Source: a virus (taxonomy: Duplodnaviria; Caudoviricetes). Taken from it: a stretch of DNA of 61,892 nucleotides. The position numbers were made by a program, and so were the translations under genes. Location of the stretch: IMG/VR virus record IMGVR_UViG_3300033741_000103, positions 1 to 61,892 of that record. One strand, 5' to 3'. This document shows positions 1 to 61,892 of the stretch, piece by piece. Each line of letters opens with the position of its first letter. The stretch's first letter is position 1. The notes below the pieces were generated by a model that saw nothing but the letters and a program-made list of their open reading frames with translations, ran no database searches and had not been told where the DNA came from.

Positions 1-171
1 GCCTGATTGCCGGATCCGCTCACCGTCGGCGTGCAGGAGGGATAAGATCGCCTCTGGCTCGCCGGTTGGGTAGAAATCCCGCTCGACGCGCGTTTGATTA
101 ACCGGTGCGCGCTGCAGGGGCAGATCTTGAAAGGCGATCGCCTGTCGATCATCCGAAAGGTCTTTGGACAT
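1..171 (-). CDS. N-terminal part of an amino-(adenine-type) DNA methyltransferase spanning the circular junction
   Basis: ATG at 171 overlaps the upstream TGA. Reads MSKDLSDD...RDFYPTGEPEAIL and continues in frame into 61766-61283 (WEPACGRG...NPPY). Confidence 0.85.
   Translation of the reverse strand, partial: MSKDLSDDRQAIAFQDLPLQRAPVNQTRVERDFYPTGEPEAILSLLHADGERIRQSG
2..127. repeat. Terminal direct repeat, left copy (circular assembly overlap)
   Basis: Bases 2-127 are identical to 61767-61892; base 1 (g) differs from 61766 (c). Confidence 0.95.
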
Positions 172-647
172 CAGATCCGCTCCTCGACCAGACGCAGCGG
201 GGCTTTGCCCTTTGCGAAACGCTCGACCGCAATCTCAGCAACGCGGATCACGCCAAGTTCCTTGCGGGCCAGACCCTCGATGTCGCCCGGCAGTGGTTTG
301 CTGCGGTGCATGTCGTTCTTTGAACAGATCCACCACTGGCAGGATTTCTGGATCGCCCAAGCCGGTAAGCCTTGCAGGCACTCGACCCAGTCATCAATCA
401 CGGCCTCCACGACATGCGCCGGGAGTGACGAGACGTAATAATGGCTCAGAAGGGCCGTCACCCGCCCCGCTATCCATTGCAGTTTCGCCGGTTCCGTCAG
501 GCTTGCCATGTCCTTCTTGATTTTGACGATCTCGGTCTGCCCATTTATTGATCGATCCATCAGTTCCAGCATTGAAGCCTGAATGTGGGTCGCCCCTTCG
601 ACTGACAGAACCAGCGGCGGCATTTGGTTTGTGATCTCGGTTGTCAT
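171..647 (-). CDS. Hypothetical protein, possible helicase-loader/P-like replication protein
   Basis: Lies directly after the initiator; DWVECLQGLPAWAIQKSC segment. Start uncertain (could be 510). Confidence 0.55.
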   Translation of the reverse strand: MTTEITNQMPPLVLSVEGATHIQASMLELMDRSINGQTEIVKIKKDMASLTEPAKLQWIAGRVTALLSHYYVSSLPAHVVEAVIDDWVECLQGLPAWAIQKSCQWWICSKNDMHRSKPLPGDIEGLARKELGVIRVAEIAVERFAKGKAPLRLVEERI

Positions 648-1404
648 AATTTCCCTCCATAACCTTCGTAAAATTGCCAGCTGTTACCAGCCAGTCAAAC
701 GCAAACGCTGTCCAAGGATCCCGCGACCGGCCGCGCAGGAAGTCGCTGGCAAATGCTTTGCGCAGAACGGCCTCCCATCCCGGCAGGCCATCGCAATCCT
801 TGAGACGGGCCTTGAGCTTTTTGGATCTGGCTGCACTCAATTTCTGGACCTTGGGCCACCCTGCCTTTTCTGCGGCGGCGTTGTAGCGGCTGACGGCGTA
901 CTCAAGATCCGATGAAACTGGTGTTTGTGGCGGCGTGGCTTTGGAAGCTACGTCAGTAGCTTCTTTCTCTTTTATTACATCTGGTATTAAACCCTTATTA
1001 GGTTTGTCCCGCTGCTGTCCCACTGCTGTCCCGCTGCTGTCCCGCTTTATTTTTTTAGCTGTCCCATCAAACTCAGGGACGCTCTGATAATCATCGTATT
1101 TACAGACGGTTATGACGTTGATCCCTGTCCCGCTTTCGATGTCTATCATGTCCCGCTTTTTGAGACGTTTCAAAAACCTATCTACTTTGGATTTTGACCA
1201 GTCCCACGCTTCGCACATGAAACGGACGGAACAGGCAAGCTGACCGCGCTCAGTATCGACCCATATTTTGCCAACGGGTTTGGCTCTGGGCTTGTAGGAT
1301 GCTTCCATAATCATCCAGATGAACGCCTCGCGCTCACTGAACGTCTCTGGCTTGAACGCTTTATCGTCCCAGATCCTGCGCGATATATTTACCGTCCCGC
1401 TCAT
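394..1404 (-). CDS. Phage replication initiator (lambda O / replisome-organiser-like)
   Basis: N-terminal ISRRIWD...SEREAFIWMI...RGQLACSVRFMCEAWDWS wHTH-like region, C-terminal FDWL...KVMEGNY motif, internal iterons, next to DnaB. Confidence 0.8.
   Translation of the reverse strand: MSGTVNISRRIWDDKAFKPETFSEREAFIWMIMEASYKPRAKPVGKIWVDTERGQLACSVRFMCEAWDWSKSKVDRFLKRLKKRDMIDIESGTGINVITVCKYDDYQSVPEFDGTAKKIKRDSSGTAVGQQRDKPNKGLIPDVIKEKEATDVASKATPPQTPVSSDLEYAVSRYNAAAEKAGWPKVQKLSAARSKKLKARLKDCDGLPGWEAVLRKAFASDFLRGRSRDPWTAFAFDWLVTAGNFTKVMEGNYDNRDHKPNAAAGSVSRRGDPHSGFNAGTDGSINKWADRDRQNQEGHGKPDGTGETAMDSGAGDGPSEPLLRLVTPGACRGGRD
1005..1154. repeat. Iteron array (TGTCCC[G/A]CT-like), probable replication origin
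   Basis: TGTCCC at 1005, 1016, 1027, 1038, 1060, 1126 and 1149 inside the initiator gene, next to an AT-rich tract at about 960-1000. Confidence 0.75.
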
Positions 1405-1481
1405 AAATCCCCCATCGTCGGCAGATGGTGCCAGAAGTGTTGAGAAAAGGTCTTGTGGTATGAATTTCGGCTAATGCTCAC
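1401..1481 (-). CDS. Putative 26-aa leader peptide coupled to the initiator
   Basis: GTG at 1481 with AGGGGA RBS upstream; its TGA overlaps the initiator ATG (ATGA). Confidence 0.5.
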   Translation of the reverse strand: MSISRNSYHKTFSQHFWHHLPTMGDL

Positions 1482-1627
1482 TTAAAATCCCCTATTGAGC
1501 CGGGGTCGATGACAGGATATATATTCCGCATCGACGCAGCTGGTTGCGTCACAGGGCTGGGTGTAGAGCTCGTTACTCTCCCCAGCCCGACCTTCCTCGC
1601 ATAGAGCCAATTCCCGATCAAGGTCAT
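1478..1627 (-). CDS. Putative 49-aa coupling ORF between dnaB and the leader peptide
   Basis: ATG overlaps the dnaB stop (ATGA); its TGA overlaps the leader GTG (GTGA). Confidence 0.35.
   Translation of the reverse strand: MTLIGNWLYARKVGLGRVTSSTPSPVTQPAASMRNIYPVIDPGSIGDFK
1495..1523 (+). promoter_or_regulatory. Sigma70-like promoter antisense to the replication operon
   Basis: TTGAGC-17 nt-TATATA. Confidence 0.6.
1530..1597 (+). ncRNA. Predicted counter-transcribed antisense RNA with two hairpins
   Basis: Follows the promoter; hairpins GACGCA/TGCGTC (1533-1550) and GGGCTGGG/CCCAGCCC (1554-1588). Confidence 0.45.
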
Positions 1628-3066
1628 ATCAGGTGGTCGTCTTGGTAGGATCGATCCTGCGTGACGTGGCACAGACCCGGCTCGATATAGGCCCGGACAG
1701 TGCCGGTCGCGCCAGATCTCTGCTTTGCCACAATCAGATCGATGTTGTTCTTGCAGCGTTCCATCGCATAGCGAAGGTCGGCTTCTGCTTCGACATCACT
1801 GCCGTTCTGCGCGTCAATCTGACGCTGCAGGTAATAGGCTTCCCGGTAGGTGAACACGACGACGTCAGCATCCTCCTCGAGCTTACCAGTGTCGCGCAGG
1901 TCGCTGAGCATGGGTGTCTGGACATCCCGGCTCTCGACGGCCCGGCTCAGCTGCGCAAGGGCCACGACAGGCACCCCGAGATCCATCGCAAGATCCTTGC
2001 AGAGATCAGAGGCGGCTGATGCCTTGTCATAGCCGTTGGTGGCCTTCTTGCTTTCGATCTTCTGGACGTAATCGATCACGACCAGACCGAGAGGTGTATC
2101 AGTGTCCTCCAGCTGCTGCCGCGCACGGCGTACCGCGGATCTCAGGCGGGAGGCTTCGCGCACGTCTCGCTCCCCGACAAAGAGGGGCAGGGATTTCTGC
2201 CGGTCGGCCTCGCCCGCGACGTGGCGCATCTCATCCTCGGACAGCTGGCCTTTGATCATCCGGCTGTAGGGGATGTTGATGCCGTTTGCCGCCAGACCCT
2301 TGGAAATGAAGCGGGTGCCAAGTTCTTCGCCGGTCATCTCAAGGCTGCCGAAGAACACGCCGACCTTACTCATGGCCGCTGCAAAGGCGATATTCTGGGC
2401 AACGGACGTCTTGCCCATCGATGGACGGCCGGCAAGCAAGATCATGTTGCCCGGTCGCATGAACCCCAGCACGTTATCAAGCTGCGCCAGACCCGTTGAA
2501 ACGCCCGGCTCGACCACGCCCATATAGGCGTCATTGATGCGCGTCAGGGCACCCATCATCGAGGACAGGTGCGTGCGGATCAGGGGCTTGATGCTGGACT
2601 TGCTCATAATGGCGCCAGCGGAGGTTTCGACAGATCCGGCAATCACCGTGGCCGGTTCCTTGCCATCCGATATGCGCAAGGTTGCATCCTGAAACTGCTC
2701 AAGCAAAGAGCGCTTGGCAGAGAGGTCGACCACCATTTCGGCATAGTCGCGGATCGCAAAGCTGGACACCGCCGCACCGGACAGGTTGACCAGATAAGTC
2801 GGCCCGCCAAGCTCGGCGAGGTTTTCATCGGCCGCGACGGCCGGTTTCAACGTCACTGGCGACGCAATCATGCCATTGTCCACGCGGTCGCGGATCAGAC
2901 CATAGATCATGCCGTGCACAGGATCATAGAACGCCTCGACATCGAGGACGTCAGACACCTTGTCGATCAGATCATTGTTGTTGAGAAGTGCGCCGAGTAT
3001 TTGCTGTTCAGCCTCGGTCGAGTGTGGCGGCTCGATGGTGGCGCTAGGATTGAACGTCCTTGCCAT
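1624..3066 (-). CDS. dnaB: Replicative DNA helicase DnaB
   Basis: PPHSTEAEQQILG, Walker A GRPSMGKT, VIDYVQ, AQLSRAVE, SDLRDTGKLEEDAD, AKQRSG. Confidence 0.95.
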   Translation of the reverse strand: MARTFNPSATIEPPHSTEAEQQILGALLNNNDLIDKVSDVLDVEAFYDPVHGMIYGLIRDRVDNGMIASPVTLKPAVAADENLAELGGPTYLVNLSGAAVSSFAIRDYAEMVVDLSAKRSLLEQFQDATLRISDGKEPATVIAGSVETSAGAIMSKSSIKPLIRTHLSSMMGALTRINDAYMGVVEPGVSTGLAQLDNVLGFMRPGNMILLAGRPSMGKTSVAQNIAFAAAMSKVGVFFGSLEMTGEELGTRFISKGLAANGINIPYSRMIKGQLSEDEMRHVAGEADRQKSLPLFVGERDVREASRLRSAVRRARQQLEDTDTPLGLVVIDYVQKIESKKATNGYDKASAASDLCKDLAMDLGVPVVALAQLSRAVESRDVQTPMLSDLRDTGKLEEDADVVVFTYREAYYLQRQIDAQNGSDVEAEADLRYAMERCKNNIDLIVAKQRSGATGTVRAYIEPGLCHVTQDRSYQDDHLI

Positions 3067-3565
3067 TAAATAGATCCCCTGAAATTGATGAGTGTCCGAC
3101 AAGTCTCGCTCGGGCGAGATCCCAAGCTGCGGCGGCGTCGGCTTCGTTGTCGTTGGCTATGGCCCATCCAAGGCGCTTGCAACGATTGATCGTCTCACCC
3201 TTGGCGGCATCGCGCTTGAGATTGCCACGGCCAATGAAATGCTTTCGGATGGTCTGAACCGGATATTCCCTAAATTTGATGTGGTGAAAATGACAGGTGG
3301 CATAGACGCAGGCCCGAAGTCCCATTGCCAGTTGCACCCGGCTCGCTGCGCCGGGGGCACCGGAGGCAATCGCCTGTTCGACAATGATGAAATCTGGCTT
3401 GTGTTCGAGGATCAGGCGCTTGGTCATCACTAGGGCTTGTGCAAAACGGGCACCGTGACTGGCCCCGGTATCACCCAACTGCTCACTGCTGCAAATGGGG
3501 CGACTACTGGAGTCGCCAACGGCGACCCCAGTGTTGCTTGCAAGATCAAATGCCAGAAGGATCAT
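3044..3565 (-). CDS. RuvC-like Holliday junction resolvase
   Basis: ILLAFDLASNTGVA, IIVEQ, NDNEADA motifs. Confidence 0.75.
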   Translation of the reverse strand: MILLAFDLASNTGVAVGDSSSRPICSSEQLGDTGASHGARFAQALVMTKRLILEHKPDFIIVEQAIASGAPGAASRVQLAMGLRACVYATCHFHHIKFREYPVQTIRKHFIGRGNLKRDAAKGETINRCKRLGWAIANDNEADAAAAWDLARARLVGHSSISGDLFNGKDVQS

Positions 3566-3888
3566 TCAGGCGGGGCAGTGCTTGGATCTGGGATCAAATC
3601 GTGCATCTCATCCCGCCATTTATGTTCCACCATTGCGTCGAACATCGGCTCGAACGTGCGCAGGAAATCGGCGCGGGCTGTCTCTGACTTGTTCTCGATC
3701 GCGCGGATCACGCCAAGGGCCGCGTTGTTGTAGCCCTTTTCGTCCAAGATGCCTTTGATGCGTGATCGCAGAGATCCAGTCGCCTCAGAAACGACCCGTT
3801 GCTTGTTCGAGAGTTCGTCCAGAAATGATTTCAATTCTGGGTAGTCAACTTCGATGGATGAGTTATCGCCCATTGTTGGTTCCTTCAT
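3562..3888 (-). CDS. GapR/DUF2312-like DNA-binding protein (distant)
   Basis: MGDNS...LKSFLDEL...KGYNNAALGVIRAI pattern and size. Confidence 0.5.
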   Translation of the reverse strand: MKEPTMGDNSSIEVDYPELKSFLDELSNKQRVVSEATGSLRSRIKGILDEKGYNNAALGVIRAIENKSETARADFLRTFEPMFDAMVEHKWRDEMHDLIPDPSTAPPE

Positions 3889-4148
3889 GTTTCGCCACCG
3901 TCTGTGGCCTTGGTGGTGGGTTGAGCGGATTTGCTCGGCTCAGACCCTGTGTCCTCCTCAGTCTCGAAGTAGGATTCCATCGGCACGGCGCCGTCACTCA
4001 CAGTCTTGATCTTATAGGCCAAGGTGAGAGAGGGCAGGCGGATCCCGCGAGAGATTTCAGATAGATAATTCTCGCTGGTTTCCACGCGCTTAGAAAAACT
4101 ACGCAGAGATTGGTCGGTCGATCGCAGATATTTTTTCAATACAGACAT
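3885..4148 (-). CDS. XRE/Cro-like HTH transcriptional regulator
   Basis: SLRSFSKRVETSENYLSEISRGIRLPS HTH; first gene of a divergent operon. Confidence 0.85.
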   Translation of the reverse strand: MSVLKKYLRSTDQSLRSFSKRVETSENYLSEISRGIRLPSLTLAYKIKTVSDGAVPMESYFETEEDTGSEPSKSAQPTTKATDGGET

Positions 4149-4305
4149 CCGATCCGTATCGCATACGGCGATAAGTGCGGCAATCTAAAATCGCAGGCCG
4201 CGACAGAAAACACGCTCGCAACGATATTTATTGCGGTTCGTTATTGACGAATACTCGCAACAGGCGATAGGAGTGTTCTACATATACACCGCAAAGGAAG
4301 CCGCC
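4149..4305. promoter_or_regulatory. Divergent control region with three TCGC-N5-GCGA operators
   Basis: Operators at 4159-4171, 4191-4203 and 4255-4267; TTGACG at 4244. Confidence 0.75.
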
Positions 4306-5283
4306 ATGATTACACAAGACAATATGCAAATTCGCGAATTGGGTCCGAAGGATCTGATCACAGAAAACGGGTTCTATCGTCTCTCGATGGACCGCCACCA
4401 CAACCAGCCCTGCGACGGTATAAGTGTGACCAGCTCAGTGCTGAGGACGCTCGAGCTTGGGACGCCGTCAGATGTCTGGTCGTTCCATGCCTTGAATGAG
4501 GATCGCATGGAAAAAGATCAAACCGAGGCGATGAGGATGGGCCGCGCGATCGCGTCCTTCATCGAAGGCGGTCCAGAGGAGCTGGAAAAGCATTTTTATG
4601 TGCTGCCAGCTAACAAGCCAAACAAACCGACTGAGGCGCAGCGCAATGCCTATCTGAAAGGCGCCGGCACAGAAGCCGGGATCCGGTCGATTGAGTTTTG
4701 GGCGAAGGTCGACGCGGATCCTCGGGACGTCATCACGGAGTCGAGCTGGGAGCTTATCTGCAATATGGGTAAGGCGCTGATGAAGGATCCAGCTGCAGCG
4801 GCCGCGCTTGGCGGCGAGCCGGAAATAACGATGGCGTGGTTCGATGAGCGCTCAGGGCTTTGGTGCCTCGCGCGGCCCGACCAAGTCCAGTTCACCGGCA
4901 TGGTGTCGGATTACAAAAAGATCAGCACGCAGGGCGCGTATATGTCTGGGTCGATGTGCGATCGTAAGATCACGCAATACGGCTACCACGCGCAAATGGC
5001 TTTTGCCTGCGAGGGGTTTCAGGTGCTGACCGGCGAGTGGCCGGAACAGGTCGGTCTGATCTTTCAGATGGATAGCAAGCCGTATCATTCCATCCTGCGC
5101 GGGATCGATGAGGAATCGCTGAGCATTGGGATGTTCCAGAACGACCGCGCGCGCATGCGCTTCCGGGAGTGCCTGAACAGTGAAAACTGGCCGGGGCCGG
5201 GGGAGCATATCGCGAATTATCACATGCCTGAGTGGCTGCACGAAAGGCTGACCAAGGAAATGCAGGAAGGTAGTGCGACATGA
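4306..5283 (+). CDS. RecE/exonuclease VIII-like PD-(D/E)XK nuclease (DUF3799-like)
   Basis: CLARPD, SDYKK, YGYHAQMAF motifs; directly upstream of RecT; AAAGGA RBS. Confidence 0.85.
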   Translation: MITQDNMQIRELGPKDLITENGFYRLSMDRHHNQPCDGISVTSSVLRTLELGTPSDVWSFHALNEDRMEKDQTEAMRMGRAIASFIEGGPEELEKHFYVLPANKPNKPTEAQRNAYLKGAGTEAGIRSIEFWAKVDADPRDVITESSWELICNMGKALMKDPAAAAALGGEPEITMAWFDERSGLWCLARPDQVQFTGMVSDYKKISTQGAYMSGSMCDRKITQYGYHAQMAFACEGFQVLTGEWPEQVGLIFQMDSKPYHSILRGIDEESLSIGMFQNDRARMRFRECLNSENWPGPGEHIANYHMPEWLHERLTKEMQEGSAT

Positions 5284-6308
5284 GCGAGATCACGATGAAA
5301 AAGGAAGATGAAATTCAGCCTCGGAAAACCGGGGATGACGTGCCGGATCTGTTCACCGTCGACCCGGCGCTGGGCCAGTATCAGTTCGGGGATCTGGCGA
5401 AGTATGTCGAGTTTTCAAAGCTCATGTGTCAGGCGGGTGAAATGCTGCCGAAGCACGCGCAGAAGAACCCGGCCATCTGTCTCGCGCTGACGATGCGCGC
5501 CGTCCATTGGGGGTTTGATCCGTTCGCCCTCGCGCTCGAGAGCTATCAGGCCGGGGGCAGTGGGCCGGTCGGCTACATGGCAAAGGTGTTTACGGCGGTC
5601 ATTCGGAAAGCCGGGATCACGCTGAATTATCGTTACGAGGGCGAGCTGATCATCCTCGATAAGCCGGTCAAATCCTATAAGGGCAATGAGGTCGCCAAGC
5701 GCACGGCCACCGGCAATCGGAAGTGCATCGCCTATGCTGAAATTGGCGGGCATTTGCTGGAATATGAAACGCCGGAGCTAGACCAGATCACCATCAAGAA
5801 CAGCCCGCTATGGCACAATGATCCAAATCAGCAGCTGGCCTATTACGCCGGGCGCGGCTGGGCGCGCAGGCATCGCTCGGATCTGATGATGGGCGCATAT
5901 AGTCAGGATGAAATTCAGGACATGCGCGCCATGCGTGACGTGACACCGAAACCATCCGGCTTTGCCCAACTCGGCGACAATGCCCGAAATAAAGCCGCCT
6001 CAGCGCCGAAAGAGGAGGATGCCATACCATCCACCCAGAAAGAGACGAAAGACGAGCCCACGGACGACACAGCCGACGACGCGGCTATCGAGGGGGATCT
6101 GATTAAGGACGACGTTGCCGAGGATCAGCCTGAAACCGAGATCGATCCGACCAGCCCGGCTTTTGGGATGGGAGCTGAGGCGGCGGGCGAGGACTTTATC
6201 GGCCGCGATCAAGGGCCGTTCAAGGCCAATGAGGAATCTGACGTTGAGCACGCCAACTGGCTGGCAGGGTTCGATAGCATCGAGAGGAAAACCGATGGCG
6301 GAGAATAG
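5280..6308 (+). CDS. recT: RecT-family single-strand annealing protein
   Basis: NPAICLA...WGFDPFA, NSPLWHNDPNQQLAY, MGAYSQDE; acidic tail. Confidence 0.8.
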   Translation: MSEITMKKEDEIQPRKTGDDVPDLFTVDPALGQYQFGDLAKYVEFSKLMCQAGEMLPKHAQKNPAICLALTMRAVHWGFDPFALALESYQAGGSGPVGYMAKVFTAVIRKAGITLNYRYEGELIILDKPVKSYKGNEVAKRTATGNRKCIAYAEIGGHLLEYETPELDQITIKNSPLWHNDPNQQLAYYAGRGWARRHRSDLMMGAYSQDEIQDMRAMRDVTPKPSGFAQLGDNARNKAASAPKEEDAIPSTQKETKDEPTDDTADDAAIEGDLIKDDVAEDQPETEIDPTSPAFGMGAEAAGEDFIGRDQGPFKANEESDVEHANWLAGFDSIERKTDGGE

Positions 6309-7065
6309 TGGCATCGAGTGGACAGACCACACTTTCAATCCATGGATCGGTTGCACGAAGGTCAGCGCGGCCTGTGATTTCTGCTACGCCGAGGCGTGGG
6401 ATAAGCGCGGGCTGCAGGGCGGCCCGTCACGCTGGGGGCCAAAGGCCGATCGCACGCGCACAAAGACGTGGGGCAATCCTATCCGCTGGCAGAATAAAGC
6501 CAAGGCTGAGGGTAAGCGTTACCGCGTGTTCTGCGCCTCGCTGGCCGACGTGTTCGATAACCATAAGTCGATCCTGCCAGCGTGGCGCAAAGAGCTTTGG
6601 GCGTTGATCCGTCAATGTCCCGATTTGGACTTCCTGATGCTCACGAAGCGGCCTCAGAATATCACGCGCTACCTGCCAGATGATTGGGGCGACGGCTATC
6701 CCAACGTCTGGCTTGGCGCGACCGTCGAGAGCCAGAAAGAGGCCGATAGATTGGCAGCGTTGGTCGAGGTTCCGGCCGTCGTTCATTTCCTGTCGATGGA
6801 GCCGTTGATGGGGTCGGTGGATCTGGGAGCGCATATCGCTGGTCTGGAGTGGGTCATTACGGGCGGCGAGAACGGCAAGTATTATCGGCCGGTGGATCCA
6901 GACTGGTTTCGCACGCTGCGCGACCAATGCGCCGCAGCTGGCGTGCCGTTCCTGTTCAAGCAGTGGGAAGGCGCATCGCAGAAGATCATCAAAGCAAAAG
7001 GCCGAGAGTTAGACGGGGTCATCCATGATGGGTACCCAGTCGGCGCGGCCTTTCAGGGAGGGTAG
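6295..7065 (+). CDS. Phage Gp37/Gp68 family protein (DUF5131, radical-SAM-like)
   Basis: IEWTDHTFNPWIGCTKVSAACDFCYAE, LTKRP, SMEPL, WVITGGE, FLFKQW. Confidence 0.9.
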   Translation: MAENSGIEWTDHTFNPWIGCTKVSAACDFCYAEAWDKRGLQGGPSRWGPKADRTRTKTWGNPIRWQNKAKAEGKRYRVFCASLADVFDNHKSILPAWRKELWALIRQCPDLDFLMLTKRPQNITRYLPDDWGDGYPNVWLGATVESQKEADRLAALVEVPAVVHFLSMEPLMGSVDLGAHIAGLEWVITGGENGKYYRPVDPDWFRTLRDQCAAAGVPFLFKQWEGASQKIIKAKGRELDGVIHDGYPVGAAFQGG

Positions 7066-7069
7066 ATCG

Positions 7070-7408
7070 ATGACGCCTAAGCAAAAGAAAATGTATGACG
7101 CGATCTGCACTTTCATGGCCGATAAAGGCTATTCGCCGAGCTACCGCGAGCTGGCCGACATGCTGGACATACGATCCACGTCGCAGATCCATAATGCGCT
7201 TGGCCGGATGGAAAAGCAGGGCTTGATCACGCGCACGCGGGGTCAGTCCAGATCGATCGAGCTGGTCGCCGCCTCGCCGCACAGGATCAAAGACATCCTG
7301 CAGGAGATGAAAGACACGCTGCGCTTATATGATCGATTGAAGCTGTCGCCGGCCGTGACAGTGGCAAAGCTCAGGAATGTCATTCCAGACATCGAGGCAG
7401 AGTTATGA
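7070..7408 (+). CDS. LexA-type DNA-binding domain protein (no peptidase domain)
   Basis: MTPKQ...GYSPSYRELA...LEKQGLI-like segment...RSIEL. Confidence 0.85.
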   Translation: MTPKQKKMYDAICTFMADKGYSPSYRELADMLDIRSTSQIHNALGRMEKQGLITRTRGQSRSIELVAASPHRIKDILQEMKDTLRLYDRLKLSPAVTVAKLRNVIPDIEAEL

Positions 7409-7809
7409 GCCATTATTCACCGCACCTCTTGCCGAAGGTGAGATCCGACGTGCTCATGCAGGCCATTGGCGGCAACCTTCCGAAAAAGCTCAGCGGCCCG
7501 CATTATCCCTGCACGCTGCGGATTGCCGGGCTGATACCGGGGCATCGCTGCGCATCCCCTGATACCGTCGTTGGCTGCCATCTCGGCAATCTGGGAAAGG
7601 GCATGAGCACGAAGGTTTCGGATCTGAATGTCGGCGCCGGGTGCAAAGCGTGCCATGATCTTATCGATATGGTCGATAAGCGTTGGTTCAAGCTGATGGA
7701 GGATCATGGCGTCACGGTCCTGAACCGCATCATTTCCAGCATCCAAGAGACGCAGGCTATGTTGATCCGCGACGGCATCATCAAAGTGAAAGGTGGCACG
7801 ATCATATGA
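7405..7809 (+). CDS. DUF1364/YbcO-like Zn-binding nuclease-domain protein
   Basis: CTLRI...TVVGCH...KGMSTKVSDL...GCKACHD. Confidence 0.7.
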   Translation: MSHYSPHLLPKVRSDVLMQAIGGNLPKKLSGPHYPCTLRIAGLIPGHRCASPDTVVGCHLGNLGKGMSTKVSDLNVGAGCKACHDLIDMVDKRWFKLMEDHGVTVLNRIISSIQETQAMLIRDGIIKVKGGTII

Positions 7810-8081
7810 GTGAGAAATATCAGCCGACAGAGGCGCAGATTGCCAAGGTGCTCGAGAAATACAAACCGCGGCAGATTGCGATCGCGTATCTGAAAGCCTC
7901 ACGTCGGGCCAGTCAGGCAGAGACAGCTTTCGACCTGATGTCCGACATCAATGATTTCACATTATCCGCAGTAACAGGAGATATAGAAGCAGCGGGAAAA
8001 ACAGTCGAAAAAGTAGCACAACGGTTCGAGCGAGAGCGACGAACCAACACGCAGACAAACGAAAAGGGAAAGACGATATGA
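7806..8081 (+). CDS. Hypothetical protein
   Basis: ATGA overlaps on both sides. Confidence 0.65.
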   Translation: MSEKYQPTEAQIAKVLEKYKPRQIAIAYLKASRRASQAETAFDLMSDINDFTLSAVTGDIEAAGKTVEKVAQRFERERRTNTQTNEKGKTI

Positions 8082-9421
8082 ACGATCAAACAGACGCCGC
8101 CGCCGCCGAAGAAGCCACAGCTTTCGATCTGGTGGAGACAACCGACGTAACCTCTATTTTCACTGGGAAAACCGTCGACCAGCTGCTCAGTAAGCTGGAA
8201 AAAGAGGTCCGGTCCTTTGCGCCAGATCTCAGCTCAGCAAAAGGCCGCAAAGAGATCGCCTCTCTGGCCTACCGCGTATCGCGGTCCAAGACCGAGCTGG
8301 ACAAGGCTGGTAAGGCGATGACCGAGAGCGCCCGCAAGGAAATCGAAGCCGTCAACGCAGAGCGCAAGAAGATCGAAACGCGGCTGGACGCCCTGCGCGA
8401 TGAGGTTCGCAAGCCGCTGAACGATTGGGAGGCGGCCGAGGAAAAGCGCAAGGCGGATCTGCGCGAGCGATTGACCGCGTTCCACGACCGCACTGACTGG
8501 TCGATGGACAGCGAAGCCATTGCCGCGATCCTCGCTGAGGTTGAGGCAATCGACATCGATGAGAGCTGGCAAGAGTTCACGACGATGGCCGATGAGGCCA
8601 AGCTGGCGGCCGTGAAAAAGATGCGGGCGGATCTGACAGCGGCGAAGGGCCGGGAGGATCAAGCGGCCGAATTGGCGCGGCTTCGGACTGAGGCGGCTGA
8701 ACGGGAGGCGCGGGAAGCCACAGAGCGGCAGGAACGCGAGGCCAAGGAGCGGCAGGAGCGCGAGGAACGCGAGGCCAAGATTGCGGCCGAGGATGCCGAG
8801 CGTAAAGCCAAAGCCGATGCTGAGGAGGCGGAACGCAAAAAGAAGGCCGACGCTGAGGAGGCGGAACGTCAGGCCAAGCGGGACGCTGAGGACGCTGAGC
8901 GCAAGGCCGTTGATGATGCCCGCGCAGCTGAGCAGGCCAAGATCGATGAGGAGCGCAAGCGCAAGGATGATGAGCAGCGCGCGATTGCTGACCGTCTGAA
9001 CGCCGAACATGAGCGGGCCGAGCAGATGATCGATTATCTCAAAGAGGTCGGCAACGGGATGATTGGCGGCGAAGTGCAGCCGTTTGGCATCCTGATCTAT
9101 GAGCTTGAGAAAAAGATCCAGATCGATGACCAGTTTGGCGCTCACAAGGCGGCTTTGGAAGTGCTGCGCGATACCATGTTGACGAAGCTGAAAGACGCGA
9201 TGGCAAGCCAGAAGGATGATCTGGTCGTGTCGGAGGTTCTACCAGCGGATCCGGTCAAGACCGATGGGGATCTGCTCGCGCTGTTGCGCGATACCTGCAC
9301 AGCCTCGGATCTCAGCTGGCGGGACATCAGGAAGGTGATCGATGATCTGTCGGCTTGGGCGGAAGCTCAGACCGTTGATGCGATGGTCGCCAGCACAGAA
9401 GCCAAAGAGGGCAAGTCGTGA
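8078..9421 (+). CDS. Coiled-coil phage protein with charged repeats
   Basis: KGRKEIASLAYRVSRSKT motif; E/R/K/A-rich repeats. Confidence 0.75.
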   Translation: MNDQTDAAAAEEATAFDLVETTDVTSIFTGKTVDQLLSKLEKEVRSFAPDLSSAKGRKEIASLAYRVSRSKTELDKAGKAMTESARKEIEAVNAERKKIETRLDALRDEVRKPLNDWEAAEEKRKADLRERLTAFHDRTDWSMDSEAIAAILAEVEAIDIDESWQEFTTMADEAKLAAVKKMRADLTAAKGREDQAAELARLRTEAAEREAREATERQEREAKERQEREEREAKIAAEDAERKAKADAEEAERKKKADAEEAERQAKRDAEDAERKAVDDARAAEQAKIDEERKRKDDEQRAIADRLNAEHERAEQMIDYLKEVGNGMIGGEVQPFGILIYELEKKIQIDDQFGAHKAALEVLRDTMLTKLKDAMASQKDDLVVSEVLPADPVKTDGDLLALLRDTCTASDLSWRDIRKVIDDLSAWAEAQTVDAMVASTEAKEGKS

Positions 9422-9780
9422 GGCTCAACATCATCAGCTGGCTCGAAAGCCACATCGTCGGAAAGGAGCCAGCCAAGGTGACACTTGGCAACCTAACCCT
9501 CGAGCAGAAACATCCATCAAAGGAGGAAATGAGCCTCAATGCGTCCCATGTGGACGTGGTCGATTATCGATTGCATCTTGGTGTGCGCGTCAAAGTAAGG
9601 AATGGCGACCACGGCAGGGCTCATCAGCGTGTTTTCGAGATGATGTGCCGGGAGGTATTCGGTGAACTCGAGGGGCAGATTGTGGAGGTTGTCGATTGGG
9701 CATTTAAGCAGGGCTATGATCAGGAGATCATTAGCCAGATCCAACGCCTTGCGCGTCTATCATCCGGGCGGGACGTATGA
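9418..9780 (+). CDS. Hypothetical protein
   Basis: Coupled ORF in operon. Confidence 0.6.
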   Translation: MRLNIISWLESHIVGKEPAKVTLGNLTLEQKHPSKEEMSLNASHVDVVDYRLHLGVRVKVRNGDHGRAHQRVFEMMCREVFGELEGQIVEVVDWAFKQGYDQEIISQIQRLARLSSGRDV

Positions 9781-9989
9781 TCTGCCGCGTATGCAAAGGG
9801 ACCGGCCGCGTGACTGAGCGCGGCCGGCACTATCTCGATCAATCCGTCAGGAAAACCTGTCTGGAGTGTTTCGATCAAAAGGCGGCTGAGGCCGAGCATG
9901 ACGCCTTCATGGCCCGGCAGCAGGCCGACCGAGATGAAGCTGATCGCCTGATGGATGAGGCCCGAGATTTTGACGTGATCGACGGCTGA
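9777..9989 (+). CDS. Small Zn-finger protein
   Basis: CRVCKGTG...CLEC. Confidence 0.6.
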   Translation: MICRVCKGTGRVTERGRHYLDQSVRKTCLECFDQKAAEAEHDAFMARQQADRDEADRLMDEARDFDVIDG

Positions 9990-10017
9990 AAAAAGGATCG
10001 GGGTGGGCTAATACATA

Positions 10018-10080
10018 TTGACCCACCTCGCTACCTGCGATACATATACGTTAGGCAATGAAGCCCAGAGGTTGAAAGGA
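10018..10080 (+). promoter_or_regulatory. Promoter-operator-hairpin-RBS cassette
   Basis: TTGACC, TCGCTACCTGCGA (10028), TACATA, GGCAATGAAGCC (10054), GAAAGGA. Confidence 0.8.
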
Positions 10081-10086
10081 TCGAGA

Positions 10087-10347
10087 GTGCAGTTTCAAGC
10101 AGAGCCCATAGATCGCCCAAATCAGATGTCTGATCGTGAGATCATCGAGCGCCTTGAGGAGGCGGAATACCAGCAATGGCGATGGGCAAATATGCGCGAC
10201 GGAACGCTGATGCCAGAGGAGGAACCGCCATCCCTGCTAAGCCGGGAAAGCCTACAAATCAGCGTTGCTCTCGGGGCGGCAATTCTGACGGCCATGTTCA
10301 CAGTCATCGGGATAGGGGAGTTCATAGCAAGCGTCTACGGATCTTAG
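10087..10347 (+). CDS. Small membrane protein
   Basis: GTG after GAAAGGA; C-terminal hydrophobic helix. Confidence 0.6.
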   Translation: MQFQAEPIDRPNQMSDREIIERLEEAEYQQWRWANMRDGTLMPEEEPPSLLSRESLQISVALGAAILTAMFTVIGIGEFIASVYGS

Positions 10348-10407
10348 CGGTCAGCGGCCCGGTGGGCCATTGTGCGATACGATCCGTATCGATTGAAGGG
10401 AAATACC

Positions 10408-10962
10408 ATGAAGAAGATCTACATCACCGCCGCCATCATCGCCACAATGTCTGCTCCTGCTTTTGCGGGCGAGGTCCAGTTTGGCGATCGCACCTATAAC
10501 CGGAACAACGCCGAAGCCGTGGCCGAGGCGCGCGCCAATGCAGCTGCAATCGCGGCGCAACAGCAAGGCCAAGCGCAGAGCGCCGACGCCAGCAACAACG
10601 GCGTGACACAGACCGCCACCACCAACTACCGCCGCACCGTTTCCTCCCCAACGGCCCCCAGCATGTCGGCCAATGGGTGCCAAGAGGCGTGGTCGGCAGG
10701 CGTCACTGGCTACTGGCTGGGCGTCTCGGGCGGAAAGGTCACAACCCCGGATTTCTGCAAAGGCAAGATCAACCGCGAGACTATGGAAGCGGCCGGCTTT
10801 GGGCAGACAGTGCAGCAGCAAATGCTGGTCGACACCGTGCCTGAAATCCGGGACGCGGCCATCGCTCAGGGTGTTGCAGTGAAGCGTTCAGGCGGCACGG
10901 CCAGTTCCAAAGGCTCAGCGACCCGGACAGCCGCTGCGGGCGTATCCGGCGCCAATCGCTAA
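10408..10962 (+). CDS. Secreted/periplasmic protein
   Basis: Signal peptide MKKIYITAAIIATMSAPAFA; two Cys. Confidence 0.75.
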   Translation: MKKIYITAAIIATMSAPAFAGEVQFGDRTYNRNNAEAVAEARANAAAIAAQQQGQAQSADASNNGVTQTATTNYRRTVSSPTAPSMSANGCQEAWSAGVTGYWLGVSGGKVTTPDFCKGKINRETMEAAGFGQTVQQQMLVDTVPEIRDAAIAQGVAVKRSGGTASSKGSATRTAAAGVSGANR

Positions 10963-10978
10963 GCTGTAATCGACACTC

Positions 10979-11009
10979 AAAAAGGCGGGGTCTTATTGGC
11001 CCCGCCGTT
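10979..11009. terminator. Hairpin, possible terminator
   Basis: AAAAA-GGCGGGGTC/GGCCCCGCC. Confidence 0.5.
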
Positions 11010-11031
11010 CGCGTGAACAAAGGATGAAGCC

Positions 11032-11385
11032 ATGATGATGCCGCGTACTGAATACGAAATGTCCGACGAAGATCTCGAGATCCTGCTCGACGCCGGAAAG
11101 CCAACGCCTGTGATGATGACCGGTGGATCAACCGGGTCATCCCCGCGAGAAAACGCGACTAGAGCGTGGGAAGCGCTGGGCAAAAAGATGGGCTTTGACG
11201 GTATGTCTGTCCGTCCGATCTCGGGTAAGGGCCAGAAGTTCTTTTCAGCCATCCCCAGCGAGACGGACGAAGCCAAGGCCGAGCGTCTTGAACGGGAAGC
11301 AGCAGAGGCCAGAGTCGCCGAGAGGGACGCGCTGCAAGTCGAAATCGCACGCTGCCAGAAGCGCCTTGCGGAGCTGGATGAATGA
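11032..11385 (+). CDS. Hypothetical protein
   Basis: AAGGA RBS; coupled to the next ORF. Confidence 0.7.
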   Translation: MMMPRTEYEMSDEDLEILLDAGKPTPVMMTGGSTGSSPRENATRAWEALGKKMGFDGMSVRPISGKGQKFFSAIPSETDEAKAERLEREAAEARVAERDALQVEIARCQKRLAELDE

Positions 11386-11498
11386 AGGATCCGCGCGATC
11401 GCAAAAAGCTCCAGCGCAGGTTGGATCTGATCATCGCCGTGCTTTTGATCATCTTCGCCATGCAGGGCTTGAGCGTGTTAGTTAAAATGGTGGGATAA
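11382..11498 (+). CDS. Small membrane peptide (38 aa)
   Basis: ATGA overlap; LIIAVLLIIFAM helix. Confidence 0.5.
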   Translation: MKDPRDRKKLQRRLDLIIAVLLIIFAMQGLSVLVKMVG

Positions 11499-11499
11499 A

Positions 11500-11700
11500 A
11501 TGACATATGAAGAATTGAAAGCCGCTGGTTTCGTGAATCATCACGATTGCGGCTTATGCGGGTCGCCGGTCGGCCACATGATCCATCCAGAAATGGCTTG
11601 CGCTGTTTTCCAGAGCGGGTGCGATTGCGGCGGGCCATATCCAAACTATCGGATTCTCACGCATGATGAATTGGCCGAGATACCCGGAATTGAGATATGA
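11500..11700 (+). CDS. Small Cys/His-rich protein
   Basis: CGLC...CDC. Confidence 0.6.
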   Translation: MTYEELKAAGFVNHHDCGLCGSPVGHMIHPEMACAVFQSGCDCGGPYPNYRILTHDELAEIPGIEI

Positions 11701-11801
11701 AAACCCTCAAAAACGCTTTGTGGATGCTGGGGTATATAATCGTACTGATCGCGCTCACGTATTGGATCATCGCGTTGGGCGCATGGGCCTTGTCGACATA
11801 A
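11697..11801 (+). CDS. Small membrane peptide (34 aa)
   Basis: ATGA overlap; strongly hydrophobic. Confidence 0.5.
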   Translation: MKTLKNALWMLGYIIVLIALTYWIIALGAWALST

Positions 11802-11838
11802 CGAGCAACGGAAGAATCGATCAAATGGGAGACGCATC

Positions 11839-12513
11839 GTGAGGATTTTTGAACATACGAGCAAAGACCGTGATCTGTGGCGCGGCTGGCTCAAGAACGG
11901 CCAAGCCGTCGAGATCTCCAGAAACCGTTACGGCTGGGACTTCGGCGGCGGAATCCACATCCACGGCAATGACGACGACTTGGGCGACAGGATGCTGTTT
12001 CTCAAATTCTGGCGTTTTACGATCATTCTGCCGTTCGGCATTACGGCGCATCCGTGGCCGTCGATGGAAGGCCCACAATGGTCGGTCTACGCCTCCAAGG
12101 AATTTGGTCTGACGTTTCACTGGGGCTTGAAACGCAAGTCGTTTTACTGGCCGTGGGATCTGCACACGCTGAAATATCAGCAGCAAATGCCAGACGGTTC
12201 GTGGGTCAAGGTTCAGTATGAAAACGCGCCTTATGTCGAGCATCACGGATACGACTACGTTCTCAAATCGGGGAAGGTGCAGGAGCGGATTGCGACAGTT
12301 TCAAAGCGCCGGCACGTCCTCTGCCGCCGCGCGTTCAAATCGCTGGGCTGGCCGACTTGGATTGAAGAAAGCATCGACGTCCAGTTTTCAGACGAGGTTG
12401 GCGAGCGCTCTGGATCTTGGAAGGGCGGCACCATCGGTTGCAGCAATGAGCTCAGCGCTGGGGAAACCATGCTTGATAGCCTGCGCCGCATGGAACGCGA
12501 GAGGACGTTTTGA
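11839..12513 (+). CDS. Hypothetical phage protein
   Basis: Long ORF with GGAG RBS; FSDEVGERSGSWKGG. Confidence 0.7.
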   Translation: MRIFEHTSKDRDLWRGWLKNGQAVEISRNRYGWDFGGGIHIHGNDDDLGDRMLFLKFWRFTIILPFGITAHPWPSMEGPQWSVYASKEFGLTFHWGLKRKSFYWPWDLHTLKYQQQMPDGSWVKVQYENAPYVEHHGYDYVLKSGKVQERIATVSKRRHVLCRRAFKSLGWPTWIEESIDVQFSDEVGERSGSWKGGTIGCSNELSAGETMLDSLRRMERERTF

Positions 12514-12740
12514 TGACCCTCCCCGGCTATGACGCATGGAAGCTCAGCAGCCCGGACGATGACCGGCACCAGCTGGGCGTTAAGGAGGGCGAAGAATGTG
12601 GTCGCTATCCAGAGCCAGACGAGGATGAGCCCCGCGGCTACAAGCGACGGCCGTGCAAAGGCACAATGGTCGCTATTGCAGAGCATCCAGACACGGAAGA
12701 AGTAGCCGTGGGATGCGATACTTGTGGAGAAATGACATGA
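12510..12740 (+). CDS. Hypothetical protein
   Basis: LPGYDAWKL start; Cys pairs. Confidence 0.6.
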   Translation: MMTLPGYDAWKLSSPDDDRHQLGVKEGEECGRYPEPDEDEPRGYKRRPCKGTMVAIAEHPDTEEVAVGCDTCGEMT

Positions 12741-13453
12741 CCGACACGCCCGCCCAGCCCGTATCTTTCGAGGAAGCCGTGCATCACATGGCCGAGGCCG
12801 CCCGGCTGGCCCCACATCAAGGGGGAATTGATATGACCGATCAAACAGACCCCCGCGATCTGGCAAACAAGGCGTTGACAACTCACACAGACGATCCGCG
12901 CGCCGCTAAGTTGCTGGACGAACTTGCAGACGCCCTCACCGCTGCGCTGGACGAAAACGCCCGCTTGCGCGAGTTGTACGGCGAGGCTGTCGGGCAACGA
13001 ACAGTTGCTCAGCTTCGTGCGGCCGAGGCGCTGCGGGAGGCGGCGAATAGGTTGCGGCAGCTTCACCAAGACAGCAACGGAGTTGTCGCGCCGGGTATAC
13101 GCCGAGATATGGACGCCATCCTCGCCCTCATCGACACGCCCGCCCCGGATCATATTGTTGACGCCGACAATACGATCGCGCCAGTTATCGCCCCGGCCAT
13201 GCGCTGCGCTGAGTGCGATTGCGATAACCCACCACATGACTGCAACTGGATCAAACCGGGTCCATGTGCCCCGGCCCAGCCTTCGGTGCAGGAGGCGGCC
13301 CAGTTGTTGCTCGATATGCTGGCATTATCAGACGGGGTTCCAAAGATAGACGAAAAAGCCGCGCAGTCACTTTGGGATCGGGTGCAACATGCTGGCGGCT
13401 TCTACCCGGTGAAGGAATTTCTACTGGAAGTCGCCGGGGAGACAAAGGGGTGA
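12737..13453 (+). CDS. Hypothetical protein
   Basis: ATGA overlap; an alternative start follows GGGGG near 12833. Confidence 0.6.
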   Translation: MTDTPAQPVSFEEAVHHMAEAARLAPHQGGIDMTDQTDPRDLANKALTTHTDDPRAAKLLDELADALTAALDENARLRELYGEAVGQRTVAQLRAAEALREAANRLRQLHQDSNGVVAPGIRRDMDAILALIDTPAPDHIVDADNTIAPVIAPAMRCAECDCDNPPHDCNWIKPGPCAPAQPSVQEAAQLLLDMLALSDGVPKIDEKAAQSLWDRVQHAGGFYPVKEFLLEVAGETKG

Positions 13454-13467
13454 GGCGAGAACTAACC

Positions 13468-13635
13468 ATGCTCGCGGGCCTTGCCGCCCTGATACATGAA
13501 CAAGAGCGGCCGATGTATCAGGGTATGAGATCCACCGGCAAGGATCGCCACCCGTCAAAGTCTGGCAAGAAAACAGACCATTCACGCGCTAAGGTTAAGG
13601 CCGCGCGCAAACAACGCAGGAGGAAAAAGCCATGA
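13468..13635 (+). CDS. Small basic protein
   Basis: GAGG RBS; KVKAARKQRRRK. Confidence 0.45.
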   Translation: MLAGLAALIHEQERPMYQGMRSTGKDRHPSKSGKKTDHSRAKVKAARKQRRRKKP

Positions 13636-13777
13636 CCGAGGCAACACCAAAACAGCGCTACGACGCGCGCCAGAAGCCCACCACGTCGCGCAGGCTCTGG
13701 CCCCATTCGGCATAGCGCAGGGGTGAGGCAATGGCGACCGCGACAGGCCCGATTGCGTTGCCAGCCCCACCCTACCC

Positions 13778-14098
13778 CTAAACTTCCTGATTTATCCGAA
13801 CAGGAATAAAGCCAAAGCTCGGGTAGGTGTCCTCCAGCCCATCGGTGAAGGTGACGACAAACTCAGCGCGGTAAGTCCCGGCAGTGTCCGTTTCGCCAGC
13901 AGCGAACGCATAGCCCAAGACACCATCAGCATCCAAGACAGATCCGGCGGCCGAGATGACGACTGTGCCATCAGCATCCATCATGCGGAACAGCACGCTG
14001 GCCCCGGCGAATTTTGCGCCGCCGAGCTCATAGTCTGAGGTTGTGACTTTGATCGCGCGCTTGCGATCGCCGGGCTTCATTTCAAAATGTAAACTCAT
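13778..14098 (-). CDS. BppU N-terminal-like structural adaptor
   Basis: MKPGD...FRM...GVLGYAF...DTAGTYRAEFVVTF...TYPS. Confidence 0.65.
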   Translation of the reverse strand: MSLHFEMKPGDRKRAIKVTTSDYELGGAKFAGASVLFRMMDADGTVVISAAGSVLDADGVLGYAFAAGETDTAGTYRAEFVVTFTDGLEDTYPSFGFIPVRINQEV

Positions 14099-15813
14099 GT
14101 GATTTTTACGCCCCTGTTCTGGTCAATAAGTGTGACGCCAACGCTGGCGTTTAGGATCTCGTAGCCCCGCAAGGAATCTGCCGGGTAGGTGTATTCTGGG
14201 TGCTCAGCTCCAGTTGCTATCACCGTGGGCGCAAAGCCAAGGCCGATCGACGTCCCAGTGCCGGGAAAGGCTGTCGAATTGGCTGAGATAAGGGGCGATA
14301 ACCCGACCCCGATAGATGTGCCGGTGCCGGGCGATACTGTAACGCCAGCGCCGACGATGGGCGATAACCCGACCTCCGTTTCAGATCCGGTGCCGGGTGA
14401 GGCTGTTGCCCCACTGCTCGCGACCGGCGCAAGCCCGACATCGATCGATGTTGCCTCACTTGGCGTGACGGTAGATCCCGCGGATACGGCTGGCGCAAGG
14501 CCGGATCCAGTCTCGGAGCCAGCGCCGGGTGTTGCCGTACCGGCGGCCGCTGCCGACGCGCTTGGTGCTAAGCCCACCCCAATGGACGTGCCGGTTGACG
14601 GGAAGGCAGTAGATCCAGCCGAGGCAGTCGGCTCGGTTCCAGATCCGATCTCAGCGCCGGTCGCGGGTGCGGCCGTAGATCCAGCTGACGTGCTGGGCGC
14701 CAGACCAATATCTGTCGACGTGCCGGTGCCGGGCGAGGCGGTTGATCCAGCGCTCACGCTTGGCGCCAGACCAAGGCCGGTCGAGCTGCCAGTGCCCGGT
14801 CGGGCGATGGTCGCGGATCCCGCCGTCGCGGTCGGCGCTAAGCCGATCTCGATCGTGGATCCGGTGCCGGGTGTTGCCGTGGATCCCGCCGAGACAGTGG
14901 GTGCCAGACCAAGCCCGGTTGTAGATCCGGTGCCGGGCAGGGCGGTCGCACCAGCTGACGCGCTGGGGGCAATGCCTATGGCGGTCGAAGATCCGACCCC
15001 CGGAGCGGCTGTCGATCCGGCAGATGCGGTCGGAGCCAAGCCTACGGCCGTCGAGGTTCCAGATCCGGGCAGCGCTGTAGATCCAGCCGACGCTGTTGGC
15101 GCTAAGCCTAAGCCGGTTGATGTGCCGGCGCCGGGGGTGGCCGTCGCGCTCGTACCGCCGCCACCAGCTGCAGCCAGCAATTCTAAAGATATGCCGCAGT
15201 TACGGTTCGACGCGGAGGATGAGAAAGTCATGGTCGAGGCGCTGGCGGTCGCGACTGTTTCATCTGCAACACCGCCAGAGCACTCGGCGTTGACATCGAT
15301 AGCACCGCGCAAGGTGGCTCCAGATACAGTTGGAACTGTGCCGCCACCTTCCTGAGAGGCAAAGCCCGCAAAGACGATGCTATCCGCCGCTGTGGTGGTC
15401 AGATTTAAGGTCCGGTCGATGTCGGTATTAGTGTCGTCAGAGGCAAAGAACGCGCCGATTGGCGCTGTTTGGTCGATCCCTTCGTATTCCGTAACGAACG
15501 CCCCGAAAGCTCTGAAATTGACGCCAAGGTTTGCAGTTAAGGTCAAAGCTCCCGTAGCAGGTGCTTTGAAATAAACAGCTATGCTCCAGATGCGCGAGTT
15601 TGCGCTCGCGTTTTGGTACACGCCGTCGTTATTCACGCCACCCAATCTAATTGGGCCGGGTGTTACCGTGCCACCAACGGTTCCGTGCAGACCGAAAATG
15701 TATGCGACCGCCAAACGATCAGAGCCACTACCGATTGTTATGTCGGTAGTGGCCGTGAAGTTTGAAAGCGATCGACCGTCGTTGAATACCTCTACGGTCT
15801 GAACGTGTGGCAT
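14095..15813 (-). CDS. Putative virion fibre with about 14 Ser/Thr/Gly/Ala-rich 22-aa repeats
   Basis: Beta-rich N-domain, then xPGTGTSTxxGLAPxxSAGSTA repeats. Confidence 0.75.
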   Translation of the reverse strand: MPHVQTVEVFNDGRSLSNFTATTDITIGSGSDRLAVAYIFGLHGTVGGTVTPGPIRLGGVNNDGVYQNASANSRIWSIAVYFKAPATGALTLTANLGVNFRAFGAFVTEYEGIDQTAPIGAFFASDDTNTDIDRTLNLTTTAADSIVFAGFASQEGGGTVPTVSGATLRGAIDVNAECSGGVADETVATASASTMTFSSSASNRNCGISLELLAAAGGGGTSATATPGAGTSTGLGLAPTASAGSTALPGSGTSTAVGLAPTASAGSTAAPGVGSSTAIGIAPSASAGATALPGTGSTTGLGLAPTVSAGSTATPGTGSTIEIGLAPTATAGSATIARPGTGSSTGLGLAPSVSAGSTASPGTGTSTDIGLAPSTSAGSTAAPATGAEIGSGTEPTASAGSTAFPSTGTSIGVGLAPSASAAAAGTATPGAGSETGSGLAPAVSAGSTVTPSEATSIDVGLAPVASSGATASPGTGSETEVGLSPIVGAGVTVSPGTGTSIGVGLSPLISANSTAFPGTGTSIGLGFAPTVIATGAEHPEYTYPADSLRGYEILNASVGVTLIDQNRGVKIT

Positions 15814-15816
15814 GAA

Positions 15817-17160
15817 TTAACCTCCGAAGAAATGCGCCCAGCGAGGATCTGCCCGAGCAGCTGCACGCGCAGCAATGGGATCACCGTCTTGGATCGTGTT
15901 GAGAGCATCGACGCCAGAAGGCGACATGATGCCCGGCACTGTGTTGCCAGTTACCGTTGCTTGACCCGAGCTGATGTTCACCTTGGGCGTCTGCACGCCC
16001 TGAGACTTGGCGTTATCTCGGGGGATCCAAACCATCAGATTGTTGATCACATCGATCTTGCCGACATTGTGCAACGCGATGCCGTTGGCATGAGAGTTGA
16101 GGATCACGTTGCCATCCAGCGTCAAGTTATCCATGAAATTCCCCGCATCCGACCAGATTGACTGAGAGTAGAGGCCCGCACCCATGTCGATGAAGTTGTT
16201 TTTGAGGATGACGCCATCAGCCGTACCCATCAGCTGGATGCTGTCGCGATGGTCGCTGGCAAATTCCACCGTATCGGCGTCGTGCAGATAGTTGCCCTCG
16301 ATCACGACATTTTTCATCGTGCCAGTGTTGATGCCATCCGAGCGGAACGTATGGATGTCATTGCCACGGATGGTGACGTTGTCGCCGTTTGCGCCGATTG
16401 CTTTCCAGAGCGTGTGGAACTCATTGCCCTCGATCAGGATCTGGTCATTGTTGCCCCAGATACGGATGCCGCGACCGATGCAGGATCCGTTTTCGTTGCG
16501 ATCCCCTTCGATCACGCCGTTGATGATCTGGACCCGCGTGCAGTCCTTGACCAAAAAGCGGTTTGCGGAATCGTTATCGCCGGGCGAGTAGGTGTATTTG
16601 CAGTGAAGCCCATCGAAAATGACGTCGGTATGATTGTTGAGCGTCCAATCCCGGAACACAGGCTTATCGTTGGGATCTGCGGCGCGGATCGTCGTGCCGT
16701 TGGGAACAAGTGGCATACTGCCATAATAGCCCCCGGCCAGAAGGTATAACCCACTCCCCACGGCCAGAGCTGCCGCAAGCTGCGCCGCGTCCTGAATGTT
16801 GGCGGCAGGGTTCGGCACCGGGTTCGGATCAGGATTTGGCACCGGGTCAGGATCCGGGATGGGATCTGGGTTCGGCGCTGGATCCGGGTCTGGAATCGGC
16901 TCAGGCTCAGGCTCAGGCTCGGGTTCGGGTTCTGGTTCTGGCTCAGGCTCAGGCTCAGGATCCGGGATGGGTTCGGGATCCGGTTCGGGCGTGCCAGCCT
17001 CGGCAATCACGACCAGCAAAGGTTGCCAGTCGCCATCATCACTGGCGACGAGATATTCGTGCGTGCCATCGGCGTTCTTGCGCACCAGAAGGCTGTTGTC
17101 GCCCGCGCGGATCTCGCCGCCATTGACCGCTTGGATCAGCTTGAAAGAGGTGTATTGCAT
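15817..17160 (-). CDS. Right-handed beta-helix (pectate-lyase-fold) protein with Pro-Glu/Asp linker; putative depolymerase
   Basis: Repeated NVxIxGN motifs; HRDSIQ; (PE)n/(PD)n tract. Confidence 0.75.
16805..16990. repeat. Hexamer-like low-complexity repeat encoding the PE/PD/PN linker
   Basis: Runs of GGCTCA/GGTTCG/GGATCC. Confidence 0.85.
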
Positions 17161-17162
17161 GA

Positions 17163-17624
17163 TTACACCGCCGCCGTGAGGGTGCGCGTATAAACGCCCG
17201 CCGCATCGATAGTGACGGCCAAAGTGCCGTTGCTTGTCGACAGGCTGCCAGCATCCTCCAGCTCGCAGACGAATACCGGAATATCCGTTGCCGCCAGCGT
17301 GCCATCAGCCAGCGCGTTCCGCACGATGACCGCATAGGCTACGTTCGTCAGCGTAGAGGAAGCCCACGACTGATCAGGGCAATCATAGGTGATGACGAGG
17401 CCAGTGCGGCTCACTGACAGAGCGACCGCCTTGCCGTTGGCGGTATAGCCGGTTCCAGCGATCTCATTTGCCGAGATAGCCGACCATGCGGCGTCAGTGC
17501 TTTGGTTTGGCACATAGCCGGTGCCGACCAGCACCATGCGATAGCTGTCGCCGATCAGATCGATCGTACCGTCAGCCTGTTTCTCAGCCGCGTGGCCGAG
17601 GATGAACCAAGGATTAGAAGCCAT
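17163..17624 (-). CDS. Putative virion structural protein (fibre-associated)
   Basis: [13 protein letters not shown]...[11 protein letters not shown]; GGAG RBS. Confidence 0.65.
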
Positions 17625-17666
17625 TGTGTATTCTCCATTTTAAGGGGTGTTAGATGAGTGGTGGGG

Positions 17667-17903
17667 TTAGAGGATCATGGGCTGGCAATGCCCAAGCTCC
17701 TCGCAAAGCCCGATGAACACTTTTCGGTGGATCCCGATCTCGAGCTTGGTCTGCTCATCGTCCGTCGAGATGGCGGTTGGTAGCGTTTTCGACAACGTGT
17801 CGAACACCGCTTTAGTCGTCTCTGAGCCCACCGGTTTCTGTGAGCAGGCTGTCAGCATCAGCATCAGCGCCAATGCTGTCGAGGATTTTCCTAGATGTCT
17901 CAT
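17667..17903 (-). CDS. o-spanin lipoprotein (Rz1-like)
   Basis: Lipobox LTAC; overlaps the i-spanin. Confidence 0.7.
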   Translation of the reverse strand: MRHLGKSSTALALMLMLTACSQKPVGSETTKAVFDTLSKTLPTAISTDDEQTKLEIGIHRKVFIGLCEELGHCQPMIL

Positions 17904-18057
17904 TGATCGTCTCAGCTCCCTTTTTATCGGCGGCCTCATATGCGGCCACGGTTTTCAAGACGCCCCTCTCAAACTGGACGTCGCCATATTTCCCGACGCC
18001 CAGCGCAAGGAGCGCCAAGACGGCTAGGGCGATGATCGACTTCGTGGTTGAAAACAT
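17812..18057 (-). CDS. i-spanin (Rz-like)
   Basis: N-terminal TM followed by helical domain; after the endolysin. Confidence 0.7.
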   Translation of the reverse strand: MFSTTKSIIALAVLALLALGVGKYGDVQFERGVLKTVAAYEAADKKGAETINETSRKILDSIGADADADSLLTETGGLRDD

Positions 18058-18086
18058 GATTTGCCTCCTACTGGCTTATGCTGAGA

Positions 18087-18731
18087 TCATCCCGCGATGC
18101 GCTGGATCCGCTTGCGGAACAGATAGGCCAGTGCAGCCAGCGAAATGAACAGACCGCCAGCGACAAGCGCCTGAACTGTCGGGTCAAGGCTCCCAATGGC
18201 GCTAATCACACCGCCAGACGCGATAACAGCCCCGCCAGCGCCTACAAGCACGCCCTTGGCCTCACTATCCCCTGAGACAGTGCTTGCCTCACGGGGCGTC
18301 TCTTTTACGAAGTCTGGCGTTGGAGTGTTCTTGGGGAATGATGCACCCCAGCGGGCGACAGATCCTCGATCATCGACATGCACGAAATTCTGGCGCGGAT
18401 AAGTGCCAATGGCAGAGAACCCGACCTTGATCGCCGCCGCGATATATTCCGCCGGATTGTGGTTATCCATCCGAACATCGAAGGCGAGCCCTTCCAAGTG
18501 CTTGCTGCCCTTGGCGCCGCCGACCGCCTTGTTGTGCTCAGGGCTGCGATAGGCGCTGTTGACGATCATCGGACGGCCAAGCAGATCCCGCAGCGCCTGC
18601 AGCTTGTCCATCGCGCTCGGCACGATCATCAGACGGCCAGTCCCTCGGCACGCCATTTCCTGTGGGCTGAAACTCGGCCAGCGCCACTGGCTCATCGGAT
18701 AGTCTTTCCAGTTTGCGTAGATCTTGGTCAT
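18087..18731 (-). CDS. Endolysin, peptidase M15A/YcbK family, with C-terminal hydrophobic helices
   Basis: NSAYRSPEHN, SKHLEGLAFD, FVHVD. Confidence 0.85.
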   Translation of the reverse strand: MTKIYANWKDYPMSQWRWPSFSPQEMACRGTGRLMIVPSAMDKLQALRDLLGRPMIVNSAYRSPEHNKAVGGAKGSKHLEGLAFDVRMDNHNPAEYIAAAIKVGFSAIGTYPRQNFVHVDDRGSVARWGASFPKNTPTPDFVKETPREASTVSGDSEAKGVLVGAGGAVIASGGVISAIGSLDPTVQALVAGGLFISLAALAYLFRKRIQRIAG

Positions 18732-19126
18732 TCTGCGATTCCTCTGCCAAAGAGCCGACCGGGAAAAAAAGGCGCGGTCAGCCAGTTATAGTATTCACGT
18801 TCGCTTGCCGGGAGGCTTCGATGCAGCGCGGCCAGCGCAGCCAATGCAGCCATAGCTGCCCAGATGTTGAAGCCGGTATTTAACAGCTCCCACCAGATGT
18901 TTTGATCTGCGGGTGGCATGACGCCGACCGTGCCCAAAAAGGGCCGCAGCAGATCCCACCAGAACATGCGTGAAACCGCCAAGGCCGACACCATGAACAC
19001 GCTCAGCCGCATCAAATCATACTTGTTAAGGTTTGGTCGTATACGGACATACGGTCCCAAGCCGCGCAGCACCAATGCCATCAGAAACATGGCGATCAGC
19101 GCTGAGACTTCGTTCATATAGCTCAT
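18728..19126 (-). CDS. Multi-TM membrane protein (holin/antiholin candidate)
   Basis: Three hydrophobic segments; lysis cassette. Confidence 0.6.
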   Translation of the reverse strand: MSYMNEVSALIAMFLMALVLRGLGPYVRIRPNLNKYDLMRLSVFMVSALAVSRMFWWDLLRPFLGTVGVMPPADQNIWWELLNTGFNIWAAMAALAALAALHRSLPASEREYYNWLTAPFFPGRLFGRGIAE

Positions 19127-19314
19127 TTTGGTTTCACCCTTTCCGGCAAAATACCTTTGTCAAAAAGGTCATTAACTTCACGTTGTCGATATTTTATGGC
19201 GCGCTCGAGGCGCTGGCGTGTGGCCTCAGCAACTTCCATTGCCTGAACCGCATCAACTGCTTCCCGCGTAGGTGGCGCGGCCTTGCCGAATACCTGCGAG
19301 AAAAAGCTAACCAT
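19123..19314 (-). CDS. Hypothetical protein
   Basis: Coupled ORF in lysis cassette. Confidence 0.5.
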   Translation of the reverse strand: MVSFFSQVFGKAAPPTREAVDAVQAMEVAEATRQRLERAIKYRQREVNDLFDKGILPERVKPK

Positions 19315-19525
19315 TGTTTTTACCCCGCACAGCATCGATGGTATTTTCCATTGTTTTTGTGACGGCGGCGAGTTGTTCTGATTGCCGCCTTTGATCGTCA
19401 AGACGCCCGTTGATCTGATCCATAAGCTGCGTCCATATGGCCCGGATCACAAAGCCCTCGAGAACGATGAACAGACCGGGCAGCCCGTAGGTTTCGAGAA
19501 AGGCCGGGATGTCGATACCATCCAT
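19307..19525 (-). CDS. Single-TM holin-like protein
   Basis: N-terminal TM plus coiled coil; GGAG RBS. Confidence 0.55.
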   Translation of the reverse strand: MDGIDIPAFLETYGLPGLFIVLEGFVIRAIWTQLMDQINGRLDDQRRQSEQLAAVTKTMENTIDAVRGKNNG

Positions 19526-19588
19526 AAATCTGCTCCAGTTGGTCGAGTTTACACAATTACGCCGCGATCAGGACCGCGGCGCGTAACA

Positions 19589-19864
19589 TTATTTCCAACC
19601 CGGCCGATATTCCGGTTCCTCAGCTGATTTCGCCATATGGCCGGGATCGATCTTATCCAGAAGCCACCCCAGCGCGCGCCACCCCAGCTTATCCGATTGC
19701 TTGGCCGCGCGGGCGCTTACGGTTTCGCGGGCATCGCCACCGCACCAAGCGTTTAAAAGCTGGTCGGCGGCGATCAGCACATTCCACCATCGCCGCGACC
19801 AAGCGCGCCGCCCGTAGATCATCAGCACGGCGATCTCTAGCGCGGCTAAGGCAATCCAGATCAC
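19589..19864 (-). CDS. Small phage membrane protein
   Basis: DQLLNAWCGGD...ETVSAR...IDPGH. Confidence 0.6.
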   Translation of the reverse strand: MIWIALAALEIAVLMIYGRRAWSRRWWNVLIAADQLLNAWCGGDARETVSARAAKQSDKLGWRALGWLLDKIDPGHMAKSAEEPEYRPGWK

Positions 19865-20385
19865 GCACCAATGCCGAAAATAGCGTCCATCGTCGTTTCA
19901 GTCTCGGCGGCCGGCAAAAGCCATGATGCGAAGGTGAGAAGAAACGTATCCATGCGATCCACCTGAGACGATGCTGACCATGCAATCTGCACGTCGCGTT
20001 TCTGAGGCGCAGTCAGGAGGTCAAGGAAAGATGCCATCGCGGTCGGCCACTCCCCCTTGGCTGCGGCAATCGCGTCAGCGTCAGTCAGGATACCGCGTGT
20101 TGCAACTTCGTTCAGAAATTGCACTTTCGACATGGACTTAGCAGCGCGCTCGGCGGCCAGTAATTCGGCTGCAGTGGGTTCCGGCACCACCTCGGGGGCG
20201 GGTGGCGCAGGAATGACAACCCATGCCCCATCCACTATCTGAGCAGTTTCGCCATTGCTCAAGCTGGGTGGCTTGGCTTTATAAGCCCCGCCCGGAATGA
20301 GGAACACGCCCGGCTCTAGCGGGCTTTCCTGTGCCGTTGTCTCGCCGATGTAGAATCCATCGAAGTCGGTTTGATAAACTTTCAT
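19861..20385 (-). CDS. Tail fibre assembly-like protein
   Basis: MKVYQTD...ESPLEPGVFLIPGGA; follows the fibre gene. Confidence 0.7.
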   Translation of the reverse strand: MKVYQTDFDGFYIGETTAQESPLEPGVFLIPGGAYKAKPPSLSNGETAQIVDGAWVVIPAPPAPEVVPEPTAAELLAAERAAKSMSKVQFLNEVATRGILTDADAIAAAKGEWPTAMASFLDLLTAPQKRDVQIAWSASSQVDRMDTFLLTFASWLLPAAETETTMDAIFGIGA

Positions 20386-20395
20386 TGCCCTGCCC

Positions 20396-21073
20396 TTAAT
20401 ACTTGATGCACCAGAGAACCGCGAGGTTCCGCACGCGCGTTTCGCCAGTCCCGTAGGCGTCGAGGTTTCGGGTTCCTAAGTTCTGGCCTGTGGATGAGTA
20501 AACAAATCCGGCGCCTGTGGAGGTGCCAGCGTTAAAAACGGTGTAGGCCGTCTCTTGGTGGGCGCCGACGCGGTCGGCCTGCTCCGTACCGATGACCCGG
20601 CCCGTATCAACGCCACGTCCATCATCAAGACCCCGCAGCACAACCGCGCGACCCTCTGGCACGTTAAAGGTCGTTGAGCCGTTGCCCGCGCCGAATGAAG
20701 TTCCAATCGCAGTAAACAGATCAGCGTAGGTTGTCCTAGAAACAGCGGCGAAGTTGCATTTTATCGTTTCTGGTGGTGGCGTGAGCCCTCCGTATGGGAT
20801 CAACGTACCCGGCTGCACACCTTGCGCAGTAGAAGCAGCCAGTGCGGCGATCGCTTCTGCTGTCCGAAGTGCCGTCATAATCTTCGTATTGTCGGTCCCA
20901 GCCTCAGCTTGGAGCTGCGTTGCGAGTGCAAAGAAGTCGTTAGGATCAACGGCATTGAACTGATCCAGCATCGAGCCGGTAATCCACGCGAGGAGGTTCA
21001 GCGCCTTCGTGTTGAATGTCGCCGGATCATCCAGACCCGGAACCGGCGGCTGACCTGTAATTGGAATTGTCAT
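20396..21073 (-). CDS. Tail fibre protein with collar domain
   Basis: VSRTTYADLFTAIGT...GSTTFNVP...RGLDDGRGVD, ETRVRN...CIKY. Confidence 0.85.
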   Translation of the reverse strand: MTIPITGQPPVPGLDDPATFNTKALNLLAWITGSMLDQFNAVDPNDFFALATQLQAEAGTDNTKIMTALRTAEAIAALAASTAQGVQPGTLIPYGGLTPPPETIKCNFAAVSRTTYADLFTAIGTSFGAGNGSTTFNVPEGRAVVLRGLDDGRGVDTGRVIGTEQADRVGAHQETAYTVFNAGTSTGAGFVYSSTGQNLGTRNLDAYGTGETRVRNLAVLWCIKY

Positions 21074-21981
21074 CAGGCGAGTCCTTCTACTTTTAGATTT
21101 GCGAATGAGGCACCGCTGGCAGACAGCGGAATGTCGAAGTCTTGAAAGAAGCCGTAGGTTTGCGCCCCGTAACCAACTGCATCAGCCGAGATAAAATAGA
21201 GCGACGGGTAGGCGCGCAGGCTGCTGAGGATATTGCGCACCCGGCGCCCGTCCTCCGTTCTCAGGTAGAATTGAAAGGTGGTCGTGTCGGCAAAAGCCCG
21301 TTCGACAATTATCGCATTGCCGAAAGCATCCCGTTCTTTGGTCGAGAAGTCCCGAATACCGATCGTTGTATTGGTCAACGTCTCGCCGAGAACATAGGTC
21401 GGCCCAAGGAGGATCTGGCCGATACTGACGATGCTGCTCGCGTTGACCGCCGATAAGGTGATTGTGACGGTGTTGCCGGGGTAGCCCAGCACGTCATCGA
21501 AGATAGTATCGCCGACGTCCTCCAGTGAAATATCGGTCGTGAAGAACGTCCAGTAATCCACGATAGCCGAATTGGTAAAACGGTTGATCGTTCGCGTATA
21601 GATGACGTTCGCGCTGCTATCCGTGATCGTCACATCCACAATCGCCGCGCCGACATTCAAAAGCGCGATACCTGATACCGGCTTATCGAAAACCAGCTCA
21701 TAGGTGATTGTGTCGAGCTGGGATGTCAGCTGGTGGATCTTGGTGTCGAAAGACCGCCAGCGATTATTAAACCCCATGTCGAGCCAGTTGGTCCCGTCGT
21801 CGGTTCGGGGGTCGTTCCCAGTATTGCTGTCGATGACGGAACGGTAAACGCGATGATCCAGCATCACGTCATCATCGACAGCATAGGTTGTCCCGATCAG
21901 CCAAGTGGCTGCGTCATCCTCTGGCACGTTGCTGGTAATCAGCACCGTGTCAGTGACTGGGAGTGGTTTAATGACCTTCAT
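21073..21981 (-). CDS. Distal tail / tail-tip protein
   Basis: Directly after the TMP; GIRDFSTKERDAFG; N-terminal CBM-like segment. Confidence 0.65.
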   Translation of the reverse strand: MKVIKPLPVTDTVLITSNVPEDDAATWLIGTTYAVDDDVMLDHRVYRSVIDSNTGNDPRTDDGTNWLDMGFNNRWRSFDTKIHQLTSQLDTITYELVFDKPVSGIALLNVGAAIVDVTITDSSANVIYTRTINRFTNSAIVDYWTFFTTDISLEDVGDTIFDDVLGYPGNTVTITLSAVNASSIVSIGQILLGPTYVLGETLTNTTIGIRDFSTKERDAFGNAIIVERAFADTTTFQFYLRTEDGRRVRNILSSLRAYPSLYFISADAVGYGAQTYGFFQDFDIPLSASGASFANLKVEGLA

Positions 21982-21984
21982 GGA

Positions 21985-24900
21985 TTACGCCCTTTCCTTC
22001 GGCATACCGACAGCTTCCCATCTTGCCAGTGTATTGGCTTGCTCTTTTTGGAACCGATCAGCGCGCAAGAGAAGATCGCGGTTCTCTTGGCGCAGACCGG
22101 CCATTTCCGCCTGCAGCGCGACCAGCCCTTTCTCGAGCATATCATTGCGGGCGGCCTGCGCATCCCTGACCTGAGCGCTAACCGCTGCGGCCCCAAGATC
22201 CTCAGTGGACCCGAGGGACGCACCACCGCCGACGCCCAGCTGCGACAACACCTTGGACGCAATGCCACGATATTCCAGATGACTGCCGGATCCCTCCTGA
22301 GCCACGCGCAGATACTCCCGGACGGCATTGATGTCGCCCTTTTTCGCCGCCTCGATCGCATCCTCGACATTCATCCCACCGCGCGCCGCTTTCTGCGCGT
22401 AGCTGGACGCCGCGAGCTGCGCATCATTCAGCAGATCCTTGACCAGCTGGCGGGTGGCATCCGTTACCGCATCGAAGGCAGGTAGAATTGTGGACAAACC
22501 GCCCGACAAGCTGAGGACGCTGGCGTAGAGGGTCGCGCCCGCCTCAGTCGTGATGTCGATACTCTCGACCAGCGCGCGGAAGGCATCGCGGCTGGTGGGA
22601 AGCGCAAAGCCCAGATCCGCAAAGGAACTGGTGAGATCTCTGGTTACATGCGCTACGCGCTCGGCTTCGCTGTAGAAATTCTGATAGTAGCCGCTCGAGA
22701 TCTCCACCATCGCCTCAAGCGTGCCGAAGGCGTCGACCAGCTGCGACGCCGTTGCTGCGCCGGTCAATGAGACATCCATCAGGGTACGGTCCAGCGTTGC
22801 GAAGATCGTATTGACCCCGTTCAGGCTGGTGGCAAGCCGCTGCAATGTCAGGGCAGCAGTTTCACCTTCCTTGGCGAAGGGCGCCGAGTTAAATAGCGCA
22901 CCGGCCATACCATCAGCGACTGCACTCAGGGCGCGCTGAAACTCCGCATCAAGTGCCGCCTGATCAAACGCATCTTTCGCATGGCCGTAGCCAAAGGCCA
23001 CCGCTGCGAAATTGTCGATATTGTTGGTCGCAAGACCAAGGCTATCGGCCATCTCGAGCGTGTTGCTTCGGATTGAGGCCACAGCGCTTTGCAAGCCGGA
23101 ACTCATTTCCGGCGGCAGCCAATCGAACCGGCCCGTTTTACCGCTGCTCAGATAGCCGCCCTTGTAGTGGCGCAGCTGATACTCGGTCTGGATCCCGCCG
23201 CCACCCAAGGTGCCGCCATATCCGCTTGAGGCATATTCGCGCTTCGTGGCCCCTTTCAGGAATTTGAACGCGGCATAGGCTGCGATTGCATAAGGCGCGA
23301 CTGCGCCAACCGCTGCCCCGATCGATGCCACGCTGCCACCGGCCAGCGCCGTGCCAACCTGCGCACCGGCGGAGGCGATACCCGACATCAAACCGCCGCC
23401 CGCGCCGAAGGTCGCCGCAATCGTATTGCTGAAACCAGACGCGAAAGCACCGCCAAGCCCGCTGATGCTGCTCAGTAGGCCGCCGCCACCACTACCGCCG
23501 CCGGTCAGCGTGCTGAGAAGCCCACCACTGCCGCCGGTTGCCGCCGCCGCCGCACCGCCAATCCCGCTAGAGCCGACGCCAAGACCGATCAGGATCTTGT
23601 TGCGCGCGGCCGTCGAGATCATCTGAACCAGCAGGTTTTTGAAGCTGCTAAGGATGCTGTCGGTGAACTTGTCGAAATCTTTGAAGCCACTCGCCATCCA
23701 CTCGCCCCAAGCGTCAGCGACGTCATTGACCAGAGGCAGTTGATCCGCGAGGCCGTCATTGAGCTTGTCGAGTTGCTTGTTGTAGGCGCCATCCGACAGA
23801 CCCGCATCCAAAAGACCGTTCAGCGTTGCCAGCTCAGAGTTATATTTCTTCACCGGGTCAGCATCGAGCTCCATGCGCTCAAGCTCATCAGCCAGATCCT
23901 TGGCCGACTTAGCCGCCTTGCTCAGCCCACCGGCCGCGCCACCCGTCTTGCTGCCGCCGCCCGCAGCTGTACCCACTGCATTGAGCGCGGAAACCTTGTC
24001 CGAATAGGCTTTGTTGAGGTTCTGGACGTTGGTGTATTCCTCGACCTGACGATTGATCAGGCCAGAAATATAGACGTCCTCGGCGACGTTCGCCGCATCT
24101 GCCAAGCCGTATTGCTGTTCAAGCTCTTTGCGATAGCCCTCAGCGCCCGCCGTGATCACCCCATAGCCAGAGTCGATCGCGTTGATCTGAGCGGTCAGCT
24201 GGGCCGCACGGTTCTGGAACCCTTGGATCCCGGCAGGGGCCGCCGCGAGGTTATTCGCAACCTGCATGGCCGCGCTGGCCGCCGCTGATAGCTGGCTGGC
24301 AAGACGACCGGCGGCCGTGCCTGCGGAAAAGGCAGACTCGCCGACGCGGTTCATCGAATCCACGACGTCCTCGGTATTCTCGCCAAGCAGGACCGTTTCG
24401 CCAGAAGCATCCCTGAGATAGGCTTTGAGCAGATCCAGCTCAGCGACAGCCTTATCGTATTCAGGGCCGACAAGCCCGGCCGCTTCCACGATCTCAGTCT
24501 GCACAGCAACCGCCGTTTGCAGTTTACCGATCCAGTCCTGATAGCTCGCCAGATCCTCGTCAGACATGCCCATGCCGGAACTGATCAGGTTCTGGTAGGT
24601 GCTGATCACGTCACGCGCCTGCCCGGCGGTATTCGCGGCTTGCAGATACCTCTCCGACAGCATCGACTGAGCGACAGCCTCTTGGCGGGCGACATCGATC
24701 GCACGCAGGCTGGTTTCGATCAGCGCAATTTTCGACCCGAGCACGTCATAGGACACCTTGCCCATCTCAAGCAGGCGGTTCGATAGCTGCAAAGCCTGCC
24801 GCGCCTCTTGGTTCATAGCGTCAGCAGCTGCGATGACAGCCGCTTCGATAGGATCATGCTTCGTGAAGAACTCGGACACCGCAGCCGTTAGGGCGGTCAA

Positions 24901-26004
24901 CTCACGCGCAAAGCCCGTTACGACCACCAGAGCGCCCCGGATGATATAGGTCAGACCAGCTTCGCCCAGCGCGATCGCAAGCCCCTCGAGCGCAGACTTT
25001 GCCGCCAAGGCATCACCCGCGAGATTGTCGCGCATGATTGCCGCCATCTCGGATGCCGCGCCTTTGGTGTCCCGCAATTCGTCGCCGAAATCGCTGACCC
25101 GATCGCCCGCATCGATCAGCACAAGTGCGCCAGACGCCGCCTCTCGACCAAACAGCGTCATCGCATCGGCCGTGTTGATGCCTGCCGCTCCGAGCGCCTG
25201 CATTGCCCCGGCCAGACCATGCGTCTGAGGATCGATGTCAGCCGCCGTCAGGCCGTAGCTCTTGAGCACATCGCGGGCTTGGGTGGTAGGGCCAGCCAAA
25301 GAGGCCATAACGCCCCTCAGCGCCGTGCCTGCACGCGAGCCTTGGATACCTGCATCGGACAGGATGCCGATCGCTGCGGCCGTATCTGCCAGATCGATCT
25401 CAAGGGCCGCCGCGATAGGGGCAACGGTCGACATCGCAGATCCGAGCTGAGACACGTCAGTATTCGCGCGGGATGCAGCTGCAGCAAGCACGTCGCTGAC
25501 AACGGACGCATTTTCAGCTGCAATGCCAAAACCGGACATGATGTTGGACGCCGTATCAGCCGCTTGACCAAGGCCAAGGCCGGCGGCCGTCGCAAGATCC
25601 AGAACAGCTGGCAAGGCTTTGATGCTTTCGGTCGCCGTGAAACCGGCCATGCCGAGGAATTTCAAACCATCAGCCGCTTGCGCCGCGCTGAACTCGGTTG
25701 TGGATCCAAGCTCCTTAGCGATGTCGCGCATACTCTCCAGCTCGCTGGCCGTGGCGCGCGTGATTGCCGCGACCTGAGACATCGAGCTTTCAAATTCACG
25801 GATCACGCTCACCGCCGCCCCGAGAGACGCCATAGCGCCGACGGCGGCCCCAACCGCCAGCGCCATGCCACCAAAGGCTTTCTTTGCAACGCCAGCCGCG
25901 CCTGCGGCTTTCTTGCCGGATCCCGAAAAACCATCCAATTCGCGATTGGCTTGGCGGATCTGTCTGGAGTCGACCTCAAGTCCCAGCTCTGCAACGTCTC
26001 TCAT
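21985..26004 (-). CDS. Tail tape measure protein (TP901-type core)
   Basis: 1339 aa, Ala-rich; TTEFSAAQAADG, GIQGSRAGTALR. Confidence 0.95.
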   Translation of the reverse strand: MRDVAELGLEVDSRQIRQANRELDGFSGSGKKAAGAAGVAKKAFGGMALAVGAAVGAMASLGAAVSVIREFESSMSQVAAITRATASELESMRDIAKELGSTTEFSAAQAADGLKFLGMAGFTATESIKALPAVLDLATAAGLGLGQAADTASNIMSGFGIAAENASVVSDVLAAAASRANTDVSQLGSAMSTVAPIAAALEIDLADTAAAIGILSDAGIQGSRAGTALRGVMASLAGPTTQARDVLKSYGLTAADIDPQTHGLAGAMQALGAAGINTADAMTLFGREAASGALVLIDAGDRVSDFGDELRDTKGAASEMAAIMRDNLAGDALAAKSALEGLAIALGEAGLTYIIRGALVVVTGFARELTALTAAVSEFFTKHDPIEAAVIAAADAMNQEARQALQLSNRLLEMGKVSYDVLGSKIALIETSLRAIDVARQEAVAQSMLSERYLQAANTAGQARDVISTYQNLISSGMGMSDEDLASYQDWIGKLQTAVAVQTEIVEAAGLVGPEYDKAVAELDLLKAYLRDASGETVLLGENTEDVVDSMNRVGESAFSAGTAAGRLASQLSAAASAAMQVANNLAAAPAGIQGFQNRAAQLTAQINAIDSGYGVITAGAEGYRKELEQQYGLADAANVAEDVYISGLINRQVEEYTNVQNLNKAYSDKVSALNAVGTAAGGGSKTGGAAGGLSKAAKSAKDLADELERMELDADPVKKYNSELATLNGLLDAGLSDGAYNKQLDKLNDGLADQLPLVNDVADAWGEWMASGFKDFDKFTDSILSSFKNLLVQMISTAARNKILIGLGVGSSGIGGAAAAATGGSGGLLSTLTGGGSGGGGLLSSISGLGGAFASGFSNTIAATFGAGGGLMSGIASAGAQVGTALAGGSVASIGAAVGAVAPYAIAAYAAFKFLKGATKREYASSGYGGTLGGGGIQTEYQLRHYKGGYLSSGKTGRFDWLPPEMSSGLQSAVASIRSNTLEMADSLGLATNNIDNFAAVAFGYGHAKDAFDQAALDAEFQRALSAVADGMAGALFNSAPFAKEGETAALTLQRLATSLNGVNTIFATLDRTLMDVSLTGAATASQLVDAFGTLEAMVEISSGYYQNFYSEAERVAHVTRDLTSSFADLGFALPTSRDAFRALVESIDITTEAGATLYASVLSLSGGLSTILPAFDAVTDATRQLVKDLLNDAQLAASSYAQKAARGGMNVEDAIEAAKKGDINAVREYLRVAQEGSGSHLEYRGIASKVLSQLGVGGGASLGSTEDLGAAAVSAQVRDAQAARNDMLEKGLVALQAEMAGLRQENRDLLLRADRFQKEQANTLARWEAVGMPKERA

Positions 26005-26007
26005 CGT

Positions 26008-26427
26008 TTAATCCCTTTCCCAAGGTGGTATTGAAAGTGGCAGTTTTCCCTCATCGAACCCAGCTTTGAAGGCCGCGCAGATTTTCGCGACCAGCGCCGC
26101 CTCTTGCCAAGTTTCGATAGGTGAGCCCGGCATACCGACTGCCGGGAGGATCTGGGAAAGCGGGATTGCGACCATGTCGCCCATTCCCGCTGGGGCCAGA
26201 AAGCCCAGATCCCTTGCCGCCTTGTATAGCCCGAAACCGTCTTTGATCTCGGGCCATACTGGTTTTTTGCCCAGCTTGATCAGATGCACAGCGCGATTGA
26301 AGGGCATGCGCTGCACATCCTTGCCGGTATCCATCTCCGCATGAGAGGACAGCCAGCCGATCGTAAAAGCGGCGTCGATTAACTCTCGGCTACGGGTCGC
26401 TTCCAGTGCGACTTCTTGCCCAAAAAA
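26008..26427 (-). CDS. Tail assembly chaperone, -1 frameshift extension (gpGT-like)
   Basis: The -1 frame is open from the slippery site at 26427 into ORF 26334-26008. Confidence 0.75.
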   Translation of the reverse strand, partial: FFGQEVALEATRSRELIDAAFTIGWLSSHAEMDTGKDVQRMPFNRAVHLIKLGKKPVWPEIKDGFGLYKAARDLGFLAPAGMGDMVAIPLSQILPAVGMPGSPIETWQEAALVAKICAAFKAGFDEGKLPLSIPPWERD

Positions 26428-26855
26428 GTGTCAGCCTTCGCCCTTATCCAAGCGCGGTTTTTGAACAGCTTGAGCGCATTGTTGCGCGAGAACTCCAGAA
26501 CTTCCGGCTCGGCGTCCTCGTCGTCCAACTTGTCCGTCTCGAGATAGGTGATGTTGCGCCATCCCGTCACCAGATCCGCATAGAACTCGGCCTGCACGGC
26601 TTCGTTCTTGGTTGCCAGCTCAAGAATCTCCTCGGCGCTCATATCCTTTGAGGATCTGCTTTCGCCATCCTTGCGGTTCATGGCCTTGACCATGCGCGTG
26701 CCAGCCTTGCGGCCGGTCAGGCTTTCGACGCCAAGAAAATCAATCTCGATCTTCTCGCCGTTCAGGAAAAGCCCCTCGTTATCGTAGGGGTCAGTCAGGT
26801 GCATCGTCGCGCTGCGCTCGGCGTCGTTGCGGGTATCAATTCGGGCCATATCCAT
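26379..26855 (-). CDS. Tail assembly chaperone (gpG-like)
   Basis: Between tail tube and TMP; LVTGWRNI. Confidence 0.8.
   Translation of the reverse strand: MDMARIDTRNDAERSATMHLTDPYDNEGLFLNGEKIEIDFLGVESLTGRKAGTRMVKAMNRKDGESRSSKDMSAEEILELATKNEAVQAEFYADLVTGWRNITYLETDKLDDEDAEPEVLEFSRNNALKLFKNRAWIRAKADTFLGKKSHWKRPVAES
26421..26427 (-). other. Programmed -1 frameshift slippery site T TTT TTG
   Basis: In-frame XXXYYYZ heptamer near the chaperone 3' end. Confidence 0.7.
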
Positions 26856-26970
26856 TTGGCGTACTCCATAAGGTTTCTGGTTTCATAGAAAGGGATGCCG
26901 GTGAAACCAACCCCGGCACCCCCCCTCTCACCCTGCGCTTAGAGTGGTGGAACTCCGCGCGCCGGATCTC

Positions 26971-27411
26971 TTAGGTGGTGACGCGAACCGTGCCGGTCTG
27001 GCCGCGGATCGTGAAAGACGCACCTTTGAACGAATTGGGCGTGCGCTCATTGTCGCGGTAATTCGCGATGACGCCCTGAAAGTAAACATCTTCGCCGTCT
27101 GCATCGGTGACGCCGAAGCTGATTGTGGTGTTGTTGTTCGCATTGTCGCGGATCAGGGTCTGACCCGTATCCGTGTTATCGACCTCGACCGTCACAGCGA
27201 TTTCGCCCAGATCCTTCACGCCGTTGACGTGAGATTTCCGGCCCGGCTTGAGAAGGTCAAAGCTGACATCCTCAGACGTGTCGCCGATTTCGCCAATGGT
27301 CAGGATCTTGCCGACCTCGACCAGCGTAAGGGCTGTGTAGCCCGACATATCCTCGGTCGCAGGAGCGCCTGCGAAAGCGCTCAGTGTTGAGCCAACGTAA
27401 GTAATAGACAT
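26971..27411 (-). CDS. Major tail (tube) protein
   Basis: AGAPATED...IGEIGD...HVNGVKD; AGGAG RBS; position. Confidence 0.85.
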   Translation of the reverse strand: MSITYVGSTLSAFAGAPATEDMSGYTALTLVEVGKILTIGEIGDTSEDVSFDLLKPGRKSHVNGVKDLGEIAVTVEVDNTDTGQTLIRDNANNNTTISFGVTDADGEDVYFQGVIANYRDNERTPNSFKGASFTIRGQTGTVRVTT

Positions 27412-27487
27412 TTTGAAACTCCTATGCCTCTGGATGATCCCGGCGTTCACCCGCATAGGGGAACCGCCTCGCCGGGTAAGGCGGTAT

Positions 27488-27889
27488 TCAGGTGGCTGTG
27501 GCCGCGTATCTCAGCGCGACTGGTAGCCGGTATGCTGTATCGTCTGGGTAGGCCGCCACGTCAGCGCTTGGCGCCTGCGTGATCGTCACTACCCCAGACA
27601 GGATAACAAGTCTCAGGGTCTTGGGCATTAAGAGGCGAATGGCGTCGTAGATGTCGAGCCCCGCATCCTCGCCCAGTCCCTTTTCAGTGCAGATGACGAT
27701 GTTCATCGTGCCGACCTCGCGATCGATGTCGCCGTTCAGCGACTCGTCATCATTGATCCTCGAGCTGAACACGACCTCAAGGCGCGGGAGGGTCGAGGTA
27801 TCGAAATTGATATTCGGCCAAGCCTCAGAAGCCAGATTGCCCGTTGCCAGTTTGGCCTTGAGCGCGTTCGAGATGTCCTTGCGGTTCAT
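27488..27889 (-). CDS. Tail terminator-like protein
   Basis: AWPN motif; before the tail tube gene. Confidence 0.65.
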   Translation of the reverse strand: MNRKDISNALKAKLATGNLASEAWPNINFDTSTLPRLEVVFSSRINDDESLNGDIDREVGTMNIVICTEKGLGEDAGLDIYDAIRLLMPKTLRLVILSGVVTITQAPSADVAAYPDDTAYRLPVALRYAATAT

Positions 27890-28323
27890 GGGATCATTGC
27901 TTTCGCTCTTGTGACGGCCTTGCTGACATATCCCGGCCATTTGCCTGCCGCGACATCGCGCCAGAAAGTGCCGGGATAGCCGTTGAAGCCGTAATGAATT
28001 GGCCGGGCATAGGGCGCGTTACCACCACCCCAGCCAAATGTCGCCAGATCGCCGCCTCTCATCGCGCCGACGACCAGTGTGTAGCTGCCCCGCCCGGTCC
28101 CGCTCAGCGGCGTGGATCCGTAGAGGGTCGATTGCAGGGAGCCTGCCAGCGCGCCGAAATCTCTCGGGATCGCGCCCCGTTTCGGACTGCCGCCGCGTGC
28201 GATACCCGGCACGACCTCGATCCCATTCATCAGATCGTTCGTGGCTTGCTTGACGATTGCATCCAGCCGCCGCCGGGTTTTCCCCGTCCAAGCGTCCAGA
28301 TCTGCCATTGAGTAGCGGGTCAT
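27886..28323 (-). CDS. HK97 gp10-like neck/tail-completion protein
   Basis: PRDFGALAGS, APYARPIHYG. Confidence 0.7.
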   Translation of the reverse strand: MTRYSMADLDAWTGKTRRRLDAIVKQATNDLMNGIEVVPGIARGGSPKRGAIPRDFGALAGSLQSTLYGSTPLSGTGRGSYTLVVGAMRGGDLATFGWGGGNAPYARPIHYGFNGYPGTFWRDVAAGKWPGYVSKAVTRAKAMIP

Positions 28324-29393
28324 GCGGCCTCCTCGAACTCTGCGGCCTGCGCGATCCAGTCGATGTCGATCCGTTTGAAGCACCGGCAGTTGATGATTTC
28401 CTTGGCCGGTGCGCCCAGCGATCGATCGCCGGGATAATTCATCAGGTAGCCGTCGCCGGTCACGAAAGGATCGCCGCGCTGGCGCACTTGACCATCCATC
28501 GCCGCGTGACTGTCGCGGGTGAATTTATCGTTTGAAGCGTCCCAGCTCTCGCTCACGTTATTGGTCGACAGCTTGCCACCATCGAGCAGCTGAGCCATCC
28601 CCTCATCCTGCGCCGCGTGCACGCTGCCCAGAAGCTCGGTCCGGGCAATCATCTCGCCGCGCATACGCAGCATTTTGTTTTCCATCCCGGTCAGGATCTT
28701 GCCCGCTTTATCCGTCGGGATCCGTTTGCCGTCCCGCATCGCGCGCTGGATCGTGCGATCGAAAGTCTTATTCCGGCTTTCACGATTGAGGTAGTTGCGC
28801 ATCAGCGCCCGACCCTCTGCGGTTGTCGGATCTGCGCCCAGCTCGGCCATCGCATTTTTGCGGTCGGTGATCTGGCCGCGATGCAGGCCGATCATTCCGC
28901 CCTCGCGCTTGCCGGTTGCCCGATTGATACGGCCCACCAGATTGAGCGCTGCGGTTCTCGGTGACGTGCCTTCCGCAAAGCCGCGCGTCAACTCGGCGGC
29001 GACGTTCTCGCGGATCTCCTCGATCACACCTTTCGGCCCGGTGATCAGCTTGGACGACTGCGTGCGCAGCCATTGCTCAGCGCGGGGGTTGGCCGCATCG
29101 AACATTGCCGTGACCTGAGCGCCCGCCGCGCCCGCCTGCGCCATCCATGTTGCCATGACGATGTCGCCGGCTTCTTGGTAGGCGGCCGTCAAGCCGCGAT
29201 CCAAAGCCGAGAAATAAGCGCGCTCGAGATTGAGCAGGGCCATGACGCGCTCCGTGTTGCCGCTCTCGATCGCCTGCACCAAGAGATTGAGCTGCACGTC
29301 GCTTTTGACCGTGGCGATGCTCTCAAGGAAAGCCCGGCGCACACCCGGCTCAAGACGGTCTGCAATGTCGTTCAGGGTTTCACGTTTTGCCAT
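28320..29393 (-). CDS. Head morphogenesis protein (Mu gpF/SPP1 gp7-like)
   Basis: IARTE, TRDSHAAMDGQ, YPGD, INCRC. Confidence 0.85.
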   Translation of the reverse strand: MAKRETLNDIADRLEPGVRRAFLESIATVKSDVQLNLLVQAIESGNTERVMALLNLERAYFSALDRGLTAAYQEAGDIVMATWMAQAGAAGAQVTAMFDAANPRAEQWLRTQSSKLITGPKGVIEEIRENVAAELTRGFAEGTSPRTAALNLVGRINRATGKREGGMIGLHRGQITDRKNAMAELGADPTTAEGRALMRNYLNRESRNKTFDRTIQRAMRDGKRIPTDKAGKILTGMENKMLRMRGEMIARTELLGSVHAAQDEGMAQLLDGGKLSTNNVSESWDASNDKFTRDSHAAMDGQVRQRGDPFVTGDGYLMNYPGDRSLGAPAKEIINCRCFKRIDIDWIAQAAEFEEAA

Positions 29394-29525
29394 TGGTCTA
29401 CCGTTTCAAGTTATTGGCCCAGATCACCCACGCCGAGATCCTGACCATCATGTGAAAAGCTCCGAGATGAAATGCGGTCTGGCAGGCGCGCGCGCTTTCT
29501 TCCGGGTAGTCGTCAATAATCGTCC

Positions 29526-29906
29526 TCAAGAATTGAGATCCACTTCCCAGAGCAGCGTCAAACCACCCGGCGCCAGAGGGCGAACCTCAGAGATCTCGTG
29601 CCACTCGCTATCGTCAGTCGCCACTGCCGCCGTGATCCCGACTGACACCCGGTCGCCCTTGGTCGGGGTAATGCCGGTTGCGGTCGAGACAAGCAGTTTG
29701 CGCTGCGTCGTGCCAACCAGCGTGCCATTGGCATCCCGCAGCCGCTCATTGAGATCGACGGCGATGATGTCCTTGTGCTCTGGCAGGCTGACCGGCGCCC
29801 ACTCGTTTCCGGCCTTAACGATCCGGCGCAACGCACAAGGCTGACCAAAACGCTTGATCAGCCTTTCTGCAGTTGCCCGAGATCTGGCGTAGTTGAAGCC
29901 CGCCAT
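29526..29906 (-). CDS. Head-closure / head-tail joining protein
   Basis: FNYARSRATAERLIKRFG, PLAPGG. Confidence 0.7.
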   Translation of the reverse strand: MAGFNYARSRATAERLIKRFGQPCALRRIVKAGNEWAPVSLPEHKDIIAVDLNERLRDANGTLVGTTQRKLLVSTATGITPTKGDRVSVGITAAVATDDSEWHEISEVRPLAPGGLTLLWEVDLNS

Positions 29907-30244
29907 TAGGCGTCAACGAACATGATAGCGGCCAGCTTCTCGCGCAGATCATCAGCCGTCTTGTCGTTCAGGCCGTCCTGATCGACGCCGTGCGCCCAGA
30001 GCATTTCAATCAATTCAGACTTGCGGGCCTTGGCGATGTCGCTGCGCGTGATCAGCGCTTCCGGCTCGGCCGTTGCAGGTGCCTCGACCGTCAGATTGGC
30101 GCGCAGCAGCTGCCCGGCGATATACGGCTCGCCCTGCAGCTGGCTTAGCGTGTCCTTGCTGACAGTCAGGATCCCATTGGCCGGGATGACGTGGCCGGTC
30201 GATGACGTGATCTCGCGCTTGGTGTTGTTTTTCAGCTCATACAT
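29906..30244 (-). CDS. Hypothetical virion-associated protein
   Basis: AAAGGA RBS; helical C-terminal motif. Confidence 0.6.
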   Translation of the reverse strand: MYELKNNTKREITSSTGHVIPANGILTVSKDTLSQLQGEPYIAGQLLRANLTVEAPATAEPEALITRSDIAKARKSELIEMLWAHGVDQDGLNDKTADDLREKLAAIMFVDA

Positions 30245-30248
30245 TGGT

Positions 30249-30509
30249 TCAGTCCTTTTTCTTGACGGTGTATCCGTAGACCTCAGCTGCATCCAAGAAG
30301 CTGGCTTCGGACATGAAGGGGCGGGCCCAGACCTCAGACATCTGCGCGCCGACGGTTACTTTTGCAGTGACGACTTCATCAATCGCGATGCGAATAGTGA
30401 GGTCGATTATTTCCTCGATCTCGATGCCAGCCTCATCGAAAACTGTGGTGCCCATCCCGAGCTGCAGTCGGCCGTTCTCATCCGGCTTGGGCGGTACGAT
30501 TCTGATCAT
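30249..30509 (-). CDS. Hypothetical protein
   Basis: GGAGG RBS; ATGA overlap. Confidence 0.6.
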   Translation of the reverse strand: MIRIVPPKPDENGRLQLGMGTTVFDEAGIEIEEIIDLTIRIAIDEVVTAKVTVGAQMSEVWARPFMSEASFLDAAEVYGYTVKKKD

Positions 30510-31102
30510 GTGGTTTCCTCCATTGGTTCAGGCGCTCCAAGCAGCACGCGGGTCCAGCCCGACATCGAGCGCATGCGGTTTCGATATTCTTCCGGCACAG
30601 TCAGCCATTGCTCGCGGAAGTCCTCAGCGGATCCCCAGTCTTTGCGGGTTTGATCCCAGAAATGCGGCGTGACGGTCATCGGCACTCCGCAGAACACGAC
30701 CCGGTCAAAGCCCAGATCGATCAGCGCCACCTTGGCGGCATACAGCCCGGACGATCCACTTTTCGCCTGACCGGGAAACAGATCAGACGTCCTGATGAAG
30801 TGGTCAGGAATGTGCGGTCGCGCTCCGGGCTGCGCGTAAAAGGCGGCAGGCTCGGGATGACCTTGCTTGGCCCGGTCGGCAACCCAGCCCTTGCTGAGGA
30901 AAAACCGGGGATGCAGGCTGATCCATGCGTCCAGCGGCCCGGCCCATTTGGCCCCAGCTTCATTACAGGCCACAACGCCGTCCCAGCGGCTACCAGCGGC
31001 ACAGGGCGCCGAACCGGCTCCGTCGCTACCATCCACCCCCAAGAAGCGGCTTAGATCACTCCAGAGGCTTTCAGCGCCTCCCAGTACGAGACACGTTTTC
31101 AA
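30506..31102 (-). CDS. Putative glycosyltransferase-like protein (Maf/sialyltransferase-like Rossmann fold)
   Basis: CLVLGGA, VVACN, GSSGLYA...LGFDRVVFCGVPM. Confidence 0.5.
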   Translation of the reverse strand: MKTCLVLGGAESLWSDLSRFLGVDGSDGAGSAPCAAGSRWDGVVACNEAGAKWAGPLDAWISLHPRFFLSKGWVADRAKQGHPEPAAFYAQPGARPHIPDHFIRTSDLFPGQAKSGSSGLYAAKVALIDLGFDRVVFCGVPMTVTPHFWDQTRKDWGSAEDFREQWLTVPEEYRNRMRSMSGWTRVLLGAPEPMEETT

Positions 31103-31689
31103 ATTTCGATACCCCAAGTGTTGCCCGGGCCGATCCAGTAGCCGGGGCAGAGATCGTCGGCGGCCCGGCGCACTGACGGCCAGTTGATGCCAGCGCCAGT
31201 AATCGAGCCACCCTTTTTCAGCTTCCGCGTCCAAGCCATGATGTCGGACCGGACGCCCAGCTCAGACAGATCCGCGTCGATAAAGACGAAGTCGAGCGAT
31301 CCATCCTCGACCCGATCCGCTGCGGCCACTGAGTAGCCTTTGAAGATGCGGATCCGGGGCCGGAACACGGCGAGACGATTCCGCGCCGCCTGCTCCAGAA
31401 TACGATGCGGCCAACCGGTCCAGTTTTCCGGCCCGGCGATTTGCGGCTGCGCTTCCCAGAGATCCACCACCACCAGTTTCATCCAGAGACAGCGCGACAG
31501 GATCGCTGCGGCCGTCTTGCCTTCGCAGGTGCCCAGCTCAACCCCCGATCGCCAGTTGTTGATCGTGGCAAGGTGGATCAGCGTGTGGGCCTTGGTCATC
31601 ACCCAATGAGGGGTTTCGATCGTCGGCTCGATGTCGTCCGGTGACGTGACCTTCGGCAGGGGCGTGATCGTCACTTCTGAACCCACCAT
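31099..31689 (-). CDS. Class I SAM methyltransferase (Methyltransf_24-like)
   Basis: GVELGTCEG, VDLW, DFVFIDAD, LKKGG. Confidence 0.8.
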   Translation of the reverse strand: MVGSEVTITPLPKVTSPDDIEPTIETPHWVMTKAHTLIHLATINNWRSGVELGTCEGKTAAAILSRCLWMKLVVVDLWEAQPQIAGPENWTGWPHRILEQAARNRLAVFRPRIRIFKGYSVAAADRVEDGSLDFVFIDADLSELGVRSDIMAWTRKLKKGGSITGAGINWPSVRRAADDLCPGYWIGPGNTWGIEI

Positions 31690-32222
31690 GTATAGTTTTC
31701 GGCAGTAAGGACGCGCGAGAACGCCTCATTGACGGCCCGATCAACCCCGCCAAACCGATCGTCTGGATTGCCGTAATCATGCCCGCCGAGCCAGCCGCCC
31801 GGTTTCACGATCCGGTGCCACGCGGCGATGTCAGCGCTGCACCCCTCATAGGAGTGGTCGGCGTCGATGAACACGAGATCCGCACTGCCGGTCAGCATAG
31901 ACGAGGCGGTGTAGACGCTATCCGCCTCGATCACTTGCGCGCCGATCTCAGACGCCACCCTGCAAGCTGCAACCATATTCTTGGTGGCCTGCTCCTGTGA
32001 GTGCAGCGCATGGTCATCCCGCGTGTCCCGGTAGGCTTTAGGCTGGAACTCAATCGGCAGCCAGTTGTCGATCATAATCCACTGGATGTCGGGCCGGGAC
32101 TGGTAGACCCACCATGCAAGATGCCCTCTCAGCGCACCGACCTCGATCACAATGCCGTTCATTGGCGTGCGATCGATAATCGCCTTGCCGCGCTGTTTGA
32201 CTGCGTCGCTTACCTTGACCAT
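31671..32222 (-). CDS. Class I SAM methyltransferase (Methyltransf_24-like)
   Basis: IEVGALRG, DLVFIDADHSYE, VKPGGWLGGHDY. Confidence 0.85.
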   Translation of the reverse strand: MVKVSDAVKQRGKAIIDRTPMNGIVIEVGALRGHLAWWVYQSRPDIQWIMIDNWLPIEFQPKAYRDTRDDHALHSQEQATKNMVAACRVASEIGAQVIEADSVYTASSMLTGSADLVFIDADHSYEGCSADIAAWHRIVKPGGWLGGHDYGNPDDRFGGVDRAVNEAFSRVLTAENYTWWVQK

Positions 32223-32872
32223 GCGTCTGCCACCCATCCTGATTTGATTTCGTTCATTTTCGGTCTGCCGTGAAACGTCACGATGCTGGACCCGGCAGGG
32301 GGATCCAGCTGCGCGTGTAGCTTGTAGCTGGCAACGACACCGGCTTTGAAAGCTGTGGGCCCATAGCCGGCGTCAGCGGCCACGTCCTCGATAAACGCCT
32401 GATCGCCAATGCGGCCGTCGGTGCGTCGATCGTATTGCGTTCGGAAGCCGACCGGATCTGCGCGAAAGCGGTCGTAGATCTCGCGCATGTCGCCGGTCCA
32501 AGCCATCACGCTCGAATTATGGCTTCCCGACGTCAGGAAATCACCGACCATGCGCAGAGATCCAGACGTGTCCAGCAGGCGATCGAGATCCCCAGTGATC
32601 AGGCTATCCAGATCGATGTAGAGGACGGGCCCAGCAAAAAGGCCGGGACGGAAAAGCTCGATCTTGCTCCACCATCCCGGCCAGTTTTCAGTGAGTGGAA
32701 CCGTCTCGATATTCCATTGCTCGAGCGACAGGTTGAGATCTGTCAGGCAGACGAAACGGTGGGCCGACATATTGCGCTCGACAGCTTCGGCCAGCCTGAT
32801 CACCCATGATTGGGTGTAGGTGCCACCCGACCGATAGACGCAGGCGACTGTCGGCCATGAAACGGTCAGCAC
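32210..32872 (-). CDS. Glycosyltransferase (GT-A, DxD)
   Basis: FVCLTD, GWWSKIELF, LYIDLD, NSSVM, GDQAFI, FHGRPK. Confidence 0.8.
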   Translation of the reverse strand: MLTVSWPTVACVYRSGGTYTQSWVIRLAEAVERNMSAHRFVCLTDLNLSLEQWNIETVPLTENWPGWWSKIELFRPGLFAGPVLYIDLDSLITGDLDRLLDTSGSLRMVGDFLTSGSHNSSVMAWTGDMREIYDRFRADPVGFRTQYDRRTDGRIGDQAFIEDVAADAGYGPTAFKAGVVASYKLHAQLDPPAGSSIVTFHGRPKMNEIKSGWVADAWSR

Positions 32873-33270
32873 CGAGCGAGGCCAGCAGCGATCGTATCTT
32901 TGATGTGCTCCAGCCATTCCTCCATCAACTCGAAATCCGCCCGCGTCGTCGCGCTTGTCCATGTCATCGTTTTGTCGTCGCCCTTCGGCAGAACGACCAA
33001 GGCCAAAGGCGCCGTGGCGATCATCTGTGTCATGCGCTTTCGCATGAAGTCCTCATCGTTATTGCCATAGATCTCGCGCACAGGAGGCGTGTCGGTCACG
33101 GCTTCCGGGGCTTCATCGGGCTTGACGTACCAAGCGCCATTTGAAGGATGCCAACCGTCATCACAGGCCGCGCAAGTGGCCCCGCCGTCAGCCAGAAGCT
33201 CGAATGTGGCGCACCCGCAAGTGCAGACCCAGATCACTTTTTCAGGCTTGGGGAACTCAGTGATGCTCAT
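32866..33270 (-). CDS. Hypothetical Zn-ribbon protein
   Basis: CTCGC...CAAC. Confidence 0.6.
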   Translation of the reverse strand: MSITEFPKPEKVIWVCTCGCATFELLADGGATCAACDDGWHPSNGAWYVKPDEAPEAVTDTPPVREIYGNNDEDFMRKRMTQMIATAPLALVVLPKGDDKTMTWTSATTRADFELMEEWLEHIKDTIAAGLARC

Positions 33271-33809
33271 CCTCTCAATGTCCCTCCAGATAGCCGGTTG
33301 CCGGCGCCGCGTTTAAGAAATGGCGCGACCAGATCCTGCACGACCGTCAGAATTGGGATGACGCTGGCCGCATCGGTTCGGGATAGGTCGAACTCGGTCG
33401 AGATTGGCCCCACCTTCTCGGACTTGACGCGCTCGCTCGGGATATAGACCGGCGACATCGATCCGGGCGTTGCCAGCTCGAGGTGAACGATCTCGGCCGT
33501 GGCCTTCTTGATCTCACGCGGCACGATGTTGTTCGCGACGGAATATCCTTTTTCGTCGGTGAGGTTGGAGCGCGGAAAAGCGAGCGCTTGCTCGCCAGCT
33601 GGACTGCCGCGCTCCTTGAGCTTGTAGCCAGCCCACGGCCACCTGACTGAGAGGTGATCCGTGGACCGGACAATCGCCTGCTCGATCAGGCTGTCCGCAT
33701 ACTGACTGTAGGCCACCCCTCGATCATCGGAGTGCGCTTTGTACTCCGCGACCGAGAGAAAGCCATTTGCACCGCTGAGGCCGGTGCCGTCCTCGACGGT
33801 GAGTACCAT
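33267..33809 (-). CDS. Head-tail adaptor (DnaT-like family)
   Basis: LTVEDGTG...AN, QALAFPR, EKVGPI. Confidence 0.8.
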   Translation of the reverse strand: MVLTVEDGTGLSGANGFLSVAEYKAHSDDRGVAYSQYADSLIEQAIVRSTDHLSVRWPWAGYKLKERGSPAGEQALAFPRSNLTDEKGYSVANNIVPREIKKATAEIVHLELATPGSMSPVYIPSERVKSEKVGPISTEFDLSRTDAASVIPILTVVQDLVAPFLKRGAGNRLSGGTLRG

Positions 33810-34277
33810 TTAGTCAGCCTTTGCTGTTTTTTCAGCGTGGGCGCGCAGAGCTTCGAGCGCGTCCTCTTTGCTGTTGATCGCAGTGTCCGAGACGGCTGCA
33901 GCTGCAGACCGCAATTCAGGCCACGTCATTGTGGCCGGATCCTTGGGTTCTTCGTTGGTCGGCGCTTGGCCGGATCCCCCTGCCGGGTCTACAGGCGCCT
34001 GCGTGCCGGTCTGGTTATTGGCCGGATCCTTGGGTTCTTCGTTGGTCGGCGCTTGGCCGGATCCCCCTGCCGGGTCTACAGGCGCCTGCGTGCCGGTCTG
34101 GTTATTGGCCGGGTCATTGGCGCCGTCGCCCTGACCTTCGCCGTCGCCGTCGCCGTCGCCCGACTTGGGTTCAGCGGCTTTGCCAGTGAACTCCTCCATC
34201 GTTTCAGCGTCGAAGTCAGTGGCGTTGATCGTGATGGGCCCCTCGGCCGTTACGATCCGTATGGTTGGTCTACGCAT
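33810..34277 (-). CDS. Capsid-adjacent low-complexity protein
   Basis: INATDFD N-terminus; duplicated 29-aa unit. Confidence 0.7.
   Translation of the reverse strand: MRRPTIRIVTAEGPITINATDFDAETMEEFTGKAAEPKSGDGDGDGEGQGDGANDPANNQTGTQAPVDPAGGSGQAPTNEEPKDPANNQTGTQAPVDPAGGSGQAPTNEEPKDPATMTWPELRSAAAAVSDTAINSKEDALEALRAHAEKTAKAD
33932..34112. repeat. Perfect 87-bp tandem duplication
   Basis: Units start at 33933 and 34020, with a partial third at 34107. Confidence 0.9.
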
Positions 34278-34325
34278 GTCAATTCCTTTCAGGTTTCAGA
34301 TTGATAGTGGGTGGTCTGGTCTTAT

Positions 34326-34355
34326 AAAAAAGGCCGCCCACAATGGACGGCCTTT
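34326..34355 (-). terminator. Intrinsic terminator after the capsid gene
   Basis: GGCCG stem followed by a T6 run on the minus strand. Confidence 0.75.
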
Positions 34356-34381
34356 CTATCAGATCAGATCCAGCAAAGCGA

Positions 34382-35551
34382 TTAGCCTTGCAGGATGCCG
34401 AGCCATTTGCCGTTCGGTGCGGCTGTACCCCATGCGAGGCCAACCTCGTACTTCACGCGGCGATACTGGCGGTAGACCGCGACCTGAAACGTCAGACCCG
34501 AAACCGGATCCTGAATCGTGGTCACGTCGTCAGCCTCATCCCCACCTTCGGGCATGGCGGGCAGACGTGCTGCCAGCAGCAACGAGTTGCGGTGGAAGGC
34601 AAGGTTTGCCGTGTAGGAGGCATCGGCAGATACCGCCTCGCTGCCAGCAGTCGCCTGACGCAGGCCCGTCTCATTGATCAAGACAGTGCCAGTGGTCGAG
34701 GCGCCGACCGTCACATCAGCAGCGACAACGTATTGGCTGTCGTCACCCGCGATTTGGATGACATCGCCCGCGAGGAACGCAACCGCAGCGCCAGCAGCAG
34801 TAGAGACGCCGATCGACGTCGCTCCGACCGCATTTACCCCAGTGACTGTGACAGTGCCGGTCAGCGTACCGGCAGTGTGGTTCACGACACCGGCAGAGTA
34901 GCCCATGACGAAACCATGCAGCATACGCAGCTGACGCTCGCGCAGGAGTGCGCCTGCATCGCCCGCTTCGTTCACTTTGAACAAGTTGGACTGCTTGCCT
35001 TCGAGCTTCGCCCGCGCTGCCGAACCGACGATGAGTGCGCGGCCGCCTTGCGGTGCCCCGTTATCATCCAAGATGCGGTTCATCTCGGCCAGATCCGTCA
35101 TGTCGTCAGCGGTGGCGAAAGGCGTGGTGCCCGCCGTGCCGTAAGCGCGTGCGGCTTTCTGGTATTCCATGCCCAGATCCGTTTCCACGGCATTGGCAAG
35201 GGTACGGAAGCCCTGAGCGAACTGATCGCGCAGGATCGTATTGACGACACCGAACTGCGAAACAGATTTCTGCTCCTCGCCTGTCCAGCGAATTGGATAG
35301 GCTTTCGACTTGGTGATCGAGACGTCCTTGTAAGTGATCGTCTGATCGCCGGAATCGGCGGGATCGTTACCGGGCACGATGTCCTCGAGCGTGTTCTGGG
35401 GAACAACGGGCGAGCGCACCGTCTGGCCGATCGCGCCTTGCTCAGCGACAGCATCGACGTTGACGTTCGGGATGAACCCGATCAGCTCGCGAGAAACCTC
35501 GTCAAGCGCGGTGTAGAGTGTGGGGATGAGCCCAGTGAGGGTGTTAGACAT
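34382..35551 (-). CDS. Major capsid protein (P22 coat-like family)
   Basis: MSNTLTGLIPT...NLAFHRN...DPVSGLTF; after the scaffold gene. Confidence 0.9.
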   Translation of the reverse strand: MSNTLTGLIPTLYTALDEVSRELIGFIPNVNVDAVAEQGAIGQTVRSPVVPQNTLEDIVPGNDPADSGDQTITYKDVSITKSKAYPIRWTGEEQKSVSQFGVVNTILRDQFAQGFRTLANAVETDLGMEYQKAARAYGTAGTTPFATADDMTDLAEMNRILDDNGAPQGGRALIVGSAARAKLEGKQSNLFKVNEAGDAGALLRERQLRMLHGFVMGYSAGVVNHTAGTLTGTVTVTGVNAVGATSIGVSTAAGAAVAFLAGDVIQIAGDDSQYVVAADVTVGASTTGTVLINETGLRQATAGSEAVSADASYTANLAFHRNSLLLAARLPAMPEGGDEADDVTTIQDPVSGLTFQVAVYRQYRRVKYEVGLAWGTAAPNGKWLGILQG

Positions 35552-35666
35552 TTGTAGTCTCCATGTTTGGTGAAAAAACCGGACAACGTCCGAGACGTGA
35601 GACGGGCTATCCAGCCCTTACACCGAGTCTTGCTTCCGCACCCGGCACATCCCCTGATTTCAGGGG

Positions 35667-36461
35667 TTAGTCGACCAGCGTGTATCCATCCTTGATACGC
35701 TGGCCGCGCGCACCGTGATCGAGCTTTTCAAACTCGCCGCGTGTGATGCGCTTAGATCCCGCTTCGCCATCATCTCCATCAGATCCAGAGCCGCTTTGGC
35801 CTCGGCCTTTCAGGATGTTCTCGCGGTACGGGTATTGGTCAATCAGGGTTTCGATCGCCTCATCAAAACCGGCAAGCTCGCCGGGCTTCGACCGTGAAAA
35901 GATCTTGTTGCCCTTGTCATCGTAGGCGATGCGCTCGCCATCTTCGATCTTGAAATTCTTGCCGAAGCGCGACTGTAGCATATCTGCCGGGATCGCGACT
36001 TTCTCCGAAACGAATTTGGACCGTGAGAAGCTGCCGCCGATCAGCTCGCTATCGAGCTTGGATTTCAGCATATCCCGCTCACCGACGATGGGCGCGTATT
36101 CATCATCCTTGGCTTTGATCGCCGCCTCGGTCTGAGCTGTAGCTGCCTTGACCGCTGCCGCTTTGATCTCCTCGACCTTTCCGGCATCGATGAGCTTTGC
36201 TTCGTCAATGTTCTTGATCGTCTCCAGAGCCTTGAGTGCAGCTGCTGGATCTCCGATGCCCTCGAATTTCTTAAACGCCAATTCTGCCGCTTCCTTGGCC
36301 TCGCGGTGAGTTTGCGATTCCTTGTTCAGCGACGTGATCTTTGCCAGAGCGTGCGGGGCATCAAATGCGACATCTTTGCCATCGTCATCAGTGTAGACGG
36401 GTTTGCCATCCTGAATAGCGGCATAGGTGACGCCTTCGATCTCGGTTGTCTTGAGTTTCAT
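35667..36461 (-). CDS. Capsid scaffolding protein
   Basis: Coiled coil; GGSFSRSKF; between portal and capsid. Confidence 0.8.
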   Translation of the reverse strand: MKLKTTEIEGVTYAAIQDGKPVYTDDDGKDVAFDAPHALAKITSLNKESQTHREAKEAAELAFKKFEGIGDPAAALKALETIKNIDEAKLIDAGKVEEIKAAAVKAATAQTEAAIKAKDDEYAPIVGERDMLKSKLDSELIGGSFSRSKFVSEKVAIPADMLQSRFGKNFKIEDGERIAYDDKGNKIFSRSKPGELAGFDEAIETLIDQYPYRENILKGRGQSGSGSDGDDGEAGSKRITRGEFEKLDHGARGQRIKDGYTLVD

Positions 36462-36524
36462 GGGTTCGCTTTCCTGCGTTTGCTACGATGGGCTTCCGCC
36501 CGGTGGGGCCGCGTAGTGCGGCGT

Positions 36525-38084
36525 TTAACCGCCCGGAGGCGGATCTTTGAGCGCGTCTGGATCTTCGTTAAGGGGATCATCATCATCCTTGACGTCGTCA
36601 TCCTTGCCCTCGTTGTCCTTGTCGCCTTCGATCTCCTCGAGCAGCATGTCGAGATCATCATCAGGGTCGAAATCCTTGTCGAGTATGCCGCGCCGCTTGG
36701 CTTCATGCAGCGTCTGGTGTCGGCTGATCTCGCCTTCCTTGCGAAGCTCTAAGACGTTGGAATATCCGTCGTCCTCCCGCTCGGATACATCAAAGTCCAG
36801 ATCCATGACAACCTTGGGCTCGGCGTCGGACTTGAGCCAGAGCGCCGTGTAGTACAGCGCAAGCTCCAGCGCGTCCTTGGCGTTCAGTGCCCAAGCCTGC
36901 ACGGCACTGTTGCCCTTGCCGGCCGCAAAGGCCGTCGTGATCCGGGTCAGATTGCCTGACTGAGCGGTGAGGGGTTGGCGCCCGATCTCGCGCAGCTCCT
37001 TGATCGTGGCGCTGACATCACTCGCCAGAAATGTGAGCGACGATGACGATGGCTCGATGATCGTCCAGCTGCCTGCAGCGCCGTCGCCGCTCGATGGGGC
37101 GTAGAGAGCAAGGCCCGGACCGGCGCTGATAGGCTCGGGGTTGCCATCTGCACCGATCATAGGTGAGACGCCGTTACCGGCCAGCATGGGGAAGGCCGTC
37201 ATCAGCTTGGCGAACTCGAGCGCCGATTCCTGCTGATAGAGCGTGATTTGCAGATCAGCGGCATCCTGCATGGCGGGAGTGGTTTTCCAGCCCTTGCCCT
37301 TGCGGCGTCCAGTGACGAACGGAACCAGCGGGATATACTTGATCGTCATGTAGTAGGGCGTGCCCTCGATGACCCACTCTTTTTCGCCGCTTTCCTTGGT
37401 GTGCTCCAGAAAGATCGTGACCATCGGATTGTCGAAAACACCCGGCGCAATCTCGGCGCGATCGATCTGCCGAACGCGCTTGACCGTCTCCTCACCAAAG
37501 CCAACGCGCTTGGTGCTGTTCTCTTTCAACCGGACGTGGGTGAAATGCTCCTTGCCTTCGATCATCGACGTGTAAGCCGCCAGAACGCTGGTGACAGGAT
37601 ACCGGACCCAGTAAGGCCGCGCGCCCAGCTTCTTTTCATCAGCGACAGTCGCATTGAGCGGCACGCCCTTGGTGTAATCGACCAGCATCCAGTCGATCGA
37701 GTAGCCAATGGCGTCATAGAACATCTCACCGGCTACGACGTGCAGGCTGTTGCCGCGCCCGTCGACATCCATCTCGAACTCTTTAAACGCCGCGTCGACG
37801 CTGTCCTCAGCCAGCGTTACCTTTTTGGCAAAGGCCCGCTGAGACAGGTTCTCGACAATATCCCGAAAGACGTTGGTGAGCTTGGTAATGCCCTTGCGCA
37901 GCTCGTACCGCTCACTGCTCTCGTCTGGCATCTTGGGCAGGAAGGTATCGCTATTCGCACGCATGGATGTCAGGCCGCCATAGAGCGCGTTGATCTTGCT
38001 CCAATAGGGCTGCATCGCTTCCATGTCAGATGCGAGCTTGTCAGGTTGATTGTCCATGTCGATCCTATTTCTGCTTTCCGACAA
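36525..38084 (-). CDS. Portal protein (DUF4055-like)
   Basis: FLPK...E...RY, DVDGRGNSL, RPYW; after the terminase. Confidence 0.85.
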   Translation of the reverse strand: MSESRNRIDMDNQPDKLASDMEAMQPYWSKINALYGGLTSMRANSDTFLPKMPDESSERYELRKGITKLTNVFRDIVENLSQRAFAKKVTLAEDSVDAAFKEFEMDVDGRGNSLHVVAGEMFYDAIGYSIDWMLVDYTKGVPLNATVADEKKLGARPYWVRYPVTSVLAAYTSMIEGKEHFTHVRLKENSTKRVGFGEETVKRVRQIDRAEIAPGVFDNPMVTIFLEHTKESGEKEWVIEGTPYYMTIKYIPLVPFVTGRRKGKGWKTTPAMQDAADLQITLYQQESALEFAKLMTAFPMLAGNGVSPMIGADGNPEPISAGPGLALYAPSSGDGAAGSWTIIEPSSSSLTFLASDVSATIKELREIGRQPLTAQSGNLTRITTAFAAGKGNSAVQAWALNAKDALELALYYTALWLKSDAEPKVVMDLDFDVSEREDDGYSNVLELRKEGEISRHQTLHEAKRRGILDKDFDPDDDLDMLLEEIEGDKDNEGKDDDVKDDDDPLNEDPDALKDPPPGG

Positions 38085-39654
38085 GCCCGGTTGATGTCGG
38101 CTTGGCTAATTCCATAAATGCCCGGCTTGCGGCGTCCACTTGGTCCTTGAATTTCCCGTTCGGAAAATTCGTCGCCTCATCCAGAAAGTCTTTGTTCCAG
38201 TCGGCTAAGACCATCATCACGTTGCCGACCTCAGCCTGTGCCGATAGCGGGCTTGCCCGCGTTTCTTTGTTACCGTCCTCGGTCGATTTCCGGTAGTTGT
38301 AGCCGGCCGCCGCCTTGACGATCGCGATCGCCCAAGCCTTGCCGCCAGCGCCGGGATCCTGTGGCACTGACCCCATCACCCTACCGCCGTAGCGCTGAAA
38401 GTCCTCAGCTGCAGTTGCTTTGACAAGACGCTCGACACCCGCCGGGCTGAGCTGTTTCCGTATCACGTCGATGAGGACGTATTCGCCTTGTCTGGTCAGG
38501 CCCATAAGAACGCCGACCGTGAAGGCCGCGCCGTCTTTCGCCGTGGCCGCGACATCCCAGCCCCGGACATACCGGACGCAGACAGGTGCGGCCCGGACAG
38601 GTACGAACCAGTCGCGCTGGAACATACCGCCGCCGCGTGGTGCTGGCCGCTGCTGTTGCTGGCCTGCAGCCGCATATTCGCCCATCGCCCTATTGTCTCG
38701 CGCCACGACATCGAGCGGGAAGCGATTGGCAAACAGAAGCTCTTGATCCTCGGTGCGGGGATCCTGCGGGTAGACCTTCTTGAGCGGCTTGTCATCGAGG
38801 ATCTTCGCGATGTCCTCGGGCGGTGGCGCCTCGCCTTCGATATACCACTGCTGGCGGGGCGCGTCGTATTTGCCCAGTACCGCCTCGACCTCCATGAAGC
38901 TCGGCACGATGACGGTATAGCACCGGCGCTCAGGCTCGAACTGCATGGGCAGCATCAGGTGGGTATAGTCCAGATCGCTTGCCAGAATATGACCAGCAAC
39001 ATCGGCCTCGTTGAGGCGCTGCATGATGATGATGATCACAGATTTCTTCGGGTTCACAAGGCGCGACGTCAGCGTTTCCTTGAACACCCGAACAGCTGTG
39101 TCGCGGGTCTTGTCGGACTCGGCACCCTCGGGATTGATAGGGTCGTCCCATGTGACGTAGTGGCCGCGCTTACCCGTCATACCAGCGACGGCGCTCGACT
39201 GTCGAAAGCCGCCGTCACTGTTCTCGAAATTCGTCTTTTCGTTCTGGTCGCTGGTGATCTTGGTCGGCCAGCGTCTCTGATACCAGTCGGACTCGACCAG
39301 CAGGCGAGTGCGCCGGTTGTCCCGCGTTGCAATGCCCTGTTCGTGTGATGCCCCGATATAGCGGATATGCGGGGATTTCGCTGGACCCCAGAGCCATGCC
39401 GGAAAGAAAACCGACGCCGCGCTCGACTTTGATGTGCCGGGCGGGATGTTGATCAACAGCCGGTTAATCTCGCCGGTATGGCAGGCCATGAGATGATCGC
39501 ATGTCGCGTCCATGTGCCAGTTGTGCTGGTACTCCTCGGAGTCGATCGTGGGCCAAGCCATGCTTGTGAAGTCGCTCAGACTGCGGCTGGCAAGCTCCCG
39601 ATCGATATTGAGAAGATCCGTTTCATTCAGCATCGGCCGTGTCGTCAGCTGCAA
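38065..39654 (-). CDS. terL: Terminase large subunit
   Basis: LLINIPPGTSKS, WDDP, IIMQRL, RGWD, FPNGKFKDQVDA. Confidence 0.95.
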   Translation of the reverse strand: MQLTTRPMLNETDLLNIDRELASRSLSDFTSMAWPTIDSEEYQHNWHMDATCDHLMACHTGEINRLLINIPPGTSKSSAASVFFPAWLWGPAKSPHIRYIGASHEQGIATRDNRRTRLLVESDWYQRRWPTKITSDQNEKTNFENSDGGFRQSSAVAGMTGKRGHYVTWDDPINPEGAESDKTRDTAVRVFKETLTSRLVNPKKSVIIIIMQRLNEADVAGHILASDLDYTHLMLPMQFEPERRCYTVIVPSFMEVEAVLGKYDAPRQQWYIEGEAPPPEDIAKILDDKPLKKVYPQDPRTEDQELLFANRFPLDVVARDNRAMGEYAAAGQQQQRPAPRGGGMFQRDWFVPVRAAPVCVRYVRGWDVAATAKDGAAFTVGVLMGLTRQGEYVLIDVIRKQLSPAGVERLVKATAAEDFQRYGGRVMGSVPQDPGAGGKAWAIAIVKAAAGYNYRKSTEDGNKETRASPLSAQAEVGNVMMVLADWNKDFLDEATNFPNGKFKDQVDAASRAFMELAKPTSTGLVGKQK

Positions 39655-40039
39655 TGGCCGCTTCGCGAAGCTCGCGCAGTGCCTGCGTGCTCAGCTTGCT
39701 GGTGTCGATCGTCTGCTGCTCGACCTTTATAGCGCCGCCGCCGGGCCCGGTCAGCTCGCGCCCTTCGATATAGCCGCGATCCTTGGCCTGCGTCTTGAGG
39801 TAGAAGATCACCGACGTCATGTTGCCGTCCCGGATCCCCTTGAGCAGTTTAGTTTCTGCCAGATCGATGTTCGACTCCCTGATCTCGAGTAGAGCGGCTT
39901 TGATCTCAGGTTCCCGCGCGATGTAGTTACGGATCGTCATGCTGGTACAGCCCAGCTTGAGCGCGGCAGCCGTGAGAATACCAGCGGAGCTTGTCAGCGC
40001 GCTGATCACTTGGCTGTTCGTAAAATCAGGGGTTCTCAT
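39623..40039 (-). CDS. terS: Terminase small subunit
   Basis: N-terminal HTH; IFYLKT, ELTGPGGGAI; upstream of terL. Confidence 0.8.
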   Translation of the reverse strand: MRTPDFTNSQVISALTSSAGILTAAALKLGCTSMTIRNYIAREPEIKAALLEIRESNIDLAETKLLKGIRDGNMTSVIFYLKTQAKDRGYIEGRELTGPGGGAIKVEQQTIDTSKLSTQALRELREAAIAADDTADAE

Positions 40040-40829
40040 CGGCTTCCGCCTCCGTAACTTCTAAACTCTTGATATGGGCAAGGGCGAGCTGGCTCATCAC
40101 CAGTAGCGCCACGCCGTCGTTGCCGATCTTCTCGGCTTCCTTGACAGCAAAGATGCCCTCAAAGAACGCCCGATAATCGCGAAACTTGGCCCAGAACACC
40201 GGATGACGCTCGGCCTTGGCCTTGAGCTTCACGATGTTGTCCTGAAACTCGGTCAGATCCTCGGGCAGGAACGCCACCATGATGTCCTCGTATGCCGGCA
40301 GGCCGACGCCCAGCTTGACCAAGTCTGGATCCTCGAGCACGCCAAGATCTTCGTCGGTCAGACCCGAGTAGCGCTGTTCCAGCATCTCCAGCCCGTCATA
40401 CAGCTCGCGCAGCACGTTCGGGTCATCCTCGCCGTTCAGCGCATTGTGGGACAGTTGCAGGCCGACCATGCGGCTATCCGACAGATCCCCGGCAATCTCG
40501 ATAATCGGGATCGATGTCAGGCCCGCGGCTAAGCTGGCCTTAACCCGGTGGTTGCCCGAGATCACGATTTTCTTGCCCTCACGCACCGCGACCAGTGGCG
40601 CCGACGTCAGGCAGCCGTCGCGGGTAATGTTGTCGACCAGCTGTTTGAACACCCGCTCGGACATGAAATGCGCGTTCTTCTCGAGAAGCGTCAGCGCCTT
40701 CGGATCTGCGGTGGTGTTGGTGGTCGTGAAAGTGTCGGTTGGCTTGGGTGGGACAGCGACGACATCAGGGGCGGGCGCTTTGGGCTTCTTGTCCTTGGGC
40801 GCGGTCTTTTTGGTGGGTGGTTTCGTCAT
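40026..40829 (-). CDS. ParB/Srx N-terminal-domain protein
   Basis: KNAHFM, VISGNHRVKA, QLSHNALNGEDD. Confidence 0.8.
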   Translation of the reverse strand: MTKPPTKKTAPKDKKPKAPAPDVVAVPPKPTDTFTTTNTTADPKALTLLEKNAHFMSERVFKQLVDNITRDGCLTSAPLVAVREGKKIVISGNHRVKASLAAGLTSIPIIEIAGDLSDSRMVGLQLSHNALNGEDDPNVLRELYDGLEMLEQRYSGLTDEDLGVLEDPDLVKLGVGLPAYEDIMVAFLPEDLTEFQDNIVKLKAKAERHPVFWAKFRDYRAFFEGIFAVKEAEKIGNDGVALLVMSQLALAHIKSLEVTEAEADENP

Positions 40830-42235
40830 TTTGCATAGCTCGTTTTTACTGTGCGGTTTCGATCATCCTTGAAGCTCTTGCTAAACCATTCGTCATAGAT
40901 GGCCTGCGGTGAGCGGTCATCCCTCATCCCAGCATAGTTGATGATGAACTTGGCCCCGGACCGCTCGCCAGCGGCCGCCTCTTTGCGGGTGATGATCTTG
41001 TATATGCCTCGATATTTCATCGAAACAGGGTGGTTGCTTCGGACTGTGGTTAGGACGGCCTTGCACTCGGCATGTTTCAAAAGCCGGTTCTCAGCGTAAT
41101 GCAGCACATCCCCACTCTTTGCCAGCATTGCGATCAGCTTGGACACGCGGCCAAATCGGGTCGTGGCCGTGTCGGATAGCAGGTAAAGGCTTTCGAGCCG
41201 ATCGATGTCGCCGACCTTCGCCTTGGATGCGCTATAGGTCAGGATCCCCGCCAGCATGTCGTCAGCGTAGATCAGGAAGTTGACGGGCCCGGATGTCCAA
41301 GGGATGTTTTCTTGGAGGTAGAGCGTCTTGATATAGTCGGCATATCCAGCCTTGCAGCTGAACACTTCGATTTTCGTGTCCTTGCTCAGGTTGTCGATGT
41401 CGACGCCCTTGAACTCGAACGGGGTGCCGGATCCGCTCAGGCTACGGTTCACGACGCTGCTGACCTTCTTGCGGTTCGCATAAACGTAGAACGGTGGCTT
41501 CATGCCCAGCCGGTGATAGGCGATCATGTTGCGGTCTGGCAGCTCATCCTTGTAGACGGCGACGTAGTTGCAGCCGCTCGCGTCCATCTTGTCGATCAGC
41601 TCGGGAAACTGGTCGGGGCTCCACAGCTTATAGCTCGGATCCTCCCATTCGATATTTTCCTCGATGAACTTGAACCAGCGCTCATACCAGCCTTGGATGA
41701 ACGGCGCCGAGATGATCAGGGCCGCGCCCTCCTCAATCCCCTTATCGAGATGGTCGATAAAGTCGCCGCTGTAGTAGCCAGACAGATCCATCTGGGCGGC
41801 AAGGTGGTCAACCTGCAGCCCGAGCTTCTGGACGTACTGATCAAACCGGGCCTCGTAATAGCGCCAGTGGCGCAGGTTGTAGTCGTTTTCTGTCCGGTAG
41901 ACCCGGCCCAGATAGAGGCAAAGCAGCATGGCCGCGATCCGGTCGCGGTAGGATGCACCGACAAGCCAGCCCTCCCAATGCGCCACGCGGCCCTTGAATG
42001 TGAACGGCACAGGCTCATCCATCTGGTAGCCGGCGATCGCCGCGCTCATCAGGGACACGTCATTGCCATAGAAACGAGCCGTTGGGTTAATCAGCTTGAA
42101 CGCGCGCTCGAAACTGAAAAGCCCGGAGCAGCCGACATAGACTTTGTCCCAGCTCTCGCTGTCGGTCGCCCGCAGGATCTGCTGCATACAGACGTTTGGA
42201 ATCGAGCCGTTAAAAATCTCGTGAGAGACAAACAT
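40826..42235 (-). CDS. Putative DNA-modification protein: degenerate adenine-MTase-like N-domain plus GNAT/Mom-like C-domain
   Basis: VYVGCSG, GNDVS, ISAPF in place of DPPY; FLIYADDMLAG...YLLSD...SKLIAML...SMKYRG. Confidence 0.6.
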   Translation of the reverse strand: MFVSHEIFNGSIPNVCMQQILRATDSESWDKVYVGCSGLFSFERAFKLINPTARFYGNDVSLMSAAIAGYQMDEPVPFTFKGRVAHWEGWLVGASYRDRIAAMLLCLYLGRVYRTENDYNLRHWRYYEARFDQYVQKLGLQVDHLAAQMDLSGYYSGDFIDHLDKGIEEGAALIISAPFIQGWYERWFKFIEENIEWEDPSYKLWSPDQFPELIDKMDASGCNYVAVYKDELPDRNMIAYHRLGMKPPFYVYANRKKVSSVVNRSLSGSGTPFEFKGVDIDNLSKDTKIEVFSCKAGYADYIKTLYLQENIPWTSGPVNFLIYADDMLAGILTYSASKAKVGDIDRLESLYLLSDTATTRFGRVSKLIAMLAKSGDVLHYAENRLLKHAECKAVLTTVRSNHPVSMKYRGIYKIITRKEAAAGERSGAKFIINYAGMRDDRSPQAIYDEWFSKSFKDDRNRTVKTSYAK

Positions 42236-42333
42236 TTGGTTTCACCTTTTATCGTCAAAGAAAGCAAGCAAGCGGATTAGCGCAGTTTCCAGTGTAATCC
42301 AAACTTTCTGGCTGGTTTCGGTGTCGCTTTTAC

Positions 42334-42362
42334 TTGTCCAGTCTCGCTATCCGCGATATGTA
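42334..42362 (+). promoter_or_regulatory. Promoter with operator (no hairpin)
   Basis: TTGTCC-17-TATGTA; TCGCTATCCGCGA at 42344. Confidence 0.75.
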
Positions 42363-42391
42363 TACGTCACACCATCAATCAGGAGACGGTA

Positions 42392-42796
42392 ATGAAGATC
42401 TATACGAGCAGCTGGAAAGAGTATCAGGGACTTGGTCGCATTGGCATTTGCCAAGGGCGGCCTCGCGGCGCACCGGCAGGGTATCGCATGTATAAGGCTC
42501 TGGCGCCTTCATGGGACATCATCAAGACATCGGACAGTATCGAGGAGTACGAGCCTCGGTATTATGCGGAGGTTCTGGACTTACTGGATCCGCACAAGGT
42601 TCTTGAGGACATCACCAAGCTGGCTGCGGGCAATCCGCCTGTCCTGCTGTGCTTTGAGACTACCCCACTGCACCGGGACAATTTCTGCCACCGGACGATG
42701 GCGGGCGCATGGCTTCGCGACAAGCTGGGCGTTGTGGTTGAGGAGTGGAGCGGGGCTAAGGAATCGAACCCGAGACAGACAACACTGGTCGTGTAG
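42392..42796 (+). CDS. DUF488-family protein
   Basis: IYTS, LAPSW, VLLCFE, FCHR. Confidence 0.75.
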   Translation: MKIYTSSWKEYQGLGRIGICQGRPRGAPAGYRMYKALAPSWDIIKTSDSIEEYEPRYYAEVLDLLDPHKVLEDITKLAAGNPPVLLCFETTPLHRDNFCHRTMAGAWLRDKLGVVVEEWSGAKESNPRQTTLVV

Positions 42797-42798
42797 CT

Positions 42799-43044
42799 GT
42801 GAACATCCCCCGCACTGATCCCCTCATAACCAAGTCAGACGCTGTCCGTCAACTGCTACGCGATAAGCAAGACATTGATGCCCTTCGGATTGCCAAGGGC
42901 TTCCGCTGGCTTGGCGATCATAAGGTGACGATCCAGCGCGGGTGGGATGCCCATCAAAATCCGCGGTTCGCGCGCGGCCTTGGTAAGGATCCCGATCAAT
43001 TACTGGGGGCGGCTCTGGTCGCCCTCAGATCCCTTTACGGGTAA
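42799..43044 (+). CDS. Hypothetical protein
   Basis: ORF in operon. Confidence 0.6.
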   Translation: MNIPRTDPLITKSDAVRQLLRDKQDIDALRIAKGFRWLGDHKVTIQRGWDAHQNPRFARGLGKDPDQLLGAALVALRSLYG

Positions 43045-43070
43045 CGCTTCGACTTGGTGCTGATTTGCAC

Positions 43071-43132
43071 TTGTCAGACATCGCTAATTGCGACAAGTAT
43101 TGGTTATCGGGCAATGGAGCCCATCGAAAGGA
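43071..43132 (+). promoter_or_regulatory. Promoter-operator-hairpin-RBS cassette
   Basis: TTGTCA, TCGCTAATTGCGA (43081), GGGCAATGGAGCCC (43109), GAAAGGA. Confidence 0.8.
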
Positions 43133-43139
43133 CAACCCA

Positions 43140-43295
43140 ATGACCCCCAGCGAAACAAAGCGCCACTATGACCGGATCCAGCGGAAAGTAGCTGATCTAT
43201 CAAAGCAGGCCAAAGCCGAGGGTTGGGCGATCCTTGATCCCCGCAACCGCGAGCTAACCAGCCTGCGCACTGAACTTGCTGAATTGGAGAAGTAA
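43140..43295 (+). CDS. Small hypothetical protein
   Basis: ATG after the cassette RBS. Confidence 0.65.
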   Translation: MTPSETKRHYDRIQRKVADLSKQAKAEGWAILDPRNRELTSLRTELAELEK

Positions 43296-43364
43296 ATCAC
43301 CAGCGGGGCAACGAGCTGCCCGCGACTACCCCGCTGGTTCCACATGACACCCTTGGAAGGAACC

Positions 43365-44240
43365 ATGATGCTGAAAAACATATCGCTAGATCTGATCACC
43401 CGCAACCCGGATCAGCCCCGGCAGAGCTTCGACCAGCGTGCGCTGGGTGAGCTGGCCGCATCCATCGAAGAAAACGGATTGCAGCAACCGATCACGGTGC
43501 GGCCGATCGAGCCGGATGCCGATGGGCACACGTTCATGGTCATCGCTGGCGAGCGCCGATTCCGCGCGCATAAGCTACTGGCCGAAAGCGGCAAGGCTGA
43601 AACCGTCCTCTGCCACGTCCGAAAGATGGACGACCGAACGATGCACGTCCAAGCCATCCTCGAGAACCTGCAGCGATCTGAGGTTGCCCCGATGGAGGAA
43701 GCCGTTGCCTACCAGCGCATGATCGATGATTACGACTTCACCCCGGCAACGCTGGCGAAGCAGCTGGGGATCTCGCAAGTCTGGCGGATCACCGACCGGA
43801 CGGCGCTGCTCGGCCTGACGCCTGACAATCGCGGCCTGATCGCCCAAGGGATCATCACCCTCACGCAGGCGTTCCATATGGCGCGGCTCAGCCCGAACGG
43901 GCAACAGAAATTCCTGAAACTCTGCACGACCGGCCTAGCATCCACGAATAAGGCAGCTGCGGAAGCGGCCGACGCCATCGCGGCGCAGGAAGCCCAGATT
44001 GAGATGCCGATGGTGACACAGATGCCCAAGCGCGCCTCGATCAAGTCGGTCGAGGATCAGATCGACAAGCTGGGGGCCGCACTCCAGCCGATGTTTAAGG
44101 ATGGGCCTTACCGGGTCGAAAGCCCGATCGTTCCATCTGAGGCCCAGCGCTGCATTGAAAAGATCAAGTTGCTGCGCAAGAACCTCGGCCAGATCGAAAG
44201 CGAGTTGAACCGGGCGGCGACTGTTTCTGCGGCCGCATAA
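43365..44240 (+). CDS. parB: ParB/RepB/Spo0J-family protein
   Basis: NPDQPRQSF, GLQQPITVR, IAGERRFRA, ENLQR, HTH. Confidence 0.9.
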   Translation: MMLKNISLDLITRNPDQPRQSFDQRALGELAASIEENGLQQPITVRPIEPDADGHTFMVIAGERRFRAHKLLAESGKAETVLCHVRKMDDRTMHVQAILENLQRSEVAPMEEAVAYQRMIDDYDFTPATLAKQLGISQVWRITDRTALLGLTPDNRGLIAQGIITLTQAFHMARLSPNGQQKFLKLCTTGLASTNKAAAEAADAIAAQEAQIEMPMVTQMPKRASIKSVEDQIDKLGAALQPMFKDGPYRVESPIVPSEAQRCIEKIKLLRKNLGQIESELNRAATVSAAA

Positions 44241-44243
44241 AAG

Positions 44244-44271
44244 TAGGCCGGCCCATTTCAGGACCGGCCTA
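44244..44271. terminator. Hairpin after parB
   Basis: TAGGCCGG/CCGGCCTA. Confidence 0.5.
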
Positions 44272-44428
44272 TCAGGAAGTTATCAAAGGGAAGATCAGCG
44301 AGCTCGCCGCCACAGAGAGCGCGCCTCCTGTAACCTGTCAATATACGCTGCGATTGTCAATAATGGTGACGACGGCGATTCGGCGATCATTGGATTGCGA
44401 TAAATACATGGGATTGCTGCATTTTATC

Positions 44429-44491
44429 TTGCAATACCTCGCGCTAACCGATATACAGATTGTAGGGCAACGAAGCCCGGACGCGAAAGGA
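44429..44491 (+). promoter_or_regulatory. Promoter-operator-hairpin-RBS cassette
   Basis: TTGCAA, TCGCGCTAACCGA (44439), TATACA, GGGCAACGAAGCCC (44465), GAAAGGA. Confidence 0.8.
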
Positions 44492-44497
44492 CGAAAA

Positions 44498-44740
44498 ATG
44501 GACACTCAGAAATTCATCCAGCAAGCCGGCGATTATGAGGGAACACCCAATCGCATCGCAAAGCACGTCGACGGTTGTGGCGAAACGCACGTCATCATCG
44601 AAATGATCCTGAAAGGTGGTGGAAAGCATTACCTCGACTGGATTGGCGGTGAGTATGCGCCCGAGCCTGACGAGTGCGGTGATGAGGTTCCCTTTTCTGG
44701 CCTACGTTGGGGCAAAGTCGTAGTGGGGTCGCCGAAATGA
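44498..44740 (+). CDS. Small hypothetical protein
   Basis: ATG after the cassette RBS. Confidence 0.65.
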   Translation: MDTQKFIQQAGDYEGTPNRIAKHVDGCGETHVIIEMILKGGGKHYLDWIGGEYAPEPDECGDEVPFSGLRWGKVVVGSPK

Positions 44741-44886
44741 CCCCCACCCTCAAGCCTCAAGCCATCGCGGCCCGCGCATATGTGCAAGCTCTGCACGACC
44801 ACCGGGACGGCAAGATCTCAACCGCTGAGAAAGACGCTCTCGGCGATCGCCTGAACGCAGCCATCGAGGAGCACGGAAAGCCATGA
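44737..44886 (+). CDS. Small hypothetical protein
   Basis: ATGA overlaps on both sides. Confidence 0.55.
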   Translation: MTPTLKPQAIAARAYVQALHDHRDGKISTAEKDALGDRLNAAIEEHGKP

Positions 44887-45089
44887 ATTACGCCAGATTT
44901 AAAATCGCTCGGGCGCAGCTGACCGAAAACTACTTTGCGCCAGTGCCGTCCCAATTCCAGATCATGCCCCGCGCAATAGAGCGCGCTGGCGAGGACGGTG
45001 AGGGGTTCTCGATCATCGGGTACACTCGCGCCCTTGCCGACGATTGCCTTGCGATCACCGGCTGCATCGATGGGGGGCGGGTCGCATGA
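44883..45089 (+). CDS. Small hypothetical protein
   Basis: ATGA overlap. Confidence 0.55.
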   Translation: MNYARFKIARAQLTENYFAPVPSQFQIMPRAIERAGEDGEGFSIIGYTRALADDCLAITGCIDGGRVA

Positions 45090-45178
45090 AGGGCCGGATC
45101 CGCATGGCGCTGGGCAACACTGTTGGCGCCCTCGCACTTTTCGCAATCCTCTGGGGGCTGCTCGCCCTCGCTGGTTAA
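45086..45178 (+). CDS. Small membrane peptide (30 aa)
   Basis: ATGA overlap; ALALFAILWGLLALA. Confidence 0.45.
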   Translation: MKGRIRMALGNTVGALALFAILWGLLALAG

Positions 45179-45202
45179 ACCGACACTCGAAAGGAAAACC
45201 CG

Positions 45203-45436
45203 ATGTCGAACCCATATCAAACCAAGATTGGCACGCCCGGATCCGATGGGCCCGCCTTCCCAGCCACAGAAGCCGGCGATGATGTCAGCATCTTCGCGGC
45301 CCCGGCGCATTGGGGGCAAGATCCCAGCGTGTCGATCGTGGTCAACCTGAACGCGGCATCGATGACACCGCGCGAGGCCCGCCAGCTGGCGATCGCACTC
45401 CTGCAGCACGCAGACAGTGCCGAAAACGCAGCATGA
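45203..45436 (+). CDS. Small hypothetical protein
   Basis: GAAAGGA RBS. Confidence 0.65.
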   Translation: MSNPYQTKIGTPGSDGPAFPATEAGDDVSIFAAPAHWGQDPSVSIVVNLNAASMTPREARQLAIALLQHADSAENAA

Positions 45437-45615
45437 AGCCAGTCACCCTCACATTGCAGGATGACGAAGCCAAAGCCATCCGGGCCGCGCTGCAAGCCGT
45501 GCTGCGCGATCCGCAAGCTACCAACCTGATCTATGCGACCAAAGCTCAGGCGCGCTCGGCGCGTCGGGCAGCTAAGAAAATCGAATGGGCATCCCAGAAA
45601 GGGCCGAGCCAATGA
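45433..45615 (+). CDS. Small hypothetical protein
   Basis: ATGA overlap. Confidence 0.55.
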   Translation: MKPVTLTLQDDEAKAIRAALQAVLRDPQATNLIYATKAQARSARRAAKKIEWASQKGPSQ

Positions 45616-45821
45616 AAAAGCCGAAAATCATAAACCCCTGCGCTGACGACAGAAACGCCGGGTCGGGTGAGAAGATCATCGAAATCACGTTTCCAGACGG
45701 GACGTCATGCCTGATCTCGATCCGCGAGCTTATGGGGATCCGGTCGGTCGAAATCTACCAAGCCAACGCAGACGTAACCGTTCGCGCCGATGGCGACGAA
45801 ATCGAATTGAAGGGAGAATGA
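45612..45821 (+). CDS. Small hypothetical protein
   Basis: ATGA overlap. Confidence 0.55.
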   Translation: MKKPKIINPCADDRNAGSGEKIIEITFPDGTSCLISIRELMGIRSVEIYQANADVTVRADGDEIELKGE

Positions 45822-46576
45822 CGATGAGCAACCTACCAACACATGAGGCTGAGCAAGCCGCGATCACAGCGGAGTGCGAGCTCGGAATCTGCGACCATCC
45901 CGCGTGCCAAGAGGATGACGCCGACGACCAATGCCGAACCTGCGGCGTCTGGTATCAAAGCGCCGGCGATGGATGGGACGGCGAGTGCCCGGACTGCGCG
46001 GATAAGGCCGACACGTCCTATCTCGATGAGCTGGTCGATCGCTGCGCACCGCGCTGGTCGTGGGAAATCATCGACGAGATCATCGAGAGCGCAGGCTCAA
46101 ATCTGGATAGCGATGGAGATCTGATCGTGCCCGGTGATTACGACGGTGGCAACGCGGTCGCGGATCTGGTCGCCGCTGGACGCGCGATGGGCCTTGCCTG
46201 CGAGCTGGCAAATGATCAGCCCATCAGCCGGCGTGAAATCGACGCCCTGATCAATCCGGTCGTTGAAGCCGAGATCGTCGCCACTCCAGCTTTAAGCGCG
46301 GCCGAGCTTGCCACCATCCTCGCCGCCCTGCGCTACATGCAGAACGACATCGCCGATGAAGGGGATCTGTGGGAGCCGGGCGACATCGCAACGAATTGCG
46401 GGACCGTTGAGGCTCTGGGGGCCGATGAGATCGATGATCTGTGCGAGCGCCTGAACATGGGGCCGGAACCCGAGCCGAAAACCTACATCCACCCGGAGAG
46501 CTTTTGCCCCTCCAACCACTACAACCCCGGCGACGACATTTGCGCCGATTGCGGAAAGGATTTGAACGATGGCTGA
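45818..46576 (+). CDS. Acidic Cys-rich hypothetical protein
   Basis: Several CxxC motifs; GGAG RBS. Confidence 0.65.
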   Translation: MTMSNLPTHEAEQAAITAECELGICDHPACQEDDADDQCRTCGVWYQSAGDGWDGECPDCADKADTSYLDELVDRCAPRWSWEIIDEIIESAGSNLDSDGDLIVPGDYDGGNAVADLVAAGRAMGLACELANDQPISRREIDALINPVVEAEIVATPALSAAELATILAALRYMQNDIADEGDLWEPGDIATNCGTVEALGADEIDDLCERLNMGPEPEPKTYIHPESFCPSNHYNPGDDICADCGKDLNDG

Positions 46577-46793
46577 TTTTGAAATCGTGTTCTGGGAACA
46601 GCGGCGCATCGCGATCAAGGTGACGGCTGATAACGCCAAAGCCGCTCGGGATGAAGCTGAGGCGATCTGGGACTGCTCCAGCGAGGAGGACATGGAGACG
46701 CTGCCGGATTTCACCGTCGATAATCACGACATAAAATCAACTCAGGTCTACGCGATTGTCGACGGCCAAGGAACGGAGGTTCACGATGAATAG
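46569..46793 (+). CDS. Small acidic protein
   Basis: AAAGGA RBS. Confidence 0.6.
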   Translation: MADFEIVFWEQRRIAIKVTADNAKAARDEAEAIWDCSSEEDMETLPDFTVDNHDIKSTQVYAIVDGQGTEVHDE

Positions 46794-47085
46794 TCCCAGC
46801 CTCGAGCAGATGTCTAAGGTGATCCGCGGGATTACCGACGCCACCCGCGCGCCACAGCCGCGCACCAACGCCCACCGCGCCAATGAGGCCGGTGTGTTGA
46901 TGGATGCCATGTGGGTGATGACCGGCGTGGATCCAGACCCGGAAGCCGATGGGCCTCAGACAGCCCTGACCGACGTGCTGGCGCATCTCATGCACTACGC
47001 CGACGCGCACGGCATCGATTTTGACATCTGCGCTACCGGCGCGGCTGGACATTACAGGGATGAAACAGAGGAGGCGGGACAGTGA
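46786..47085 (+). CDS. Small all-alpha protein (MazG-like helical motif, tentative)
   Basis: TDVLAHLMHYADAHGIDF; GGAGG RBS. Confidence 0.5.
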   Translation: MNSPSLEQMSKVIRGITDATRAPQPRTNAHRANEAGVLMDAMWVMTGVDPDPEADGPQTALTDVLAHLMHYADAHGIDFDICATGAAGHYRDETEEAGQ

Positions 47086-47432
47086 CGGACGGTCAGAACG
47101 GCACGAAAGTAACTAGCATGAAAACCATGACACCCGAAAGCCGGTTTGAAAGTGACGGGCTGGCGTGGCGCATCCATTTCCCAAACCTTCTAAAGGAGAT
47201 CTTGGTGAATGATGGCTGCAAGGCATTGGCGGTCCCCCTGAACATTATAGGGCAGACCCTCCACGATCTGGCTGAGTTGGCGATTGAGATAGACGACCCG
47301 CGCTTGCACCTGATGATGTTCGACATGACCCTGTATGACGTCGCGGATCTGGATAAGACCGATAGGGAGGAGTCAGCGCGCACCCGCAAAAGACTGGTGG
47401 AGCAATGTGAGGCCATGAAGGCCGCAAAATAA
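47082..47432 (+). CDS. Hypothetical protein
   Basis: GTGA overlap; GGAGG RBS. Confidence 0.6.
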   Translation: MTDGQNGTKVTSMKTMTPESRFESDGLAWRIHFPNLLKEILVNDGCKALAVPLNIIGQTLHDLAELAIEIDDPRLHLMMFDMTLYDVADLDKTDREESARTRKRLVEQCEAMKAAK

Positions 47433-47452
47433 CGCTTTTGATGCTTCAAATG

Positions 47453-47516
47453 TTTACAACCCTCGCTACTTGCGATATACAGAGGTTAGGCAATGAAGCC
47501 TGAAACTCGGAAAGGA
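47453..47516 (+). promoter_or_regulatory. Promoter-operator-hairpin-RBS cassette
   Basis: TTTACA, TCGCTACTTGCGA (47463), TATACA, AGGCAATGAAGCCT (47488), GAAAGGA. Confidence 0.8.
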
Positions 47517-47522
47517 CGAAAG

Positions 47523-48152
47523 ATGGACATCCTCAGTGAAATCGCTGCGACACTCGGCACCACCGAAGAAAAGGTAAATGCGCGGATCGCGGGCTTGAAG
47601 CTCGGCCCAATCTGTTCGCGTTGCGGCGGATCAGGGAGCTACAGCTTTAACCAGATCGACGGAAGCCGGTGCTATGGCTGCAACGGCTCGGGTCATACAA
47701 ACCCCAAGACGAGCGACCTTCCCGGTATCCTAGAAGCGGCAAAAGCTGCTGTCTCGAACGGCGATCTGGAGCGTTATTTGCAAATCCTGAAAGACCGGAG
47801 TTTCTGCAAGAGAGCGATGAGCCAGATCTTTGCGGCTTGGACTGAAACATCAGTAGCGAAGGCTCTAGGTAGCTCAGGATCTCATATGATCAAAGAGGAT
47901 GAAGTCGCGGGGCTGGCCGAGGTTCGGTCTGCTAACAAGCTGATGGCTGACGCACAGCAGCGCTTTTCAGCCGTTCAATATGACAAGACACTCTGCCCCA
48001 CAAAAAAGGCCGAGATCGCCCGCGCGTCCATCGATGCAATCAATGCCGCTGACTTCGACGTGCCAGCTCAGACCATCACAGAGATGAATCGCTGGATGAG
48101 CCAATTTCGTGAGCGCCAAGCAGCGTATTTCGAGGAACATAAAGGAAGTTGA
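47523..48152 (+). CDS. Protein with DnaJ-type CxxCxGxG Zn finger
   Basis: CSRCGGSG...CYGCNGSG. Confidence 0.7.
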   Translation: MDILSEIAATLGTTEEKVNARIAGLKLGPICSRCGGSGSYSFNQIDGSRCYGCNGSGHTNPKTSDLPGILEAAKAAVSNGDLERYLQILKDRSFCKRAMSQIFAAWTETSVAKALGSSGSHMIKEDEVAGLAEVRSANKLMADAQQRFSAVQYDKTLCPTKKAEIARASIDAINAADFDVPAQTITEMNRWMSQFRERQAAYFEEHKGS

Positions 48153-48153
48153 T

Positions 48154-48408
48154 ATGACTTGTGAGGTTGTTGAAATATCCATTTGGGGCCGGAACAACGA
48201 CGGCAAGGTGAGATCCGGTGAATGCACCTTTCGGGATGGGAAGAAGTGGAGGTGGAGTCGCTCCCTCATGGATGGAAGTTATTACTTCACCATCGACAGC
48301 GGGATGCCGTCGCAATGGTCGATGGCAAATTATGGGAGGATGATTAGCCCGCCAAAGCGCGTAACGGCGCTAAAAAAGAAACTGCAACAGGAAGGGGAAA
48401 AGATATGA
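48154..48408 (+). CDS. Small hypothetical protein
   Basis: AAAGGA RBS. Confidence 0.6.
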   Translation: MTCEVVEISIWGRNNDGKVRSGECTFRDGKKWRWSRSLMDGSYYFTIDSGMPSQWSMANYGRMISPPKRVTALKKKLQQEGEKI

Positions 48409-49883
48409 CTGATCAAAGCAACATGCCCGCCACACTGCGCCGCCTATCTGACATCGTTGATGAGTACGACCAGAAGCGCGCCGCGATGCAGGACAGCATC
48501 AAAGAGTTTCACACTGCGGCCAATGCGCTCGAGAGCCAGACCGTCATTGGCGGCACCTATGTCGGATCGATCTGGTACGGCGCGGCCCCGCGCGTGCAGG
48601 AGCACACGTTTGAAGCCAACCTGCGCAAGTCGGCATGGCAACACGTCTACAAAGGTCTGAACCTTCACCGGATCGCGAGCGCCAGCGATCGCAAGAAATT
48701 CGAGGCTGAGTTTGAAAACTCGCCTGCCTTTACCCTCGACAACCTGCGCGCCACGTTCGGCGCCTATGTGGCGGATCCCCGGCATCACATCCTGAAAGGT
48801 CTGGCCGAGTGTTTCGTTGGTCTGGATCCGGCGTTCAAGAGCCATAGCAAGGTCAAGGTCGGCGTGGCCGGTCTGCCCAAGCGGGTGATCTTGCCCAATG
48901 TCGCCGGCGGATATGGTGCCTATGGCGAGGAACGGCTGAAAGACACGGTCAACGCGCTGCGCGTGTTCGAGGGCCGGCCGCATGTGGAATACCGCCCGTT
49001 CGCGCAATGGATCGCCAACGCCCAGCGCGATCTGGATGAATGGGGGCCGGGCTATCTTTACCGGGAAGGCCGGATGATCGAGCACGATGGCAAGGTATGG
49101 GCAGCAAAGCGGGATCTGCGCAAGCTGGACGCATGGGACGCTGACGACTGGACCGAGTGGCAGGATCCAGAACCGGGCCTTGAGCTGCGCGTGTACGGCA
49201 ACGGCAACGGCCACCTGATCTTTTCAAAGGACAAGCTGCGCCAGATCAATCTGGCACTGGCTGAATTTTACGGCGACGTGCTGCCGGATGCTGAGGGCGA
49301 GGGGGATGACGAGGCGCAGGCCGACCGCGATCTGTTCCGGTCCCGCGAGGTTTCGACTGATCTGCAATACTACCCCACCCCGCAGAAGGTGATCGATCGC
49401 GTGCTGTCCTCCATCAGCCGGGGCGATAACGGCGGGGTGATCCTCGAGCCCAGCTGCGGCGATGGCCGGATGCTCGACACGATCCGCAAGGTCTGGCCTA
49501 GCGCCAAGCGGTTGGGTGTCGAGATCCATCCGGGCCGGGTCGAGGCGGCGCGCGCCAAGGGGCATCTGATCTACAAAGCCAATTTCCTTGAGATGACGCC
49601 AGTGGCCGAGCATGACCTGATCGTGATGAACCCGCCCTTTTACGGCAAGCACTGGAAAAAGCATCTGGCCCACGCGCGCAAGTTTCTGAAACCGCGCACG
49701 ACCCAATACGGCCAGTCTGGCGGAACGCTCATCTGCATCCTACCGGGCAGCGCTTTCTATGACGGCCACCTAGACGACATGGGCATCAGCGAGGCGGCTT
49801 GGACGGATCTGCCGGTTGCCTCATTCAACGAGAGCGGAACCAACATCCCCACCGGCTATGTCGTGATCGGAGCGGGCCGATGA
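48405..49883 (+). CDS. DUF4942 plus amino-DNA-methyltransferase domain protein
   Basis: YYPTP, ILEPSCGDG, VMNPPF, SFNESGT; YGNGNGHL. Confidence 0.8.
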   Translation: MTDQSNMPATLRRLSDIVDEYDQKRAAMQDSIKEFHTAANALESQTVIGGTYVGSIWYGAAPRVQEHTFEANLRKSAWQHVYKGLNLHRIASASDRKKFEAEFENSPAFTLDNLRATFGAYVADPRHHILKGLAECFVGLDPAFKSHSKVKVGVAGLPKRVILPNVAGGYGAYGEERLKDTVNALRVFEGRPHVEYRPFAQWIANAQRDLDEWGPGYLYREGRMIEHDGKVWAAKRDLRKLDAWDADDWTEWQDPEPGLELRVYGNGNGHLIFSKDKLRQINLALAEFYGDVLPDAEGEGDDEAQADRDLFRSREVSTDLQYYPTPQKVIDRVLSSISRGDNGGVILEPSCGDGRMLDTIRKVWPSAKRLGVEIHPGRVEAARAKGHLIYKANFLEMTPVAEHDLIVMNPPFYGKHWKKHLAHARKFLKPRTTQYGQSGGTLICILPGSAFYDGHLDDMGISEAAWTDLPVASFNESGTNIPTGYVVIGAGR

Positions 49884-50269
49884 ACCGGGATGACATTATC
49901 AACTTGAGCGGCTGCCGGATATGCAGTGTGCAGGCTGGATCCCCCTGCCTGACAGGAGAAGGCGGTGAGCGAAAGCGCTGCCACGTCGAAAGGCTCTACA
50001 GCGCTCAGGACCGGCGAAATGGCAAACGCGACAGGACGACAGGCAAGGTCAACTGGACACCCTTTGCCGAACAGCGTTGCCCCGTCTGCCGGAAGATGTT
50101 GAGGGATAGCAAGGGCGCGATCCAGCACGCGATCGACGCGCACGGCCTCAAGCGGGATGACGTGCTCAGGCTGCGCGTTAAATTCATGGCCGAGAATGAT
50201 CGCTTAGCCAGAAAGCCCGCTGAACCCGCCTCGGATGATTTTGACTTGATCGATGACAGCGACGTGTAA
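49880..50269 (+). CDS. Zn-finger protein
   Basis: CRIC...C...CH and CPVC...H...H. Confidence 0.6.
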   Translation: MNRDDIINLSGCRICSVQAGSPCLTGEGGERKRCHVERLYSAQDRRNGKRDRTTGKVNWTPFAEQRCPVCRKMLRDSKGAIQHAIDAHGLKRDDVLRLRVKFMAENDRLARKPAEPASDDFDLIDDSDV

Positions 50270-50296
50270 CCTATTGCGATAGTGTGTATATTTTAC

Positions 50297-50358
50297 TTGC
50301 ACACCATCGCTACTTGCGATATACGTTGATTAAGGGCAATGGAGCCCGTCACAAAGGA
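50297..50358 (+). promoter_or_regulatory. Promoter-operator-hairpin-RBS cassette
   Basis: TTGCAC, TCGCTACTTGCGA (50307), TATACG, GGGCAATGGAGCCC (50334), AAAGGA. Confidence 0.8.
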
Positions 50359-50366
50359 ACGCCGCC

Positions 50367-50585
50367 ATGATCCGCCAAACAGCCTCAGCAACAGACTTTG
50401 CAAAATGGGAAGCCCAAGCCCGCGAGATGGATGAAGCCGGGCTGTTCTACGCTCTGAACGATTGCCGGAAGGCAGCCGAAGCGATGAAGGGCTGGAACCC
50501 CGAGCGCGAAGGCTACTACGCAGATCAGGCTTTCACCTTTGCCGACGAGATCCGGCGCCGCCGCAACGAGAGGAAAGCAGCATGA
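50367..50585 (+). CDS. Small hypothetical protein
   Basis: After the cassette RBS. Confidence 0.7.
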   Translation: MIRQTASATDFAKWEAQAREMDEAGLFYALNDCRKAAEAMKGWNPEREGYYADQAFTFADEIRRRRNERKAA

Positions 50586-50878
50586 ACATCCTTCACAATC
50601 GCCCAAACGCATACGCCGACCGGCTCAAGCCTTCTTTCGGGATCCCGGAGATCAAGCCGAAGCCGGGCGAAACATTCGACAGGGAAAACGATCTTTGGCT
50701 CAGCGACTGCGGGACGATAGTTTACCACCGCGACGGGCATATCACTCAGGGCACCGTCTTGAGCGCCACCAGCGATGCGCTGATCGAATACGACCGCCGC
50801 CATATGACACCTTCGGCTTTTGCAGACTGCTACGCTGACGGCGACGAGAGTATGATGCTCTACGGCGCCAACGGCTAA
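50582..50878 (+). CDS. Small hypothetical protein
   Basis: ATGA overlap. Confidence 0.6.
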   Translation: MNILHNRPNAYADRLKPSFGIPEIKPKPGETFDRENDLWLSDCGTIVYHRDGHITQGTVLSATSDALIEYDRRHMTPSAFADCYADGDESMMLYGANG

Positions 50879-50906
50879 GGCCAAACCAATAGGGGCCAGC
50901 GTGCCC

Positions 50907-50927
50907 CGCAACCGGGCCATGACGCCC
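50907..50927 (+). promoter_or_regulatory. Promoter-less hairpin variant
   Basis: CGCAACC-GGGCCATGACGCCC before an RBS. Confidence 0.6.
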
Positions 50928-50945
50928 AGAGAGAGGGACGACAAG

Positions 50946-51137
50946 ATGATCGAGAAACTGAAAGACGGCGTAAGGGTCTGGGAGCCAACGCACCCCCAAG
51001 ACATCGCCCTGCTGCAGCGCGCTGAGGGCTCGCTGTTCGGCGAAACCACATTCCCGAGCGGCTGGAAGTCACCAGCTGGAACACAGACCGCGCGCAATGG
51101 CGTGCTGGTCGAGAACATCGAAGGGTCGCAGACATGA
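50946..51137 (+). CDS. Small hypothetical protein
   Basis: GAGGGA RBS after the hairpin. Confidence 0.55.
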   Translation: MIEKLKDGVRVWEPTHPQDIALLQRAEGSLFGETTFPSGWKSPAGTQTARNGVLVENIEGSQT

Positions 51138-51850
51138 GCGCCGATAACCTGAAATCCATCATCAAGCGGATCCGCGCGATGCGCGCCAAGGCCAGCAATG
51201 ACGCCTCGAGCGAGGCCGAAGCGGAAGCCGCCGCCGGTCGCGCCGCAAAGCTGATGGCCGAATATGATCTGGCCGAAAGCGATCTCGGATCTGATCAGGA
51301 GCGCGACGAGGTCGCCTATGCCACCGCGAGTGGCGGCAAGACATTGCACCCGGTCGATCGTGGTACGGCAATGGCGATCGCCAAGCTGACCGAAACTGAG
51401 GTCTGGCAAAGCGATGGCAGGCTGAACTTTGCCGGGATGCCGATGGATCTCGAGATGGCGATCTATCTGGTGGAGATGCTGCGCAGCGCGGCCGAGCGCG
51501 GTTGGATGGGTGGCTATGCCGATCAGCCGATGACAGGCCGGATGGCGGTCGGTGATTTCCGCGATGGGTTTTATCTCGCCTTTGCCAGCCATGTGTCACA
51601 GAGGATCATGGATCTGGCCCGAGAGCGCGAGGCGGCGCGTGCCACGTCGACCGGCACGGATCTGATGATCACTAAGCGCGGCCTGATCACCACCAAGCTG
51701 AAAGAGGATGGGCTGCGCCTTAAAACGCGCAAGACCAAGCAGCGCAGCGGATCCCATGCTGGCCGAGATGCCGGGCAGGCGGCAGCCGGAAAGGTTGGCT
51801 TTGGCCGGCCGATCACATCGACATCGAGCGGCACCCGCCAACTGACATAA
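51134..51850 (+). CDS. DUF2786-domain protein
   Basis: IIKRIRAMRAKA...EAEAAAGRAAKLMAEYDL. Confidence 0.75.
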   Translation: MSADNLKSIIKRIRAMRAKASNDASSEAEAEAAAGRAAKLMAEYDLAESDLGSDQERDEVAYATASGGKTLHPVDRGTAMAIAKLTETEVWQSDGRLNFAGMPMDLEMAIYLVEMLRSAAERGWMGGYADQPMTGRMAVGDFRDGFYLAFASHVSQRIMDLAREREAARATSTGTDLMITKRGLITTKLKEDGLRLKTRKTKQRSGSHAGRDAGQAAAGKVGFGRPITSTSSGTRQLT

Positions 51851-51946
51851 AATAGCCCGCTGGGGCGCGGAACGCCTGCGCCCCACCCCATCACACCCGC
51901 CACGGACGTTTGAGACGTCACAGGCAGATACAGGAGGCCATAGGCC

Positions 51947-52252
51947 ATGTCCGACACTAAGTTTATTCCAGAGGGCCACCAGCCCTACACCGTCTTACTT
52001 ATGATGAGCGACGACTTGCGCAGCGACGAGTGTTGCGCCTCAGATTGGGTTCGCCGGGTCTATGTCGAGGGTGAGGCCAGCAAAGCCGGGATTGAACGGA
52101 TGATTAAGATCGCCCGTTGTGATCTGGCGGATATGTTCGGCTGGACGGATCCAGATGACGATCCAGATCCGGTTGAGGTCGAGCAGCGCAAGAGCGCTAT
52201 GGAGCCGGTTGCGATCTATGCCGGGCATATTTTTGACATCTATCAGCCATGA
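51947..52252 (+). CDS. Hypothetical protein
   Basis: AGGAGG RBS. Confidence 0.65.
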   Translation: MSDTKFIPEGHQPYTVLLMMSDDLRSDECCASDWVRRVYVEGEASKAGIERMIKIARCDLADMFGWTDPDDDPDPVEVEQRKSAMEPVAIYAGHIFDIYQP

Positions 52253-52440
52253 CACTCGACACCGATCATCAGCGCGCCGACATCAACGCGCATCCATCCT
52301 ATGCCCTTGGCTTTAATGATGCCGCCAACCTTGAGCCGCTTTTTGATGATGCGAGTCCAGAATATCGAGCCGGTTGGCTCGGCTACCAAATTGCTAGGTC
52401 GGCATTTTATACCCTTGCTGGATCTCGCTACTCGCGATAG
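52249..52440 (+). CDS. Small hypothetical protein
   Basis: ATGA overlap; 3' end runs into the next promoter. Confidence 0.5.
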   Translation: MTLDTDHQRADINAHPSYALGFNDAANLEPLFDDASPEYRAGWLGYQIARSAFYTLAGSRYSR

Positions 52441-52504
52441 TTTTACCTATCTGGCAATGAAGCCCGCACTTTGGATGATGAGTGTTCGCCCTCTAACGAA
52501 AGGA
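52415..52504 (+). promoter_or_regulatory. Promoter-operator-hairpin-RBS cassette with extended leader
   Basis: TTGCTG, TCGCTACTCGCGA (52425), TAGTTT, GGCAATGAAGCC (52453), GAAAGGA (52498). Confidence 0.7.
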
Positions 52505-52511
52505 GCCAGCC

Positions 52512-52526
52512 ATGCACCGGGACTAA
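52512..52526 (+). other. Minigene Met-His-Arg-Asp-stop
   Basis: ATG CAC CGG GAC TAA after a GAAAGGAG RBS. Confidence 0.4.
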
Positions 52527-52542
52527 AGATCCCACGCGACAC

Positions 52543-52571
52543 CCACCCGGCCAAGCGCCGGGTGGTTTTCT
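52543..52571 (+). terminator. Intrinsic terminator
   Basis: CCACCCGG/CCGGGTGG followed by TTTTCT. Confidence 0.7.
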
Positions 52572-52604
52572 ATTGAACCGAAAAACAGCAAAGGAAGAAC
52601 CGAG

Positions 52605-52916
52605 ATGAAACAGACAATCGCCATAGCCGCCACAGCCCTTGCGCTGATGAGCGCGCCGGCACTCGCCAAGGAATCGCCCGCCAATAACTGCAAGTTGCTG
52701 GGCGATGTCGCCGGTAAGATCATGTCCCTGCGACAGGATGGCGTTACGCCGTCGCAGCTGATGGACGCCCTCAGCAGCGATAAATTCGACCAGCTGATCT
52801 TGGTCGCCTTTAACACGCCGCGCTACTCGTCGCCGGATTTCAAGACCACCGCCGTTGAGGACTTTCGGTCAGAGATCGAGGTTGAGTGCTACCGAAAGGC
52901 TGGAGCAGCGGAATGA
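52605..52916 (+). CDS. Secreted/periplasmic protein
   Basis: Signal peptide MKQTIAIAATALALMSAPALA; Cys pair. Confidence 0.75.
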   Translation: MKQTIAIAATALALMSAPALAKESPANNCKLLGDVAGKIMSLRQDGVTPSQLMDALSSDKFDQLILVAFNTPRYSSPDFKTTAVEDFRSEIEVECYRKAGAAE

Positions 52917-53644
52917 AGTATATCGCCGTCGACACCGAAACGACCGGGATGGATCCTGAAAAGGATAAGCTGGTCGAGATCGCCGCCGTGCCGAGCAAAG
53001 GCGTTCACCGCAGCACGCTGGTCAATCCCGGCGTGAAGCAAATCGACTTTGGCGCAATGGCCGTCCATCACATCACTCAGGACATGGTCAAGGATGCGCC
53101 CGGGCCGCTCGATGCGATCGCCGCGGTTGGTCTGGCGGATCTGGATAAGACCGATACGCTGGTATTTCACAACGCCGAATTTGATCGCCGGTTTCTGCCG
53201 TCAAACCTGTTGGCTCAGCCTTGGATCTGTACCTATCGCTGCGCGCTGCATTTGGTGCCCAACGCGGAAAGCCACAGTAACGGCTCGCTTTGGTATGAGC
53301 TGGGCCTAGATCATCCCATGCCAGAGGACGCCGGGAAGATGCCGCACCGGGCGCTGTTCGACGCCATTATGACCTTCGACATCGTGAGCCACTTTATCGA
53401 CAAGCACTTTGTCGAAAGCGCTGACGCAGATCCGACGAAGCTCGATATTGGCATGGCGCTGGCCTATCTGATCTCGCTATCGACCAGCCCGGTTGTCCTG
53501 AGCAAGTGCAATTTCGGAAAGCACCGGGGCCAAAGCTGGGCGGAAATTCCGTCCGACTTTATGCGCTGGGTGTTGAAGCAGGATTTCGACTTTGACACGC
53601 GCTTTACCTGCCAGCACTGGCTGACCGAGAGGAGGCACGGATAA
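52913..53644 (+). CDS. DEDDh 3'-5' exonuclease (exonuclease X-like)
   Basis: VDTETTG, HNAEFD, HRALFDA, FGKHRG. Confidence 0.9.
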   Translation: MKYIAVDTETTGMDPEKDKLVEIAAVPSKGVHRSTLVNPGVKQIDFGAMAVHHITQDMVKDAPGPLDAIAAVGLADLDKTDTLVFHNAEFDRRFLPSNLLAQPWICTYRCALHLVPNAESHSNGSLWYELGLDHPMPEDAGKMPHRALFDAIMTFDIVSHFIDKHFVESADADPTKLDIGMALAYLISLSTSPVVLSKCNFGKHRGQSWAEIPSDFMRWVLKQDFDFDTRFTCQHWLTERRHG

Positions 53645-53871
53645 TGGCACGGAAGCGGGTGCCGCCGCCGTACCGCTATTTCAAGGCGCGGTGGCAGCTG
53701 CGCGGTGGGCATGTTGATGTCGATATGTTCGTCGCAAATCATCCCTCCCTGACATTCCAGAACATGGGCAAGCTGGTGATGTCTGAGGAGGATTTTAAGG
53801 TGTTCAGAAAGTCGTCGCCCAATTTCAATTTCGAGAAACGAGAGGATCAAAGTGATGCCGTCAGTCGATAA
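53644..53871 (+). CDS. Small hypothetical protein
   Basis: TAATG overlap. Confidence 0.55.
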   Translation: MARKRVPPPYRYFKARWQLRGGHVDVDMFVANHPSLTFQNMGKLVMSEEDFKVFRKSSPNFNFEKREDQSDAVSR

Positions 53872-54166
53872 AATGGTGAAGGGTAAAATCCGTAAACTTG
53901 CCCGCGAGGGGCGCCTCATCGATGAGGCGTTCAATATCTTCCAGCGCAAGGTTTTTACCGGAGCGCCAGAGTCTCAGGTCGAGGCGATGCGGATCTGCTT
54001 CTTTGCGGGCGCGGCTGAGCTGCACGCGCTTATGATGGCTTCACTTGATGAAGGCGTCTCGGAAACGGATGACGATATGACGTTTATGACGCAGTGGGTC
54101 GATGAGCTTGAGGCATTTCATCTCAAGGTCATCGCCGCAGACGCAGCAAAGGGGATGAGAAATTGA
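53852..54166 (+). CDS. Hypothetical phage protein
   Basis: GAGGA RBS; MRICFFAGA. Confidence 0.65.
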   Translation: MMPSVDKMVKGKIRKLAREGRLIDEAFNIFQRKVFTGAPESQVEAMRICFFAGAAELHALMMASLDEGVSETDDDMTFMTQWVDELEAFHLKVIAADAAKGMRN

Positions 54167-54453
54167 TCCGGCAATATGGTGCAACCTGCGGCCGGGTCAG
54201 ATTGATCGACACGCCGCGCGGCCGTATGGATGGCGGGGTTATTCCAGCTGGGTCGATATGTCGGCCGGGTGGCTGGATGCCCCGCGTCATTGTCGAGGCG
54301 TGGATCCCGAGAGAGTACGGCACATGGGATCCGGCCAGCCGTCAGATGGAAAGCAAGAGGATCCGGGGTGGGCATATTGCCCAAGTCCGGTGCCTCGGCA
54401 CTGGCCGACAATTCAAGATCAGCGACGTGTGGCTGATCGATAACGAGGAATGA
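54163..54453 (+). CDS. Hypothetical protein
   Basis: TTGA overlap. Confidence 0.55.
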   Translation: MIRQYGATCGRVRLIDTPRGRMDGGVIPAGSICRPGGWMPRVIVEAWIPREYGTWDPASRQMESKRIRGGHIAQVRCLGTGRQFKISDVWLIDNEE

Positions 54454-54462
54454 GGATATTCG

Positions 54463-54843
54463 ATGACCGAGCAGAGTAAAAAACGAGCGGCGTTCTGGAT
54501 GTGGATCGAGAAGGATCCGGTGCGCTGCTACCGGCTGTTCAAGGGCGACTGGGCGGATTACGTCGAACGGCTGCCAGACTACATGCGGCCCGGAGTGGTG
54601 CGGTACATCCTTTTCGGCGTTAAGCCGGGATCCTTTCTCTGCGCAATTTTCGCCGCTGAGTGGCATCTCGCCGGCATAAAGGCTGACGCCGTGAACGCCG
54701 GGCTGATCTCCACCTATCGGGAGCTTCTGGCGTCCGGGTGCCCAAGCGAGTGCTGGGGATCCAGTCAGAGCGTGAGGGAGTGGTGCGTGGATGGCGGATT
54801 GCTCCGTGGCTCAGATCTGCCAGAGGTTCCAGATGACGCATAA
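54463..54843 (+). CDS. Hypothetical phage protein
   Basis: GAGGA RBS; RYILFGVKPGSFL. Confidence 0.65.
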   Translation: MTEQSKKRAAFWMWIEKDPVRCYRLFKGDWADYVERLPDYMRPGVVRYILFGVKPGSFLCAIFAAEWHLAGIKADAVNAGLISTYRELLASGCPSECWGSSQSVREWCVDGGLLRGSDLPEVPDDA

Positions 54844-55174
54844 AGGCATAGATCCAATCATCGCCCGAAGTATGGAAGAAAAGATGATCAAGGCGTTGGG
54901 GGGCGCCGGGAAAAGCCGGGTGAAATCTGAGCGCGCAGCCTCTAAGAGGATCACGAGAACGATGATCGAGGCTGAGGAAAAGCGCGAGATGGTGCTCAGC
55001 CTTCTCAAATCAGACGGCCCGCTTTCAATAGAGGATCTGATCAAGAGGATCCCGTCGATGGGCCATGTGCAAGTCAAAGGCCAGCTGACCAAACTCAAAG
55101 AGCGGCAGCTTGCCAAGAATATCGGCAAAGGTAGCGTCAGCTTATGGGTTGCCGTGAACACGTCCCGTCCATAG
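54833..55174 (+). CDS. Winged-helix-like protein
   Basis: VLSLLKSDGPLSIEDLI...LTKLKERQLA. Confidence 0.55.
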   Translation: MTHKGIDPIIARSMEEKMIKALGGAGKSRVKSERAASKRITRTMIEAEEKREMVLSLLKSDGPLSIEDLIKRIPSMGHVQVKGQLTKLKERQLAKNIGKGSVSLWVAVNTSRP

Positions 55175-55222
55175 CAATATGGGCGGGATCGCCGCTTTTC
55201 AGTGTAAACTGTCGATTTGCAC

Positions 55223-55287
55223 TTGCGGGATCTCGCTACCATCGATAAGTGTTGGTTATAGGCAATGAAGCCTGACACCTGAAAGGA
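55223..55287 (+). promoter_or_regulatory. Promoter-operator-hairpin-RBS cassette
   Basis: TTGCGG, TCGCTACCATCGA (55233), TAAGTG, AGGCAATGAAGCCT (55260), GAAAGGA. Confidence 0.75.
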
Positions 55288-55294
55288 CGATCAA

Positions 55295-55612
55295 ATGAAT
55301 ATCCGCATCGACATACGCACAGAAGTTTTCGACATCCGAGAAGCGACGGCAGCCACCATCGAAAAGGCGATGCTGCAGGTCCAGCAGGGTGTTCACGAAA
55401 TCGTTGCTGAGCACGATTACAAAAGCGAGGCGGGCCGTCAGCTCATCGAGATGAAAGTCTCGAAAATGATCCTGTCAGAAGCCAAGCGCATCAACAGCAC
55501 CGGGCACATGACCGATAGCGTCGAAGGCTTCATCAACGCCCAGATCGTTAAGAAACTGGTCAACGAAGCTGCAGAACCGGGATCCATGATTGTGACCGCG
55601 ATCTATAGCTAA
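55295..55612 (+). CDS. Hypothetical protein
   Basis: After the cassette RBS. Confidence 0.7.
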   Translation: MNIRIDIRTEVFDIREATAATIEKAMLQVQQGVHEIVAEHDYKSEAGRQLIEMKVSKMILSEAKRINSTGHMTDSVEGFINAQIVKKLVNEAAEPGSMIVTAIYS

Positions 55613-55644
55613 TCGAGCGGGGCCGGGCAACCGGCTCCCCCATG

Positions 55645-55673
55645 AACCGGGCAACGAAGCCCAACGGAAAGGA
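55645..55673 (+). promoter_or_regulatory. Promoter-less hairpin plus RBS
   Basis: AACC-GGGCAACGAAGCCC (55649), GAAAGGA; preceded by a GCAA-loop hairpin at 55619-55638. Confidence 0.7.
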
Positions 55674-55676
55674 TAA

Positions 55677-55952
55677 ATGATGGCTTTGACAGTTCAGGAT
55701 TTTTGCGGGAACCGCCTCGAGATCGTTCCGGCTGAGGGTGATACCACAGTCACGATCGCGGATCTGGCGCAGTTCGTCACATTCGACAGCCAAGCCGCGC
55801 GCGCCAAGGGGGATCCTGAGCATAAGGCAGCCTATCACGCGCTGCGGGATCACTACGCCAAGCATGAAATGCAGGCCGGTGGCTACCATCCCGAAACCGG
55901 CTTCTGGGTCGTGTTCAAGGATGGCAGTTCCATCCGTTACAATCACAATTAA
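55677..55952 (+). CDS. Hypothetical protein
   Basis: After hairpin and RBS. Confidence 0.7.
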   Translation: MMALTVQDFCGNRLEIVPAEGDTTVTIADLAQFVTFDSQAARAKGDPEHKAAYHALRDHYAKHEMQAGGYHPETGFWVVFKDGSSIRYNHN

Positions 55953-55971
55953 AGGCAGAGAGGATAAGACT

Positions 55972-56247
55972 ATGACCAGAACCCACGAACAGCACATGGC
56001 TGCGAAGCACGCCAAGATGGCCCAGCGCAAAGCAGAAGAAGCCGCGCCCGTTACGTCCATCGACATGACGCCGACATTCGAGGAATCGGTGCGCTGCTCA
56101 ATCGCGCTTCTCGAGTGCGGTGACTATCAGGGCCGGAAATTCGCGCGCGAGGAGCTGCTGCGCTATGGCCGCGAGCTGGACCGGCTCAAAGCCGCCAGCG
56201 CCGGTTTGGCTTTCGACACCGCTGACACGCCGCTTGAGGGGGAATGA
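55972..56247 (+). CDS. Hypothetical protein
   Basis: GAGGA RBS. Confidence 0.6.
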   Translation: MTRTHEQHMAAKHAKMAQRKAEEAAPVTSIDMTPTFEESVRCSIALLECGDYQGRKFAREELLRYGRELDRLKAASAGLAFDTADTPLEGE

Positions 56248-56248
56248 G

Positions 56249-56671
56249 ATGACCCAGTATATTGTGAAAGCCGATGAGCCGTTTCCCGGCTACATCCAGT
56301 CGACCGTGCTGGACGATGGCACCGTCGCTTATACCGATGGCATGACGCCAGAGGATTACAGCAAGGATCGCGGCTATGCGATCCGCCTGATCGATGCGGC
56401 CGAGCTCACGCGCTTGTTCAACGAGCACGAAGCCGGCCTGATCACCGACCCCTCGCCCATCACTGAGGATGATTGGCATGATGCCTTGAATTGCCTGCCG
56501 CCGTCCCGCTGGGGCCACAGCCGCGGGGTCGAGCTGTTTCATATCAGCGAGCGGATCACCGGGGATCTGGTCGATTGGTTCGCGCAGGTTGGCGGTCAGT
56601 ATTTCCGGTTCGTTGATCTCTGCAACCGGGATCCCGCCGAGCTGGCCGCGAAAGTGGCTGCGAAGATCTGA
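56249..56671 (+). CDS. Hypothetical protein (DUF1419-like, tentative)
   Basis: LNCLPP...LFHISE...GQYF. Confidence 0.55.
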   Translation: MTQYIVKADEPFPGYIQSTVLDDGTVAYTDGMTPEDYSKDRGYAIRLIDAAELTRLFNEHEAGLITDPSPITEDDWHDALNCLPPSRWGHSRGVELFHISERITGDLVDWFAQVGGQYFRFVDLCNRDPAELAAKVAAKI

Positions 56672-56693
56672 CAGAGCGAGGGAGGCAATCAAA

Positions 56694-56948
56694 GTGGACA
56701 TCAACCTACATGAGAACGGCGCCACCTGCCCAGCCTGCGAGCTACGGCGAGAGGAGGAGAATACCAAGATCTCAGGTCGGGCCGACGTTCCGTGCAATAA
56801 TTGCGGCGGGACAGGCCGGATCTCAGCCGGGGTTCAGACCGTAATCAACATGAACACCGCTTGGGCCAAAAAGCATTATTGGCCCGAGCGAGAAGCGCGC
56901 TGGCGGATATTCAATGAAGCCCAAGAAAGACGCGCTGCGGCCCAGTAA
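56694..56948 (+). CDS. Small Zn-finger protein
   Basis: CPAC...CNNCGGTG; GGAGG RBS. Confidence 0.6.
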   Translation: MDINLHENGATCPACELRREEENTKISGRADVPCNNCGGTGRISAGVQTVINMNTAWAKKHYWPEREARWRIFNEAQERRAAAQ

Positions 56949-56967
56949 AATAAGGTGCGAATTGCAC

Positions 56968-57031
56968 TTGTCAGACATCGCGCTAATCGATAGTTGTTGG
57001 ATATGGGCAATGAAGCCTGACATCAGAAGGA
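56968..57031 (+). promoter_or_regulatory. Promoter-operator-hairpin-RBS cassette
   Basis: TTGTCA, TCGCGCTAATCGA (56978), TAGTTG, GGGCAATGAAGCCT (57005), GAAGGA. Confidence 0.75.
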
Positions 57032-57039
57032 ACGATCAA

Positions 57040-57255
57040 ATGACCACCCCTCACCAATTCACACTTTCCGAAATTCAGATGACGGCCGCTCGCGAATGGT
57101 GCGAACAGGCTGGTGTTACCATCACCACCATTACTGGCGGCGATAGTCTGAATGTGGCTGAGGTAGTCGGATTTGATCTCGAGAAGATCCCGGCGCGTGT
57201 CGCTTTGGATGTAGCCGGCAAGGAAGCCGAATTTCTTTGCGACCACGATTTTTAA
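57040..57255 (+). CDS. Small hypothetical protein
   Basis: After the cassette RBS. Confidence 0.65.
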   Translation: MTTPHQFTLSEIQMTAAREWCEQAGVTITTITGGDSLNVAEVVGFDLEKIPARVALDVAGKEAEFLCDHDF

Positions 57256-57265
57256 TTTTTGATTA

Positions 57266-57290
57266 TGGGCAACGAAGCCCACCGAAAGGA
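57266..57290 (+). promoter_or_regulatory. Hairpin plus RBS
   Basis: TGGGCAACGAAGCCCA, GAAAGGA. Confidence 0.7.
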
Positions 57291-57296
57291 CAGACC

Positions 57297-57644
57297 ATGA
57301 CAGAGATTAAACGCACGTTCGCCGAAGATGGCAGCCGGTACGAAATCGATTGGGGGCCATGCCATCCCGATCGCGGCTTTTGCCAGATCGATACCGATCA
57401 GGACGCGAGCTATTTCGGGATCTGGACGAACCCCGAGCGCATGATCATCGCCAGCTTCATCGAAGGCGACATCGAGGTTGAAACAGCTACCGACCCAGCA
57501 GACTACCGGACAGCGCTGGTCGCCTGCCTGACGCGCTACAAGCACCGTAGCCGCAGCCACGCGATGATCGATCTGGGCCTGTCTGGCCGGGCAGACATAC
57601 AGGATCAGTTTAACGCCCTCGGGCTCAATACGTTCACCTACTGA
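57297..57644 (+). CDS. Hypothetical protein
   Basis: QIDTDQDASYFGIWTNP motif; after hairpin and RBS. Confidence 0.7.
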   Translation: MTEIKRTFAEDGSRYEIDWGPCHPDRGFCQIDTDQDASYFGIWTNPERMIIASFIEGDIEVETATDPADYRTALVACLTRYKHRSRSHAMIDLGLSGRADIQDQFNALGLNTFTY

Positions 57645-57656
57645 GAGGATCCAGCC

Positions 57657-57854
57657 ATGCCACGCTATGCAATCGAAGCCAGCTACACCGGGATCAACGT
57701 GCACCTGATGAAGAAAGAGGATGCCGTTCAGATCCTCTCTCAGCGATACGACGACGAGGAGGAGGCTGATGGTTTCGCATTTTGTATGAACGTCAAAGCC
57801 GGGCAGCAATATCACTACAGGGTCATCCCGGCGCCAGAGCCAGAGGCCCAGTAA
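57657..57854 (+). CDS. Small hypothetical protein
   Basis: GAGGA RBS. Confidence 0.6.
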   Translation: MPRYAIEASYTGINVHLMKKEDAVQILSQRYDDEEEADGFAFCMNVKAGQQYHYRVIPAPEPEAQ

Positions 57855-57872
57855 AATAAGGTGCGATACAAG

Positions 57873-57937
57873 TTGACACGTCTCGCTACATGCGATAAGT
57901 GTTGATTATCGGGCAATGAAGCCCACACCTGAAAGGA
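57873..57937 (+). promoter_or_regulatory. Promoter-operator-hairpin-RBS cassette
   Basis: TTGACA, TCGCTACATGCGA (57883), TAAGTG, GGGCAATGAAGCCC (57911), GAAAGGA. Confidence 0.85.
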
Positions 57938-57943
57938 AACAAA

Positions 57944-58174
57944 ATGGCTTTTTCAACTGAGTTCTCCACACGCAAATATGAATTGTCCCACGGTCGCAAG
58001 CCGAAGGGCACAGGCAGCTGGGCCTTTCTGGTCATGCAGGGTCGGACAGAAGTTGAAACCGTTTTTGTTCCCGGCTCGATGTCACTGGCAGACGCTAAGA
58101 CGTGGATGCGGAGCTACGGCCGCACAAGCTACAGCCAGTCGACAGACTTTTTGGAAGTCGAAGTCGCACCTTAA
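57944..58174 (+). CDS. Small hypothetical protein
   Basis: SHGRKPKGTGSWAF; after the cassette. Confidence 0.7.
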   Translation: MAFSTEFSTRKYELSHGRKPKGTGSWAFLVMQGRTEVETVFVPGSMSLADAKTWMRSYGRTSYSQSTDFLEVEVAP

Positions 58175-58176
58175 TT

Positions 58177-58211
58177 CGCAACCGGGCCATGACGCCTGAA
58201 CCTTGAAAGGA
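58177..58211 (+). promoter_or_regulatory. Promoter-less hairpin variant plus RBS
   Basis: CGCAACC-GGGCCATGACGCCT, GAAAGGA. Confidence 0.6.
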
Positions 58212-58217
58212 TACCCG

Positions 58218-58475
58218 ATGACCATTAGCACAATTCAAGCCGCGAACCTCGCCACGCGCTACCATGACGCGATGACGATGGTGAGCACGCAATCATCCCT
58301 CCATCTGGCAGGGCGGATCTCGCCACGGCAGGCGCTGGAAGCCTATCTGCAAGCCTGCAAGGTTTGCGGCGTCCAGCTGCACAATGAGCACTGGGAAGCC
58401 AATGCCGAAATAGTGGTTGTCGAGCTGACCCAAAAGCGCCGTCACGCATTTAAGAAAATGCTGGAGATCTCTTAA
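58218..58475 (+). CDS. Small hypothetical protein
   Basis: After hairpin and RBS. Confidence 0.65.
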   Translation: MTISTIQAANLATRYHDAMTMVSTQSSLHLAGRISPRQALEAYLQACKVCGVQLHNEHWEANAEIVVVELTQKRRHAFKKMLEIS

Positions 58476-58477
58476 CC

Positions 58478-58506
58478 AACCGGGCAACGGAGCCCAGCCG
58501 AAAGGA
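58478..58506 (+). promoter_or_regulatory. Promoter-less hairpin plus RBS
   Basis: AACC-GGGCAACGGAGCCC, GAAAGGA. Confidence 0.7.
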
Positions 58507-58512
58507 AACGAC

Positions 58513-58947
58513 ATGATCCCCGATTTCAAAAAAGGCGAGCTGATCGCCAGCTACCCAGCTTGGGACATCTACCGGGCCAAGCCGCGCATCTATCTAGGAT
58601 TTCGGGAAGGCATATCTCGCCCGATCTTTAGTGCTAACGACATCCTTGGCCTGCCATTTGAAACGCAGCGCTATGGCACGATGTACCACTGGTTCACGTT
58701 CGGATCCGTCGCGTCCTACGCGCTGCATTGTGATAAATGCCCGATCGAGGCTTGGTGCAAAGCGAGGGCGAGGGGGCACAAGCTCTACTGGCTCAATCCT
58801 AATGGCAGCATTTTGACCGCAGAGAAGCGCGCCAAAGAGGATCGGGTCGCGCTGGATTTCGAGGATGAGATCATCTTTGAAGGTCATCTGTTTCGGATCG
58901 TCAAAGAGGCGAACCAGAACGCGGGCCTTGTGGAGGTAAGCCTGTGA
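58513..58947 (+). CDS. Hypothetical protein
   Basis: After hairpin and RBS. Confidence 0.7.
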   Translation: MIPDFKKGELIASYPAWDIYRAKPRIYLGFREGISRPIFSANDILGLPFETQRYGTMYHWFTFGSVASYALHCDKCPIEAWCKARARGHKLYWLNPNGSILTAEKRAKEDRVALDFEDEIIFEGHLFRIVKEANQNAGLVEVSL

Positions 58948-59198
58948 GACGCAAGGGGCCGAAATGGGATGACATCAAGCCGGGATCAAACCGCATCGAG
59001 GAGCGTCAGATTGACGGATACCGGCGGCGCGACAGCCGCCCCGGAAAAAGCCGGATCGAGATCAAGTGCCCGTTCTGCCAGATCTATCTCTGGGCATATG
59101 TCTGGAGCTTGAGCGGTGGAGGAAAACGCTGCGATTGCGGGGCGCTGATAGGGGGATCTGGGAACGTGTATCATTTTATTGACAGGAGCCAGACATGA
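58944..59198 (+). CDS. Small Zn-ribbon protein
   Basis: CPFC...WSLSGGGKRCDCGA. Confidence 0.6.
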   Translation: MRRKGPKWDDIKPGSNRIEERQIDGYRRRDSRPGKSRIEIKCPFCQIYLWAYVWSLSGGGKRCDCGALIGGSGNVYHFIDRSQT

Positions 59199-59482
59199 CC
59201 CCGGCCATGACTGAAATTCAGACCGCCCGCACGAAAGGCCGGATCGCTGCCCACGTTAAGCTGGGCGAGGTTTCCCACGAAGCTGCCAGCACATTCTGGC
59301 GCGAAAGCAGCTGCAGCGACACGCTGCACGCCTACGGCTATTGGGATGGGTTTTTGGCCGTGCTGGCTGAAACGCGGTCGAGCTACCGCACCGAGATGAC
59401 CGAGGCCGGCGAGCAATTCACCATCCCCGGCTGCGAGCTGGATGACGAGCGCACCGGCGCCAAGCAGCTGGGATTGTTCTGA
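59195..59482 (+). CDS. Hypothetical protein
   Basis: AGGAG RBS; ends QLGLF (beta-clamp-binding-like). Confidence 0.6.
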   Translation: MTPAMTEIQTARTKGRIAAHVKLGEVSHEAASTFWRESSCSDTLHAYGYWDGFLAVLAETRSSYRTEMTEAGEQFTIPGCELDDERTGAKQLGLF

Positions 59483-59886
59483 TGGCAAAGCATGGTGGAT
59501 ACGATAGTAGCCACCCTTGGTACTATCTGACAGGCGGGCGGATCCTGACCGTCGATGAGATCCGCGCGGAATCCTGCGCCGGTTGCGACAAGGATCGCAT
59601 CAGCAAACTGAACCTGATGAAGGAGCCGCGCCGGTCGGCCGAGATCAAACAGCTCAAAGCCAGCATCTCGGACGGTCTGAAACGAGACGCCGAGATCTAT
59701 GCAGAGCAAGCCGCGCGCGTTGAGTACCGCCGCCGTTGGCTCGGACCTTGGCAGGATCAGGCGCGGGATATGTGGGAGGAGCCAAATAGCGGGATCGGTT
59801 TCAAGCACAATCATCTGCGCTACGGCTTTTCGCAGATGCTCGGGCTGGACGCATTGACAGTTGAGGAGCAGCTGACGCTGTTTTGA
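59482..59886 (+). CDS. Hypothetical protein
   Basis: TGATG overlap; ends QLTLF. Confidence 0.6.
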   Translation: MAKHGGYDSSHPWYYLTGGRILTVDEIRAESCAGCDKDRISKLNLMKEPRRSAEIKQLKASISDGLKRDAEIYAEQAARVEYRRRWLGPWQDQARDMWEEPNSGIGFKHNHLRYGFSQMLGLDALTVEEQLTLF

Positions 59887-60014
59887 CCGGGGCACGATTT
59901 TAGCCCCGCCACGAACGAAAGGGCGGCTTTCCACCCTACCACCCATTAAATGACCGTTTGGGTCATACACGGCCGGATTTAGCTGGCCATCAACGGATTT
60001 GGAGAGATTAGACT

Positions 60015-60437
60015 ATGGGACATCGTGAGATTGATACGTCGACCACCGAAGGCTTCCGCGAGGGGATGGACGTGATGGATTTCTCAGTGGCGCGTTTCGC
60101 GCTTCTGGTCGGCGCACCGGAAAGCACCGTGAAAAGCTGGAAGGGCGGCGATAAGCCCGTCAATCCCTCAGCTGCGATCATGCTGAAATGGATGATCAAC
60201 GGCTATCGGCCGTACAACTGGCATATGACCGGCCCGGATCTGCGCGCCAAGCGCGAGGATATGCAGTTGTCTCAGGATGAGCTCGGGCAGATCCTTGATG
60301 TCGAGGCTGATACGATCGTCAAATGGGAAAGCGACTTTCGCGGCCCGCCGGGCTTTATCGCTCGGGCGATTGAGTGGCTGGACTCGGATGTTCCACCCTT
60401 TGACTGGGCCGCGGATTACGGCGCCAAGGATGGCTAG
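60015..60437 (+). CDS. Tandem XRE-type HTH protein
   Basis: SVARFALLVGAPESTVKSW and LSQDELGQILDVEADTIVKWE. Confidence 0.8.
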   Translation: MGHREIDTSTTEGFREGMDVMDFSVARFALLVGAPESTVKSWKGGDKPVNPSAAIMLKWMINGYRPYNWHMTGPDLRAKREDMQLSQDELGQILDVEADTIVKWESDFRGPPGFIARAIEWLDSDVPPFDWAADYGAKDG

Positions 60438-61071
60438 GCGGCATCGCTGACGTGATCTCGATCGCGTCGAGGACGACTGAAAACATCATCTGCGATCGGA
60501 TGTAATTCAAAGCGTTCCACCAGCGCTTATATTCCCGCCGCATCGATCTGATCTCATCCGGGTGAGGATCCCAATAACAAGGGCAGATCTCGTCTTTGTA
60601 TTTAACCCGGCGCCTGATTGGCAGCGCCGGGTTTTTTGGGTGCGGTGTCTGGATGGTCATGTAGCCGGTTCTGATGACCTCAGTTTTCGCCATGCGGCCC
60701 CATTTATTGGGCGCGCGCCACGCCTTCGGCTGCAGCTTAGGCACAAGCCCAGCACCGGCATCCGGCACCGACATGGCGCGGGCGTACTGGGAAAGCTGGA
60801 TCGCCGCCTGACGACCACCGACCCGGTCTGGCAGGCTTGAGACAAGCGCCGCAATAATGTCGGCATCATCATGCGGGCTGCTGCGCCCTTTCGAGACATC
60901 GATCTTGACGTTCCCGAGGCGCATACGCTGCATCAGGACATATTCTGTCCCGAAGCCAAATCCGCGTTCCTCGACATCGCTCAGATCCGGTAGCTCGAGC
61001 TGGGCTTTCTCAATGCCGAAGGCCCATTCGAGGGCAAAGCGTGCAGAGAGCTTTCGCTTTTCTAGGGCCAT
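60355..61071 (-). CDS. Conserved phage protein, possible late regulator
   Basis: LEWAFGIEKA, HDDADII; last gene of the replication operon. Function inferred from position only. Confidence 0.55.
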   Translation of the reverse strand: MALEKRKLSARFALEWAFGIEKAQLELPDLSDVEERGFGFGTEYVLMQRMRLGNVKIDVSKGRSSPHDDADIIAALVSSLPDRVGGRQAAIQLSQYARAMSVPDAGAGLVPKLQPKAWRAPNKWGRMAKTEVIRTGYMTIQTPHPKNPALPIRRRVKYKDEICPCYWDPHPDEIRSMRREYKRWWNALNYIRSQMMFSVVLDAIEITSAMPPSHPWRRNPRPSQRVEHPSPATQSPER

Positions 61072-61100
61072 TCGCGATCACTCCAGACTTTTTAAAATAC

Positions 61101-61286
61101 TCATCGGCTGCGGCCCTTCTGCATCTGGATCTTGAGATCTGCGATCTCTTGCCACTCCAGCTTGGTCGGTTGTTTCGTTTTGACGCCATCTGGCGCGTTT
61201 CGGATCATATTGGTGAAGCCTTCCAGCTCCTCCAATGAGCGTATAGATTTGATCGCGCCAGCGACAGTGCAGCACGCATCTCTCAT
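61101..61286 (-). CDS. Small hypothetical protein
   Basis: ATGA overlap with the MTase stop; MRDACC... Confidence 0.5.
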   Translation of the reverse strand: MRDACCTVAGAIKSIRSLEELEGFTNMIRNAPDGVKTKQPTKLEWQEIADLKIQMQKGRSR

Positions 61287-61892
61287 ATCGTCAGCGTGCC
61301 TTGGCGCGGATCCACCCGGTCCATCAGCCGAAACGCAGACTCGCCCACCCAGTTGCGATCCCAGACAAACCAAGCGTTGCGATGCTTCGGGGATTTCTCG
61401 CCAGTGAAGTCCAGTTTCCAGCGCATCAGGTAGCAGTAGGAAAACGGGTTGGCATCGAGCAATTCGCCCAGACCGTTCGCGCGGGCCGCCGGCCATTCCC
61501 AAGACAGCAACAGCGCCATGTAATCCCAATCCGGCATCTCGAGCGCATGGCGCAGCCAGCGGCCGTGCCCATCCTTCGCCGTGATGAGGTTGTAGGGCGG
61601 GTTCGTGATGATCGCCTTGCCGCGCGGGCGCAGGCAGCTGAAATAATCGCCCACCCAGCTGTCCGGGCATCCGTAATCGTGGATGTCTGAGGCGCAGCAC
61701 GGCAATCCATGCCCGCGGATCTGGCGAACCATATCCCCGCGCCCGCAGGCTGGCTCCCAGACGGTCCCTGATTGCCGGATCCGCTCACCGTCGGCGTGCA
61801 GGAGGGATAAGATCGCCTCTGGCTCGCCGGTTGGGTAGAAATCCCGCTCGACGCGCGTTTGATTAACCGGTGCGCGCTGCAGGGGCAGATCT
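61283..61892 (-). CDS. C-terminal part of the amino-DNA methyltransferase spanning the junction
   Basis: DFYPT, WEPACGRG (motif I), IITNPPY (motif IV), AWFVW. Confidence 0.85.
   Translation of the reverse strand, partial: DLPLQRAPVNQTRVERDFYPTGEPEAILSLLHADGERIRQSGTVWEPACGRGDMVRQIRGHGLPCCASDIHDYGCPDSWVGDYFSCLRPRGKAIITNPPYNLITAKDGHGRWLRHALEMPDWDYMALLLSWEWPAARANGLGELLDANPFSYCYLMRWKLDFTGEKSPKHRNAWFVWDRNWVGESAFRLMDRVDPRQGTLTI
61767..61892. repeat. Terminal direct repeat, right copy
   Basis: Identical to 2-127. Confidence 0.95.

Follow-up and report, generated by a model that had tools for sequence, protein, structure and literature searches.

The window, that is, the whole stretch of 61,892 nucleotides of viral DNA analysed here, contains 14 copies of a 14-base hairpin which is sited between promoter and ribosome binding site, heads 14 early genes and appears to be a portable mRNA leader signal not described before. 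When the window was scanned with the pattern GGC[AC]A[CT]G[AG][AC]GCC, 14 matches to the core GGC-MAYGRM-GCC were found on the + strand and none on the - strand, and all 14 were intergenic. These are the copies that had been listed, all on the sense strand, in a first-pass annotation of this DNA. Each was recovered at its place, although two of the positions given, 10054 and 52453, mark the GGC start, the 14-mers themselves beginning at 10053 and 52452. The strict motif GGGCMAYGRMGCCC was matched 8 times, against 0.03 expected (100 shuffles), and GGGC-N6-GCCC 15 times, against 2.65 expected and a shuffle maximum of 6. Between hairpin and start codon lies a GAAAGGA-type ribosome binding site, as had been remarked for nearly all copies: 13 of the 14 hairpins are separated from this site by 3-8 nt (the one at 52452 by 32 nt), and the 3' end of the hairpin is 14-21 nt from the start codon in 13/14. 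The hairpin is multi-copy in early regions only.

Nine copies begin 6-8 nt past the -10 box of a repeated, operator-bearing promoter. An example of this block, at 43060..43108 on the + strand, consists of TTGTCA, a 17/18-nt spacer with the operator TCGCTAATTGCGA, the -10 box and 8 nt, after which the hairpin follows. In the nine blocks, the operator begins at 10028, 43081, 44439, 47463, 50307, 52425, 55233, 56978 and 57883, in the -35/-10 spacer and upstream of the predicted transcript start. Judged from this spacing, the nine transcripts should start about 0-2 nt from the first base of the hairpin, which would make it a 5'-terminal stem-loop; the earlier placing of nine copies at predicted mRNA 5' ends agrees with this geometry. 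On an E. coli matrix, the nine promoters are weak (1.9-7.5 bits).

All copies being on the + strand, the first, AGGCAATGAAGCCC (10053..10066), has an A/C mismatch at its outer position and a GTG start downstream at 10087. The hairpin GGGCAATGGAGCCC occurs at 43109..43122, heading a 51-aa gene at 43140, and again at 50334..50347, before the gene at 50367, while AGGCAATGAAGCCT, with its A-U outer pair, is found at 47488..47501 (gene at 47523) and 55260..55273 (gene at 55295). The genes at 44498, 57040 and 57944 are headed by GGGCAACGAAGCCC (44465..44478), GGGCAATGAAGCCT (57005..57018, G-U outer pair) and GGGCAATGAAGCCC (57911..57924), respectively. The remaining promoter-linked copy, TGGCAATGAAGCCC (52452..52465, outer U/C mismatch), is at the head of a short leader that contains a 4-codon ORF (52512) and then an intrinsic terminator on the + strand (52543..52571), a 9-bp G+C stem followed by TTTTCT, which ends the short transcript.

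The five copies at 50914, 55649, 57267, 58184 and 58482 are without the promoter/operator block, and AACC precedes four of them; the same five, with the same four, had been singled out before. Two are the intercistronic GGGCCATGACGCCC (50914..50927, gene at 50946) and GGGCAACGAAGCCC (55649..55662, gene at 55677). A further GGGCAACGAAGCCC (57267..57280), 11 nt past the stop of the upstream gene and lacking the operator promoter, heads the gene at 57297. The intercistronic copies GGGCCATGACGCCT (58184..58197, G-U outer pair) and GGGCAACGGAGCCC (58482..58495) lie 9 and 6 nt past a stop codon and head the genes at 58218 and 58513. In the vicinity of three of these copies, other elements were noticed: a G+C-rich hairpin (50892-50907) 6 nt upstream of 50914, a G+C-rich hairpin with a GCAA loop (55619-55640) 8 nt upstream of 55649, and a TTGCGA-18-GATTAT match abutting the hairpin at 57267.

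The existence of copies without a promoter favours an RNA-level role. It had been proposed that operator and hairpin constitute a phage-specific dual DNA+RNA regulon. This proposal is not supported, because the same 12-14 nt hairpin is found behind different promoters and operators in other phages, and the window itself has operator-bearing promoters without hairpin at 42344 and 4255. The two elements are thus separable modules.

The stem comprises 4 bp, namely three invariant G-C/C-G pairs and a covarying outer pair, and closes a 6-nt loop, A-A-Y-G-R-A; no U-tract follows. In the 14 copies, the loops are AATGAA (six), AACGAA (three), AATGGA (two), CATGAC (two) and AACGGA (one), the five types already described as a conserved loop. 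The outer pair is G-C in eight copies, A-T in two (47488 and 55260), G-T in two (57005 and 58184) and mismatched in two (10053, A/C; 52452, T/C). When folded by RNAfold in local mRNA context, the hairpin had a pair probability of 0.75-1.0 in 12 of the 14 copies; at 10053 three pairs reached about 0.9, and the value at 52452 was about 0.48.

An alignment of 84 instances across phages gave 79 distinct rows, in which the outer pair is GC in 68, AU in 3, GU in 2, UA in 2, CG in 1 and unpaired in 3, the two sides being associated (Fisher p = 4e-7). The covariation first noted for this pair holds; the two G-T and the two mismatched copies had not been mentioned with it. Variation in the stem is limited to this outermost pair (G-C, A-U, U-A, C-G, G-U). 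The inner three pairs, which the search patterns also fix, never vary and so yield no covariation signal, and outside the stem, pairing at the next two positions is seen in only 29 and 31 of the 79 rows (37-39%). Since G-U pairs are legal solely in sense-strand RNA, the outer-pair variants fit base pairing, which their covariation favours over a protein site in the duplex.

The 12-nt core recurs in 8 other viral contigs and 48 metagenome stretches, behind many different promoters. It is present in a Roseovarius prophage akin to this phage (ParB-like protein 72% identical), in a Salipiger prophage and in the cultured Paracoccus phage vB_PkoS_Pkon1. In an 89-kb viral record (G007), the hairpin stands at 10/10 copies of the repeated promoter and in L126 at 6/6, and intercistronic copies without promoter are also found in L126 and L113. 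The flanking sequence is wholly different from phage to phage. The downstream genes are small and unrelated: 77 hairpin-led ORFs, taken from the matches before the context filter, fell into four small clusters and 63 singletons. Among the 83 instances with enough upstream sequence, 30 reached at least 6 bits on an E. coli-type promoter matrix, compared with 126 of 3000 random positions; the -10 box ended 7-11 nt before the hairpin in 20 of these 30, compared with 19 of the 126 controls. The combination of hairpin and ribosome binding site is rare (8 contigs of 2.9 million viral contigs), and in the same collection, of two control patterns matched in composition, a stem-swapped one gave 1 independent sequence and a loop-reversed one 2 hits, versus 8 for the real pattern.

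Use by host genes was not seen in 301 Rhodobacteraceae genomes, which gave 42 matches against about 44 for a reversed-pattern control (hand tally); only 2 of 30 inspected host-genome loci had the promoter/ribosome-binding-site context, and both were prophage-like. The Rfam search that had been recommended returned no match at gathering score in the whole window and, at E up to 10 over 42900-59000, three matches, none on a hairpin. In the literature consulted, the hairpin sequence was not found. No protein family is common to all carriers (blastp 1e-5): G007, with its 10 copies, has only the terminase and a long tail gene (21985-26004) in common with the window, the complete 27-kb G001 has no protein in common with it at the same threshold, and an HTH family (window 60015-60437) is present in 5 of the 14 carriers compared.

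With middling confidence, we read the hairpin as an RNA-level 5' leader module which shields the 5' end and/or aids ribosome loading, and which is probably recognised in trans. It would act after transcription. In doing so, it may protect the 5' end of the mRNA, or the one newly produced by intercistronic cleavage, against 5'-end-dependent decay, and it may hold the neighbouring ribosome binding site free of pairing and exposed to the 30S subunit. A processing or stabilising signal, one of the roles suggested by the first-pass annotation, is viable as part of this reading. Every copy stands immediately 5' of a strong ribosome binding site which agrees with a 16S tail of the host type. In the Roseovarius genome with the related prophage, the 3' tail of the 16S RNA ends in ...CCUCCUUUCU, complementary to GAAAGGA. 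The ribosome binding sites of hairpin-led genes are uniform and only marginally stronger than those of the remaining genes (median -9.5 versus -8.4 kcal/mol, one-sided p = 0.055).

A pure stabiliser would need no invariant loop and stem, which is a point against the leader-module reading. As the 12-nt core GGCAAYGRAGCC stays the same in many phages while the promoters before it and the genes after it are unrelated, a generic stabiliser would not suffice, and a trans-acting factor reading the hairpin sequence would be needed. Since no phage protein family is common to all carriers, this factor is more likely to be a conserved host component, exploited by phages alone, than a phage-specific regulator. 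Were a host factor simply to favour hairpin-bearing RNAs, the absence of the hairpin from host genes would be surprising. More tentatively, the hairpin might be a phage-only "leader tag": it would mark early mRNAs in many phages that are unrelated to one another and infect Rhodobacteraceae or similar hosts, and a single conserved trans-acting factor would recognise it. This reader could be a host protein, the ribosome or the RNA-decay machinery, hijacked in favour of phage messages; the tag, if real, would represent a new class of cis-regulatory RNA.

It is rather unlikely, in our estimate, that the hairpin is an operator at which a sequence-specific RNA-binding regulator represses or activates the translation of the early gene set together, in the manner of T4 RegA, the phage coat-protein operators or Aca2. 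Such a regulator would agree with the invariance of the 12-nt core, loop included, with a hairpin end 14-21 nt before the start codon, within the 30S footprint at its generally accepted sizes, and with a distribution that is multi-copy in early regions only and phage-specific, not host. Furthermore, the single copy of several temperate phages heads an operon of a small ORF and an HTH regulator (e.g. Pkon1 p72-p71), and the HTH family of the window occurs in 5/14 carriers. However, a family shared by all carriers was absent at blastp 1e-5, a scan of 56 window proteins against PHROGs or Pfam revealed no RNA-binding family, and the hairpin overlaps neither the ribosome binding site nor the start codon. 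The Aca2-like operator suggested earlier is a poor fit for its own reasons: the ribosome binding site lies outside the hairpin, 3-8 nt beyond it, and the operator lies in the -35/-10 spacer. The boxB-like site suggested alongside it is also a poor fit, and is the least probable of the readings weighed here. At such a nut site, a phage antiterminator acting on the nascent hairpin would make RNA polymerase read through the terminators of each early operon. A hairpin with a conserved purine-rich loop near the early transcript start is what this predicts, and a strong intrinsic terminator does lie about 80 nt past the 52452 copy, ahead of the next gene; it is, however, the one convincing terminator after a copy on the + strand between 42 and 62 kb. 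The 4-bp stem and 6-nt AAYGRA loop differ from the 5-bp stem and GNRA-like pentaloop of boxB, the RNA has no space for an upstream boxA when the hairpin starts 6-8 nt past the -10 box, and boxA-like words (usual consensus) number 5 in the window versus 10.6 expected, none adjoining a copy. The copies number 14, and five are internal to operons, each immediately 5' of a ribosome binding site. No recurrent small arginine-rich protein was seen after the hairpins, such proteins being too diverse for exclusion by sequence.

We also consider it improbable that the element works in DNA, either as an operator for a dimeric DNA-binding protein with GGGC/GCCC half-sites or as an initially transcribed sequence adapted to promoter escape. 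Its outer bases do form an inverted repeat, the distance to the -10 box is mostly fixed (6-11 nt past it), and no repeated-promoter copy in G007 or L126 is without a hairpin. Against this, 5/14 window copies lack the promoter, as do copies in L126 and L113; the loop is asymmetric, and the orientation is always that of the gene. Moreover, when the outer position changes, it does so on both sides at once with complementarity kept (A-U, U-A, C-G), and G-T is found in the sense reading only; both observations are easier to reconcile with base pairing than with a pair of identical protein half-sites. A recombination junction, that is, a short block at gene-cassette borders serving early-gene shuffling with little RNA function, like the PeSLs discussed below, seems very improbable. 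The hairpin borders small unrelated ORFan genes in a variable early region, and the same block is found in otherwise unrelated phages. Nevertheless, the conserved stretch of just 12-14 nt was judged too short for efficient homologous exchange, and the flanks are wholly different between phages. PeSLs, in the available part of their description, are terminator-plus-promoter composites (PMC4122927), whereas the hairpin here follows the promoter. Finally, the outer-pair covariation indicates selection on pairing.

Several known systems resemble the hairpin in part. The ompA-type 5'-terminal stabilising stem-loops of bacterial and phage mRNAs work by structure alone, their sequence not being known to be conserved between genes. 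Such a hairpin sits 5' of the ribosome binding site, preceded by few unpaired bases or none, and the nine promoter-linked copies fit this by predicted geometry; in contrast, the present hairpin keeps 12 nt, loop included, unaltered from phage to phage. A lambda-type nut site consists of boxA and of boxB bound by N. Like the present element, it is read as RNA and has a small hairpin, purine-rich in the loop, close to where early transcripts start, but it differs in stem and loop size and in loop sequence, and the present element has no boxA, occurs in 14 copies and not two, adjoins ribosome binding sites and also sits inside operons. The Aca2 target is formed by the inverted repeat of the operator itself and includes the ribosome binding site. 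Both are phage 5'-leader stem-loops, and some single-copy carriers have the arrangement of promoter with palindrome, small ORF and HTH regulator; here, however, the operator is upstream of the predicted transcript start, and the ribosome binding site is not part of the hairpin. The mini-ykkC (guanidine-II) riboswitch, which we take to be Rfam RF01068, has two tandem hairpins with 4-nt ACGR loops in which C is required. The loop core A-Y-G-R resembles ACGR, on a small G+C stem just 5' of the ribosome binding site, whereas our hairpins are single, with a 6-nt loop whose pyrimidine across the aligned instances is U over C (54 to 23); no covariance model of this or any other Rfam family matched a hairpin, even at E up to 10 over 42900-59000. 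CsrA/RsmA binding hairpins carry GGA in the loop; the fifth loop position is G in 22 of the 79 distinct rows, 56 having GAA, and this assignment was rejected.

The promoter-early stem-loop (PeSL) cassettes of T4-like phages are terminator/promoter composites and, as far as the available part of that source describes them, specific to each phage lineage (PMC4122927). Both they and the present element are repeated promoter-plus-stem-loop blocks bordering small variable early genes. Here, however, the hairpin is the part conserved between lineages, and the order of promoter, hairpin and ribosome binding site, with no U-tract, led us to reject the identification.

From the portions of the literature available, the closest analogue is the Start-Associated Sequence (SAS) motif which, together with the Extended SAS, is found in Cluster K mycobacteriophages (Pope et al. 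2011, PMC3203893; 188-genome survey, PMC12699233). SAS is defined by the sequence GGGATAGGAGCCC, up to 2 mismatches being allowed (PMC3203893, PMC12699233), and its function was, in the available part of the survey, still without explanation in 2025 (PMC12699233). The hairpin is not SAS as so defined: 0/14 copies match at ≤2 mismatches, three do so when 3 mismatches are allowed, as many as chance would give, and the search gave a total of 18 matches versus 19.9 expected by chance. Position also separates them: the 13-nt SAS contains the ribosome binding site and is 3-7 bp from the start codon, whereas the 14-nt hairpin ends 14-21 nt before it, with a separate GAAAGGA site 3-8 nt downstream. 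The host phylum is not the same, and SAS is, in the portions available, reported only within Cluster K, with one near-copy in Corndog, whereas the hairpin spans unrelated phages. On the other hand, both are short asymmetric motifs with symmetric outer bases (GGG...CCC), lie a few bases upstream of the start codons of unrelated genes and are absent from host genomes. SAS has 11-19 copies per genome, in a single orientation and in the non-structural arm only, and the hairpin is likewise many-copy, in one orientation and in the non-structural arm. Upstream of about half of the SAS copies lies an inverted repeat presumed to be a site for a DNA-binding protein, comparable to the operator at 9/14 copies here, and the 3' half of the GGA variants (GGAGCCC) is identical to the SAS 3' half. 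The leader tag, if it exists, would be a functional counterpart of this long-unexplained motif.

Pattern counts in the window gave 14 matches to the GGC-MAYGRM-GCC core on the + strand, the - strand having none, in agreement with the 14 sense-strand copies with a conserved loop reported by the first-pass annotation. The strict 14-mer pattern was matched eight times (0.03 expected) and GGGC-N6-GCCC 15 times (2.65 expected). All 14 hairpins are intergenic. Of the two non-structural blocks transcribed rightward, one contains a single copy, at 10 kb, and the other thirteen, at 43-58.5 kb; the leftward structural block (14-42 kb) contains no copy. The RBS noted earlier a few nt downstream was found in 13 of the 14 copies, where a GAAAGGA-type sequence begins 3-8 nt past the hairpin end, but not at copy 52452, where the gap is 32 nt. 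With the same exception, the start codon lies 14-21 nt past the hairpin end. When folded in their local context with RNAfold, 12 of the 14 copies showed a hairpin pair probability of 0.75-1.0, and the free energies of the isolated hairpins ranged from -3.6 to -6.1 kcal/mol. The outer stem pair of the window copies is G-C in eight cases, A-T in two, G-T in two and mismatched in two. As for the record itself, its last 126 bases (61767-61892) exactly repeat bases 2-127; the record thus probably represents a full genome of some 61,766 bp, either circular or terminally redundant, in contrast to its label of a 79%-complete linear fragment.

Nine copies are preceded by a repeated block made of a -35 box of the type (C)TTGnnn, a 17- or 18-nt spacer in which the operator palindrome TCGCTAnnTGCGA is located, and a -10 box of the form TAnnnn. 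These promoters score only 1.9-7.5 bits with an E. coli-type matrix. In all nine, the first hairpin base is located 6-8 nt past the end of the -10 box. Since transcription from sigma-70 promoters begins about 7 nt downstream of this box, the corresponding transcripts should start about 0-2 nt away from the hairpin, and this geometry agrees with the earlier placement of nine copies at predicted mRNA 5' ends. The other five copies had been described as promoter-less. None of them has the operator block and four have no promoter-like sequence upstream (-6.0 to 0.6 bits), but copy 57267 adjoins a TTGCGA-18-GATTAT match whose predicted start falls inside the hairpin. The four copies are of two kinds: some follow a stop codon at a distance of 6-9 nt, the others a G+C-rich hairpin without U-tract at 6-8 nt. 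At the two sites of the latter kind (upstream hairpins at 50892-50907 and 55619-55640), the hairpin-linker-hairpin arrangement would suit endonucleolytic processing between cistrons.

The operator palindrome, TCGCnnnnnGCGA(T/C)A, is found between the -35 and -10 boxes of at least 11 promoters, at 4159-4269, 10028, 42344, 43081, 44439, 47463, 50307, 52425, 55233, 56978 and 57883, and also occurs in a related Roseovarius prophage. Candidate binders are the HTH protein encoded at 60015-60437 and the product of the divergent 238-aa gene at 60355-61071. As the operator-bearing promoters at 42344 and 4255 have no hairpin, the two elements are separable; moreover, the hairpin follows other promoters in other phages, and the dual DNA+RNA regulon put forward at first reading was not upheld. 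One unit (52403-52571), upstream of gene 52605, combines an operator promoter, the 52452 hairpin, a GAAAGGAG RBS, a 4-codon ORF at 52512 (ATG CAC CGG GAC TAA) and a strong intrinsic terminator. The predicted RNA, about 120 nt long, may serve as a leader/attenuator or be a hairpin-carrying small RNA; in the predicted fold, the 5' arm can alternatively pair with the GCCAG adjoining the start codon, with a folding z-score of only -1.58.

Outside the window, eight further contigs were matched when 2.9 million viral contigs were searched with the hairpin followed by GAAAGGA, whereas composition-matched controls on this collection retrieved one independent sequence with the stem-swapped pattern and two with the loop-reversed pattern. 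Most of the matches stand behind a recognisable -35/-10 pair, which differs from contig to contig, and a start codon is present downstream of all of them. The 89-kb viral record G007 has a repeated promoter of its own, with the hairpin downstream in ten of ten copies. A metagenome scan yielded 48 stretches of like architecture with many further promoter types, including those of contigs L112/L116, L113, L114, L104 and L128; L126, also among these stretches, has seven copies, one at each of the six copies of its promoter and one between cistrons. A tandem array of about 21-nt units (GGATACCATGGAGTGAATGTT-like), unrelated to the hairpin, was seen at one end of metagenome contig L108 (minus strand, 190-600).

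A Roseovarius prophage proved to be truly related to the window phage: its early genes are syntenic and its ParB-like protein is 72% identical. It carries three hairpin copies, of which one has the AATCAA loop. A copy is also present in a Salipiger prophage and in the cultured, temperate, mitomycin-inducible Paracoccus phage vB_PkoS_Pkon1, whose host is non-pathogenic and in which the order is promoter CTTGACA-17-TAAATC (its spacer contains a palindrome), hairpin, AAAGGAG, p72 and the XRE regulator p71. From these carriers, the likely hosts are Rhodobacteraceae; the 3' end of Roseovarius 16S rRNA (...CCUCCUUUCU) is complementary to GAAAGGA. Among five named phages reached through the terminase, Pkon1 alone has a hairpin copy. 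Megablast of window 43-60 kb against named phages gave no match, and no such hairpin was found at eight loci of distant relatives reached through the DNA-polymerase exonuclease (29-49% identical). The scan of bacterial genomes returned 19 stretches in scattered taxa, against about nine expected by our own estimate, and only the Roseovarius and Salipiger prophage matches were clearly real.

In several temperate phages (L168, which is Pkon1 record 44143-44600, L171, L016/L034 and L113), a single hairpin heads a cassette in which a promoter bearing a GCC(A/T)... palindrome is followed by a small ORF and an HTH regulator. The architecture resembles anti-CRISPR/aca or other moron cassettes, and that of Pkon1 is inserted between holin and endolysin. 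A marine contig family (L013, L084, L087, L091, L097, L098, L101, L119 and L123, one of them from a 148-kb viral record) shows a conserved ACAGTTGA and a terminator-like hairpin, then the hairpin under study, then a conserved 137-143-aa protein of unknown function.

For the alignment, 103 relaxed-pattern matches with a downstream RBS and start codon were collected; 19 were dropped by eye because of aberrant loops in coding-like sequence, and the 84 aligned represent 79 distinct 24-mers. The three inner stem pairs and loop position 2 are invariant, the stem partly by design of the search patterns. From position 1 to 6, the loop reads A(73)/G/C, A(79), U(54)/C(23)/G(2), G(77)/C(2), A(56)/G(22)/U(1) and A(73)/C(6). 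The outer pair is GC in 68 rows, AU in three, GU in two, UA in two, CG in one and unpaired in three. Its 3' base is changed in seven of the nine rows with a changed 5' base, versus two of the 70 with a 5' G (Fisher p = 4e-7), through at least five independent events (window, L128, two in L112, L010). The covariation first seen in the window is thus confirmed over 79 distinct rows. A longer stem was ruled out, since only 29 and 31 of the 79 rows (37-39%) have paired bases at the fifth and sixth flanking positions. Scanning 731 kb for AAYGRA loops on any stem gave 1325 loops, 89 of them with the GGC/GCC stem; other paired stems were few, without excess and never upstream of an RBS, and a looser first scan gave noise. 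Outer-pair covariation therefore supports pairing at the sole position free to vary, the other positions being read as sequence.

The covariance model of the hairpin (R1) ranks the 14 window copies highest, by construction, and gave only two weak extra matches in the window, at 57211-57234, within a gene, and at 43301-43326. Within the coding sequence of gene 57040-57255, a hairpin-like stretch at 57216-57229 (CGGCAAGGAAGCCG) has a C-G outer pair, the AAGGAA loop also present in L126 and no RBS downstream, and is probably a chance match. The other match falls on a long stem (43300-43338, CCAGCGGGG ... CCCCGCTGG) between a 51-aa gene and the ParB-like gene, and is due to its internal GGGCAACGAG. 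The Rfam check proposed at first reading revealed no known family: the whole window gave no match at the gathering score, and matches at E values up to 10 all fell outside the hairpins.

Among 301 genomes of Rhodobacteraceae, 35 contained the 14-mer pattern, with 42 matches in all, the reversed-pattern control giving about 44 by hand tally. Only two of 30 inspected host loci had a promoter/RBS context, both prophage-like; the others had no RBS and start codon downstream and the appearance of coding sequence. The hairpin is not a feature of host genes.

Position, strand, promoter-less copies, G-U variants and covariation all favour an RNA element located in early mRNA leaders. A role at the DNA level fits these features worse and appears improbable. 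We give about even chances to a 5' leader module, in which the stem-loop would cap the 5' end of the early message and present the adjoining RBS, while a sequence-specific reader, which the invariant 12-nt core seems to require, would recognise this core. The RBSs of hairpin-led genes are uniform (-9.3 to -10.1 kcal/mol in 11 of 13) and only marginally stronger than those of other genes (p = 0.055). In 13 of the 14 copies, no pairing partner of the loop was found between 60 nt upstream and 120 nt downstream. Roseovarius 16S rRNA contains no 6-nt Watson-Crick or G-U complement of the loop, and its duplex energy with the 14-mer is no better than with shuffles. A uORF starting at the loop AUG was rejected by eye, four of the 14 loops having ACG and the frames being inconsistent.

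That host genes do not carry the motif speaks against a simple good leader and leaves room for a dedicated phage regulator as its reader. However, no protein family is common to all carriers (blastp 1e-5, 14 sources), the widest, an HTH Cro/CII-like regulator (window 60015-60437), reaching five of the 14, and such a regulator is rather unlikely; the comparison favours a conserved host component as putative reader. The hairpins are followed by small ORFans unrelated to one another, most without PHROG or Pfam match, and the 77 hairpin-led ORFs, collected ahead of context filtering, fall into four small clusters and 63 singletons, with no common gene family. A cassette-shuffling junction fits worse than the leader module and has little to commend it; a nut-like antitermination site, also a worse fit, is the least probable, and no recurrent small basic (N-like) protein was seen behind the hairpins.

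The conserved part of the motif is separable from promoter, operator and gene and is common to unrelated phages; with the cultured, inducible Pkon1, this brings the question within experimental reach. Should the reader be a host factor, the hairpin would reveal the way in which phages tag early messages as theirs and provide a compact expression element for Rhodobacteraceae; if the hairpin only stabilises the 5' end, its strict sequence conservation still wants explanation.

The exact 14-mer and five distinct 12-mer variants were not found in the phage and bacterial literature (supplementary tables lay outside the search), nothing relevant emerged on roseophage stem-loops or promoters, and the published description of Pkon1 mentions no hairpin, stem-loop or promoter. 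The hairpin lacks the defining features of boxB, the Aca2 operator, the mini-ykkC hairpin and the CsrA site, so that the boxB-like and Aca2-like identities suggested by the first-pass annotation were not retained. The promoter-early stem-loop (PeSL) cassettes of T4-like phages are terminator-promoter composites (PMC4122927). The nearest described system is that of the Start-Associated Sequences and Extended SAS (SAS/ESAS) of Cluster K mycobacteriophages. These repeated motifs of phage early regions, known since 2011 without a mechanism and still of unknown function in 2025, are 13-nt asymmetric GGG...CCC sequences with 11-19 copies per genome, in one orientation and in the non-structural arm; they precede the starts of unrelated genes, with an upstream inverted repeat at half of the copies, and are absent from host genomes (PMC3203893, PMC12699233). 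Unlike SAS as defined there, the hairpin sits upstream of a separate RBS and spans unrelated phages, and it falls outside the SAS definition: it is an analogue of SAS, not a member.
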